Below are positions 1 through 64,000 of a stretch of 64,000 nucleotides of DNA, piece after piece. The DNA lies in the NCBI GenBank assembly GCA_973895155.1, contig OZ316897.1:1142515-1206514 (forward strand), written 5' to 3'. Origin of the DNA: Marsupella aquatica (lineage: Eukaryota; Plantae; Marchantiophyta). The notes beneath the pieces were generated by a model, which saw only the letters and a list, made by a program, of their open reading frames with translations, had not been told where the DNA came from and searched no databases. The first letter of the stretch is position 1. The number at the start of each line of letters is the position of its first letter. Made by a program: the position numbers and the translations under genes.

Positions 1-400
1 TATGTTGTAGCCCCCATCCATTGTGTTAAGGGGTCTTGTGTTTGAATAAAGGCCCTCTTTGAATCCTTGGAGCATAATCACTAAATCTTCTCTCTAATTA
101 TATACAAAACACTCTTGCTAAAGTTGGAACACAACTTGCATGGGCCAAAAGGGAAAACAAAAAGACACCCAAGGGACAATATTTGAATTGGAAGTCTGGT
201 CTTACTCTTTGAATATGAGGTCCAGGCCTTGTTTTAGGGGGAAAACAGTACACTCCCCCTCAAGACAGGAAATTCTATACCATATATTCATGTATTGGTT
301 GGAAACAAATTCATTTTTTAGTCCCCCTATCCCTTTAATTTTTTAAGGGGAAATCTTTGATTAAGGGGAAATCTCTGGAAGCTCACTGAGAGAGATAATA

Positions 401-561
401 GAAACTAGTTATAACATTTGAACCCAAGACCTAAGAGTCCCTACTCAAGTGAACTACCACACAACTATGGTTTTCACAAAGAGTGAGGTCCGAGAAACCA
501 GTTACAACATTTGAACCCAAGACCCAAGAATACCTACTCAAGTGAACCACCACAAAACCAT
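401..561 (-). repeat. Two tandem ~92-bp copies of a possible tRNA-derived SINE head
   Basis: 401-470 and 493-561 are near-identical (GAAACYAGTTAYAACATTTGAACCCAAGACC...CCTACTCAAGTGAACYACCAC). The minus strand shows a box-B-like GGTTCAAAT downstream of a box-A-like TGGTAGTTCACTTGAGTAG. Confidence 0.4.
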
Positions 562-989
562 TCCTGTTTGGTCTCCATCCTTTTAATTTTAAGTCTCGTA
601 CATTCTAGCAATTAAAAATGATGGTCACATGGACTGCTTTCTTGGCCCTCCCATTCCACCAAGACGGTTGGCCCTCATTTGTGGGAAAACCGGAGATGGA
701 ATGGGTACACCCATAGCTTGCTGCTCAGAACCTTGGGGAGATACTTTAGGCCGTCAGACTCAAATGCCACACTTCGCACCATAAATTTGGACTTGCTAGT
801 TGGCATGCAAGAAGCGGACAATTTACATGTATTGGAGTTAAATTGTAACGATAGTGGTTACCAATTGCATCTTATCTGTAACCCAAGTACATCCCGTTGC
901 ACAGATATGACTGAGGCAAGTGAAAACCAGTTAAAGCTATTCTTACAAAGAGGATAAGATGTCCAATTTTCTGAAACGTAAGACCCCAC

Positions 990-3900
990 TCACCGTCGTC
1001 TCCGTGCAGATATTCGACAATCAAAGCATTTTCTATTGGAGTTGTTAGAATGGCTGTGAAAATTGTGGAAAGTTTCATTTTTTGTCACTACTCTGTGTGA
1101 TGGTGTGACTTCAAGATTTCTGTCTGAGTGCACTTCCTGACCACCTATCTGCAAATGAAATTGTTCTGATAAGACCCGAAGAACTGATGCATTTTGGACT
1201 TTAAGATCGTCAATAAGCTCCTGATGCTTGAGAAGCTGCAAAGAATACACACAATTGAATGTTAGAATTGGCTGCAAGCCAGAGAAAACTGTGTTCGTTC
1301 ATGACCAGTCAGTGATCAGCCAGCTGACTTAGAGGAAACTTCAAAAGCCTTCCATGAAATTGGAGTCCATTCATGTCAAACTTTTTTCGAACTTCTCACA
1401 TTATTGCTTGTCAGCTTTGCGCCTCTGATCCAACGTTGCTATGATTACAGGAAGTGTCAATTTCACATCACATTGCTACTCAAAGGTTGCTTGGAGAAGC
1501 TCCAAACGATGATACTGTACTATTTCGTTGGAAAATGGGGCTCCAAAACATTTGCGTCAAATCGTAAAACACGCCACCGCAGGCCTTCGCCAGACAGAGC
1601 CCTAAACGAGCAAGGTTCACTCTAGATTTGGAAATAGGTGTAGATTTCTTGGTAGAAGAAACAGCAGGTGCTCAAGTTTAGAGGGAGCCCTGGGGCAGCA
1701 AGCATCAAATAGTGCAGCCAAGGTAAAAAATATACCGTGCGAAGGATCTCATTTTCTTGGCGCAATTCGTGTACCTGCGGCCAAGCATCAGTGCAGTTAA
1801 AGGTTAAACTCCACTAGAGTTATAAAAACAAAGTTTTGTTGGACGACCTTGGCTCCTGTAGATAAGAAACAATGTAGGGCACTTTCCTAAAAGCATAAAA
1901 CAACTAAAACATCACAAGGAGACAAACCAGAGGGGTAAATATCCTGCTTCGCAAAGATCCAAATAAACAATTCCTATACTACGGTGTCTTCTGGACACGA
2001 GGTACTAAGCTCACCCTAAAGTTGGCCCGTCCGCTAGATTCAAACTCAGTTCCAAACTTTAATTTATGTGAGATTAGGAAGAAAAGATAACAAACTTAAA
2101 TGTAACTTGAGCCCACCAACCTCTCCAGTTCCCCCCGATGACATTACTGTGGTAGGTTCAGAGGGAGCTTCACTCAGTACATAGCCACTTGACTTGTTAG
2201 GAGCTGCTACTTTGATCCCAGGGAAGCTTTCCTCAGCAGTACTCTCCTGTTGAGATTCGGTCGGAACATTATCTGTAGCTTCATGAGCTTCACTCTCTGC
2301 ACTCGGCAGATGTTGTTGTAGCCGGCTTGCTGCTGCTGATAGCCTTTCCTGTAAAGTGAGCAAGCTAGTGAGGTCCTAGACAAAATTCACAGCAATAATG
2401 ATCCAATAGAGAATACCTTACTAGCAAAACCGCAGGCGAAACATTAGTAATTTAGCTGTAACGATATTGACAACTAGACATGCAAGAAAGTGAAATTTCC
2501 CCTCATCAAACTAGAACGCCTGCAAGTCAACTGATCGAACTTGTGAGCAATCCTGATTTCTTGTCCAGAAAGGTCAAGACAATGGAAACTCAGAACTGGC
2601 CAAAAACAAACCTGAAGAGAGTGTACAAGTTGTTGAGAAACACCTGGTTTCAGTGCTATGCCTACCACAGGATGTGAGACTTATGCATCAGTATTTGCCC
2701 TACACAGCAGAAGCAATCCAGCACTGCGTCAAGCTGCTAGACCGATTTAAAGTTATCCAATGACTGACTGATCACCGACAAACAATTTTTTACGCAATAG
2801 CAAAATTGTGCATGAGGCCTAGAACTAAGTCTACTGCATCCAAGCAAAGCTAATTTGAAATAGAAATAGTGCCTGCAATTCAGTAGCATTTGAGTTTTCC
2901 AAGTTATCACTAAAGGTTCGAGGTATGCAAATTGAGGTTATTCCTTTGCCACGAACATGCATCAAGGAACAGGGGCTTGATGCAAGTGGTGGGTTTCGGA
3001 TTACTCACCCACTCCAAACCCACGGCCAATGCCGACTCCACAGCCAACACCAGCATTCAGGTTTTTTATGCCAAGTTTTCTCAGCTGTAAAATCAGCATG
3101 GAGCACAACGTCAGATTCTGTCACGAGTGAAGCTCGTCATATACTTAATATGCTTGAGAAACAAAGGTAAGCTGAGGGTACAAGTCTTCTGGAATTCTGC
3201 GGTGCTAGACAGGGACTCCCCCTACCATGCCAAAAGCTTTGTGGCTCACTCCTCCAAAAGCTTGAGAGCCTGCCCTGCTTGTTGCACTCATCATCTCTCC
3301 CAGTACTGGAATTGAACCTGATCCCCACGGTATGATTCCAGTGTATCGTCATGGCATAGAGACGGTTTTTTGCAATCAGCAATCTACTCCTACTCAAGAC
3401 CAAAATCCAAGTCAGATGAAATAGTTGCTATTGGGCCCTGAAGTTCAGTATTACAAATCCAGACAACAAAAGAAGAATCCACCAGAAAGACAGTATGAAG
3501 GATAACACCTTGGGTTCAAACGTAAATTGCTTCCCGCCAAAAAAACCTTGATTTCAGTAGATTTCAAGAGTTCTTATTTCAAGGCTCAGGGAAGAAGAGT
3601 TGCAATAACTCATGAACCCTAGCAATCGAAGGATTTTGGGGAGCCCCAGAGAGGACTGCGTCCAAAGGCGACGGGAGAGATCAAGACCGCACTTCGTAGC
3701 GATGCTCAGGTGAAGACCATGGACGCCACTACCACTACTTCACGACAGGTTGGAATGGGCCCTCACTCAGGAATTTATCAGCTAAAACAGTGGACCACAG
3801 CGAGGCTTCGTGAGGACTTCAAACACAATTTAAAAGTTCAACGGTTTTAGCGAGATCTTATTTCGCATTCGATGGGAAAGAAAGATTCGCGTTGTTTAGA

Positions 3901-4415
3901 TCCTACATTGGAGGAAGGATATTCAAAGAAAATGATAGCCCAAAAGTTGTGGGGCCTATTTCATCTGTGATAGAATCGAATCAGGTCCTAGAAGTGCGAG
4001 ATTGAGAGGCAGACCTTTAGATACAAATGTTCACTCGAAAGAACAGTAAGATTATAATTCAGCTCGGAAAGTGAGGAAGCGGGATATCACTCGATGAGCA
4101 AATTGACAGACAAAGCACGTGATGCCCCGTTTACTTGGCATGACTCCTACGAAGAGCCATCTTCCACTGAGGAACAGAGTAGAGATGCAAAAACAGAGGA
4201 AGCTCAAGATAATCTTCAAGAGCGAGAAATTGAGAAATAAACGATGGCCAACGAAGCTTCAAAGTACCTAGAGCGATGGGGTAGCCCACACCAAGTCCGA
4301 TTCCACAACCGACCCCAAAGCCAGTCATGAGCTGCCCAACTTTCAGAGTGAAAGAATTTCTCGCTTGGGCGCTCATAGTTGCTGAGTTGCTCATCAATGG
4401 AAGAATGCTCTCCAT
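990..4415 (-). CDS. Conserved plant glycine-rich uncharacterised protein (~301 aa, 7 exons: 4415-4268, 3317-3226, 3084-3009, 2661-2612, 2375-2121, 1774-1736, 1235-990)
   Basis: All six introns are GT-AG with matching phases, and the joined 906 nt is open. The protein reads FTLKVGQLMTGFGVGCGIGLGVGYP..GSIPVLGEMMSAT..LRKLGIKNLNAGVGCGVGIGRGFGVGIALKPG..ELRQENEILRTLLKHQELIDDL..CFDCR..RRRR. The start could also be the ATG at 4394 or 4376. Confidence 0.85.
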
Positions 4416-5469
4416 TAATCACAGTGAATTCAGCTGCGCCTCATTCTGCTCAGTCGTCTTGAGGATTCAACTTCTTTCAAAATAGACTACGGACAGAAAA
4501 CAGGATTGCTGCTGGGCATAGGACTTGGGCCGAGAGCACAGTCCCACACCAATCCAATCCCACCGCTTGCAACGTAATTTCGAGAACACAAGGAGGAGGC
4601 AAGGCAAGGCTTGTTTCGGGCTGTTTCCCTTCTTTCTTTTTACTAGCCCCTACTACCCCTTCGTCCCTTTTTTTTTCTCGTTTTACTAGCCAATGCTACC
4701 TCTTCTTTGAACCTAGTAGGCAACAATAAAATAAAGCATGATTTATATGATTTATAAATATCATTCTATATTCACTAGTTTCCTTCTTTAAATATTAATG
4801 AAATATGATAAAAAAATAATAATGATTCATGTTATATATAATATGCTATCAAGTATGTGTATATTGTCTTTACATGCACATATACTCTCATTCATGTCAT
4901 ACATAATTTATTATAATGTCTTTGCACTTCTTTGTTGCATGCACATTTCTTTTGGTGGGGCCCTAGAGTCACGGGTTAGAGGCTTCCCCTTCGAGCTTTA
5001 TAAGTGACATAACACACTCCATGCCATTGTGGCATAGAGTAGACCTGAGATTTACAACAGTACAACTGCCTTCTACAAAGAGAGTTTTCTACCTAGGACA
5101 TCTCAAAGCTTTCATGATGGCCTTGGGCAATTGCTTTTTCTTTGCGGCAGGGTTATTAAACTTTTTTTTCACTAGCATCTAAGGTGACTATTGGTCATGG
5201 CAGAAAATTATGGAATATAATTTTGGTAGCAGATATATTACTTTTTTGTAACCTAACCTAGTGGTTAACGTCCATCAAGTTTTAAAGATTTGAGACCCCC
5301 TATTTATGAGAGTCCACACTCATGTGACTTTAATTAAGGTGACTAGGTTGAAGTATGCACAAAAGGGTTCCCCATATTGTCTCTATTCATAAGCATTATC
5401 AAATTATCAAAATTTGTTCTTATGAGAGAAATTAAGACCTACGGTTTCAGAGTAGATCTTGAATTATAG

Positions 5470-7700
5470 TATGAATTGCGCATTGCATAAAAGATGTCAA
5501 GGAAAAGATGGTGATAAGAGAAAGAGATGTTGAGGTGAGAAAAGATGTTGAGGATAGAAAAGATGACGAGGTGAGAATGTACGTCGAGATGAGGGAAAGA
5601 TTGAAGAATAGATGTCAAAGGGAGAAAAGATGTTGAGGGTGAAGGAAAGTTATTGTGGTGAGATAAAGATGTCAAGGTGAGAACAAGGTAACTTGGTAAG
5701 ATGTCAAAGTGAAAAATATGTCTAGATGAGAAAAGATGTCAAGCCAAGTGAAAAAGGTTGCCAAAGAAAGAAAAAAGGTTGACGGTGAGAAAAATATGTA
5801 GTGATGAGATAAAGATGTGAAGGCAAAGTAAAGTTGTTGCGGTGGTGTTGCTGTTCAATAACTTGTGCATTGCACATAGAAATTGAAGACTCGAGATAAA
5901 CATCATAACATCATAGAACCCAAGAAACAAAGCTTGGATGGACTGGAAGGTTGTCTCCCATCATCTTCATGGATTGTGACACATAAATTGAGCAGTTTAC
6001 ACCTAATGATGACATAATCTAGATAATAAATGTTTTCATTGACTGTTTACCTACATTTTAATTACGAAGTATGTGTGCACCTTGGAGTGAATTGAAAACA
6101 TGCATGGAATGGACTGAAATTTTACATTTAACTTCTACTCAAAAAAAATTAGTATTTTTGCAACGGCAAGGTACTCGAAGTGCTTATTGTAACAAGAGGA
6201 GTGAGCGCTCATTGAAAAACATAATTTCTTGGAGCTCCGCAGTGAAAAAATTACTTAATGTGCTCTTTGTGACAACAACAATGCTCTCTGGAAAATATGA
6301 TTTCTCAACAATACTCCTTAGAATAAAGTCTGAGATAGCTTTGCAGCAGCAAAATAAGTCAAAACCCTCCGTGTCACAAGAGTGGCATTCTATGAAAAAT
6401 ATGATTCCTAAAAATGTTTTGCAAATTAAAATGCACTTTAGCTTTGCATTGGCAAAATTACTATAGTCTAGTAACAAGAACAATACTCTAGTTTCCTTGG
6501 TGTAAATTGTTCTAGATATGATCTGGTTCATGGGTTGTTTGCTTCCCATTTTGGGGGGGGTTTTGCAGTCCATTATAAATAGTATTCTTGAATAAAATTG
6601 AGTTCAGCTTGTTTTTTGTAGTAAGTGAAGGAACTACTTGAGGTGCTATGAGTAAAATGTGAAGTGGTCTGCACATAGTTTCATTGACCATAAAGGCCAG
6701 CTAAGGTGCTCAAACACCTGAATGTACCTTAATTTTTGTCTTTTTTATTGAACTCTAAAAACATGGCTAGAGTACTATCTGGAGGGAAAAGGATAATATA
6801 TAAGAGAATAAAACCCCCAAATAAAGCAAAGCTTGCAATCACGACTCTTATGGTAAGTGACATGATATCTTTTGGACATAAGTGATCATGAAATCACAGA
6901 CAAAATTTGTGTTGAGCGTAGACGACATTCGCAATGGCAAGCCCATGAACCATCCAACGCACAAGAGTCGACACAGAGAGATACGTGGTTCACCTCCACA
7001 TGAGGTTACGTCCACGGGAACACACAAGAGCTTTACTGCACTCTAGGATACCAAGCATCCACAGCACAAGCTCTCCCTATCTCTCAACTAGCTCCGTAAC
7101 AATGAGTCTAAGTTCCACCCATGGTCTGGCATCAGCCCTGGTTATATGTACAACAGCACTACCGCTAACATTAGCTAAGTCCTAACCGGAGTTAGACTAA
7201 TTGTGGTTAGCTCATGAGTCACAAGACTAGAACAATATCTAACAATTTGTTGGATAGAAATTAATGATAACCTGACAGGGTAGTTATGGAGAGAAGTGTA
7301 AAGAATAACATTCAAGCATATATGTGTGCTTTAATCCAGTCCATCAAAGTTTGGCTTGTCCATGGGGCCTTCATGGACAATGTATCATAAGTTCTAGAAA
7401 CCCAAACTTTAAGTTATAGAACCCAAGCTATAAACATTTTATATATTTTATTTATATTCAAGTTTATCCAATTCAAAGTTTATCAAAATAAGCTCATATC
7501 CAATTCTTTACATTTCAAGTTTAATTAATTTTAACTAATTTTCATTTAATTTCTCATCTCCGTCAAGTTTGGGCAGGCTAGGGACAGCTTGGACATAGGC
7601 AATTGAAATTAGAAAGGGTTTGGATATGTGGTGCCAGAAGAAAAAAAATTTAATGAAGGGCTACAACTGGTTCTTGCTTTTCTTGAGTTTTTAAAGGGAC
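5470..7700. repeat. Dispersed repeat family, copy 1: purine-rich ~18-bp minisatellite (GAGAAAAGATGTCAAGGT-like, 5490-5830) plus conserved downstream blocks, interrupted by other insertions
   Basis: The same minisatellite and the same downstream blocks recur: 5820-5930 matches 28485-28570 and 7560-7700 matches 28740-28870. Confidence 0.6.
6910..7244 (-). mobile_element. Solo LTR, 335 bp, Copia-type
   Basis: TGTT...AACA termini with a perfect 5-bp TSD ATTTG (6905-6909 / 7245-7249). It contains ACGTGGTTC...TACGTCCAC, a motif common in plant Copia LTRs. Confidence 0.8.
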
Positions 7701-10429
7701 AAAAAAGACACCCGTGATAGAGTATTATAGAGGTAGGTAAATATATAAATAAGAGTTGGGGTTCCATTTTAGTGTGTTGTGGCAGAATTGGGGTGAGTTG
7801 ACTCTTATTTAGGCAGTTACTCTTATTTAACTTACCCAATACTAATTAATCCGAAATTGTAATATGATTGCATTGGTCATAACTAAAATGCTTAAGTGGT
7901 GTCACATGAAGGGAAAAATTATTATTTGTAACTTATTATGCAAGTCGTTAAAGTAGTCGTTAAAGTAGTTATAGTAGAGTTGACCGAGGAGAAGCACGCT
8001 ATTGGATGGGAATGCTGAACAAGGTCGGAGATGAAGATGGAAATGCTGAACAAGGCAGGAGATGAAGAAAGTGGACTGCTAGCTCGCGGGTCGATATATG
8101 CCAAGCGGAAAATTGAATGTTGAATGGCACATTGGTGCGCTAGGTGAGACGACGTTCTCTAAAAGAGGAAACGGAGCTTGTCAGTTGTCATATGATGAAA
8201 CCCCGTGAGTGAACACGAATCGTAATGCTATTCGTTAGGTGATTCCTGGATCTGGGTGGAGATCTGGATACTTCCTGAGTGCGCTGCTTGTTTTGCCGAA
8301 AGACACGGAGGTTGTTGATTGCAATCCAAATGGCGTTCATTTGATCACTTCTGTATTTTACCTGAAAGTCATCGTTTCAAATGGCGTGACCCATCTTCTA
8401 ATCACAAGGCAATGCATAAATTCACAGCACAGAAAACTGTCAATGAACAACGTTAAATCTAGGAATTGTTCAGCTGTAGAAAATTGAGCTGCAACTGAAT
8501 TTGGAGATCTGAGCTCTAGCCCATTAGTGAATGACTCTGAATGCAATCTCTACAGGGACATAGATTATTTGGAGCTACGCAGAGGACTTGCAGAACGCCG
8601 TAATAGAAGAAAATTTCTGTAATTTTTGATGTGACCCACATGCCGTTGCTTTGAGCCCACTGCCACCTGGATCTGAAGTGAGGTCGATCGCTACGGTGAA
8701 GGCATGATAATTGACACACCTGGTCCCAGTACTGCCGTGATTGTCGCGAACGCACTCTTTGATATGAGACGGAATAGATGAGATTTGCTTCTCCCTGCTT
8801 CTGTGCAATCTCTATGGATTAGCTTCTGTGCAGTCTCTGTGGATTACAAATTGTTTTCGCCCGGGAGAGCGGACTTAAGATACAAAGAAGGATGAAATGA
8901 TGTTACTCGTGGTTGTTCTGTCTCCTTGTTATTTTCATCGACTACGGTAGTCAAATCCCGATTCCCCATCTGCACCTCTTTTTGGCTCACGGAGCTTCAT
9001 GCTACGCGAGAGTGTCTTCACTTCACTTTACTCTAGTGTATGTTGTGACCTTGATCACCGCAGCTTGGAACTGGAATGCTATCATTACCGGAAGTATGGT
9101 CGAACGTTCATACGTTCCTTCCAATAATTGATACCCTGTTCGTCATCAATCCAGTTTGGAGCTGTGCTATCCATTTTTGGGATCGTGCAATGATGGACTC
9201 CAGCTGGGATATGATCTGTGAGTGGAATGGGGATGGATGGTACAAGGCGACTTCCAGTAAAACGGGGACAGGAGCGGTATTCTGTTCAGTCCACTTGGCA
9301 GCTGAGATCCCATCTTAGTAAAGGGTTGTGGAACAACTTCAACGGGAAGTTGGCTGACTTGGCTCGGTGGTAGCAGCACTGTCGTTCAGTAGTACTGTTG
9401 TCAGTTCACCTTGAATCTGGAATCCCACGTGTCAGGATTGTGCAACGTCTTCCCTGGGAAAGTGGGTGAGGCAATGGGTACACGGTCGATCAGTCTACTT
9501 TGAAGCTGACATCCCAAAGACGACGAGGATTGTGAAATGCTGCACTCAAGATTCAGAGTGCGTCTTAAACTTGCACAGTAGATGCAGTAATTTTCAGTGA
9601 GGGGAAGCTGGCACGGTGAAGCTGTTGTCCTTCCCGCGTTCAGGGTTGTGGACAAGCTGGCACGGTGAAGCTGGTGACCTTCCCGGGTTCAGGTGTGTGG
9701 ACTGCTGGGCGACTGGTGGGAATGTGCGAAAGTGGTTGAGGCGGGACACGGCAGGAGACGGTGTGGTTTGGTCGCCTTCAAATTGCAACTGCTGAGACGC
9801 ACTCGAGACATGACCCCTCCACCTCCACTTTTGCACTAAGCACTGCAACAGGGCAGGGAGTTTCGGTGGCGGAGAGAGTAGTTTTGATTCGTCAAATCGT
9901 TGCTCTTCTTCAGGCAGGCAGATAAGAATGTGTCCGGGGAATGTGTGTTTTCGATTCGACGTCTCGTTTCACATTAGGAAGGTCTGAGTGCCGTGTGTGT
10001 GGTACTCTCGTTTGTGGCCTTCGGTTGTAACGATTATCTGGACTTCATAGCCTCGCTATGAATGGCCGTTGCTCGGAGGAAGCGGAGCTGTAGAGGGGCT
10101 TTCCAGGAAAGTACACTTCATCGCTGCCGCTGACGGGTTGACTCTCCGAGACTAGTACATTACAAATCATTGTCGGAGCCACGGAATGCGAGCTGAGAGG
10201 AAGCTCTGCTGGTCTCGACAAATGCACAGCAGATCAGTTTTCTTCGCCTCGGCGTTCATGGTTCTTAGGCAGTGGAACCCTGGCCCGTCAGGGTAATAAA
10301 TCTCCCGTCCCAGGGAGCTGACAAGTTTCTCTACGAGTATGATTTTGGACTTGAAGAACTTTTCTGATTGCAGAGGGAACAATATTAGAAGCCTTGTCTC
10401 CACTGTGGGAGGCATCCGCTGCACCTGAA

Positions 10430-10762
10430 ATGGCTTTTCTCATTGACTTGGTTTCGTACGCCATATCCCAGCTGCTCAGCTATGCAATACTGGCAGTTTT
10501 TGGTGTCCCCGCAATTCTGGCGTTCAACTTACTGAAAGCAGTCGTCCACGGTCTTCCGCACGTTGTGGACTCTCTTGTCAACTCCATAGCAAACATTGTC
10601 GTGACTACCATTTCCAATACGGCGAGCCTTTTTTACTACACCATCAAAGGCTTCGTCTTCAACATTCTGGTTACGGTGCTGTATGGTCTTATAAGGCATC
10701 TTCTGAGGGCTGTCTTCGAGTTAGCATCTCTCATAGCATCATTAGTCTCGAACGCCGGGTGA
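10430..10762 (+). CDS. Possible small hydrophobic/amphipathic protein or gene fragment
   Basis: 110-aa ATG-started ORF (MAFLIDLVSYAISQLLSYAILAVFGVPAILAFNLL...) with a helical hydrophobic pattern in a GC-richer island. No family recognised. Confidence 0.3.
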   Translation: MAFLIDLVSYAISQLLSYAILAVFGVPAILAFNLLKAVVHGLPHVVDSLVNSIANIVVTTISNTASLFYYTIKGFVFNILVTVLYGLIRHLLRAVFELASLIASLVSNAG

Positions 10763-12879
10763 ATGACGAGCTGATCTTCGTACAAAGTCTGGAAACACTC
10801 ATCAGAAGCCATCGATGGCTTTATCCAGAAAATGTAGCACACTGTTTCGATCGACTTTTCTTGAGGGAACACTGATACTCGATCCGGCAAGAAGTTGAAC
10901 TCGCTCAATTGGCCCAATCTTGCTGCTAGAGGTTCTAAGCGAAGAGGAAAACTTTCCAAGAGGATGATTATGAACAGACACTACTGTTATATGTAGCGTC
11001 TACTGAATATCTCGAAGAATATTGACTTTGGGGATCTCTTGGCTTGCGTGAGGATATTGACTGCTGGCCTATGAGCGAGGCAGTTGAACGGATGAGCTTT
11101 CAATCGTCCCTTCACGAGATGGAAGAACTCATCAATGTGATTCTGCTGGGTCCAGAGCGTGAGCACATACAGTGGCAAATTGAAGTTTGGTGGGGGACAT
11201 TCGAACAAATCAAATCGTGGTTTTCTCTTTCTTCATGGGTCGAAGTTGAGATCTTGCTGCGCCATTACCACTGATCAGCCTTCCGCTCCAGCGACAGGAT
11301 CAAGGTTTGGGGATTCGGAAAAAAAACGAGGCAGAGAAGCAGATTCTGAACAGGGTTTTGGTCAACTTGCAAGCAATGACATTCTTTGAAGGTGCCTCTT
11401 AAATGGAGGCAAAATACTTCATTTACACATTAGCTTCGTTCAAACATGTCCTTGCAACGAATCCCCTAGACAGGAAGTGGCAGTGGATGTGCCATGTAGA
11501 AAATCAGTAAAGACTGTAGATGATTTTGGACGCTTGAGTCTCAGTTTCTTGAGTCATAGTCTCGAGTCTCAATCCTCAGTGTGCAGTATTATGTGTGATT
11601 TCATGTGACATGAAATTAGAGTGACACCAGAGATAATGTGAGTCACATTATTTTATGTGAGATGTAAAATTTGAACGGCTACTCAATTAGTGTGACTATC
11701 ATTAATTGGGGTGGACAGTGCTTTGTAGCATATCAAAATGTATAGGATTGAGGGCATATGGTCTCCTTTATAGGTTATGTGGCTACCCAATATTCACCCC
11801 CATAAGGAAAATTGTATAATCGGAAAGGAGACCTTATGGATTTGATTGTACTTTCAAGTCCTGTGCTCACGTGTGGTTGGACCTCCTGACATTTCTATTA
11901 TTTTTGTCACTCTCTGCTTTGCACCAAGACCATATAGCTTATAATGAGATATATGGTCCCAACCGTCACTTTGTCCCCAAAGCACGGCGATAGTCCTGGT
12001 CTAAGTTTCATGCTAGACTGTTGATCGCACTTTATTAGAAATGTACCACTATGAAAGGAAATGGTTACCTGGTAGCTGTCCCGCTCCCATTGTGGAACTG
12101 TCTCCTCTCATCACACCACCATCTTCTACACTCTACCCTGCACCAGATATTTCTCACAAGAGCATTGTGTCCATCTCTTACATTCTGATGGACTGTTATA
12201 TGTAGTAGCATGTTCATCCTACTACATGTCTATTTCGACTTAATTGAAATGAGGAGACATTTTACTTTTAACCCTAATTTATGAAAAACAAGTATTGAAA
12301 GAATGATTATAAAAAAGTTAATGAAAAAATTGCACACCTTTTTAAAAGTGAGAAAAGTACAATATTACATGTGCATTAATTGAAAGATATTACACTAGTT
12401 AATGTACCTGTAAAAGTACAACACTTTATGATTCAAAGAGAAGAGCGTGAACTACTTAACTTTGTTTTTTTTATTTAATTTTCTGCTCTATGTGGGGCTC
12501 TTTATTTAGGTTCCACCTGTTCATCAATAAACCATGAACAATGTAATTCCTATGACCAATGGTATATAAGGTGCACTCATCAATGAATAGTGTACTAGTT
12601 GCTTGGTTGAAGGGTCGAACCTATGCCCCTCAAAATGTTTAGGGAACCTAATAAAAACTATGCCCCTTAGAATGTTAAAGAACCTATGGCACTCAAAAAA
12701 CATGTAAGGGACCTAATAAAAACTAAGTAAATTTAAAAATTTTAAGGGGCTGTCGAAAATGACTAAATTCTAAATAATACATGACTAAAACATGGATTAG
12801 GCCAAATTAACATAAAAATACATTTCAATTAAAGTGAATGAGACAAGATAACCAAAGAGTGTTCCACCATATAGCAGCC

Positions 12880-13820
12880 TCAATCTCCATCCAGGACCAA
12901 GGAGATCAATCTCCATCCAGGACCAAGGGCAAGTTGTGCTACAGTTTGCATTATGCCCTCACCACTAAATGGAATTGAAATATTCATGAACTGTAACATA
13001 TCAGTATGAGCTAACTTAAAGCAATAATGAAAAGGGCTTAATCCAAATTTAGTTTGAAATGGGGTTGACGTGGCAATGTTGCACTTGTTTAGGGGCAGGC
13101 TACTCAAAGCTGGTATCTTTACACCAAGTCCATTTGGTGCGGACATTTGATAGAGAGAAGTGCCAGATTTGTTGTTTTGTATTGTTTTAGTAGTCATGGA
13201 AAAGAAAGCCCTGGCTTGTTTGAGTAGGTATCAGAGCCCAGAATGCACTAGAAACAAGGGTGTTAGGACTCTGCTCTTGTGTCCATTCAACAGAGCGTTG
13301 ATGGCAAATTTACCTTTCTGCTTCAGTTTTTGATTTGTTCCCATGAGTTAGTTTGGCATCTTGTGATGCCAATGAAAACTCCTGATGCTCCGACTTTTTT
13401 CATGAACAAAGCTGGAGTGTCATTTCTTGTTCTAGAAATGGGTCCCAGGCCAGAAATCTTTTTAAATGAACTATGACAGTTACAAATCCCTTCAGTTGAA
13501 TGAAAGAGCCAAATTTGCAAATGATTGGACCACACTTGGGGGTGCTCCAAAAGGTTAGACAAAATAAGCACTCCACATCCGCATATACTTGGGCTCAGTC
13601 CTTGCCATGTATGATTGGTAGATTGGTAGACATGTACCTGAATGGCCCCCCGGAGTGCTTGTAAATAATTAGCCATTTCCACTCATTGTAGAGTCCAAGC
13701 TTAATCCATAGGGGATAAAAACCAGGCAATGGGCCCAGTGCCTTGTCAAGCCACACTAAGTCAAAAATCTTCAATAGTGGGGGAAAGGGGTTTGTACTCC
13801 CACACTTAAGTTAATAGAGG
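12880..13820 (-). pseudogene. Possible highly decayed LINE 3' fragment (zf-RVT-like region)
   Basis: Broken Trp-rich frames and a degenerate ES-x-H-x-x-F-x-C-like motif near 13240-13275 on the minus strand. Many stops. Confidence 0.25.
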
Positions 13821-15183
13821 GTGTCAATGTTAAACCAGGGGAACATTTCATGGGCAAGCCTTGTTTGCCATAAAGAGTTTGACTATCAAACTGGCAAAAA
13901 GGTCAAGAGGGAGCAAAACATTGTTTGGCCAATTATTGACGATGGGCAGGCCTTGGTTTGCAACAGAGTGCTTGCATTGATGCAAAGTACTCCCGAAAAC
14001 TATGACACTTTTGCCGATTTATTTGAGGCACTTAGAAGTCTTAGAAAAGCCTCAAACTTTGCCAGCATAGAGATTATATGTAGTAGTGGAGTACCCTGGA
14101 AAAGTTTCACTTCATTCTGGTGTATAGTTTAGAAGTTAAAATTCAGACAAAGTCATTGTCTATTAGTTAGCACAATCACTGACGCTTTTCAAAGCATCCG
14201 CCAGAACATTGATGCTTTAAGAAGCATCCATTGCATTTTCAAAGTTTCCAGCGACATCCATTTTTGACACTTTAATTTCTTTTCATCTTTTCTAGGATTA
14301 CCTTTTTAGGTGTTTGAGGTCTGAAAAGGCATGTCTTTTCAGTTCCTTCTTGTGTTAGAATTCTAATCCTATAAGACCCCTTAGAATATCTGTTTTTAGG
14401 GGGGGGACAAAATTTTATTCAATAATCAGATTTCTGGATAGGTTCCACCTTCCATTTCAACAAGAAGGTCTTGTATGGAAGTAAAGCACGTGTTTATAAA
14501 TTTGTGAATGAATTCAGGAGATTCCTTTTGGTGACTGAGTTTGATCACAAGCTTCTGAGATTCCCATCGAATTCACGACTAGGCTTGCTCGATGTGACGA
14601 GATTTGCTAGCTAATTCAATGATAGATTTGAATTGGAAGGAGGAAAATTCCATTTTCAGAGTATCAAAGTACTGTTGTTTTACTTTGGCATATGTATTAT
14701 AGTTTGATTTGAATTGCTGACAATCAAACCATATTGACGACATTTTAATATATATCTCAGTAAAACCAACCAGAAATGTACTATGGGTTTGATGAGCAAA
14801 AGATTCTTTTATTTCACATCTTTATGATCCCAAAAGGAGAGTCAGTGAATTTGTTATGATAATTTAATTTTGTCTATACTAAAACCATAGTCCTTTCCAA
14901 AGGGGTGGCAATAGCAAATTAAAACAAATCTAATCACAGATTAAACTTCTTTTTGATCCATAACTCAAGGGTTATTTTTCCTTGTGTCTTTTGTTAATTT
15001 TATCCTTTTCAGAAGTTTGAGAATTATAGAGCAAGAGCTCAGATAAACTACTCAAAACTATTAATTCATTCAATTCATTCCAAATCTGTTCTTAAAGGGA
15101 CTGAATTTTGAGTTTAACGAGGTATATTGTTACTTTGTGTTCTTTTGGTCATACGACACATTGATCCGTGTCGATATTCCTTT

Positions 15184-16913
15184 TCAAGATGTTTGCAAAG
15201 CACCAGTGTACAAGTGCTTGCACGGGAAGTAGGCTCTTTCCATGGACTCCATGTACATGAAATTCTTGGAGGAGCAACTTGGGAAAGCACATATCTGTAC
15301 GCAATGTATTAAAGTTTGCCCCCTGTAAGTGTTGTTCATCATGAGCCTCACGCCTATAGCATTCCCTATTTCAATTCTCCTCATTGACGTGCACACAATT
15401 GCCTCAGTCTTAACATTACAGATACATGTGGCAACGTACTTGGAGGTGTCTGGCCTCCTTTGCCTTGCCTTGCCTTGCCTTGCCTTGCCTTGCCTTGCCT
15501 TGTCATTGTGTCAAGTACCACGCTTGTCAGGCATTGTAGGATCTATCCGCTCTGGGTATGTGACATTCAAATCCATTATGATGTCGCCATCACTCACCAA
15601 TTCATTCATAACATCTTCACCAAAAATGACCTCCACTCCATTGTTGTGAAGGAAGAGGCCGGACCTCTTTTTTTGAAAGATTAGTTCCACGAGAGACAGG
15701 AAGCTTTGAAGGTAATGGTGGTAAAACACCAGGAATGAATGACAAAGAGGATTTTGTGCAACAGTGGTTGTTTGGGCAAAACCAATACGGATATGGAACA
15801 TCTGGTTTGTTAAATTTACTCCCAAGTAGCCAATAGATACCAACAACGCCTAATCCACTTATTTTTACTCGTGCCTCTCTAATAAATTGAGCATACTCCC
15901 TGTTCCTTGCCTTTGAATGCACCTAACTCTTACCAATTGTTGAGATGCAAGCCAAAAAGAACATGCCTCGAACCAAATCACTTTCATGAACATGTTTGGG
16001 GTTCCACAATGATGACATCAAGTTTGCCCGAGCCATGAGACGACAGATCCAAAACTTCAACATCCGGGATTTTCAAGTTTGCATCCATCTTTGCAATCCC
16101 CCTGAACTTCCTCTTCTTTGGTCTGGTTACCAAACCAATGTCAGTCCAATGGGAATCTTCTACTACAACATGATGGCCAGCAGTGACCTTCTCGCGTTTC
16201 ATAGGAACCATTTTGAATCTACGTCTCTGCTAAGTGGGTCTGCGGACAAGAACTCATGCAAGTGTGGTTCCCGGTGTGGTTGAGTTACAACAGTGTCCAA
16301 TTTTGGAAAGAAAGATTTAACATTCCCAACGTCAGTAGCATCTTAAATTCAAATTTCAAACAAGCTTGGTCTCCGTTGTTGGGGAAATCTTTAGTTCTTG
16401 GGAAGCACCGAGCTCTTGTTTTTCCTATCTTGGAAGAAACTTTTCCAAAGTACGTCTTTTTTCACCTCACATTACCCTTGCGATCCCCTTTGTCGATCAA
16501 TTTCCCTCACCATTATCCTCTAAAATATCTCTCACAGTCTTTGTCCCACTCTACGATGAGCGGCTTCCTCACACTAAGCCTCAAATTGGCCTATCTTCTT
16601 TCCACATAACTTACTTCCCAAGTCAAGTCATGGATTATAATTCCAACAAATCCTACAATTAGATAAGTCAATTATAGAAAACAAAGACTATGATCTTAAG
16701 ATTTACCATAGATGATATAATCACAGGCTCTGGCATCCTAAGCATAACATTGTATCTTTCATCTCCATACTTTCTAACTAAAATATCTCTACAATCAACC
16801 TTCTTACGACATACCACTCTAATGTCAATAGATGAAGGAAAATCAGACACATTATTAGGAAGCCTATTCAAATCTAACTTTGATACATTTACGGGTTGTC
16901 TATTAAAATCCAT
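15184..16913 (-). pseudogene. Decayed TE-derived coding sequence ending in a SWIM-like zinc finger (MULE-like?)
   Basis: A chain of short minus-strand ORFs; the last reads ...PSCSSKNF...YFPCKHLY, a CxC..PCKH SWIM pattern. It is interrupted by a (CCTTG)n tract. Confidence 0.35.
15459..15502. repeat. (TGCCT)8 pentanucleotide microsatellite
   Basis: Directly visible. Confidence 0.95.
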
Positions 16914-17454
16914 CTAATATAAAATAAAAATAGTTATATTCCATTCATTTTCATAAACAACAATCGAGTATACAAATGGTGCATTGCTATTCATAATTGT
17001 TTCCATTAATTCAAACCCAAAATGATAAAGAAGATGCATTCTCATGGTATGCTTGCTAAGATAGTGAATTCTAATTAAGAAAGGATTGACAAATGACACA
17101 ACAAGTGGAGGATAAACTTTAGGTACTCAATTTATCATATTATTCATTACAAGCACACTAGATTGATCTCAAGACTAATAAACATAAAACATAAAATATT
17201 TCTAAGGCCAACAATCAAGTTAGTACCTAAGCATAGATGTAAATAATAAACAAGACATATGCACAAGAGGGGAAGAGTTCCTTACAGTGTTGCGAGTCCA
17301 ACATGATAGATCAAACAATGCGAATGACGAGAGTGTGCTCCTCTTCACTTTATTTATAGTGCCCTTTTGTGCTTTCCAAGAGGGCATGGATCGATGCCTT
17401 GACCCTTGGATGAAAGCCAAGTGATAAGCATCAAACACCTATAAGTGTGCTAGA

Positions 17455-17660
17455 ACTATTCATAGTTGGTGGAACTACTGTGCGTAGTTGATGAAATTAT
17501 TACGCGTAATTGGTAGAACTACTATGCGTAATTGGTGCAACTACTATGCGTAGTTGGTAAAACTACTATGCGTAATTGGTGGAACTACTATGCGTAGTTG
17601 GTGGAATTACTATGCGTAATTGGTAAAACTACTATGCGTAAATGATGAAACTACTATGTA
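17455..17660. repeat. About 9 copies of a 23-bp tandem repeat (ACTACTATGCGTAATTGGTGGAA) inside the Gypsy LTR
   Basis: Directly visible. Confidence 0.9.
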
Positions 17661-17849
17661 TCATTGTAGAATGTACACACTGCATATAGAATGTAATATA
17701 TATGCTCTAATAGTACTACTATGAAGCTTTTAAATAAAACCCTTTTCACATAAACTCAAATAACACAATATGAATTCTAGCCTTCTAAAGGGAATCTCCA
17801 CGACATATTACCCCCACTAAACCTGTGCAGCCTCCGATCTGCACCAACC

Positions 17850-18608
17850 TTATGACCCAGCTTCAAAGTCCTCTATATCACTCAAATCATATACATTTTG
17901 TAAATAAAATTTCAAACGTTGTTTGAAAAGCTTAACCCTCTTGCCTGCATAAGGAACTTGATGAATTGCTCCATCTAACTCTCGAACTGTGTATGTTGCA
18001 TTTGGGTGAATAGTAACAACTACAAATGGCCATCTCCATCTTCTCATAAACTTAGCTTTTATTGAATGTTGTTGCTCCAACCCTCCTTCTGCAATAAGAA
18101 CCCAATCTCCTTCTTTGATTTGAATAGGTCTCAATCGATGAGTCTTATCAAATCTGACCTTATTCTTCTCTCGTGCTTGCTTCACTTTCTCCTTTGCAAT
18201 GTCAATCTTTTCTGGAGTTGTTTGGAAATGTTCCATCCTCCTTGCAAATAGCTCTACATGTGATATTTGATCTTCCCAGTCAACTGTCCTCCAACTAAAA
18301 ACATTCTCCTCTAATGGCATTAAAGGTAGATGCCCACTCACTAATTTTGCCGGTGCATATCGTGTCACCAAACTACAAGTCATTCTATTTGCTAATAGAG
18401 CTAAAGGTAGTAAGTCTGGCCATTTTGATGCCTTTCCCTTGCATGATTTGACTAAGGCATTAACAATTGGTTGATTACCTCTCTCACTCTTGCCGTTTGC
18501 TTCTGGATTGTAAGATGTAGTTAGCTTTAAGCGGATATGAAATTTGTTGAAGAATGCATTTGCCTCTTTGCTATCTAACTCTCCACGGTCAGCTCTCATG
18601 CACGACAC
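17850..18608 (-). pseudogene. Gypsy integrase core and C-terminal fragment
   Basis: ADRGE, TTSYNPEANGKSER, GDWVL and WRWPF (degenerate GPY/F) motifs. The N-terminus is broken. Confidence 0.85.
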
Positions 18609-20063
18609 ATTTTAGATACCACTCTCGCTCATCTCCATCGCCTTTGGATTCAGTAGAAGTGGACAACCCTTCTTCTCTCCTCATAAATCATGAAATCCCC
18701 TACCTTCAAACCAAATCCCCGGTTAATGATCTTATTATCATAAGAGAAGCCATGATGTATCCCAAATCCACACTGGAAATGGTAGTCACTAGGCCTTCAA
18801 CTTTATACATTAGACGTTAAAGTCATTGTACCACTTTATGCCAATAATATTGCACTTTCAGGCTTAGAATTGGGTTGTACATCAAACGTTAAAGTACCTA
18901 TATACTTTATGCCAAGAACACCATTCTGGACAACGTGCGTACTGTATAGTCATAGAATCTAGACCGTACATATAACTATAACTATACCTCAAAGAAGGTA
19001 CCTATTTGCTAGTGGCCGACAAGAAGGTACAGATTCTGCACATCTACAAGGTACCTATTTTCCAGCAGGCACCAAGGTACATCTACAAACTCTAGGGATC
19101 TGGTCAATTCTCCAAGATTCCATCCGGCCCTGCCTAAAACATTATTTCTTCTTTTATCGTGCGACTTATAATACCCTCTGCAAAAATTCCTGACTTGGAG
19201 GATGAAGTTTAGGGTCTCTAACACGTAGTCGCATTTTTTTGGCTCTCTCGGCAAGTCTATTTGTTCCATTGAACGGTCGTTTTTGCAGCATAATTCATAT
19301 TTGGCAAGCCTCTCCGTGGTGGGTTAAGGACTTCCTAGGTTGTTGAGTGTTATTTACTGTTCATCCTAAGTCATTCTTGGTGGGGGTCTCCAAGATTTTG
19401 AGGTGGATTCTCATTGACTTTTACCTAGAATCTTAGTCGGTGAGGATCTTTGACATGCGGTTGCGCTATCTAACGAGCCTCTCTATGGTGGATTAGGAAC
19501 ACTTGGGACCCATCTAACATTTCCTCACTCCGAGTGTCATTTAGTTTTCACCCTAAATTATTCTCGGCGGGGGTCTCCGGGGTGGACTCTGGTAATTTGG
19601 GGCAAGAGTATGTGTACTTGGCAAGTGTCTCCAAAATGGTTTTGGTTCTCTTGGTGCCCATGATCTGTTATTTCCTAGTCATATTGTTGTTACCTTTTGA
19701 CCATTAGTCATACTCGGCGAGCCTCTCTGAGATGGATTTGGGCCTTGTCAAGGATGGTAGATCTATATGGACATTGTCGTTCTTTACAAACATGCAATCT
19801 GTACAAAATATGATTGTACATGCAAGCATTGAAAAGTTCTATATGGTCAAGCCTTGTATGCACTTTTGGATCCATCATTGTATTTTGGCGAGGGTCTCTG
19901 ACATTGGATGTGCGATAGAACCAATTTGGCTCCTTCATTTGAAACGGAATACCCTTAATTTCATCTTGGAGAGGGCCTCTAAGAGACACTGTGTAAGTTG
20001 TAGCTAACCTTTAAAATTGTCAAGAGGGTCGACAAGTTGTGTCGTCGATCTGGCCAAAGTAAG

Positions 20064-20517
20064 CCCACCACTCCATCTCAAAGAGGGTCTCTGAGAGGCT
20101 AGGTCTCATCTAGCAACCTTCTTGACCCAAGAGGTGGTCTAGGATAACTGTTGTCTGGCCACTTGGGGCACACAGCTCCATCTCAAAGAGGGTCTTTGAG
20201 AGACTAGGTTGCAATCTTGCTTCCTTTCCACCCAAGACGCGATTGACAATTTCTTCCATCTGGTCGTTTGGGCCACACCACTCCATCTCAAAGAGGGTCT
20301 CCGAGAGGCTAGGTCTCATCTAGCAACCTTTTTGACCCAAGAGGCGGTCTAGGATAACTGTTGTCTGGCCACTTGGGGCAGACAACTCCATCTCAAAGAG
20401 GGTCTTTGAGAGACTGGGTTGCTTCCTTTCCACCCAAGACGTGATTGACAATTTCTGCCATCTGGTCATTTGGGCCACACCACTCCATCTCAAAGAGGGT
20501 CTCCGAGCAACTAGGTT
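20064..20517. repeat. 210-bp tandem duplication built from ~100-bp subunits (CTCCATCTCAAAGAGGGTCT x5)
   Basis: 20071-20280 is nearly identical to 20281-20490; the ORF track shows the same duplicated peptide. Confidence 0.85.
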
Positions 20518-21989
20518 GTGATCTCCCTTACCGGGCATACTTTTCTACCGTGGAGTTGACTATGGTGTGGGACTTTTTTCTACTTTGGAGGCCAACATTC
20601 TTAGATTTCACCCTAAACCCTAAACTCCTCTTTACTAAAACAAAACCCTAAACATAGTTGGCTGCCTTTATTCAAGTCTCCTCCAACATACCCTCCTCCA
20701 GCAAACCCTCCTCGACCTTCTCAACTCCTTTGTGGTTTTCCCCCTAACCCCAATTTTGGGAATACCAGTATATTGGTTAAATTCAAGTTTTCTCTAAATA
20801 TAATATAGTTTATCATCTTTAATTAAATTAATCACTTTAACTGATAATGGAGTTTAGAACATCATCAAACTTCACACGAAGAATAAGTAATGATCTAAGT
20901 TGAGGGATATTGCTTTGACATCCATAGTGGAAAAGAATCATGTGGAACCAACTTTTGAACTCGCTTATGAATACAACAACCAAATTGTACAAATAACTTA
21001 CAGATCTTTTCACATAAATATGAATGTAATTAAATGGGGCAATACATATTTACATCAATTTGTGTACTAAGTGACACTTAGAACTAGAAATAATGATTGA
21101 AACCTTCCCATGTTAGTGTGTGTCACGCAAAAAGATTTGTCTTTACGCGGATTTTGGCTTAGGCAGCCATAAGCTCTGTTAGTATTGAGCTTTCGGGCAA
21201 GGAGGGATGTGCAAAATTTCCTTTATTCCCGTAACTTGACGCTAATCACGTCTGATCCTATTCTTACATGCATCATAGGTATACTTTGTGTTTTGCCGCC
21301 AGAACGTACCTTAAGTTGATAGCTGGATCAACCCCGGCTTAAGGACTTCTAAGCCTTCGCGCTATCCACCTCCGATCCGGATCCAATGATATGGGTATCT
21401 AACCCGGGCTCGCAACCACTATCCACAGCCGTCACCCCGTGCACCTCGTATAATACATTTGGCCAAGCATTCTCTACCCGTATATGAAATATATGACTAC
21501 AGCCGATTTTACAACATACAATCTCAGTTTACACGAAGAAAATGATGGGGGGAGAGACTTTACTTCAAAATCCATCATAGTACACATATACACAGTTGGC
21601 TCGACTTCTTAAAAAATAAACAGACCCAAAAGCAGGAAGGTGCACAATACAACGGAGCCCGGCTCCGCACTCGCCCAACAAGCTTAGTACGTTGTACCCT
21701 CCCTCCTTGGTGGCACTCTTTTATTTGCTAAGGTTGGCTCTCCCCGTACATCCTGCAAACACCCAATTCTAAACCTAAAATCCCTCCTGCCTCTACCGGG
21801 GGGTGCACTAAATACTAATTGAGAGCCGTGGCCTGGAACGGTCACGTGCTTGAATCTAGTCAGCCCTAAATTCAACTAAATGTCAAGCCGCAAAGTAGCG
21901 TGTCTTATCCTAAGATTCTATGCTAAAAGGAGGTTGGTCAAGTAGGACAGTGTCGCTAATTAGTTTTTGCGCTTGTTCTCAGCGTCTGA

Positions 21990-22336
21990 CGGGTATAACC
22001 ATCATGACAGCAAACAGCAAACAACAAATAATTACTCGTAATAGCAAACGGGTGGTAGAATTTTTGGAATTTTTTTCTTTGGAATTTTTGGGGGAAAAAA
22101 TATTAATTTTTTTTTGTGAGTCGATATTTTTTGGCTAGCGCCCGGAGCTAGTAATAGTATTGCCTTACACTAGCAAAAAATTGTCATGTTTTAAATTATT
22201 TTGAAAATTGTGACTTTTAATGACACATTTTAGATTGTCTAGTTTGCTCGTAACATTAAATTTTTTCTCGTAACAAGAAAATTTTTGCTTGTAACAGTAA
22301 ATCTGTTTGCTATTTGTTGTCACTGTGAAAACCCTC
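21990..22336. mobile_element. MITE (~345 bp) with 8-9 bp TSD (hAT- or Mutator-type)
   Basis: Imperfect TIR GGGT..CA..TGACA(G/A)CAAA(C/T)AGCAAACA at both ends, a flanking duplication GCGTCTGA(C/T), and an AT-rich interior. Confidence 0.65.
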
Positions 22337-22386
22337 GCGTCTGATCGTCCTATCTAAACCTACTCTATTCTAAACTTTTCATGCCG

Positions 22387-24061
22387 CTAATGTGTGGCAC
22401 GTTTTCTAGACCCGCTCGAGCTGGACTTGGAGCGGCCGTCCCGTTGTCTCCTCAGCCGGTCGGCGTCTTGCTTGAGGATCTGGACTTGGTCCAGGAGAGA
22501 CAGTTCGTTCTCTTGCTTCACCGCATCCATCTCCTCCGCTGCCTCTTGGCACGCCTCTTCCAACTGCTGGTCATTGCTAGTCAGTTGCACCACCAATTGG
22601 TTGTGCTTCGTGGCTTCCCGTAGAAGCCGTGCCACTTCCGCTTTCAGGGCGTCCACCTTGGCTGCATCCCTCTGCACCCAAGTGTTGGCCTCCTCTGTGT
22701 CCTTCTGCCACATGATGGCTTGCCCCTTCAAGCTGTCAATCTTAGCCCAAAGTTGTGAGATTTTGGCGTCCTTTCTGGCTCTCGCTTGTTCAACCAAGGC
22801 TAACTTGGCTTCAGCGTTGGTGACCTGGGCTAGAGTGGTCGCAAGCTATGACCGGAGAAGTTGCAGCTTGGTGTCTCGACTGGAGGCTTCATCTAAGAGC
22901 TTGGCTGCCTCAACCCGATACCGCTCAATCTTGGCTATAGCTTGAGCTTGAGCTCGCCCTACCTTTATTGCCACCACCAGCTCTCGGCTGAAGAAGTGAG
23001 CCACCTTGCGGGCCATGAACTCCCCCATGTCCCGACCAACTTGTTGGGAAAAGTTGCCCAACAACCCATTCAGATACGTGCCCAGTGCAAAGAGTTCCGA
23101 GTTCACCAGGCTGTCCCCAGTCGGGTTAGGCCAGGGACAAACCTCAACTCGGGCAAAGGCTGATGTCATTTCTTCCAGCCCCGAGGTGGTAATCTGAGTA
23201 GAGGGGGAGGGGTTCCTAGAAGGGAAAGGGGGACCCGCTTGTACAGTTGCGGAGGGTACCAAGGTTTCCTCCGGGATCACGGCCTCTGGTTTGGGGCTAG
23301 CTTCAACCCGCTTGGCTGTGATTGCACGGGCCTGATTTTGAGCATCCAGGGTTGCAATGAATACCAAGTCTGGCACCAAAGGAGGTGCCTCAATAGTTGT
23401 TTGTGGGGTCGGGGCGGTCACCGCGGGCGTTGGACTTTGGCTCTTGAGTTGCGGCCGCCTCTCCTGAGCCAGGAAGACCCATCTTGTCGGGGTGAGTTTG
23501 GGCTTGTTGCACCTTGGGAGGGTTCAGTCGAAACGGGTGTACCACTCAATGATGATCCTGATGTGGCTTTTGAGGTATGCCTTCCCTCCAAGGTACAAGG
23601 TCTTCCTTTGTTGTTCCATCTCGTCGTGGAACGTCTTGACAAAGAAAAAAGCCCACTTCCTAGGCCGGTAGTTCTTGACCTGGATCGCCTGGGCATGCGG
23701 GTATCTCGCCCCGCAACTCCATCATGTGGAGGGCATACCTATGAAACTCCAGCCGCTCTGCAATCTTTGGGATGAGGCATGTCCTCATCAAGAAGCCGTT
23801 GCCCACCGCACCCTCGGTCGGGAAACTGGAAGAGTGGTACTTGGCTATCTCATCATCTCAACAGTACTTGCTTTTGAACGGAAGATTAAGGTTGTTGTTG
23901 TAGTGAGAACGCCTGTTCAAACGTATAAGTTGTTCATACTGCCTTTTGGCTTTGTACGTGCGCAGATTGTGCCTGGCAAGCGAGGCCGCAAGGTGGTTGC
24001 CAATGCTTAAGAATTGAAACCAAAGGCGGATGGCAGAATTAGACATAACCGTGACAGGCAC
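22387..24061 (-). pseudogene. Decayed LTR-borne accessory ORF with C-terminal coiled coil
   Basis: Successive minus-strand ORFs 23858-24061, 23418-23696, 22846-23421 and 22387-22797. The last two are A/E/K/Q/L-rich heptad sequence. Confidence 0.55.
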
Positions 24062-24613
24062 ATGGCAAGGTGTGCAGGATCACTAAGGGGAAGACGGAGG
24101 AGCTGATAGCAAAGCTGGCGCACGGAGTGAACTGATGACCAGAGGCAAGGAAGAGGCTCTCGCCTTTTATACCATTGCGGGGCATCGACCAATTGGCTCC
24201 TCCTACTCTCATAGGCCAAGTCCCTCATCCCCAAAGTGTACCGACCACTCCTCAAGTCCGGATCAGGGCGTGTTAGCGGGCCGCCTCCGGATCAATTATA
24301 CGGATCCGAGGTAGACGGCCATAACGCGCCCCTAATCCGGCGGTACATTTGGCACAACGCCTCCAGCCCAAGCGTGAATGCTCATCATTGACTAAACTTG
24401 TCCTAAACATCATGACTAGCACGAGTTGACTAGCACGAGTTAAGCCGTATTACTCATTACTAGCCGTGCTGGCGGCGTCAGAGTGTGCATCTGATTAGTA
24501 GTCGCCAAAGTCCACTCTAGACCCTATTAAAGTAATTAAAATTGTACTTTTATTGGGCCCTGCATACATTGGTCTGACCTCAATCATTCCTAGTTAACCA
24601 CACCAGCCTCTAC

Positions 24614-26061
24614 TTGTTTGCATCTCTCAAGATTATCTTGTGCTCTAGCAATAACACTATTCACCGTTATTGTGAGGCACTGGATATTCTTGTTCATCCC
24701 GCTTGGGATCCGGCTCCCATTTTTTACTCCAACAATTTTTCCATCTTTCTTTTTGCCCCACTTCACTCTTGCCCATATGAGGCCGAAACCACTTCACTGA
24801 ACACATGCTCAAGCTTGTTCTCATCATTCAATTATTATCCTTCTTCCACATCGCTCACCACTCGTCCCAAATGAACATGATATTTCTCTATATCATTCAT
24901 TGCTGGTCTTTGCAAGATAAAATGGCCCTTGACAATATCTACTCTCGGTTGAAAGGCTTCTCGTGGCCTATTCTTCACAGGTCCAACATAGTCCTCTCTT
25001 GCATCCAACTCACATGCAACATTTCAAAAAGTGATAGGCACATTCTCTCTCTAGTTTGTCTACAGCCAAAATCCACCTTTCAACTTTTCTCCATCTTCTG
25101 GCCTATATTGTACAACCTCTTTTTCCAATGTTGCTAAGACAACCGTCCAATATTGGATGAGATTGTCCCCAAGATTCTCTTAATTCCTCCATCTTTTTTC
25201 TATCCACGATCAATTGGAAGAACTTTAAATGTTTTTTAATCCCTACCCAAACATCAGCCAATACGCTTATTTTCATCATATGAAGTCTTTTTGGTATATC
25301 CCACATGAAAGGTTTGGACATCCATCTTCTCCCCAAGACCACAGTTCAATAGTCACCCTATTCATTAAAAGTGTATTTTATTTTGTTCACTTTTAGGCCT
25401 CTAAATGTTCACTTTTTGGTCTCTAAATGTACACTTTTTAAACCCAAAAGGTACAGTATGGTATAATACTCTACACCTAAATGATCTTGACTAGAAGGAG
25501 TCTCATCCTAGTTCATTTACAAAGAATGAACATGGTGGTACATCTGATGGCCATCATATTTATTTCTTTCCTAATTGTACACTTTTTGAAGGCCAAATGT
25601 ACACTTTCTATTGCCCAAATGTTCATAAATTGAATAATAATTCATTTTTAATGAATATATTGATAATACCTTTCTTTGGCACCCATGGGACATCATCATT
25701 GGACTTTAGCTTATACAGAAAGCATGGCATATCGATCATCCTCTTGAACATAGAATCTAAATAGGCAGGGATTTCCATGGCCCACCAATAAGTTTGGGCC
25801 TCTTAGTAGAAAAGGCTCTACGTATCCTTTGAAGTCAGGTACTTCTTGTACAAATTGCGGAACCAGACTTGGAGTTCTTGCTTTCATGAACAAGCTCATG
25901 ATCAAAACAAGAAATGTCCATGTGGGATTGTGCATAAGAGATTCAATCAAAGAAGTTCCCAGACATGGCATCAACATCCTCATGAGTATGCCCACCATAA
26001 GGAATCCAAGCTGAACATCCTCAAAGACCTTCCTTGTTGTTAACAATGATAAATAAGTCAT
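24614..26061 (-). pseudogene. Decayed second Sola-like (DUF7869-type) transposase, 3' half
   Basis: RKVFEDVQLGFLMVG followed by frameshifted HTHEDVDAM, then PQFVQEVPDFKGYV..LVGHGNPCLFRFY. This parallels VFETVQMSFLMVGHTHEDVDAL..PRLIQEVASYKEYL..IQGHSKPVSFLF of the transposase at 32408-34261. Confidence 0.8.
25352..25664 (-). mobile_element. 313-bp MITE derived from the family of the 31793-60664 element
   Basis: Both ends match that element's termini (GTCACCCTATTCATTAAAAGTGTATTTT...; ...TTTTTAATGAATATATTGAT). It has TGTACACTTT subterminal motifs and a 4-bp TSD AATA (25348-25351 / 25665-25668). Confidence 0.85.
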
Positions 26062-26392
26062 AACAAATCTGTTCGTGCATCACTAGAAGGAAATTGAGAT
26101 TTTATCACTACCTAATTCACTTGTTTTAGAGGAATAACGGACAATTTACAACTCAATGGTTTGAGTGCACTAAATAATGTCAGTCACTTTAGACAACTAG
26201 TCGTATTGAGCATGAAGCTGAGAGAAAGAGTTTCTCATTGTGTGAAAGAGGGAACAAGGAAGACTCTCAAATTTATCACTGATAGGGCAGAAGAGGCTGA
26301 ATCGGATGAGAGTAGCTTGGTACAAAGTGATAGTGATAGTCTCCAAACTCACCATGCAAGCACAAGTTAGCTCTAATTCTGATGAGTAATTT

Positions 26393-27178
26393 TTGGGTGA
26401 ATTTACCTTCATTGCAGCTCAAAAGCAAACTGAGCTACAACAACCAGTCGATGAGGCAGTGACTGCCCAACAAGGAATCAATCAGGGGATGCTTGTGCAC
26501 CAATTAGGGGGTGCCTGCACAACGATATCAACCCTTCATACTTGTGACCATACTTTAGTCAAAGAAGCATTGGACCCCAACAGGGACCAAGATGAAGTCC
26601 TAGTCGACCTTGGTGACTTAAAAACTGAAGAGGAAAGATTTCAAATGATTGAGGCCAAAAAGATGGCTCACTTGTGATATCATCAATGCTTACATTCCTA
26701 TATTGGAGCGTAGAGCGCGCAGTGGTCATTGCAAAACCCAAATGCATGCATGCTTTTGCCGACACATTTTTACAATGTCTTGATACATCTTGCGTACAAC
26801 TTCAACGCAACATTGGCATTTCTGAAGGGTATTGACATCTTTTCATCCGACGTCATTCTAATCCCCATCGATAGGCCAAAACATTGGGTACTAGCTGTGG
26901 TCAATTTTACTTTGCAGCAACTACATTTGCTTGATCCCATTATTGGCAAAGCATCAGAATGCGATGATTTGGTGAATGTCGGCCGGTCTCTCAATGACCT
27001 ATCCTGTTTGGGCATCGTCCGCAATGATATTCCTAATAGTTATAATTGTGGAGTATATATATGTCATAATGTATTGGCGGTTTTTCAATGTTTGGATCCG
27101 TGTTGGTTTTCCTCGATGTTCAATTTCATCTTGGCGAGCCTCATTAGAGATTTGATGTTATTTGAGCCTATCAAATAA
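26393..27178 (+). pseudogene. Ulp1/C48 SUMO-protease-like remnant (TE cargo type)
   Basis: IINAY..THFY..DIFSSDVILIPI...HWVLAVVNF...LLDP...NSYNCGVYIC, giving the His/Asp/Cys triad pattern. Frameshifted, and the oxyanion Gln is missing. Confidence 0.75.
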
Positions 27179-27699
27179 TTTGAAGTGCGGTGTTCTCTTT
27201 ATGTCGGCAACCTCTAAGTTGACGTACAAACTCTACAAAACTCTCTTGGATAAGTCAGTGAGGGTCTTTGAGATGAGGCTTTGAAAGGGATGTGTTGTAT
27301 TGACTCTGTTGTGCGACGCAACCCTTTCTGAGAAAGCTTGTTTTGGTAATCTGTTGCTACCAATGAAACCATAAGTCTTGGGCAAATTGTCTGGGCGTTC
27401 TTCATCTTGGAAACCCTCGCCAAGATGGACAAGACTTTGAAGTTTAGGTTTACCGCCGACATTAAAGTTTAGGGTTTATAAAGATGACCATTTGATGTGA
27501 CCGATATCATGTATCCGTTTGACGTGACTGATCGATATCATGTATTTGTTGTTCTGGTCAGAGTTGAGTTTAGGGTAGAGCATTGGCCGGCTTTGAGATT
27601 ATGCTTCTTGCTTTGTTACAAACTATGGATCATGGTGGGGGCGGACGTGAGCTGGTGATTGACAGGAAAAATATATTTTGTCACCCAAGATGTCCTTAA

Positions 27700-28870
27700 A
27701 GAAAAAAATATCAAATGTTAACAAAAAAGATGTTGTGGCACCCAAGATGTCATTAAGAAAAGAATTTGTCGTTAAGTAAAAATGGTTTCGTTAAGACAAA
27801 AGTTGCGCAAAAGATGGTGTGGTGAGAAAAAGAAGTTGAAGTGAGAAAAAGATGTCAAGGGAGAGGAACGATGTTGAGGTGAGAAAAAGATGTCGAGGTG
27901 AGAGAAGATGTCAAGGTGAACAAAGATGTTGAGGTGAGAAAAGAAATCGAGCAAAAAATATGTCAAGGAGAGAAAAGATGGCAATGTGAGAAAAATATGT
28001 GAAGATGAGGGAAAGATGTTGTGGTGAGATAAAAATGTGAAATTGAGGAAAAGGTCAGATGTCAAGGTGACAACAGATGTCAATTCAGAGAAAAATGAGA
28101 TGTTGAGGTGAGGCAAAGAAGAACAAAAGATATCGAGGAGAGAAAACATGGTGAGGTGAGAAAAAAATGACTGTAAAGATGAGGAAAAGATGTTCAAAAG
28201 AGAAAAAGATGTGAGTCAAGGGTGAGGGAAAGATGTTGTGGTGAGATAAAGATAAGAAATCAATGTGAGAAAAGATGTGGAGGTGAGGAAAGATTTTAAG
28301 TCAAGTGAGAAAATATAGGGAGAAGAGAAACAAAAATCAAGGACTCAAAAGATGTTGAGTTGATGAGAACATATATTGAGGAGAGAAACAAAAATCAAGG
28401 ACCTAAAAGATGTCAAGGGTGAGAAAACAACTGTCGTGGTGACATAAAGATGTCAATGTGAGGCAAGATAAGAAACTTATGTCAAAGCAAGGTAGAGTTG
28501 GTGTGGTGTTGTTCAAGAACTCATGCATTGCCCATAGAAATAATGGTCACCGCAACATAGAGTCCAAGCACAACCGAAAGATAGAAAATTTGTATTTTAA
28601 TTTTAATTTTTTAGAGAATTAATATTGTATACATTTTATTTTACTAAAGTTTTTCCAAAACTTTAAGGCTAATATCCAATCTTTACAACTCAATTTTAAT
28701 AATTGGGTTTTAATTAACAATCAATTAATTTGTTATCTTTGTTAAATTTGGGTAGGCTACGGGCAGCTTGGGATTAATAGGGGTATGGATGGATCCAGCG
28801 GTTGCAGAAAAACAATTTTCAACTAAGGGCTAAGATTTGTTCCCATTTTTTCTTGAGTTTGTAAATGTAC
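27700..28870. repeat. Dispersed repeat family, copy 2 (GAGAAAAGATGT minisatellite plus conserved tail)
   Basis: Homologous to 5470-7700. Confidence 0.7.
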
Positions 28871-29231
28871 CACTTCTAGAGTATATGGTATTATAGTGAA
28901 TTTTCCCCTCCTTGTAATAAGTTATTGTGCTTGACTTTACTCAATTGGTTTTTACTCATGATTACACTATGCACTTAATATTGTTTTATTGTGTATCTAT
29001 GATAGTCTCCTTGCATGATACTCGGGCATGCAAGAGGTAGTTACATTTTTTGCCTTTTTTCCACCATTTGATTCCCTTTTTCCTGTTCTTTTGGTCCACT
29101 CCATATTTAATTTGCTTTTGGTTTTATCCCTTCTGTTTATTGATTATCTTGTTTTTGGCACTGCATTTTAGAATGATAACCATGCAAAAAAGGGTAGAAC
29201 AGTGTATTATATTTTAGAACTAGCCCCATGC

Positions 29232-29680
29232 CTATGCGTTACACAAAAGATGTTGAGGTGAGGAAAAGATGTTATGATGAAAAATGATGTCGATGAGAAA
29301 AAAGGAAGTTGAGGAGAGAAAATGAAGTTGAGGTGAAAAAAAGATTTTGAGGTGAGGAAAGGGTGTTGAGATGAAAATATATGTCGATGAGAGAAAAAGA
29401 AGTCGAGGTGAAGAAAAGTTGTTGGGGAGAGAAATGATGGTGAAGTGAAAAAAGATGTAAAAATGAGGAAAATATGTTGAGGAAAGAAATGTTGAGCTCA
29501 TGGAAAGATGTCAAAGTGAGATAAAGATGTCAAAGTGAGATAAAGATGTCAAGGTGATAGAAGATGTGGAGGAGAGAAAAAGATATCGAGAGGAGAAAAT
29601 ATGTCAAGTGAGGAAAAAATGTCGTGGTGAGGTAAAGATGTGAATGTGAGAAAAATGGCAAAATGAGAAAAAGATCTTGA
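29232..29680. repeat. Dispersed repeat family, copy 3 (minisatellite), cut by the Copia insertion
   Basis: Same ~18-bp unit; it stops abruptly at TGTTAGAC (29681). Confidence 0.75.
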
Positions 29681-29790
29681 TGTTAGACTCTACCTTGTAG
29701 TCGGATGACCGGACCAGCCGGTCACCAGACATGACTATATGTACTGCCACTCATGGCTATTCAGAGATTCATTCCATTCGGATCATTACA
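29681..29790 (+). repeat. 5' LTR (~110 bp) of the Bianca element
   Basis: TGTTA...TTACA immediately before the PBS. The partner LTR and TSD are not in the window; the end may be 29792. Confidence 0.7.
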
Positions 29791-29792
29791 CA

Positions 29793-29804
29793 TTATCAGC
29801 ACGA
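29793..29804 (+). promoter_or_regulatory. Primer-binding site (Bianca-type, internal initiator tRNA-Met)
   Basis: TTATCAGCACGA just after the LTR end. Confidence 0.7.
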
Positions 29805-31157
29805 AAGCTTAACGAGCGAGAGCGGAATAGAGAATGATAAGAAACATCGATAAGGCGATAACATTTTTTTCCGAAAAACAAAGGAGATCGGGAACGAAGA
29901 GGCCACCCACAAATTGCAAAGCTTCAATCAGGCCTCATAACGATCGGACACACACCTAGAGAATAGCTCTTCAAAGTGAATCGATGGCTATGGCGATGGC
30001 GTGCAAACAGAGAGCGAAAGAATGAAGATCCTGTTGCTGCAGAAATAGTGTAGACCTTTTTCGGAAATCGAAGTAGAAAGAAAAACGAAGAATTCATAAG
30101 GACACCGATCCGGACCCATTGGAGGAGAAATATCGACCTGTGCTCTTTCAACTTGCTTTCGATAAGAGATTGAGATTGAGATTGATAAGAGCAGATAAGC
30201 ATCGATAAGGACAGCGGAAGGAGCAACCTGCAGCGAGGTATTGCCCATCATAAGGCAGCAAAAGGCCGAAAGCAAAGAAGCATAGAGCACAGATCAAAGG
30301 CGAAGACAGAGCACAGATCAGGTCGAGAGAGAGATCGGAAAGAAGCAGCCTTCGAAATACCCCCGACTGTGACAAGAGATTAGAAGAGATTGGAGCGATC
30401 GATCAAGAGAAGTAGATCGAGCAGAGAGTGAAGAAATGTTGCTGCCAAAATTGTGAAGCGCCACAGCTTCGCAGTAGGCCAATAGCCGAATCTAGGAAGG
30501 ACAGCAGAACCCCCCACAGCGCAAATCGAAGGAAGGAGGGGAGAGAAAACATTAAGAAATCACTCGACAGTTTACGAGAGAGGAGAGGAGAAACATTGAA
30601 GCCCAAGGATAGAGCTCGACAAACGTGAACAAGATACAAACCGGCGCAACTGCCAGCAGCATTACGCAACATCAGGCACGCAAGGAATCGACAAAAACAC
30701 GAGCAAACAGTTGCTAACTGCAAAACCTTTTTAAGTGCAAAATCCGTCAAAGAGATTTCAGTTACAAAGGAAAAGTTGCACTTAACCATAACTGCAAAAC
30801 CTAAGCGCACATCCGCATAACTGCACCCCGTAACCAAGAAAATTTACTTTACAAAGCCGCATGTGCACTTAACCAGGGCAAGAGTAAAGAATCACCCATA
30901 ACTGCACAAACTGCAAAACTTCATTACTGCACAGTTTAACAAAGGAAAGAGCAAATACAAAGGAAACTTTGCAGTTAACCAAATACCAAGGAAAACCTAA
31001 ATCCTAAGTGCAAACCCTAAAATTGAATTTTGGATTTGCATGCTCTCTCCACCCAGCCCCACCTTGCATGCCGCAGAAATGTGCTTTGTCATTTCCTACT
31101 ATACCTACTAGTAAATAAGCCTAAATTACCACTAAAAGGAATTGAGCCACCACCCCA

Positions 31158-31792
31158 ATGACCAACCTAGAGAAACTCAACTTTCCAGCCCTAGAAATAG
31201 ATGGAGGCAACTACCTAGAATGGTCCATGAACCTAAAAGAAAACCTAACCTCGCTAACCCTACTCCCCGCGATAGGGCTAGCTCAACCCATCCTTGCTGG
31301 CGAACCACAACCAAACCCATTAACTAAAGCCAACGAATCTAAGGCTCTAGTATTCCTGAGACGCCACATCCATAGATTCCTTCAGAGACAATACATGCAC
31401 CTATCGACCCCTAGGGAACTATGGACAGCCCTACAGACCCGATTCGACCACCAGAAACTGGTCGAACTACCTAAAGCTAGGCAAGACTGGCTAAACCTGC
31501 GAGTCCAGGACTTTACCTCTATTTCAGCCTACAATAGCGAACTCTTTAGAATAACATCAACCCTCGCACTATGTGGCGAGCCGGTCACAGACAAGGATCT
31601 GCTAGAGAAGACCTTGTCAACATTTCATTCATCGAATGTGTGGCTATCAACTCAGTATCGAAACATGAAGTTCGGGCAATACTCCGAGCTCATAGCCCAC
31701 CTCCTAGTCACCGAAAGAAACCAAGAACTCCTCTTAGTTAACTCTAGAAAACGTCCTGCGGGCACACTGCCCTCAGGATCACAGAGTGAAAC
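31158..31792 (+). pseudogene. gag: Copia gag, N-terminal part, interrupted by the TIR element
   Basis: Removing 31793-60668 restores ...GSQSETHLTDTAKPSTSRQGMKRSRN..., in frame with ORF 60712. Confidence 0.9.
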
Positions 31793-31829
31793 ATCAGCCT
31801 ATTCATTAAAAGTGTATTATTATTTGATT

Positions 31830-32157
31830 TATGTACATTTGGGCAATGAAAAGTGTACTTTTGGGCTTGGAAAAGTGTACATTTGGCCAATGAAAAGTGT
31901 ACATTTGGGGATAGAAAAGTGTACAATTGGCCCAAAGAGTGTACATTTGGGCAATGAAAAGTGTAAATTTGAATATCAAAATAGGTACATTTGGCTTTAA
32001 AAGTGTACATTTGAGTACATTTGGCCTAGAAAGTGTACATTTGAGTGAAAAATGCATACATTTGGCTTAAAAAGTGTACATTTAAGTGTATTTGGTCTAA
32101 AAAGTGTATCTTTTAGTGCAACAAAGTGTACATTTGGCCTAAAAAGTGTACATTTGC
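31830..32157 (+). repeat. Left subterminal array of AAAGTGTACATTTGG motifs (~13 copies, ~22-bp spacing)
   Basis: Directly visible; likely transposase-binding sites (inference). Confidence 0.85.
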
Positions 32158-32407
32158 CTACCAACTCTTCTTAGAATCATTTAAAAGAAAGGAATGAATA
32201 GAAAAATATTTTTAATTATGTAGAAAAAGCAAACATTCATATTCATAATGATCAAAAGTTTAGAAAATGAGGAGATAGTATCAAATTAAAACTATTAGAA
32301 TAGTAAATAACTAGTACCTAAATTACTATGTTTGAATGAGTGACTATCTTAGTTACATAAAAACGAGTAACTATCTATTTAATTATTATAGCTTCTAACA
32401 ACTAAGT

Positions 32408-35400
32408 CTACTTGTCCATCCTTTGAAGATAATTTTGGACAGTTTGTAGAACATTTTGAGGGATCTTCAAACCTTTGCCCGCCATGTTTTCTTCTTTCAT
32501 TCCAGATTTAAAACCATACATTGCAGAATTTGCATACTGCCAATGTTGAGTATTCTCACCAAACCCTGGATCTCGTTCCCATGTCTTAGTGGACATGAAA
32601 CAATTTAGATACCGCGCACTCTCAGTCACATCAAGTTTAGAGTGTTTAGGCCTCCACCATTCAACTGGGAACATTGGAGCGTACTGTCGAGGCAGAGAAG
32701 GGTTTGTTGAAGATGTAGTTGGGACTTCATGCTTTGGGTCCACCAAACCCAAAGCTCTCACCAACCAGAAATGACCTCCACCATTTTTATTCTCCCAATC
32801 ATCCTCGGGTCGAAGAAATACAAAGTTTCCTTCACAAATATCCTGTAAAGGAATCCATCGTCCTTGTTCTCTCTCAGCTCGAGATCCAACAAATGGTGTT
32901 GCTTGATCTTCCATCTCTTCCAAGACCTCATTTTGAAGAGCCGTTATCTCTGCATTCTCCTCATCTTCACTTGGAGGACCACTTTGTTCCGGTTGGTTGA
33001 CCTTGTAACCAGTGCCGTGGTTAGTCTTAGGCCAAAATCTGCTTTTCAAGGGAAATTGAGTACTTCCCTCCCCTTCTAGTGCGAGCCCATTTGTCAACAA
33101 CTCCACAATTCTCTCCCAATATTTCACAAGAGGAAATCTTTCCTTATATGCTATAGATGTCTCATCAGTGCAACTCCTTCTCAAAAAATCAAGGTACTTG
33201 TTAAGAAATGGGATAATCTCTTCAGATTTTTTGTGTATCTCTCCAATGGATTTAGCTAAGGGCTCTCCACTAGGTAAAAGAAGAGAATTTGTTGTCAGAT
33301 CTGTTGCCCAAATGCACCTTCCACCAACTGGAGCCCAAGCTTGCTTTACATGGGACTTATACTGAAATATTGGTACATTATCTCTCATAGAGAAAAGAAA
33401 TGATACAGGTTTTGAGTGACCTTGAATATCTTTCACCTTGAAAGTTTGAAGATATTCTTTGTAAGATGCAACTTCTTGTATCAATCTGGGAACTGGATGA
33501 ATGCTCTCGCATTCCCATACTTCTGCCATAAGAGCAAGGAGGGTTGCAACTTCTTTGTGCTGAACTTGATATGATACCTTTGAAAAGAGTGCATCAACAT
33601 CTTCGTGCGTATGACCAACCATTAGAAAAGACATTTGAACAGTTTCAAATACTCCTCTACTCACAAGCTCGCTACAAAATGCCATGACAGTCTGGTTTTT
33701 GTTGTCCTTTGCTGAATTATCCATCTGCAATGTTAGGTGCCTTGGCAAGGGCTTGAACGATGGACTGCCTTGCTCTCCTTGCATGTCTTCTCCTTCATCC
33801 TCATCTTGTTGGTTTGGGACGGTCTCAGTCCGACTCTCAGCTCCATCTTCAGAACCAATATACCTATTCACCGGTATATTTTTTGGTTCCAAATAACCCG
33901 TAAAAAATGCTTCAAAGTCAAGTAGGGCTTGAAAGAAAGGTCTGTGAGGTTCCCAATGAAGGCCATCCAACATGTCACCTGTCTTGTCTCCATTGTACTC
34001 TTCAAGGTCTCGAAGACACTTAGCCAAGGATGTCACTGTGAAATCGGCATCTCCTGGCCAAAGGCCAGTGACACTAAAGTGTGCATAAACTCCTGGATCC
34101 CTCCCGTGGGTCAACATCCCTGTGAGAGCAATAGGTAGCGGCATTCCATGACCCGAAAGAGATTTAGGAGTACTAACCATTTTTGGAATCCATGTCTTTG
34201 CTTGATCCATCTTGTCATGAATAATGCAAAGATATTCTCCTGGGTGTTGTTTGGCCATCACTCAATGAGCGTAGTAAACATATCTACGTGACATTTGCTC
34301 ACGAAGATGTTGCGCTCGCTTTTCTTCAATTTCAGCACGTTCTTTTTTCCTTCTTTCTCGCATCAAACTGTCTTTGTATTCACAACAAAGAGTACACTTG
34401 GCAAATGCACCATCTTTATGAAAACTGAAGTTTGCAAATGAGTTGCTCCAGATCTTGTAGAGAGTATTCTCTGTGACAGGAGGAAGCCCTTCTTCCTTCA
34501 TCTTTGTTCTCACATCTTCCAGAATCTCTAGCTTCTTGTAACACGCCGGAAGACGGTACTCAGTAGAGTCTGTCCCATGTGCCCCTCCATAAGGCATATG
34601 AGGTATGGGCTCTGCATTTCGAGTCAAAAAAGCCTCCAACAGAGCTCATGCATGCAAAGTATTTGCCCTTGTTTTCATCAAGCCCGTATTGCCATGGAAC
34701 CCAATTTTGCAACCCTCCACATATCTCCTTTTGTAATCATAATATTTGGTGTGGCTAAAACCATGGATAATTGCAAATGCATGTCTGCATACGACCATAC
34801 CCTTAAGAACATGGTGTCCCTTATCACGAACATCATCCTCTCTATAGTGAAAGAGGTTGAAAATGTGTGACGTTTTTGACTCGCTTGACATCCCATGAAA
34901 TTCCATCCTAATATCTTCGATGTTTTCCCTTGGCATAATGAGACAACATTTTTGCTTGCAACAATTTTCTCTTTTCACGTCATCAATCGATGCCTCTGTT
35001 GTTTTTGAAATTGCCTTGGTTTCCAACAACCTCCTCTTCTTTTCATTCGGATCTACTTGATTCCTCTTGTTGAAATTGTACGGCCTTGAACACAGTACTC
35101 CTCGATCACTTACATCCGCATTGAGTTCATCCCTATCCATTGAGTCCATCCTCTCAGAACCTTCCACCAAAATGTCTGACAAAAATTTCCATTTGCAACT
35201 AGTTTTGTTGAATCAATCCGCCATCGAATCAAACTCACTATTCCCTTGTGGATGTTGGGAAAGTATTGTGCTGCCACGACATCTTTCACAGCAATCCCAA
35301 CATGGTCATCACCAAGAATTTCATCATCAACTGCTGCTATCACTTGAGAGACAGTGATCGTTCTAGTGGCAACCATTTTGGTTCGATCCAAACCAGTGTA

Positions 35401-36180
35401 GAGTTCAACCAACTCTGACATCCAGTTTGCCCGATGAAAATAGTCACGCTTAGTGTCCGTGGTGTTTGCCGAACAAGACTGTGAAACAAAATTTGCCTTG
35501 TCCTTCTGCTTCTTAGAGGAAGATTTGTTGCTCCCATCAAAATCAACATTCCATACTTTATTGTGGACGTTAACCACATCCCATAGAACCCAGGAGCCCT
35601 TTGCCTCTTCAATTGTTGCAGCTCCACCATGTGCGTAAGGTAAAGTCTTACTACCATGAATCACATCTGTGACTTTTACACTAACCCGAGACTCACCGAG
35701 TAATATGTTATGACATCTCTCCATTGGATCGGTCTTGAAAACAACTCCAAAGGCCACACAATGGCCAGAGATAAACATTTCAACCTCATCGCCTGGCCTT
35801 AGGGTGGTCAAAGCATCCTCCTCTACATTTGCAAAATTATGGATGTTGTTATCTTTTCGAGTCGAACAACTACCAATACTGATGCGTTTTTGAGTAATCT
35901 TATCCGCAGATCGATATGCACATGACATATCCCAAATGACACATGAGTCAATGGCATCATGAAGATTTTCTGCCCTAGGCATTGGAAAAGGGAGCTTCCT
36001 AGTCTCACCAAAGGCCTTCTCAATGAGAACCCCAATTTGATTCTCTCCCAGCACAATATTTTGAACACTCTCTCGCGGATCTGTCTTTTGAACTGTCCCA
36101 TTTCCAACGTCGTAACCATCAATTGTCAAGGTAACATCATCGCCCCTAGAAAACCTTTGAGTCATCCTTTTCCTATTTTC
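32408..36180 (-). pseudogene. Sola-like transposase (~1250 aa reconstructed) with three N-terminal Tnp1/DUF8039-like modules; one frameshift (~35185) and two TGA stops (34646, 34262)
   Basis: Cys motifs CCKQKCC, VCRHAF and KCTLC precede the catalytic core IIHDKMDQ..LTGMLTHG..LQMDNSAKDNKN..FLMVGHTHEDVDALFS. ORFs 34646-35182, 34262-34639 and 32408-34261 share one frame. A splice acceptor TTTTTTCAGTGTGCAG lies at 36181 and a donor AAG/GTGAGT at 37344. Confidence 0.88.
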
Positions 36181-36249
36181 CTGCACACTGAAAAAAATGG
36201 ATTAAAACCAAACTCATGCAAATTTTGATTTAGACTACTATCCTCCAAT

Positions 36250-37147
36250 TTTGGATTTGGACTAGGACCATCTGAGTCCGGATTTGGACCGGGACCATCC
36301 AAGTCTGGATTAGGACTGCAATCCGCCGAGTCTGGATTTGGACTATGATCCTCCGATTCTGGATTTGGCCAGGGACCATCCGAGTCCGGATTTGGACCGG
36401 GACCATCCAAGTTTGGATTTGGACTGCAATCCTCCGAGTCTAGATTTGGACTACAATCCTCCGATTCTGGATTTGGACTGGGACCATCCGAGTCCGGATT
36501 TAGACCGGGACCATCCAAGTTCGGATTTGGACTGCAATCCTTCGAGTCTGGATTTGGACTACGATCCTTCGATTCTAGATTTGGACTGGGACCATCCCAG
36601 TCCAAGGTTGGACTAGAACCATCCCAATCCAAACTAGGACTCGGACCATCCCAATCCAAACTAGGACTTGGACCATCCAAGTCCAAACTTGGACTCGGAC
36701 CATCCCAATCCAAACTTGGACTCGGACCATCCCAATCCAAACTAGGACTTAGACCATTAAAGTCCAAACTAGGACTCGGACCATCCAAATCCAAACTTGG
36801 ACTCGGACCATCCCAATCCAAACTAGGACTTAGACCATCCAAGCCCAAACTAGGACTCGGACCATCCCAATCCAAACTTGGACTCGGACCATCCAAGTTC
36901 AAACTTGGACTCGGATGATCCCAATCCAAAGTTGGACTCGGCCCATCGTAATCCAAAGTTGGACTTAGACCATCCCAATCCAAACTAGGACTTGGACCAT
37001 CCAAGTTCAAACTTGGACTCGTAGGATCCCAATCCAAACTAGGACTCAGATGATCCCAATGCAAAGTTGGACTCGGATGATCCTAATCCAAACTTGGACT
37101 AGGATCATCCGAATCCAAACTTGGACTAGAACCATCCTAGACCAACC
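36250..37147. repeat. ~33 copies of a 27-bp quasi-palindromic tandem repeat (TTGGACTCGGACCATCCCAATCCAAAC) in the predicted 5' intron of the transposase gene
   Basis: Directly visible; produces the spurious DWDGPSPSL 9-aa repeat ORF. Confidence 0.92.
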
Positions 37148-37344
37148 CATGATGTAATGGGAGATAAACTTCAAACATCTTAAGCTAAGAAAAATCCAAA
37201 TTTAGGAAGACCCCGTATTTTACGGATCTCCCTAGATATGGTGTAGCCTAAAGTTTGCATGGTCTTAAGGCAGACCCTAATGTCTACATACTGTTTCATG
37301 AAATAATGGAACCTTATATTTGAATGCATTAACCTTATACTCAC

Positions 37345-38228
37345 CTTAGTATTAAGATCTGGTAGAAGATGAATATCACATCCAAGGGGTATACATTGTT
37401 GTTTGAATAATGGTAAAAACTTCCCAGAACCTTGAAATACAAGCTATATGCCACTAAATCTTGGAAGTAAAAAACAAATTGAACCCTAAACCACACATAT
37501 CTGTAAAAGATAAACTGAGAGGACTCCAAAAGTCAAGAAGCTGGCTAAGCTGACCCAATGAAGGTAAATGGCTCAATATATAACACTTTAAGAGAAACTC
37601 CACTCCGGATTACATGGAGCTTAGATTTGGGAAACTAGAACAAGAATGAGCTCCAAAGTGGGCGTCTCCCAAATTATAGCCTTCGCTCGAGTCGGCTCAA
37701 CCGGAAATCGCGTGAAGATAAGGGTTGAGTACGCGTTCACCTTAGCTTGCGGACACACCTTATCTTCACGAGCCTAATTGCGCGGGGACTACCATGGAAG
37801 GCTATTAGGTAGGCAGGACATCAAGGAAGGAGGCCGTATGCAAGGTGAGGGCAACGGGCCGGATGCAAGAGCAGGCCGTATGCCAGAGCAGGCCGTACGC
37901 AGTAGAAGGAGGCAACCGGCCGTACATAGGCCGGGGTGAGGCAGGAGGGGGTAAAGGGACGGAGAGGTCCAACCAGGACCTCATTCTCATTCTCTCATTC
38001 TCTCCCTCTCTCGCTCTCTCGCTCTCTCGCTCTCCTCTCGCTCTCCTCTTGCTCTCCTCTCGCTCTCCTCTTGCTCTCCTTGCTCTCTGTTCTCCGCTCT
38101 CTCTTCGCTCTCCATTCTCTCTCTGCCTCCCCGCCTCCGCCTTCCACCTTCCACCTCCATTCTTTTTTATTGCCCTAGATCGGACGCCTGCTAAGACGCC
38201 ACGTGTCTCGCTGCCACGGGTTAGAAAG
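37345..38228. promoter_or_regulatory. Divergent promoter/5'UTR region between the transposase and the cargo gene
   Basis: GC/CpG-rich, with 5 GGCCG(T/G)A(T/C) motifs (37832-37926), a 13-bp inverted repeat CGTGAAGATAAGG (37711-37770) and a CT-rich leader (37980-38160) typical of plant 5'UTRs. Confidence 0.6.
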
Positions 38229-38390
38229 ATGGAAGCAAATCGCGTCCTTGTGATGTCCTACGTGGAAGAAACGGAGGAGTTTGACCTCTCCTCTATGAGC
38301 GACAGTGTGGAACTGGCACTCGAAGACTCTAGACAATTTCAATCACGAATCCCGAGTAAGTATCCATCACCTATCCTCCCTAAGTCTTAG

Positions 38391-38595
38391 AGGACTGGGA
38401 CCATCCGAGTCCAAAGTTGGACTCGGACCATCCCAATCCAAGCTTGGACTCGGACCATCCCAATCCAAAGTTGGACTCAGACCAACCCAATCCAAAGTTG
38501 GACTCGGATGATCCTAATCCATCTAGGAGATTGAATCCCGATTGTAGGAGCAAGTCTAAAACCATCTCAAGTTGGACTAGGACCATCCTAATCCA
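38391..38595. repeat. 5-6 copies of the same 27-bp palindromic repeat in cargo-gene intron 1
   Basis: GGACTCGGACCATCCCAATCCAAAGTT units between donor 38356 and acceptor 38657. Confidence 0.88.
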
Positions 38596-40385
38596 ACAAG
38601 AGTTATTCGAATGTTTTGAAGGTTTTAAGTCTAACATGGATGACGTTTATGATGCAGGGAGCGAACTTGTTGTTTTCAAACCCGCGATTGCACCGACCCA
38701 CTGCCTGGACGGATTCTTACTAGATGAGAGATCCCCACGCTTTCGATGGGGGCTTGAGTTCTCAAGAACCCCGCTTAATACTTCTGGGTCATCAACCACG
38801 ATTGAACCTGTTTTGACCTTAAAGTGCAGAGGAAATGATAGCCTGACTTTTGTTTGCGGACCTGTGGTCTCTGTTGGCATTGGAGGGAGAGGGATGAATA
38901 CGGTCATTCTCGAGATGCACGATAAGTCCTGTTGGGTTAAAGTTAACCTTTTGTCAAAGGCATACTCCTCTGAATTCAATGTCGAATGGCACGCAAGTGG
39001 GGAATTGAGCGTTTTGTCAATGGGATTTTTTCCAAAGACCTATGACACAAAGAAGTTGGTCGCCGGGGTAACTGGTATGCTTCCAGTCGACATTATGTAT
39101 GGGTTTCAATATTTGAAACTCAACATGATGAAGCACCAAGGCAATTTTTCTTTTGCAACTACCTGGACGTTAAGCAATTTAGTTGAGAAAGCTGGATTGT
39201 TATCGTTGGAGTTGGAGGAGCCTGGTGTTTTAATTGATAAGGATGTTGCATTTGCTCCCAAGTTTGATTTAGTCAAAGCAAAGCAATGGATAGAATCTTT
39301 GTCCAAGACGAGAAAGCTTCCAGCGGTGAATACAAACCCTGTGCGCGAGAAAGCGCCAGAGAAAGCTCCAGAACCTACAACAGAGACCACGGGAACTACA
39401 GCAGCGACCTTTCAAAGAGCAGTGGGAAAACAAAAACAAAGCCAAAGGAAACCTCCGGTTGAGAAGAAACTTCCGGTCGAGAAACCGAGTACGAGAAGCC
39501 GAGTTGAGAAGCCAGTTGAGAAGCCAGTTGAGAAGCCGAGTATGAGAAGCCGAGTTGAGAAGCCAGTTGAGAAGAAACGTCTGGTTGAGAAGCCGAGTGC
39601 AAGTGAAAAGAGACCAAGACAGAAGAAGAAACAAAAAATTGACAGTGCCATCAGGGATGACACTACAGAAAACCTGATAGTGCATTCACAAGATGTGGAC
39701 GAGCAGTTGGACGCTCCTGAGGAGAAGAAGGTCTTAGAAGGTAATGAGGTATTGCAACAAATGGAGCAATATTATACGTTTGGGATCAATTCAATATTTT
39801 TTATTCCTGTAGACAGTATTTTCCCTGCGTCGGCAAGACTCTGTTACAGAATGTTGAATGCAGAACATGTAAAGGAGGTGGCCAATTCCATGATAAGAAA
39901 TCCGGGGCATGAACCACACATAGCAGACTTGATTCCTTACACTACAAAACATAGAAACCTAATGCAGTATGACAACACAGAATCAGATAGGAGGGACTTT
40001 GTAGCAGCCGTGAAAAAGGGCGAGGTTCAATTCCTTGCCATTAGCGGTCAACATTCGGCTAGAGCAGCCAGATGGATTCGAGAATGGGCAAACAAGGATG
40101 CCAAGCTGACAACATTGGCAAAAAAGCTGGAATTTTGAAAGTCAAGAATATTATCTCATCGAACACCATCGTCAATATTAGTTGAGCATTCAATGCGATC
40201 TAATGCGATCAATAGCACGATGGTGTTTCAGTCATGCTTCAAAGATACAGTCGTTCATGCTAGGCGACAATTTGTGGAATGTGGAAAACCTAGCCGGCCA
40301 AAACATGGGGACAACAAAACAAACGCTCAAGACAATCAAAAATTTCAGGTACGAAGTGTTACTGCTTGATGGGTACAATACTATA

Positions 40386-41010
40386 GATTCATGCACATTC
40401 AGTAGAATATTTCCACTGATATCGCCTAGTTTTGCGTTGGACTGGGATGGTCCCAGTCCAAATGGATTCATGCACATTCAGTAGAATCTTTGTCCACTGA
40501 TATCGTCTAGTTTTGTGTTGGACTGGGATGGTCCCAGTCCAAATGGATTCATGCACATTCAGTAGAATATTTCCACTGATATCGCCTAGTTTTGCGTTGG
40601 ACTGGGATGGCCCCAATCCAAATGGATTCATACACATTCAATAGATTATTTTTCCACTGATACTGTCTAGTTTTGTTATGGACTGGGATGGTCCCAGTCC
40701 AAATGGATTCATGCACATTCAGTAGAATCTTTGTCCACTGATATCGTCTAGTTTTGTGTTGGACTGGGATGGATTCATGCACATTCAGTAGAATATTTCC
40801 ACTGATATCGCCTAGTTTTGCGTTGGACTGGGATGGCCCCAATCCAAATGGATTCATACACATTCAATAGATTATTTTTCCACTGATACTGTCTAGTTTT
40901 GTTATGGACTGGGATGGTCCCAGTCCAAACTAAATCGTGCACATTCAATAGAATATTTCCACTGAGACCGTCTAGTTCTGTGTTGGACTGGGATGGTCTC
41001 AGTCCGCACC
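40386..41010. repeat. Eight ~80-bp tandem units, each carrying the palindrome TTGGACTGGGA-TGG-TCCCAGTCCAA, in cargo-gene intron 2
   Basis: Directly visible between donor 40349 and acceptor 41069, with a higher-order three-unit duplication. Confidence 0.92.
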
Positions 41011-42634
41011 TGAGTGCTATCAAACAATTGAGTTATGGAGAACTAACAGACTTTCCTTTGCAATTGTAGGATTGGTTGGCTCTTGCAAGAATGACCATGG
41101 GAAGGAAAGATTGTCGAAATGTTTACTGGTTACTATTTGCGGACGATGCTCTTTTTGAGTTATGGAGTTTGGTATGCCAATTGTGGTTGGATGGGAAACT
41201 TCCCGATGGAGCTGGGGTAGAAGGAAATGAGAAGTCTGAAAAAGCAATTACTGTTGCCATGTTTCGTTGTTTTGATGGTGAGTTGATCTCACAACGAGAC
41301 ATCACAAGAATACTGACGCGGGTGAAGTCAGGAAAGGTATTGCTAAAGAAAGATGCCTCTAATAAATCAGACATGCCATCTATAGAGGAATTGGTCAAAG
41401 ATGTGAAGATCGTGCGGAAATTGAAGTCCCTTATTGAAGACTACTATTGCACCAAGGATGCGGTGAATTTCCCGGCAAATACTAATTGGGGGAAAGTAGT
41501 GGAGGTTCTACCTACGCTAGCAGTTGATTCAGAGTTCAGCAGGTGTCGAAGAGCCGCTGGTGAGGTCTATCTTGCCAACCTTTTAAAACCAAATCATACG
41601 CGGGAGAGCGCAATCTTGCCGACGACATTGGCATTCCGCCTAGATGATATATACTGCCAGAAATTTGGCGGAGGATCACGTTCTTGAACCCTACCATGGG
41701 CTACATTTTTTAGCGACAATCTCATGAAGACCATTGATCCAGAGTCATTGCAAGAAGCTCCTCTGACCTGCCCTCTTGCCATTGTTGATTTTAGCCGGCT
41801 TCCACAAAAACAATGGACTGAAGCAGAAATTCTTGTTCTCTTTGAATACATTGTGGAGCTTCCACAAAATCCCACGATTGTTGTGACAATAACAATTCAT
41901 CCTGGACAACTCGCATTGAATGTCCATGGTGCCCTTCGTAAACTGGGACAAGAGAAAGCTTTGACCATTCACATTGAGTATGGGAGTTATTCTCGAGATG
42001 ATCAACTGCACCCTCATGACTCATGTTGGGGTGGGGGGATTGAAGAAGTTCTCTTTGCGGGGATTTCTCGAGATGAAGACGTCAATTGGAATGAAGTTTT
42101 CAAGCCCAACTATCCAAAGCCAAAATTCTTGTATACTGCAAAGGATGTTGATTACGAAGTATGCAAGATCGACAAGGGAAAGGGGAAGGCGAAGGAATCA
42201 GATGAGGGGACACAAAACGATGACCTAAAAGTGGTTTTGGACCCGGAAGAGGCCGTCAAGATTATGAATATGGCCCCTCGATTTGAGACAGTTGGCAGTC
42301 GCGAAGGGTGGGTTAATCCTCATGCCAAACCCACGCGGATGATCCGAAGGATTATTGAATCCTTGTCAGAACTGGGAGATTTGGTTCTAGATTTTTTCTC
42401 CGGTGGCCAAGTCATGAAGACATCATTTTTTTGCGATAGGGAATGCTTTGTTTATTGTGACTCTCACTCCGAGAGGCATTTTGTGGAAGCTTTTGCTTTC
42501 TACCTTTGCGAGAGAGTTCCCTCACTTAAAGCCCATTGTGAATCACTTGCTGAAAATTCTCGACAATGGGCTACCACTGTTGCGGCTGTAGCTGTCGCTG
42601 TTGAATCCGATGGTTCTGAGTCTGAAGATGTTGC

Positions 42635-45600
42635 TGTGATGCCTAGATAGGAATCACTCGGCCGGTTAAGTGGGTAAAGCAGGAAGGCACCCTAGGAACA
42701 CCTTAGTATAGGGACAAAACAAGGAAAATATAAACAATTAGGGGCAACCATGGAACCCGGGCCGAGGCCGGAGGTAAGGCTGAGGGTGAAAACCCGATTA
42801 GGGTTAGGGCGCGTTAAGCGTCGGCGGCTAGGAAGGATCAACGGGAAGAAGGACCGGCAGAGGCGAGGGGTAAGGAGCGCTTGCAGGAGATGGTGGCTCA
42901 TTTGCGAGCACGAACTAGGCAGACGACTACGGGAGGCCAACTACTGTCAGCTGCTTAGGCAAGCACTCGGGGAGAGAGTAGATACCGACGATCGACCTAA
43001 GGAGGGTATGAGCAACGTCAATCAAGCGGCACATTTCTGGGGATGCCTGTTCGAACGGGCAACTGAGTACATCAAGACTTACGAGGACGAGGAGTCAGAA
43101 AGGGCAGCTCGAGAACGGCAGGAGCTCGCTCGATTGTGGGAGCTGCAGAAGACGGCTTTCTTAGGAGGCGAACTCATCAAGGACGAGTTCCTGTGGACGC
43201 CTACTTCCAATCAACTCGACGATCTTCTGTTTTGCAAAGACAGCGTCGTCGGCATCCGAGAGGCCATCAAGAACTGCAACGACATACACTGGGAATTAAA
43301 GGGTAGCACGGAAAGGTGGACCCAGGCAACGGTGCTAGGAGAAACCTCCACGGCAGCAGAGATGAAGAGGAAGGGAGCCGTCAACGATGAAGCCACCCCG
43401 GCAAAAAGAACGAGGTCGGCGGCACCAAAGAAGCCAGCCGAGCAGCAGAACAGGAGGCAGGGAGAAGCCGAAGAGGAGGAGGTCGATCCCATCAAGGCCA
43501 TTCCAACCAGGGATGACACCTGGAAGGGCTGGGCGGCAACCCTACCGGTGGAGGTGCAACTACATTTTGCACGGGAGGAGGATGCATGCTTTACGGCCAT
43601 GCAGACCAAGAAGTACCAAGGCTTCATGGCCGGATCCGGCTTGGAGGCCTTTGTAAGATTACCATGGCTGAAGCCGGAGGTACCGGAGTCAGACCTATTA
43701 GAATTCGTGGGGTCATGGGAACCAGAGACCAATTGCACGAGGATATATGGGAAGGATTTCTATCTTACTCCCAAGGTAATTGCCGAAGTGTTTGGCCTGC
43801 CGATAGGCAATAAGACCAAAGTTGATACCAAGAAGACCTTGCCTCACAAGGAGTTCCGGTCGTTCCCCGGGCCATCAACAAAGAATGGCTTCTTCCGGAA
43901 CACCTGCACCAACCCGCACATAGGAGAGATGATCGACTTCTTGCGGGTGACCATGCATTGTAACTTGCCGAGGGCAGAGATCGGCAAGGCACAGGTCTAT
44001 CTGGCAGAAAGGCCAGACCCAAGCCGGGACTACAACGGGTACCTCCTCAACCAATTGAAGAAGATCTTAAAGGAGGAGCAGCAGGTAATCGGCATGGGGA
44101 GCGTGTCGCGGCTGGGCTATCACATGCCGCTGTTGTGCTGGTATGCCAGAGGTCAGACTTTTGCCCCGGTACTTCCCCTACAGGTAAGGGCACCCGAGGA
44201 AGCTCCAACGCCGAGGCCGTTGGCTGAGAAGCCTCAACCACCTGTTAGTCCTACGATCGAGCAGGTGTTTAGGCCCAGGAAGGAGGACTTGCCGATGCAG
44301 CAACCAGGCATGCAGAGTCTGCTGAAACTACTGGAGAAAGAAAAGAAAAGAAATCGGCAACAACAACGGCAACGGCAACAATGCAGGACACTACTACAGA
44401 GGTAGGCCTACACCGGCTCACAAGAGAAAACCCCTTTGCTGGAGACAAGGAGAGAATCAGGCCGGAATCCAAGCCAGGTGTTCGAATGTACGTGGGAACC
44501 TCAAGCTCCGAATCTGAGGCAGAATTGCCTGAAGCTCCTACCGACGAAGAGGAGAGGGAGAAGCCGGACGTCCAAGAGGTAGAGGAGGCAGTGGAGGACT
44601 GCAGCCATGATAATTCCGGCTATGGGTCGGACCATCACGTTCCAGGAGTAAGGACCTGTGGCCGGTTTGTCCCCACACTTCCAAGGGTAGTGCGAGGGGA
44701 CCCCAACCAGCAGAGTAGCCCTGAGTCTCCCCCACCAGATGTTGCTCCCCCGAGCTTCGACGGCATAAAACAGACGGTGCAGGAATTTCAGGAGCGAATC
44801 AAGCAGGAGGAGGAGGCCGCCCTGGCTAAGGAAAAGGATTTACCAGGAGGAGATTGGCCGGAGGACATCAGGCGGCTAGCCGAAAAAGGAAGCAAACCTC
44901 TAGCCACGATTGAAGAGATCCGCAGGACGACTTGGGAGCAGAGGCCGCGATGGGCGATGCCGATCACTTCTACTTACTCCACCTACGCTAAGAATAGAGC
45001 CATGGAGTATGGTGAGATGTGTGGGGAACTTGCGCTCGGCATCTTTGGAGAGGAGTTGGAGGTAGGACCCTTTTTCCATAGGGAGCAGTTGGAGAAGCAC
45101 CAATTAGAAGAAGCGGTGGCTTTAGAGAGAAGCAAGAAGGACGAGGTCATTCGGCGGCTTAGGAGGATGGAAGCCGAGATTGAAGATCTAAGGGCGGCCA
45201 AGAAAGCCCAAGATGAACTGCGGATTAAACGACATGAGCTGAACATCATGCAGGGGCAGTTGGACACCGCGCAGGCTGATAATCAGAATATCAAGGATAA
45301 ACTGACTCAGACGCAGGAAGAGTTGGCCGACACGATCAAAGAGAGGGAGAAGTGGAAGCAAGAGCTGAAGAATACAGAGGAGGCCCACATAACAGCCAAC
45401 AGCCGGGCCATGGCGGAGACCCAAAGAAAGGAATGGGCGTTGAAAGGGGAGCTCGAGAAAATCCGCGGAGCCCTTGAGCAGAAGGAGGTCGAGTTAGGGA
45501 AATCCTATCAAGGGATTATGGCGCTACAGCAGGAGCTTGCGTCCCTGACGGCCAGCTTCAAGGCCGACTTAAGGGAGAAGGACGAGATGCTCGAACAGAC

Positions 45601-47293
45601 TTACGCCAAGATGAACCAGATGGAGTCTGTCATCATTGCAGAGCTCGACAAGGAGCTAAAAGCAACCCAGGAGGAGAGGGCTACCTTGAAGAAGGAATTG
45701 GAGGAAGCCCACAGGGAGCAGGAGGAGGCCAAAAATGAGCTGGAGGGGGCACGTAAGGACCTGGATGAAACCCAAGAGGAGTTGGAGGAAATCACGAGGA
45801 AGATGGAGAACCTACAGCGGCGGGCCGACAACCAAACAGAGCGGCTGAAGAAACAAGCCGCAGTATTTAAATGCTTAGCTGCAGCAGGTCCATCTCCCGT
45901 TGGGACAAACCAGTTACCAGGGGTGGTAATTGCCGAAGGACAAGCCGCGCCACCTACACCAGTGCCGGAAGTAAGTGGGAAGGGGAAGGGACCAGCTGCC
46001 GAGCCACCAACGAAGAAGAAGCGGAAACCTTCAGGGTCAAGGAGTAATACGACTTCACAGGCCGTGGTGATCAAGGAGGTAGACCCAGCACCGACCCCAG
46101 ACAGGGTCACGGCTAAGGATCCAACTACCCTAGGGGAAGGGGAGGCCGAAGCCGAGGGAGTGGCTGAAGCCAAAGCCGTGGGAGTGGCTGAGGCCAAAGC
46201 CGTGGGTATTGCCGAGGCCGGTGTCGAGGCTGAAGCCGAAGGTGGACCCAGTCAGGCCGAGGGAGAGTTGACTCGGTCAAGGGCAGGTAATCTGTCAGTA
46301 GGCGGGCCAACGGCAGTGGCTGAGGAGGAAGTGTTGGGGGCATCCATTAAGGATCCACCACCGGTGTCGTGACGGTGCAAGGGCGCCGTTCCTTTTAGGG
46401 AGGGCGGATGTGGAGGGAGGAGGCGTGAGTGGGCAGGGCGGGCGCGGATCTCCACGTTTAGGATTAGGATCAGAACCAGGAGCAGCCCTGACACTTAGCT
46501 TAGTGGGATTGCGGTTCCACTGGTAGGAGCAACACTTGTGCTCCTGCCTTGCTGTACATAGGTAGATTCGGGCAAGTAGATTACTGTCAGGTAGATTAGG
46601 CTTACGATGCAAAGAATGGCGGATCCACTACCAGGATAAGTACCTGGGCAGCGGGGAGCTCAGGGCCTCTTCTTTAGCAAGTTTTTAGTTTGCACCAGCC
46701 GGGCTGGGATCAAGTAGTACGAGAAGCTCTCGGTTAGTCATACAGTGACCCTTGTGTATATTCATGTTTCCTCATGCCTAAGAGCTGAATAGAGTTGGCC
46801 TCACGGCTTAGTTCACAGAACTTGTGTATGAGATGTACTGTTTGTATGGCAAGTGCATGGTATGACTCAGTCAGAATGAGTCATTTTGCTATTTGTGTGT
46901 CGCATTAACTTGTGTGAAGAGTGCCCACATCAACAGAAGGAAGGAAAGTAAGCAGGGGAGTGAGAGTTGGATGTGTCGAGCTGAGAGAGGTCTTAGCGGC
47001 TTAACCAAGCCTATTGGGGATCATTCCGGCGGCGGAATCCAAACATACCTAACAAGACGGAGGGGAAGACAGGGGAAGACAGGGGAAGGCCTATATTAGG
47101 CCGTCTACGTATCTCATGACCCGATGAAGGATCTGTCCAGTATATGTGTGTAAAATGTTAATAGTAGTAGTAGAAGGTTAGCAGCGTCCCATGCCGCTAA
47201 GCCGCGGAAACGGCCTCGCCAAGCACGAAACCTGCGGGAATCGGCTTGAGCTGGGGGGTTTCTTGGGTTTAGGGAGCCATGGAACGCACCACA
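42635..47293 (+). repeat. 5' LTR (4659 bp)
   Basis: TGTGATGC...GCACCACA; direct repeat of 53515-58173 at a constant offset of 10880, with about 13 substitutions seen by eye. Confidence 0.95.
42750..46372 (+). CDS. LTR-encoded accessory gene, 5' copy: ORF-A (551 aa, plant-transposon/PMD-like domain) and ORF-B (663 aa, long coiled coil); probably one 1177-aa protein via intron 44184-44272
   Basis: Intact long ORFs. GLEAFVRLPW..LLEFV..IYGKDFYLTPKVIAEVFGLP resembles plant retrotransposon accessory-ORF domains. A CAG/GTAAGG donor and a TTTAG/G acceptor join the frames in phase 0. Confidence 0.8.
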
Positions 47294-47297
47294 TTTT

Positions 47298-47315
47298 TGG
47301 CGCTAGATGGAGGGG
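47298..47315 (+). promoter_or_regulatory. Primer-binding site, tRNA-Asn type
   Basis: TGGCGCTAGATGGAGGGG, 4 nt after the LTR. From memory it is one mismatch from the complement of the plant tRNA-Asn(GUU) 3' end. Confidence 0.8.
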
Positions 47316-47362
47316 GCATTTCTTAAGCCGTGAGATATGAAGTTAGAACGGAAGCGTAGGTA

Positions 47363-50353
47363 ATGACTGACCTTACGCCGAGGGAAGAAAGAGTGATTCA
47401 ACGGGAGAGAGCTCGACTGCAGCAGCTCGCCAGGTGGCATGATACACAGCGACTGAGAGGGGCAGAAAGAGCTGGTAGCTCCGAAACTGGAAGTGGCATC
47501 GAAGAAGACATACCAGAAGAAGAGTCGGTAAGGAGAAGTGAGTCTCCAACCGACATGGGGGAACCAGAGGCACGGCCAGACGAGAGGCCAGGGACCAGAT
47601 TGAGCCAGCGGTCGCGCATACATTACAAGGCATTTCATGGGAGAGGAGATGAGGATCCGGACGAATGGTTGGATGATTTCGAGGGAACCGCTGCAGCAAA
47701 TGGAGAATCGGCCATCAAGATGCAGATTCTTCCCGGCCTGTTCAAGGGTGAGGCTAGGCCTTGGTACAGAGCATTAGATGTGGAAGATCAAGCCATCTGG
47801 GATATCTTCAAAACACTCTTTGTTAAGGAGTTTCGACCCATTGGAACTTCAGAACTAGCAGTGCTGAAGTTGGGACAACTTCGGTTCAAGGAGAACAAAT
47901 CCTTCAGGAAGTTCTTGCAACGCTTTCAGAAACTGGTAAGACGTACAAAGACCAATGCATCTGAAGGTATGCAACTTCAATGGTTGGTGAATGCTTTGCC
48001 ACAGAAGATGAGTTTTGCAATTAGGAAAGAGAACCCGGAGACTTTAGCCGAAGCAATTAAGGATATTCAATTATACATTAATGCAGATATCACAAGCCGG
48101 AAGAAACAGCTTAAGTCTGAGAGTTCCTCATCAGAGGAGGGATCACCCCATAAGAAAAAAGATAAGAAGAAGAAACATTCCAAGAAGTCTAGAAGTGATA
48201 AGTCAAGCTCGGATAGTGGGAGTAGTAAGAGTGAGTCATCTTCTAGTTCTGAAGAAGAAAAAACTAGGAAAAGGAAGGGCAGAAGGAGAGGGAAGACGAA
48301 AGTCAAGATGGAGGCTAAGCCACCAGATAACATCGTAGCCCTTACCGAGCAACTTAAGGCTATCATTGCAGAGGTAAAACCAAAGAAGAAGGTAGTACAG
48401 GAGGATAGGTCTGTATGGTGTGCCTTATGTTATAAAACCGGACACCATAAAGATGCGTGTCCTAAGCTTAATACTAATCATGTTTGGCATGTGGCCGAGA
48501 TCAGACCATGTCAGGGAGAAGTAGAGTACTTTTTAGGAGATGCCGCTGATAGTGTTTTCGGCATCAGTGAGATTGGAGCACGAGACCTATCCAACAGACC
48601 TGCATCTCTGTGGTCAGGGTTAAGGAACAATCCAGGAGAGATGTATCCTCGGATTATTCAGAACCCGTTAGTACCTCCTAGGCCGAATGTGCAAAGATTT
48701 GCGGCGTGCTATAATTGTGGTCAACCTGGCCATTTTGCTAGAGAATGCCCAAATGCACGCAAACAGGGTGATGGACAACCAGCTCAGCTATGTATGGGAT
48801 GCCGACAGGAAGGTCATATGCTAGGGCAATGTCCTACTTGGTTGGCAAGCCTGGCCGCAAATCATAAGCTTTTGCCGATCAAGATCTTACCGCCAGGTAC
48901 TACCCCCGGAGGAGTTCAAATCAACCACATCGAACTAGGATGGCAAGAGGATGCCGAGGCAGAGTTCGTACCATCTGATGATGAGGCCGAAGCCCTATCA
49001 ACCTTCTCAGAGGAGGATTTAGATCATGATTGCTACCGGGTCTCTACTCGATCTACCAGAAGGAAGGAAAGGTGGGATGGGCTGGCCAAAAATAAAGGGA
49101 AGGTTACGGAGGAAAGGATCGACTCTTCGTCAACATCAACAGAAGGAGAAGGGAGGGCTCCGGCAATACAGGTAAGCCATGAGCCCACCAGTGAAACCAA
49201 TCCTTCACAAGATAGCGACTTCAATCGAGATCATCCTAAGTTGTTCTACCCCTCTGTTACGGCTAGTGTTAAGGAACAACTAAGAGAATTAGAAACCCTG
49301 GAGAATACCGAAGCCATTGCCAAAGATGTAAAACGAGCAAAAGCATTGTTTGCTTCGGAAGACCCAACAGCTGTGGAGACTAGCGTGGCAAAACTGGCCG
49401 AATCCAAGGAAACACCACCAGAGGAGAAGCCGATTGTTCCCTATGACCTGGCTAAAGATGTACTAGAATCTAGAGTCTCGGCAACAGTAGGTCAACTATT
49501 GAAAAATAGCCCGTACTTCCGGAAGCAATTAAGGAAGGCTATTCTCGGCAAGCCGAGATTACCCAAGGTAGCAACCAGATCCGACGTACTAATGATAGAA
49601 GAAGATCAAGGAGCCCCAGCATTACCATTAATGATTCAAGGAGAATTATTACTACGGGTACCCATCGATGGAGGATCAGGGGTATGTATTATGATTGATT
49701 CAACAGCAAAAGGGTGGGGTCTAACACCGGAGATGACTGGAAGAGTGTTGAACATGGCCAATGGATATCAGGTCATTCCTACGGGAGTGTTAACCGGCAT
49801 CAAGACAGAGATAGGAGGTATCTTCTTTAGCATTAACTATGTAGTAATGAAGCCGGTAAACCCTACGTCATTCCGGCTATTGATTGGTAGGCCATGGCTG
49901 TACCTAGCCGAGGTAATAGAAGATTGGGGTAAAAAGCAGTTCACTTTCGGGACCCCCTCTATCACAGTATCCTGGGACACTAAGGATGACCGTAGGAAAA
50001 GCATAAGGGAAGTAGATGGGTACGACAGTGGACTGGAGTCAGCCGATGAAGTACGTTGGTTAGAATGCCTCACTAACCTAACCGAAGAAGGTGTCTTTGG
50101 ACCAGAGGTACCCCCCAGCGGATTATGGCAAGAACCAATGGAAGGTGACTTGGAAGAAGAAGACAAAGAGGTCGAGGACTGCTTTACAATAGAATCCACC
50201 TTTTTAGCTGCAATTCCGGAGGAAGTAAAGGATGTAGACCAATTGGATGAAACGGCTAAGTGGGGAGCAGTAGCAGGGACAGTGGATTTTCTGCAGGCGT
50301 TGTGGCAGAGCCGGCAGGGTTCACAACGCCATCGATCATCGGCAAGGAATTAA
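47363..50353 (+). CDS. gag: Gag-protease polyprotein (996 aa)
   Basis: FHGRGDEDPDEWL..GEARPWY capsid, three CX2CX4HX4C knuckles, and aspartic protease IDGGSG..LLIGRPWL. Confidence 0.92.
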   Translation: MTDLTPREERVIQRERARLQQLARWHDTQRLRGAERAGSSETGSGIEEDIPEEESVRRSESPTDMGEPEARPDERPGTRLSQRSRIHYKAFHGRGDEDPDEWLDDFEGTAAANGESAIKMQILPGLFKGEARPWYRALDVEDQAIWDIFKTLFVKEFRPIGTSELAVLKLGQLRFKENKSFRKFLQRFQKLVRRTKTNASEGMQLQWLVNALPQKMSFAIRKENPETLAEAIKDIQLYINADITSRKKQLKSESSSSEEGSPHKKKDKKKKHSKKSRSDKSSSDSGSSKSESSSSSEEEKTRKRKGRRRGKTKVKMEAKPPDNIVALTEQLKAIIAEVKPKKKVVQEDRSVWCALCYKTGHHKDACPKLNTNHVWHVAEIRPCQGEVEYFLGDAADSVFGISEIGARDLSNRPASLWSGLRNNPGEMYPRIIQNPLVPPRPNVQRFAACYNCGQPGHFARECPNARKQGDGQPAQLCMGCRQEGHMLGQCPTWLASLAANHKLLPIKILPPGTTPGGVQINHIELGWQEDAEAEFVPSDDEAEALSTFSEEDLDHDCYRVSTRSTRRKERWDGLAKNKGKVTEERIDSSSTSTEGEGRAPAIQVSHEPTSETNPSQDSDFNRDHPKLFYPSVTASVKEQLRELETLENTEAIAKDVKRAKALFASEDPTAVETSVAKLAESKETPPEEKPIVPYDLAKDVLESRVSATVGQLLKNSPYFRKQLRKAILGKPRLPKVATRSDVLMIEEDQGAPALPLMIQGELLLRVPIDGGSGVCIMIDSTAKGWGLTPEMTGRVLNMANGYQVIPTGVLTGIKTEIGGIFFSINYVVMKPVNPTSFRLLIGRPWLYLAEVIEDWGKKQFTFGTPSITVSWDTKDDRRKSIREVDGYDSGLESADEVRWLECLTNLTEEGVFGPEVPPSGLWQEPMEGDLEEEDKEVEDCFTIESTFLAAIPEEVKDVDQLDETAKWGAVAGTVDFLQALWQSRQGSQRHRSSARN

Positions 50354-50547
50354 ATATCAAGGGATCGGCATACAAGCCGATTACGAGGGCAGAACAAATT
50401 GAGGCCCTATTAGAAGCCGAGAGAGCACAGCGGCCTAACTCTCAGGAGCAAGAGGTGGATGAGATGGACAGACACGATCCAGAGCCAAGGTAGGAAGGGG
50501 AGCCGACCACTAATTCAAAACCGAATAGACCGGTAAGGGGACAATCT

Positions 50548-53526
50548 ATGGACACCAAGGAAGGGACCGACTCGGCTAGTCCAGCCGAGATCCCAGTTTA
50601 TGGAGGTATGAGATTAGAGAGACTGGAAGCCGAACTGGACCCAAATTTGAAGAAGCAGATTAATATGATCCAAGCACGGCAATATCGGAAGCTCGACTTA
50701 GGAGAGGGAAGAGAACTGAACTTAGGGAGAAACCTAGCACCTGAGCTCGAGAAAGAGATCAGTGACTTATTGATTGAATTTCAGGATGTGTTTGCATGGA
50801 GTCACCAAGATCTAAAGGGAGTAGATCCAACACTAGGGGAACATCGAATTGATCTCATGTTAGGAGCCAAATCATTTCGACAACCAATTCGAAGGATGAA
50901 CCCGAAGTATTCCCTGCTGGTCAAAACAGAAATCGACAAACTAGTGGAAGCTGGATTCATCACTCCAGTCCTGCATTCAGACTGGGTGTCTCCAATTGTG
51001 ATAGTTCCCAAGAAAGCTGGACCCGATGGTAAACCCAAGATCCGGGTTTGTCAGGATTACAGGAAGCTGAATGAAGCAACATTAAAAGACCATTTTCCTT
51101 TACCGTTTACTGATATGGTACTAGACATGGTAGCCAGTCATGAACTATATTCATTCATGGATGGATACTCTGGTTATAACCAAATCAGGATTCGGCAGGA
51201 AGACCAAATCAAGACGGCCTTCATCACGGAATGGGGGATCTATGTCTTCAATCGTATGTCGTTTGGACTCTGCAACGCACCAGCTATGTTCCAACGATTA
51301 ATGGTGAACATTTTTCATGATTACTTGAGAAAGTTCATGGAAATCTTCATTGATGACTTTGCAGTATTCGGGAAGGCATCGAAACATGCTAAATACCTCA
51401 GGAAAACCTTCATGAGATGTAGAGAGGTGGGTCTCAAGTTACACCCAGATAAATGTTTTTTTGCAGTAACCGAGGGGGTGCTACTAGGTCACAAGGTATC
51501 AAGGAAGGGCATTGAGATTGACAAAGGTAAGCTAGCAGTATGGCTAGATATCATGCAACCTAAGAACATAAAGGATGTAAGATCCTTCTTGGGATGCATT
51601 GGTTACTATCGCCGGTTCATCAAGGATTTTGCCAAGCTGGCTTTACCATTAACCAATATGCTCAAGGCAGGAGCAGACTTCGAACCCACACCCGAACGAG
51701 TCACAGCGGTGGTAGAATTGAAGCAGATGTTAGTAGAGGCCCCAGTCATGATAGCACCGGACTGGAACAAAGATTTTCATGTTTTTGTAGATGTCTCGGG
51801 CTTCTGTATTGGCTCAGTACTAAGTCAGTTGGATGAGAAAGGAAGGGACCATCCCATATACTTCGCAAGCCGTCAGCTTGCCGATGCCGAACAGAACTAC
51901 TCTACCACGGAAAGAGAAGCATTAGGAGTCATTTATTCTTGTAAAAAGTTTAGGCATTATTTACTAGGGTACAAGGTAATCTTTCATACTGATCATGAAA
52001 GTTTGAAGTACCTAGTCAATAAGCCGGACCTTACAGGCAGAGTAGCAAGATGGATTTTGCTATTACAGGAGTTTGACTATGAGCTGAGGATCAAGCCGGG
52101 AAAGTTACATGCCAATGCCGACTTCTTTTCAAGGATCACAGGTAAACCTGCCACGGATTGCATCGATGATCGATTCCCCGACGAGGAGCTATTCGTTGTG
52201 GAAATAGCTGGTACATGGTACCCTGAGATTTTACAATTTCTCAGCACTTCCAGATTACAGTCAGGATTAAGCCGAGAGCAAGCCGCAGTCTTTGTGCGGA
52301 AGGTCAGACAGTATCAGTGCATTAAAGGCATACTGCACAAGCATGGAATCAACGGCACGATTCAAAGATGTTTGGAAAAGAGAGAGGTAAAACGAGTCCT
52401 ACGGGCCATGCATGGAGAGGAGGCCGGAGGACATTTTGCCCCAGTAACCACGTCTAAGAAGATATTAAATGCCGGTTACTGGTGGCCCACCTTGCACAAA
52501 GATGTCTATCAGTTTATCAAACAATGCGATCCTTGTCAACGAGCGGGAGGACCAAGGGCGTCCACCAGGCATCCACTGCACCCTATTCTACCTCTGGCAC
52601 CATTCGAGAAGTGGGGTATTGATTACATTGGACCTCTGAAACCACTGACCCACCCTAGACGGAACAAGTACATAATCCTGGCTACGGATTATGCAACTAA
52701 ATGGGTAGAGGCCAGACCAACAACGAAGGATGATGCAATTACTACGGCTAGATTCATGTATGAGCAAATCTTCACCAGGTATGGAGCACCCCTAGAATTA
52801 GTTAGTGATAGAGGAACCCATTTTTTGAATGATATAATTAGTCGTTTAAATGAGCAGTATTTAGTTAAACATAGGCCTACTACTCCCTACCATCCAAAGG
52901 CAAACGGGTTGACAGAACGAGCAAACGGAATTATAGGAAAGATATTGAACAAGACAGTAGCTCAGAACAAACTCGATTGGGATGATAAATTGTTTGCTGC
53001 TGTTTTTGCTTACAATCTTGCCTATAAATCCACTACCGGTCATACACCCTTCTTCTTAACCTTTGGACAAGAAGCCCTGGTACCCATGCAACTTGAGATA
53101 CCGACATTTCAAGTTACAATTGAGGAAAGAGCCTCAGCGGAGGAGAGCCTAAAGGAGCGAGAATATAGGTTAGAAGCTTTAGAGGAAGCGAGAATGATTT
53201 CAGCCGAGAGAGTAGAATATAGACAGAATATCATGAAGCAGCAGTATGATAAAAGGTTAAAAGTAGTTAGTATTCATACCGGTGATCTTGTGCTACTTTA
53301 TGACAGTAGGTATAGTAGGTTTCCAGGAAAGCTTTACACTCGCTGGTTAGGACCCTTTAGAGTAACCATGATGTTCCCCAATGGCTCCGTACAATTGGCC
53401 AACATTACGGGAGAGGTATATCCAGTTCGCATCCATTATGACCGCCTCAAGAAATACTATATGGACGAAGATGAAGTTGTTCGCGAGGACGCTTCACAAT
53501 TAAGTGGGGAGCTATGTGATGCCTAG
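50548..53526 (+). CDS. pol: Pol: RT-RNase H-integrase (992 aa)
   Basis: WVSPIVIVPKK, DYRKLN, DGYSGYNQI, FIDDF; RNase H VDVSG..ERE..TDH; integrase HHCC, GIDY/SDRG/TER, WLGPF. The stop lies within the first 12 nt of the 3' LTR. Confidence 0.96.
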   Translation: MDTKEGTDSASPAEIPVYGGMRLERLEAELDPNLKKQINMIQARQYRKLDLGEGRELNLGRNLAPELEKEISDLLIEFQDVFAWSHQDLKGVDPTLGEHRIDLMLGAKSFRQPIRRMNPKYSLLVKTEIDKLVEAGFITPVLHSDWVSPIVIVPKKAGPDGKPKIRVCQDYRKLNEATLKDHFPLPFTDMVLDMVASHELYSFMDGYSGYNQIRIRQEDQIKTAFITEWGIYVFNRMSFGLCNAPAMFQRLMVNIFHDYLRKFMEIFIDDFAVFGKASKHAKYLRKTFMRCREVGLKLHPDKCFFAVTEGVLLGHKVSRKGIEIDKGKLAVWLDIMQPKNIKDVRSFLGCIGYYRRFIKDFAKLALPLTNMLKAGADFEPTPERVTAVVELKQMLVEAPVMIAPDWNKDFHVFVDVSGFCIGSVLSQLDEKGRDHPIYFASRQLADAEQNYSTTEREALGVIYSCKKFRHYLLGYKVIFHTDHESLKYLVNKPDLTGRVARWILLLQEFDYELRIKPGKLHANADFFSRITGKPATDCIDDRFPDEELFVVEIAGTWYPEILQFLSTSRLQSGLSREQAAVFVRKVRQYQCIKGILHKHGINGTIQRCLEKREVKRVLRAMHGEEAGGHFAPVTTSKKILNAGYWWPTLHKDVYQFIKQCDPCQRAGGPRASTRHPLHPILPLAPFEKWGIDYIGPLKPLTHPRRNKYIILATDYATKWVEARPTTKDDAITTARFMYEQIFTRYGAPLELVSDRGTHFLNDIISRLNEQYLVKHRPTTPYHPKANGLTERANGIIGKILNKTVAQNKLDWDDKLFAAVFAYNLAYKSTTGHTPFFLTFGQEALVPMQLEIPTFQVTIEERASAEESLKEREYRLEALEEARMISAERVEYRQNIMKQQYDKRLKVVSIHTGDLVLLYDSRYSRFPGKLYTRWLGPFRVTMMFPNGSVQLANITGEVYPVRIHYDRLKKYYMDEDEVVREDASQLSGELCDA
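53502..53511 (+). promoter_or_regulatory. Polypurine tract
   Basis: AAGTGGGGAG, 3 nt before the 3' LTR TG. Confidence 0.8.
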
Positions 53527-56500
53527 ACAGGAATCACTCGGCCGGTTAAGTGGGTAAAGCAGGAAGGCACCCTAGGAACACCTTAGTATAGGGACAAAAC
53601 AAGGAAAATATAAACAATTAGGGGCAACCATGGAACCCGGGCCGAGGCCGGAGGTAAGGCTGAGGGTGAAAACCCGATTAGGGTTAGGGCGCGTTAAGCG
53701 TCGGCGGCTAGGAAGGATCAACGGGAAGAAGGACCGGCAGAGGCGAGGGGTAAGGAGCGCTTGCAGGAGATGGTGGCTCATTTGCGAGCACGAACTAGGC
53801 AGACGACTACGGGAGGCCAACTACTGTCAGCTGCTTAGGCAAGCACTCGGGGAGAGAGTAGATACCGACGATCGACCTAAGGAGGGTATGAGCAACGTCA
53901 ATCAAGCGGCACATTTCTGGGGATGCCTGTTCGAACGGGCAACTGAGTACATCAAGACTTACGAGGACGAGGAGTCAGAAAGGGCAGCTCGAGAACGGCA
54001 GGAGCTCGCTCGATTGTGGGAGCTGCAGAAGACGGCTTTCTTAGGAGGCGAACTCATCAAGGACGAGTTCCTGTGGACGCCTACTTCCAATCAACTCGAC
54101 GATCTTCTGTTTTGCAAAGACAGCGTCGTCGGCATCCGAGAGGCCATCAAGAACTGCAACGACATACACTGGGAATTAAAGGGTAGCACGGAAAGGTGGA
54201 CCCAGGCAACGGTGCTAGGAGAAACCTCCACGGCAGCAGAGATGAAGAGGAAGGGAGCCGTCAACGATGAAGCCACCCCGGCAAAAAGAACGAGGTCGGC
54301 GGCACCAAAGAAGCCAGCCGAGCAGCAGAACAGGAGGCAGGGAGAAGCCGAAGAGGAGGAGGTCGATCCCATCAAGGCCATTCCAACCAGGGATGACACC
54401 TGGAAGGGCTGGGCGGCAACCCTACCGGTGGAGGTGCAACTACATTTTGCACGGGAGGAGGATGCATGCTTTACGGCCATGCAGACCAAGAAGTACCAAG
54501 GCTTCATGGCCGGATCCGGCTTGGAGGCCTTTGTAAGATTACCATGGCTGAAGCCGGAGGTACCGGAGTCAGACCTATTAGAATTCGTGGGGTCATGGGA
54601 ACCCGAGACCAATTGCACGAGGATATATGGGAAGGATTTCTATCTTACTCCCAAGGTAATTGCCGAAGTGTTTGGCCTGCCGATAGGCAATAAGACCAAA
54701 GTTGATACCAAGAAGACCTTGCCTCACAAGGAGTTCCGGTCGTTCCCCGGGCCATCAACAAAGAATGGCTTCTTCCGGAACACCTGCACCAACCCGCACA
54801 TAGGAGAGATGATCGACTTCTTGCGGGTGACCATGCATTGTAACTTGCCGAGGGCAGAGATCGGCAAGGCACAGGTCTATCTGGCAGAAAGGCCAGACCC
54901 AAGCCGGGACTACAACGGGTACCTCCTCAACCAATTGAAGAAGATCTTAAAGGAGGAGCAGCAGGTAATCGGCATGGGGAGCGTGTCGCGGCTGGGCTAT
55001 CACATGCCGCTGTTGTGCTGGTATGCCAGAGGTCAGACTTTTGCCCCGGTACTTCCCCTACAGGTAAGGGCACCCGAGGAAGCTCCAACGCCGAGGCCGT
55101 TGGCTGAGAAGCCTCAACCACCTGTTAGTCCTACGATCGAGCAGGTGTTTAGGCCCAGGAAGGAGGACTTGCCGATGCAGCAACCAGGCATGCAGAGTCT
55201 GCTGAAACTACTGGAGAAAGAAAAGAAAAGAAATCGGCAACAACAACGGCAACGGCAACAATGCAGGACACTACTACAGAGGTAGGCCTACACCGGCTCA
55301 CAAGAGAAAACCCCTTTGCTGGAGACAAGGAGAGAATCAGGCCGGAATCCAAGCCAGGTGTTCGAATGTACGTGGGAACCTCAAGCTCCGAATCTGAGGC
55401 AGAATTGCCTGAAGCTCCTACCGACGAAGAGGAGAGGGAGAAGCCGGACGTCCAAGAGGTAGAGGAGGCAGTGGAGGACTGCAGCCATGATAATTCCGGC
55501 TATGGGTCGGACCATCACGTTCCAGGAGTAAGGACCTGTGGCCGGTTTGTCCCCACACTTCCAAGGGTAGTGCGAGGGGACCCCAACCAGCAGAGTAGCC
55601 CTGAGTCTCCCCCACCAGATGTTGCTCCCCCGAGCTTCGACGGCATAAAACAGACGGTGCAGGAATTTCAGGAGCGAATCAAGCAGGAGGAGGAGGCCGC
55701 CCTGGCTAAGGAAAAGGATTTACCAGGAGGAGATTGGCCGGAGGACATCAGGCGGCTAGCCGAAAAAGGAAGCAAACCTCTAGCCACGATTGAAGAGATC
55801 CGCAGGACGACTTGGGAGCAGAGGCCGCGATGGGCGATGCCGATCACTTCTACTTACTCCACCTACGCTAAGAATAGAGCCATGGAGTATGGTGAGATGT
55901 GTGGGGAACTTGCGCTCGGCATCTTTGGAGAGGAGTTGGAGGTAGGACCCTTTTTCCATAGGGAGCAGTTGGAGAAGCACCAATTAGAAGAAGCGGTGGC
56001 TTTAGAGAGAAGCAAGAAGGACGAGGTCATTCGGCGGCTTAGGAGGATGGAAGCCGAGATTGAAGATCTAAGGGCGGCCAAGAAAGCCCAAGATGAACTG
56101 CGGATTAAACGACATGAGCTGAACATCATGCAGGGGCAGTTGGACACCGCGCAGGCTGATAATCAGAATATCAAGGATAAACTGACTCAGACGCAGGAAG
56201 AGTTGGCCGACACGATCAAAGAGAGGGAGAAGTGGAAGCAAGAGCTGAAGAATACAGAGGAGGCCCACATAACAGCCAACAGCCGGGCCATGGCGGAGAC
56301 CCAAAGAAAGGAATGGGCGTTGAAAGGGGAGCTCGAGAAAATCCGCGGAGCCCTTGAGCAGAAGGAGGTCGAGTTAGGGAAATCCTATCAAGGGATTATG
56401 GCGCTACAGCAGGAGCTTGCGTCCCTGACGGCCAGCTTCAAGGCCGACTTAAGGGAGAAGGACGAGATGCTCGAACAGACTTACGCCAAGATGAACCAGA

Positions 56501-58173
56501 TGGAGTCTGTCATCATTGCAGAGCTCGACAAGGAGCTAAAAGCAACCCAGGAGGAGAGGGCTACCTTGAAGAAGGAATTGGAGGAAGCCCACAGGGAGCA
56601 GGAGGAGGCCAAAAATGAGCTGGAGGGGGCACGTAAGGACCTGGATGAAACCCAAGAGGAGTTGGAGGAAATCACGAGGAAGATGGAGAACCTACAGCGG
56701 CGGGCCGACAACCAAACAGAGCGGCTGAAGAAACAAGCCGCAGTATTTAAATGCTTAGCTGCAGCAGGTCCATCTCCCGTTGGGACAAACCAGTTACCAG
56801 GGGTGGTAATTGCCGAAGGACAAGCCGCGCCACCTGCACCAGTGCCGGAAGTAAGTGGGAAGGGGAAGGGACCAGCTGCCGAGCCACCAACGAAGAAGAA
56901 GCGGAAACCTTCAGGGTCAAGGAGTAATACGACTTCACAGGCCGTGGTGATCAAGGAGGTAGACCCAGCACCGACCCCAGACAGGGTCACGGCTAAGGAT
57001 CCAACTACCCTAGGGGAAGGGGAGGCCGAAGCCGAGGGAGTGGCTGAAGCCGAAGCCGTGGGAGTGGCTGAGGCCGAAGCCGTGGGTATTGCCGAGGCCG
57101 GTGTCGAGGCTGAAGCCGAAGGTGGACCCAGTCAGGCCGAGGGAGAGTTGACTCGGTCAAGGGCAGGTAATCTGTCAGTAGGCGGGCCAACGGCAGTGGC
57201 TGAGGAGGAAGTGTTGGGGGCGTCCATTAAGGATCCACCACCGGTGTCGTGACGGTGCAAGGGCGCCGTTCCTTTTAGGGAGGGCGGACGTGGAGGGAGG
57301 AGGCGTGAGTGGGCAGGGCGGGCGCGGATCTCCACGTTTAGGATTAGGATCAGAACCAGGAGCAGCCCTGACACTTAGCTTAGTGGGATTGCGGTTCCAC
57401 TGGTAGGAGCAACACTTGTGCTCCTGCCTTGCTGTACATAGGTAGATTCGGGCAAGTAGATTACTGTCAGGTAGATTAGGCTTACGATGCAAAGAATGGC
57501 GGATCCACTACCAGGATAAGTACCTGGGCAGCGGGGAGCTCAGGGCCTCTTCTTTAGCAAGTTTTTAGTTTGCACCAGCCGGGCTGGGATCAAGTAGTAC
57601 GAGAAGCTCTCGGTTAGTCATACAGTGACCCTTGTGTATATTCATGTTTCCTCATGCCTAAGAGCTGAATAGAGTTGGCCTCACGGCTTAGTTCGCAGAA
57701 CTTGTGTATGAGATGTACTGTTTGTATGGCAAGTGCATGGTATGACTCAGTCAGAATGAGTCATTTTGCTATTTGTGTGTCGCATTAACTTGTGTGAAGA
57801 GAGCCCACATCAACAGAAGGAAGGAAAGTAAGCAGGGGAGTGAGAGTTGGATGTGTCGAGCTGAGAGAGGTCTTAGCGGCTTAACCAAGCCTATTGGGGA
57901 TCATTCCGGCGGCGGAATCCAAATATACCTAACAAGACGGAGGGGAAGACAGGGGAAGACAGGGGAAGGCCTATATTAGGCCGGCTACGTATCTCATGAC
58001 CCGATGAAGGATCTGTCCAGTATATGTGTGTAAAATGTTAATAGTAGTAGTAGAAGGTTAGCAGCGTCCCATGCCGCTAAGCCGTGGAAACGGCCTCGCC
58101 AAGCACGAAACCTGCGGGAATCGGCTTGAGCTGGGGGGTTTCTTGGGTTTAGGGAGCCATGGGACGCACCACA
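53515..58173 (+). repeat. 3' LTR (4659 bp)
   Basis: Follows the PPT; ends CA followed by the TSD GTTGC. Confidence 0.95.
53630..57252 (+). CDS. LTR-encoded accessory gene, 3' copy (predicted intron 55064-55152)
   Basis: ORF-A translation is identical to the 5' copy; ORF-B differs at 3 residues. Confidence 0.8.
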
Positions 58174-59215
58174 GTTGCTGACAAAGTGGCTGAAGGCATA
58201 GAGGCATCAGAGGAGGCATATGTCAAGAATTTGGATGACCGTGTTGGTCAAGGTGAGCCTTACGATGTAGATGATGATATTGGACTTGCACCTAACCGTT
58301 CATCTGGTTTAGATGACATCCCTCCGGGGCCCAATGAAGTTCAAGTTGATGATAACTTGGACAAGGATGATCCCAATCCATCAACGCCAGGAGGACAGAT
58401 GGAGCAACTGGAAGGAGCAAGGGTTGATACGTTTGATCATCTTTCTTCAACCAATCTGATCAATGAAGGCGCAACGAGGCTTGGAGATTCAAATGAAGCT
58501 GAAACTAAAGAATTGACTCGGGGGGAGACTGAGGGGGAGACTGGCGGATTGCCTATCATTCCAATCAATCCAGGAGGAAATGCATCAACGGCTGCTGACA
58601 ACCAGGCAGGTGCTTCAACTTGTCCTGACACACTCTTTTCAGCTTCTGATGACAAATTGGTGTTCGTTTATTCACACTCGGGGAGTCCTATTGTCCTTCC
58701 GCTCTCAAAAAAGAAAGGAAATAGAGTTGGATCAACTGGATGGAGGTCATTGGAATGCGACGCACGATGTTACGTGTGGAAAAGTGGGCCAAATCAAGGC
58801 CAAGAAATATCATTGGATGCTGCTCCTTCAATTCTCAATAAGGAGGAGTATAAAAGTGGAGAATTGGGGTTGATAACTCCTGTTTGGACTTCACCTTATT
58901 GGGTAGAACAAAGTACTTCAGATGTCAATTTTGAAATCCAACAGGAGCTTGGTGCTGACATGATTATTGATGAATACGGATCTCTTATTTCGGAATGAAA
59001 TTCAGCCTTTGACTTTGTATTTATTCATATCAATCTAAAACACTTCTGGGTCTCACAGAATGCGCTCACCAATTAAAGTCTCCATATCCGTCTACACATT
59101 GTGAGGCTTCTAAAAACGGTATGTAGGTTAATTTTCTTTTTTGTCAGCCATTGTCTTGTATTTTTGGACTGAGACAATCCTAATCCAAAGTTCACTTTTG
59201 GTCTTTTCTCTGAGA

Positions 59216-60274
59216 ATGGTGTTTGGTGCACTTGCAGAATCGAGACCTGGTCCCCTCAAGCGGAAGTTGCTGATTTTGGACCTTAATAAAATACTTTGGG
59301 ATTCTATTGAATTCCAAAGCAAGGGCACATCCAGGAATATTGTCACCTCAAGTGGAGTGCATTGGGATAGATCAAATGGAACTAGTCGCATGTATATAGA
59401 GAGGCCAGGGATCCATGAGTTTCTAAAGTTGGTTTTTGTCCGGTTTGACGTTGCAATTTGGACATGTGCTGGGATGCCGCGAACAGTAAAAATGTTGAAC
59501 ATGATGTTCACAATTGAGGAGCGGTTGAAACTGAAGTTTGTATTCACACAGGTGGAAGCCTTTGACACAGGCATTCAAAGGTGTGACATTACAAATGGAA
59601 AGGCAAATGTGCTATTGAAGGATTTTCGGGTGGTATGGAGTGCATTTGGAAATCTATATGATGAAACCAACACACTCCTTGTGGATGACTCCCCCTTGAA
59701 GGCATTTGCCAACCCAGACATGACCGGACTATTTCCAGTGCCCTACATGCATGCCAATCGTGGAGACAATTTTCTTCTAACAATTCTTTGGCCATGTCTT
59801 GAGAAACTGTCACATGCAAGTGACATTCGTTGTTATCTTCTCCTAAACTCTCCAAAGTGGTCTCTATTGCACATTAAGGGAGACAAGGCAAAAAATGAGG
59901 TTACTTATGATCAACTTAGTAAGAGATGTGCAGCAAAAATTTGGAAGTCACAGTATAGGCATAGTGTGTTGGATCTCAATAGCAATGAGATTCCTTGGGC
60001 TGTGAAGCACCGTATATGTAGTTTACGTCCTGAGGTGGAACTTGACGATGCACTTGTCACCTCACTTGCTAGATCATTTGTAGGACGGGAATATTCAGGT
60101 CTGTATAGAGAAAATCCCAGACACTTTTTGCGGGAGATTATAGCAGTTAGGAACAACACCACCAAATTTCATCTCCCTGAAGATAAAGGGAGTTGCAACC
60201 GTGACATTAGGGTAGATAGTAAAGGAGACAAAGGCACGTGCTCAAATAAATATTGTAAGGAGCACTTTGTTTAG
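59216..60274 (+). CDS. FCP1/NIF-like HAD-superfamily domain protein (transposon cargo; may be the last exon of the upstream gene)
   Basis: KLLILDLNKIL..ERPGIHEFL..FDVAIWTCA..LLKDFRVVW..YDETNTLLVDDSPLKAFANP. The ORF is intact and lies inside the right TIR. Confidence 0.88.
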   Translation: MVFGALAESRPGPLKRKLLILDLNKILWDSIEFQSKGTSRNIVTSSGVHWDRSNGTSRMYIERPGIHEFLKLVFVRFDVAIWTCAGMPRTVKMLNMMFTIEERLKLKFVFTQVEAFDTGIQRCDITNGKANVLLKDFRVVWSAFGNLYDETNTLLVDDSPLKAFANPDMTGLFPVPYMHANRGDNFLLTILWPCLEKLSHASDIRCYLLLNSPKWSLLHIKGDKAKNEVTYDQLSKRCAAKIWKSQYRHSVLDLNSNEIPWAVKHRICSLRPEVELDDALVTSLARSFVGREYSGLYRENPRHFLREIIAVRNNTTKFHLPEDKGSCNRDIRVDSKGDKGTCSNKYCKEHFV

Positions 60275-60533
60275 AGATCTGACTCATGTTAAGCCCATTA
60301 GATAGTAAAAATGGGTGCCAGCCCTCGATATTCATTGTAAGTTTGGACACAATTGTATATAATTATTTTCACACATTATCAATCAATGGTCCCTGCCTGG
60401 GCTTCTTTGTGCGGAAATGTTTTTACAAGTATGATCTCTATCCCATGGTTCTTTGTGAACTAATAAGTAATATAATACTATTATAATTAATATAATATAA
60501 TATATTAATATAATACTAAAAAGATTTGGCCTG

Positions 60534-60614
60534 TAAAGTGTACATTTAGGTATCAAAAAGTGTACATTTGGGCTTCATAAAGTGTACATTTGGGGACATA
60601 AAAGTGTACATTTC
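60534..60614 (+). repeat. Right subterminal AAAGTGTACATTT motifs (4 copies)
   Basis: Directly visible; same orientation as the left array. Confidence 0.85.
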
Positions 60615-60668
60615 AGGACTGATTTGTGAACAAAAGAAAATACACTTTTAATGAATAGGCTGATAAAC

Positions 60669-63600
60669 ACATCTTACGGACACCGCTAAACCCTCCACAT
60701 CAAGGCAGGGCATGAAGCGCAGTAGAAATGGCAACCATAGAAACAACCCCAATAGGGGGAGTTTCTTTAACCAACGCCCACAACACAATTTCAGACGGTC
60801 CTTTAGTGGACGTGGAGGACGCGGAGGACGTGGAGGACGCGATGGACGCGGCGGACGCAGAGGACGAGGTGGACGCGGAAGACGCGACGGTGGTAGAACA
60901 TATAGCAACAACCGTGGAAACCATTGGTCACAATCCCGACAACAACGGGAACGACCGAAATGCCATGCATGCGGCATGACAAACCACCTAGCGAGAAACT
61001 GTAGAATCCCGCAACACCTTAGAGAACTATATCAACGGTCCATCCAGAATGGACAAACCTCTAGGGAACCACCCCGTGAAACCCACGGGGCGTTTATGGG
61101 GACTAGCGACCCATTCCAAGACTTTTCAGATCTATCTGCCCAACCCGAGGCACACTTAGTGGCAAGTAGTTCCACAACCCCAAATCTAAATAGCCCCAGC
61201 ACATGTATTATAGATAGTGCAACCACACACACTATCCTCCGGGATCAACACCTTTTTCACAAGATTACACCCTCACGTCGATCCCTAACCACTATCAATG
61301 GCCCTAGCCAAATAGAAGAGGGCTTTGGCCCAGCTTCCATTAGACTCCCGCAAGGTACAGCTATCCACATAGAATCTGCTATTTTTGCCCCGAACGCAAC
61401 CCGTAATCTCCTCAGTTTTAGAGATATACGAGCGAACGGACTACATGTCCAGACGGGCGATACCAGAGATCAGGAAGTGATACACTTGGTTGAAAATACC
61501 CCTACGGGGAATATCATTAAAGAAACCCTTTTCTCATACCCCTGCGGGTTTTATGTAACTCATATTGAATGCCTGCATAACAATCTCGGGGGGGTCACTT
61601 CCACGGAAGTGACACATCACGTGCGACGAAGTATAGGCCCATTTAAATGGGTGTGGCGGAAGACTTCCCAAGTTTGGTGGAAGAACACATAGGGCATGTT
61701 TTATTGATTGGTTGACTTTAAAGAACACATAGGCCTATTTAATTGCAAAAAATACTTTCTATAAAGTTTTTAGGGGTTTTTTAATAAAAAATGACAAAAT
61801 TTTAAGAAAGAAAGGGCTTTGCAAAAAAATATTTTTCACTTAAAAGTTAGGGGGGTCAAACCCTAAAACGTCGCACGCGATGTATGACCCTCCATATAGT
61901 GACCCCCCCCGAGATAACAATGCCAACACAAGTGAATTGCCCGCGCTTTGGCATGCACGCCTCGGCCACCCCGGCCAATCAATGCTAAGCAAAATAATTA
62001 AGAATTCAAGTGGCATTCCAATCAATACACGCCACATTCCAGCGAGCACCCCATGCATTGCATGCTCACGCGGCAAATTAATAACAAGGCCCACGACATC
62101 AAAATTGCCAACTAAAATACCCCAATTTTTGGAAATCATCCATGCCAATGTCTGCGGGCCAATTAACCCACCGAGCGGACCATTCCGCTACTTTATGGTA
62201 TTAATCGACGCATCAACTAAATGGTCAAATGTGACACTACTTTCAACAAGGAACATGGTTATGCCTCGCATTTTGGCGCAAATCTTGCGCGTGAAAGCAC
62301 AATTCCCAGACCACCCCATTAAGACTCTAAGGGTGGACAATGCAGGGGAATTCACATCGGAAACATTTGACGACTTTTGCACATCACTAGGCATCAACGT
62401 ACAATATCCTGTACCTCACGTGCATTTCCAGAACGGATTAGCTGAAGCGGTCATTAAATGCCTTCAGTTAATTGCACGCCCATTACTAATGCAGTCAAGA
62501 CTTCTCGCCTCAGCATGGGGACACACCATATTACAGGCTAATGCATTAATCCAATACCGCCCATCGGCTTTTAATACCTATAGCCCATACCAAATTGCCA
62601 ACGGTATCAAACCTGACCTATCACATCTTTGTTCATTTGGATGTCAAGTAATGGTCCCTATTACTCCACCCAAACGAACCAAGATGGGACCCCAGCGACA
62701 GTTGGGGATATACATCGGATTTGACTCACCGTCCATAATCCGATATATAGAGCCTACAACTGGCGACGTTTTTAAAGCCAGATTTCTAGATTGTCATTTT
62801 GATGAACACATTTATCCACCATTAATAACCCCTGAACACCCACAACCTCCTTTGGAGTGGGAAAGACACTCGCCATTTTGGCAAGACCTTAGAACAAATC
62901 AAGGGGAGAAAGAAGTTCAAAGAATTCTGCAACTCCACAAGATTGTGGAAGAACTTCCTGACGCTTTCGTTGACACATCACAACTTACTCGCTCACATAT
63001 TCCAGCTGCGAGTGCATCTGCTCGCATCGAATTATCAAGTGAGCCAGCAAGTACATCCCAACCTCGTGCAAAATGAGGTAGACCCCTGGGATCAAAAGAT
63101 AAACAACCACGAAGGCGTGGTTCATCTATACCACCTTCACCTGATGTCGATCATACCGAATCTACATCCCATGAAGAGATCTCTATCCACTACGCACACA
63201 CAGGTGCGATGTGGGATAGAAATACTACTTCAATAGATGATGCTTTTGCATTAATGGTTGCAACACATATCACAGACGAAACACCCGAACCAATATCCAT
63301 ATTAGAATGCCAAAATAGACCAGATTGGCCTGAATGGCAAAAAGCTATAAACGGAGAATTAGATTCCCTACTAAGCAGACACACTTTTGGCCCAGTCGAG
63401 CCAACATCGCAAGACGTACACCTCATTGGCTACAAGTGGACATTCGTCCGCAAAAGAAATGATAAAGGCCAAGTTGTACGCTACAAAGCACGTCTGGTAG
63501 GGAAAGGATTTACCCAACAACCGGGAATTCATTACGATGAAACTTACTCACCGGTTATGGATAGCACAACATTCCAATATCTTGTCGGATTTGCCATTTT

Positions 63601-64000
63601 CCATCAACTACAGATGCGACAACTGGATGTTGCAACTGCATATCTATATGGCACTTTAGACACTTGTCTATACATGCGATCACCTCCAGAGTTGGAGCAA
63701 CGTCGTCGAGCTTTAGCTCAAGGGGCTAAATCGCATATCCCATATTTACATAAGATTATAACACAATTAACTCAAGTTACACCTCATGTGTCACCTACAC
63801 GTGTAACTTATAATAATGACACCATTGTGTCAATCGTACGGAATACTCACCGTGGACTAGCTATCCGCGTGTTGAAGGCATTATATGGCCTGAAACAAAG
63901 TGGCAGAGTATGGTATCAAAGATTTACCGATGAAATGATTGCCATGGGTTTTTCCCATGATGCCATTACACCATGTTTATTTATTAAACATGTGAATGAT
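60669..64000 (+). pseudogene. pol: Copia gag C-terminus (RGG tract, CCHC), protease, integrase and RT (partial)
   Basis: One continuous frame after removing the MITE at 61585-61913 plus one TSD copy (..IECLHNNANTSELPALWHARLGH..). TGA at 63074 falls in the KRGRP motif, and the first integrase Asp reads Asn (HANVCGP). Confidence 0.92.
61585..61913. mobile_element. 329-bp MITE with 8-bp TSD, superfamily unassigned
   Basis: TIR CTCGGGGGGG(G)TCACT, imperfect out to ~50 bp; perfect TSD ATAACAAT (61577-61584 / 61914-61921). Excision restores the pol frame. Confidence 0.93.

Follow-up and report, generated by a model that had tools for sequence, protein, structure and literature searches.

A DNA transposon with three genes

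The window, a 64,000-nucleotide stretch of contig OZ316897.1 from the liverwort Marsupella aquatica, contains a DNA transposon that carries a transposase gene, a long spliced accessory gene, and a NIF/FCP1-like gene (Table 1). The element is flanked by a 4-bp target-site duplication (TSD), AAAC, at 31789–31792 and 60665–60668. In silico excision of the element together with one TSD copy made a 552-amino-acid copia gag open reading frame (ORF) intact again, and taking out 3 or 5 bp instead of the 4-bp TSD broke the gag frame. We found a second copy in Calypogeia fissa (L003, 2514–16254), with a related terminal inverted repeat (TIR) and the 4-bp TSD AGAG. The accessory gene sits within a genuine class II (TIR) DNA transposon, of a family ~13 kb in length whose hosts are liverworts and at least one lycophyte. 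A TSD of 4 bp presumably suits Chapaev-like elements better than CACTA elements.

The order of ParB-like exon, methyltransferase (MTase)-like exon, and NIF gene is shared by the window and four other loci (L001, L003, L010, and L012), in all of which the NIF-like gene keeps its place downstream of the accessory gene. The transposase core matched Pfam DUF7869 with an E-value of 4.9e-44; homologous transposase ORFs, with a weak TNP1/En/Spm match, lie at the same place and on the same strand in L003. Through its HAD core, which matched UBLCP1 in the PDB (3shq; E 4.5e-13), the NIF-like gene resembles the UBLCP1/SCP1 CTD phosphatases (NIF, PF03031). Unlike these DxDxT proteins, it is transposon encoded and reads D-L-N-K-[IVL] in all copies seen (window, L001, and L012; D-L-N-K-I in the window). 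The DLN site aligned to DIDYT of UBLCP1 in all three copies covering it, and the canonical DxDx(T/V) catalytic motif was absent from these three.

Table 1. Features of the transposon and its accessory gene in the window
Feature	Position	Strand	Description
Whole DNA transposon	31793–60664	.	28,872 bp; ~13.3 kb minus the nested LTR element
Left TIR	31793–31818	+	ATCAGCCTATTCATTAAAAGTGTATT, followed by subterminal AAAGTGTACATTTGG repeats to ~32160
Transposase gene	32408–36186	−	Four ORF pieces, at least one in-frame stop; putative DDE-type core matching DUF7869
Palindrome array	36171–37180	.	~35 copies of a 27-bp unit, between the transposase and accessory genes
Exon 1, putative	38229–38355	+	ATG to GTAAGT donor; frame fits exon 2
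Exon 2	38658–40348	+	Conserved N-terminal domain, Lys-rich linker, then ParB-like region
ParB/Srx-like (DGQHR-like) region	39740–40348	+	Weak profile signals; letters of the pattern present
In-frame TGA no. 1	40136–40138	+	Homologues carry Arg (or His)
Intron 2	40349–41069	+	GTACG…TAG; swollen by 81-bp tandem units with the element palindrome
Exon 3, first part	41070–42634	+	Helical middle region and MTase-derived domain
In-frame TGA no. 2	41685–41687	+	Homologues carry Arg or Gln
LAIVDFSR, candidate motif IV site	41775–41798	+	Conserved hydrophobic strand ending in Asp; not followed by PP(Y/F) in any member
Motifs X, I, and II of β-class N6/N4 amino-MTases	42279–42460	+	VNPHAKP…GDLVLDFFSGG…RECFVYCD
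Nested Ty3-type LTR retrotransposon	42635–58173	+	LTRs 42635–47293 and 53515–58173; TSD GTTGC at 42630–42634 and 58174–58178
Exon 3, remainder	58179–58998	+	Acidic linker, conserved C-terminal domain, stop codon
NIF/FCP1-like (UBLCP1-like) gene	59216–60274	+	Conserved downstream partner; Pfam NIF E 5.7e-15
Right TIR	60639–60664	−	26-bp perfect complement of the left TIR; subterminal repeats from ~60520

Splicing and decay of the accessory gene

The initial annotation had described a gene hidden by two introns, two stop codons, and a 15.5-kb insertion. All of these were present, the splice sites being GT–AG and frame keeping (intron 1 runs GTAAGT…CAG between 38355 and 38658), and the peptides it quoted lay at the coordinates it gave: the ORF at 38417–40138 (+) ends …IPVDSIFPASARLCYRMLNAEHVKEVANSM…FLAISGQHSARAA, the frame past the first TGA reads …RILS…SMRSN, and the ORF at 41724–42650 contains NPHAKPTRMIRRIIESLSELGDLVLDFFSGG…DRECFVYCD. 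Its further claim, that the ParB-like and MTase-like pieces form one spliced gene, agreed with the comparison among homologues. Intron 2 retains its position and GT–AG ends in four divergent copies (window, L003, L010, and L012), the C. fissa gene model P0010 crosses the junction between the ParB-like and MTase-like parts, and single annotated proteins of Riccia sorocarpa (P0077, P0093, and P0117) contain both halves; on these comparisons, we conclude that the pieces belong to one gene. A profile of exon 2 was matched by 132 cluster representatives, and the C-terminal domain after the acidic linker, which had no match in Pfam or the PDB, is conserved in L003 and L001. That the pieces are instead separate genes and the spliced model an artefact would agree with the outcome for exon 1, for which we sought comparative support among the homologues and found none, and with the splitting of the exons by gene callers on metagenomic contigs. 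With the order and the intron position recurring in five loci, the frame maintained, and annotated proteins bridging the parts, we regard this alternative as barely credible.

The window copy of the accessory gene has decayed. Both in-frame stops are CGA>TGA-type changes, and the proposal to read TGA as Arg was correct, the homologues showing Arg among their residues at both positions. The nested Ty3-type element is 15.5 kb long, its LTRs of 4,659 bp differ by ~11 mismatches, and the frame of the accessory gene continues over the insertion (…SESEDVA/DKVAEG…). Because of the two CGA>TGA-type stops, the young LTR-retrotransposon insertion, and the broken transposase, we consider the copy dead. 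The earlier suggestion that the gene now serves the transposon fails for this copy, which as a pseudogene serves nothing at present.

The ParB/Srx-like region and the MTase-derived domain

The ParB/Srx pattern reported earlier for exon 2 is present as letters. The family consensus reads YPFG..F.IPV...P...YR..N..HV...M.....P..ADL.P ... F.AISGQHS..AAK ... R..RIL, and the GxxR or DGQHR box takes the form [SDN]GQH[ST]xxAA, in which the His hardly varies. The assignment to the ParB/Srx fold is unproven: searches of Pfam (ParB_N PF02195 and DndB PF14072), NCBIfam, PADLOC, PHROGs, and the PDB returned nothing significant, and an AlphaFold model built on an alignment of nine rows (mean pLDDT 44.7) gave meaningless Foldseek output. 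The weak hints are nevertheless coherent, and they have to be weighed against the possibility that the region is not a ParB/Srx fold but some other module, DNA-binding or structural, joined to what remains of an MTase, the resemblance to prokaryotic ParB–MTase fusions being coincidental. We give this reading a substantial chance, somewhat below even. In addition to the outcome of the database searches, no member has the GxxR Arg, the residue there being Ser or Thr, and the hhalign score was 20.2 in comparison with 17.7–18.8 for reversed-sequence controls (P 0.013 and 0.035–0.059, respectively). However, the same score exceeded all 30 column shuffles, with FLAISGQHSARAAK paired with GLIADGEHRWRAAK; the weak annotated matches agree with each other (of 86 members, three hit DndB, E 0.011, and two hit a ParB-like phrog, E 0.031); the box of a lycophyte member reads VDGQHT; and the motif order and N-terminal placement are as in ParB_N–MTase fusions.

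The C-terminal half of the MTase-like domain, judged by its motifs, descends from β-class N6/N4 DNA amino-MTases. Pfam N6_N4_Mtase (PF01555) matched the window at 27.4 bits (E 3.8e-6) and L003 at 27.9 bits, above the gathering cut-off of 26.7 bits and spanning only profile positions 145–215; the other members scored below the cut-off or had no match, the latter including the divergent L010 and L012. In hhalign comparisons with two independent reference sets, motifs X-I-II aligned with phage MTases (probability 95%, E 2.6e-8 to 6.1e-8) and with ParB_N–MTase fusions (probability 87%, E 3.7e-6), and 21 of the 22 weak tblastn matches fell under annotated phage methylases. The three motifs are kept across liverwort classes, with motif I shortened to DFFSGG.

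The catalytic tetrapeptide (D/N/S)PP(Y/F/W) was absent in all 14 aligned members, representing at least three species. LAIVD probably occupies the position of motif IV, judging from the order of the motifs and from the strand-helix pattern predicted in a low-confidence model; other members read LVILDTTS, LCVLDLTK, or LVIADLIA at this site, giving the pattern D-[FTL]-[STI]-[RSKA]. The AlphaFold model in question had a mean pLDDT of 44 from a shallow alignment, a strand-helix-strand-helix-strand-strand stretch alone reaching 65–81, and a Foldseek search with it produced no significant match. Both AlphaFold models were unusable due to the shallow alignments. Profile comparison of the N-terminal half of the domain likewise gave no significant alignment. 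As far as can be read from the motifs, the family has kept the half that binds AdoMet, with motifs X, I, and II, and lost the catalytic motif in every member. The earlier call of a β-class amino-MTase stands for motifs X-I-II only, and with motif IV missing family-wide, "MTase" can mean MTase-derived only.

The same loss makes an active DNA MTase of N6-adenine or N4-cytosine specificity, one that marks the DNA of the element or the host, very unlikely. An active enzyme would fit the two members exceeding the curated cut-off, the conservation of motifs X, I, and II over liverwort classes, and the use by liverworts of a β-class N4C enzyme, MpDN4MT1, with TSPPY. Set against this are the substituted motif IV site, the reduced motif I, and a catalytic half that escapes recognition by profile comparison. 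On sequence alone, a non-canonical catalytic site is conceivable.

Palindrome arrays, proposed role, and origin

The 27-bp unit repeated between the transposase and accessory genes contains the palindrome TTGGACTSGGA-NNN-TCCCARTCCAA, which is also found in the 81-bp units of intron 2. The palindromes are limited to non-coding parts of the element, with 27 sites observed in the window and none expected, and L003 has ~21 sites of a different palindrome. The arrays are element specific, flank and interrupt the accessory gene, and may be binding sites of its protein; large DNA transposons of plants often contain tandem repeat arrays, however, and these do not have to bind a protein.

In the explanation that we favor, with confidence moderately above even, 38229–58998 is what decay has left of an accessory gene belonging to a class II transposon family of ~13 kb, and the gene would encode an MTase-derived, non-methylating factor with the arrays as candidate sites. 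The intact gene would have at least three exons and encode ~1,400 residues. The predicted protein begins with a conserved domain and a linker rich in Lys; next come the ParB/Srx-like (DGQHR-like) region, which lacks the Arg that binds phosphate, a helical middle part, and the domain of β-class N6/N4 DNA amino-MTase descent; an acidic linker then leads to another conserved domain at the C terminus. The gene travels with the DUF7869-core transposase and the UBLCP1/SCP-like NIF gene with DLN. The protein might bind DNA or chromatin on the element's own DNA without methyl transfer and either aid the assembly of the transposition complex or counter host silencing. An extended version is quite unlikely in our judgment: the ParB-like/MTase-derived pseudo-enzyme, a NIF-like pseudo-phosphatase, and the lineage-specific palindrome arrays, acting as parS-like loading sites, would form a co-evolving module for self-recognition and for the escape or redirection of host silencing or transcription. 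On this view, the module would have arisen independently of the PAG cassette of red-algal Plavaka elements as its fused counterpart, and it may be an evolutionary relative of the liverwort N4C MTase DN4MT1.

The initial annotation had proposed horizontal acquisition of a ParB–MTase. Searches of 1.84 billion representatives and of phage and plasmid sets brought up no close relative from prokaryotes for either half, and thus nothing near enough to argue for a transfer. This result would fit an MTase-like part that was captured from, or was the source of, a DN4MT1-type liverwort host gene and did not arrive as a ready-made ParB–MTase fusion of a prokaryote or phage. Liverworts have β-class MTases of their own, and gene capture is common in large DNA transposons. 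On the other hand, the domain order equals that of the prokaryotic ParB_N–MTase fusions, and the family is present in a lycophyte, too; we consider a host-gene connection of this type unlikely.

Relation to known systems

Prokaryotic and viral fusions of ParB_N and N6_N4_Mtase, such as M.PhiCh1-I of the Natrialba phage PhiCh1, combine a ParB-type N terminus with a β-class MTase C terminus, the order in which the window protein has its ParB-like and MTase-derived parts. The similarity to the window protein is in motifs X-I-II, while the ParB halves are not significantly similar. The fusions are ~400 amino acids long, intron-free, and retain a DPPY-type motif IV; the window protein, in contrast, has ~1,400 amino acids and four extra regions and lacks both motif IV and the GxxR Arg. 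Marchantia MpDN4MT1a/b, likewise from a liverwort, and bdelloid N4CMT are PF01555 enzymes and, like the family, occur in eukaryotes and are of β-class amino-MTase ancestry. They are active host genes that keep TSPPY, MpDN4MT1 having no extra domains, whereas the present family is transposon borne, multidomain, and without the catalytic motif.

Genes for DNA modification are known to be carried by fungal KDZ elements (TET/JBP), by the Plavaka elements of red algae (PAGs), and by retrotransposons. In the literature that we searched, no DNA transposon of a land plant was reported to carry an accessory gene derived from PF01555. In the giant EnSpm/Plavaka transposons of red algae, PAG2 combines PF01555 with SET, PAG3 combines a ParB-like domain with a 2OG oxygenase, and tandem inverted repeats adjoin the ParB-like gene (bioRxiv 10.1101/2025.02.11.637652). 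Both systems are large transposons, of putative DDE type in the present family, whose accessory genes contain PF01555 and weakly ParB-like domains, and by analogy, limited to domain content and repeat layout, we regard the present family as a variant of these cassettes. It differs in having both domains in one polypeptide, no SET or 2OG, a NIF-like partner gene, land-plant hosts, a 4-bp TSD, and a transposase matching DUF7869. MTase domains that have lost catalysis but persist for binding have been described in the DIRS1 retrotransposon and in METTL14 (Iyer et al., PMC4738411). They keep an MTase fold in which catalytic residues are substituted, as the present family may do, and the DIRS1 domain likewise lies within a mobile element, but these proteins belong to other MTase clades (PCIF1-like and MT-A70) and DIRS1 to another element class, making the analogy functional only.

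Such loci can be labelled as DNA methylases although an active enzyme is unlikely, and UniRef gives this label to one Riccia protein of the family. The family is widespread in liverworts, keeps its three-gene order over deep divergences, and bears on the source of liverwort amino-MTases. With AdoMet-binding motifs retained and catalytic ones absent, it would be a tractable example of how a selfish element maintains a pseudo-enzyme.

The spliced gene and its transposon

The initial annotation had assigned peptides from two separate stretches to one spliced gene. Both quoted peptides are present, one in the upstream ORF and its frame beyond the closing TGA and the other in the downstream ORF, and both proposed introns have canonical splice sites and leave the frame intact. 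The reading of TGA as Arg was borne out by the homologues, which have Arg at both TGA codons (His or Gln in single members), which identifies the two codons as CGA>TGA-type nonsense mutations. The window is plant-like DNA and not human; its copy of the gene is a pseudogene.

That the two halves form a single gene was upheld by the intron position and by proteins of other species. In the window and in three homologous loci elsewhere (L003, the Calypogeia fissa copy, L010 and L012), the intron separating the ParB-like and MTase-like halves has GT-AG ends and interrupts one and the same codon. In an annotated C. fissa protein model (P0010), the ParB-like region leads directly into the start of exon 3, and in each of three Riccia sorocarpa proteins (P0077, P0093 and P0117) a single polypeptide combines the ParB-like region with a weak match to PF01555. 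Searches were done per exon and per stop-separated piece; exon 2 as a query recovered homologues in the liverwort C. fissa. Exon 2 starts with a conserved domain, its fold of no recognised kind, followed by a Lys-rich linker. Downstream of the MTase-like domain, an acidic linker, the landing site of an LTR element, precedes a conserved C-terminal domain common to the window, L001 and L003. Neither the N-terminal region of exon 2 nor the region after the MTase-like domain had a Pfam or PDB match.

The 15.5-kb insertion proposed to interrupt the gene proved real: it is a Ty3-type LTR retrotransposon with gag, RT, RNase H and integrase, LTRs of 4659 bp with ~11 differing sites and the target duplication GTTGC, and the reading frame of the interrupted gene continues across it. 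Each of its LTRs (4.66 kb) contains two long ORFs, of 551 and 663 aa, with no Pfam match; long ORFs inside LTRs are unusual.

The placement of the gene inside a DNA transposon was confirmed by the terminal inverted repeats (TIRs), a 4-bp duplication, a restored host ORF and a second copy, in C. fissa, with its own duplication. A 552-aa copia gag frame reappears when the transposon and one AAAC copy of the duplication are excised, but not when 3 or 5 bp are taken out in place of 4; the transposon therefore inserted into a copia element. Its transposase gene lies on the minus strand, broken in this copy into four ORF pieces, the core matching DUF7869 at E 4.9e-44. One in-frame stop in this gene, at a site where the frame stays open in the C. 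fissa homologue (..YYSHRVLAKK..), is further evidence for decay of the whole copy. In L001, L003, L010 and L012, too, the ParB-like exon is followed by the MTase-like exon and then by the NIF gene. An inverted pair at 25353/60561 was considered as the transposon ends and rejected, the true left end being 31793 and position 25353 belonging to an older related fragment.

Features of the gene, its transposon and neighboring elements (window positions unless a locus is named)
Feature	Position	Details
Older fragment of related element	25353-27178	TIR-like end, subterminal repeats shared with main transposon
Degenerate DUF7869 transposase piece in older fragment	25711-26058	minus strand
Ulp1 (Peptidase_C48) ORF in older fragment	26729-27175	
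Ty1/copia element	31158-31792 and 60669-63076	gag, zinc knuckle, integrase; split by DNA transposon
DNA transposon	31793-60664	26-bp perfect TIRs, subterminal AAAGTGTACATTT repeats
Transposase in-frame stop	34262-34264	minus strand
Putative exon 1	38229-38355	then GTAAGT...CAG
Upstream ORF, ending with IPVDSIFP...FLAISGQHSARAA	38417-40138	frame goes on beyond TGA into KSRILS...SMRSN
Exon 2	38658-40348	then GTACG...TAG
In-frame TGA	40136-40138	
Exon 3 start	41070	
Downstream ORF, with NPHAKPTRMIRRIIESLSELGDLVLDFFSGG...DRECFVYCD	41724-42650	
Ty3-type LTR retrotransposon	42635-58173	LTRs 42635-47293 and 53515-58173
Palindrome sites, TTGGACTGGGA-NNN-TCCCAGTCCAA	36473-37118, 38390-38596, 40437-41007, 59164-59188	
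NIF-like (UBLCP1/SCP-like) gene	59216-60274; L001 4374-5480; L012 5188-6396	downstream of accessory gene
C. fissa transposon copy	L003 2514-16254	13.7 kb; related TIR, 4-bp duplication AGAG

Methyltransferase-like and ParB-like regions

The call of a beta-class methyltransferase held for motifs X and I and for strand 2 but not for the catalytic half. The Pfam N6_N4_Mtase profile matched the window at 27.4 bits and L003 at 27.9 (cut-off 26.7), in both cases limited to profile positions 145-215 of 221; in L010 and L012, the most divergent intact copies, the PF01555 match was entirely absent. Weak tblastn matches in phage genomes fell under annotated DNA methylases in 21 of 22 cases, and in profile-profile comparisons the family matched five phage methylases with a probability of 95% (E 2.6e-8 to 6.1e-8) and 121 haloarchaeal and haloviral ParB_N-MTase fusions with 87% (E 3.7e-6). 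Every comparison aligned the same stretch, which covers motifs X and I plus strand 2, pairing the family's VNxxAKP...VLDFFSGG...RECFVY with the reference HPTxKP...VLDPFxGSGTT...RxxIGxE. Profile comparison did not recognise the catalytic half, and an hhalign alignment forced to extend into the N-terminal half was unreliable and was set aside.

None of the 14 aligned members contains (D/N/S)PP(Y/F/W), the single conserved motif candidate among them being a hydrophobic strand with a terminal Asp (LAIVDFSR, LVILDTTS, LCVLDLTK, LVIADLIA). The Marchantia host enzymes MpDN4MT1a/b, in contrast, retain TSPPY. In our reading of these sequences, the domain is methyltransferase-derived, with AdoMet binding possibly retained but no methylation by the canonical mechanism; an active methylase is unlikely.

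The assignment of the upstream half to the ParB/Srx fold fared less well: neither the 86 members nor the family profile gave a significant match in Pfam, NCBIfam, PADLOC, PHROGs or PDB. The NCBIfam and PADLOC scans of the 86 members returned nothing ParB-like, profile searches of PDB gave Lys-rich low-complexity matches alone, single-sequence searches gave none, and tblastn of the domain against phages and plasmids found no relevant match. The signals that did appear were weak. Three of the 86 members matched DndB, which is a ParB relative of the DGQHR type (E 0.011), and two a phrog "ParB-like partition protein" (E 0.031); against the ParB_N halves of the 121 fusions, hhalign aligned FLAISGQHSARAAK with GLIADGEHRWRAAK (P 0.013). 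The hhalign score of 20.2 exceeded all 30 column shuffles (maximum 17.2), while reversed references scored 17.7 and 18.8. These signals are coherent with each other, and their meaning is limited by the controls. In the family motif, [SDN]GQH[ST]xxAA, the His is nearly invariant and Arg is absent; the lycophyte member reads VDGQHT. AlphaFold models of the ParB-like and MTase-like exons, each from a 9-row alignment, reached pLDDT 44-45, because of which Foldseek, returning Alba-like beta-alpha units or noise and nothing else for both, was uninformative. We give a ParB/Srx fold for this region about an even chance.

Palindromes, partner gene and origin of the family

The palindrome TTGGACTGGGA-NNN-TCCCAGTCCAA has 27 sites with ≤3 mismatches in the window, versus 0 expected. 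All are non-coding and lie within the transposon: upstream of the accessory gene, in both introns and directly before the NIF start codon. In comparable places, the C. fissa copy has ~21 sites of another palindrome, GCCTCGAGAC-CG-GTCTCGAGGC (L003 7058-15863). Since internal tandem repeats are frequent in large plant DNA transposons, we offer as a hypothesis that the arrays may be protein-binding sites.

The product of the partner gene matches UBLCP1 at E 4.5e-13. At the DxDxT position, all three copies covering the site (window, L001 and L012) read D-L-N-K-[IVL], and the protein is therefore probably a pseudo-phosphatase. This leaves three enzyme-like modules of the transposon without their canonical catalytic residues.

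The profile search of 1.84 billion representatives retrieved 132 family members, the named ones from R. sorocarpa, C. fissa and the lycophyte Diphasiastrum complanatum. Beyond liverworts, the ParB-like family includes the lycophyte protein P0097, the metagenome-derived member P0109 and others from many metagenome and SRA contigs.

The horizontal acquisition of a ready-made ParB-MTase, as the initial annotation had it, is a possible origin of the gene. Neither the 1.84 billion representatives nor the phage and plasmid sets yielded a close prokaryotic relative, and the liverworts' own PF01555 genes offer another possible source or sink. Literature searches did not find the family described. The closest published parallel is the cassette that a preprint reports from red algae, where giant Plavaka transposons carry tandem inverted repeats adjoining the ParB-like PAG3, one of the Plavaka-associated genes, and also the PF01555 gene PAG2 (bioRxiv 10.1101/2025.02.11.637652). 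The best-supported reading of the liverwort gene is a non-catalytic transposon accessory protein, kept across liverworts and a lycophyte, which would act on the transposon's own DNA or chromatin.
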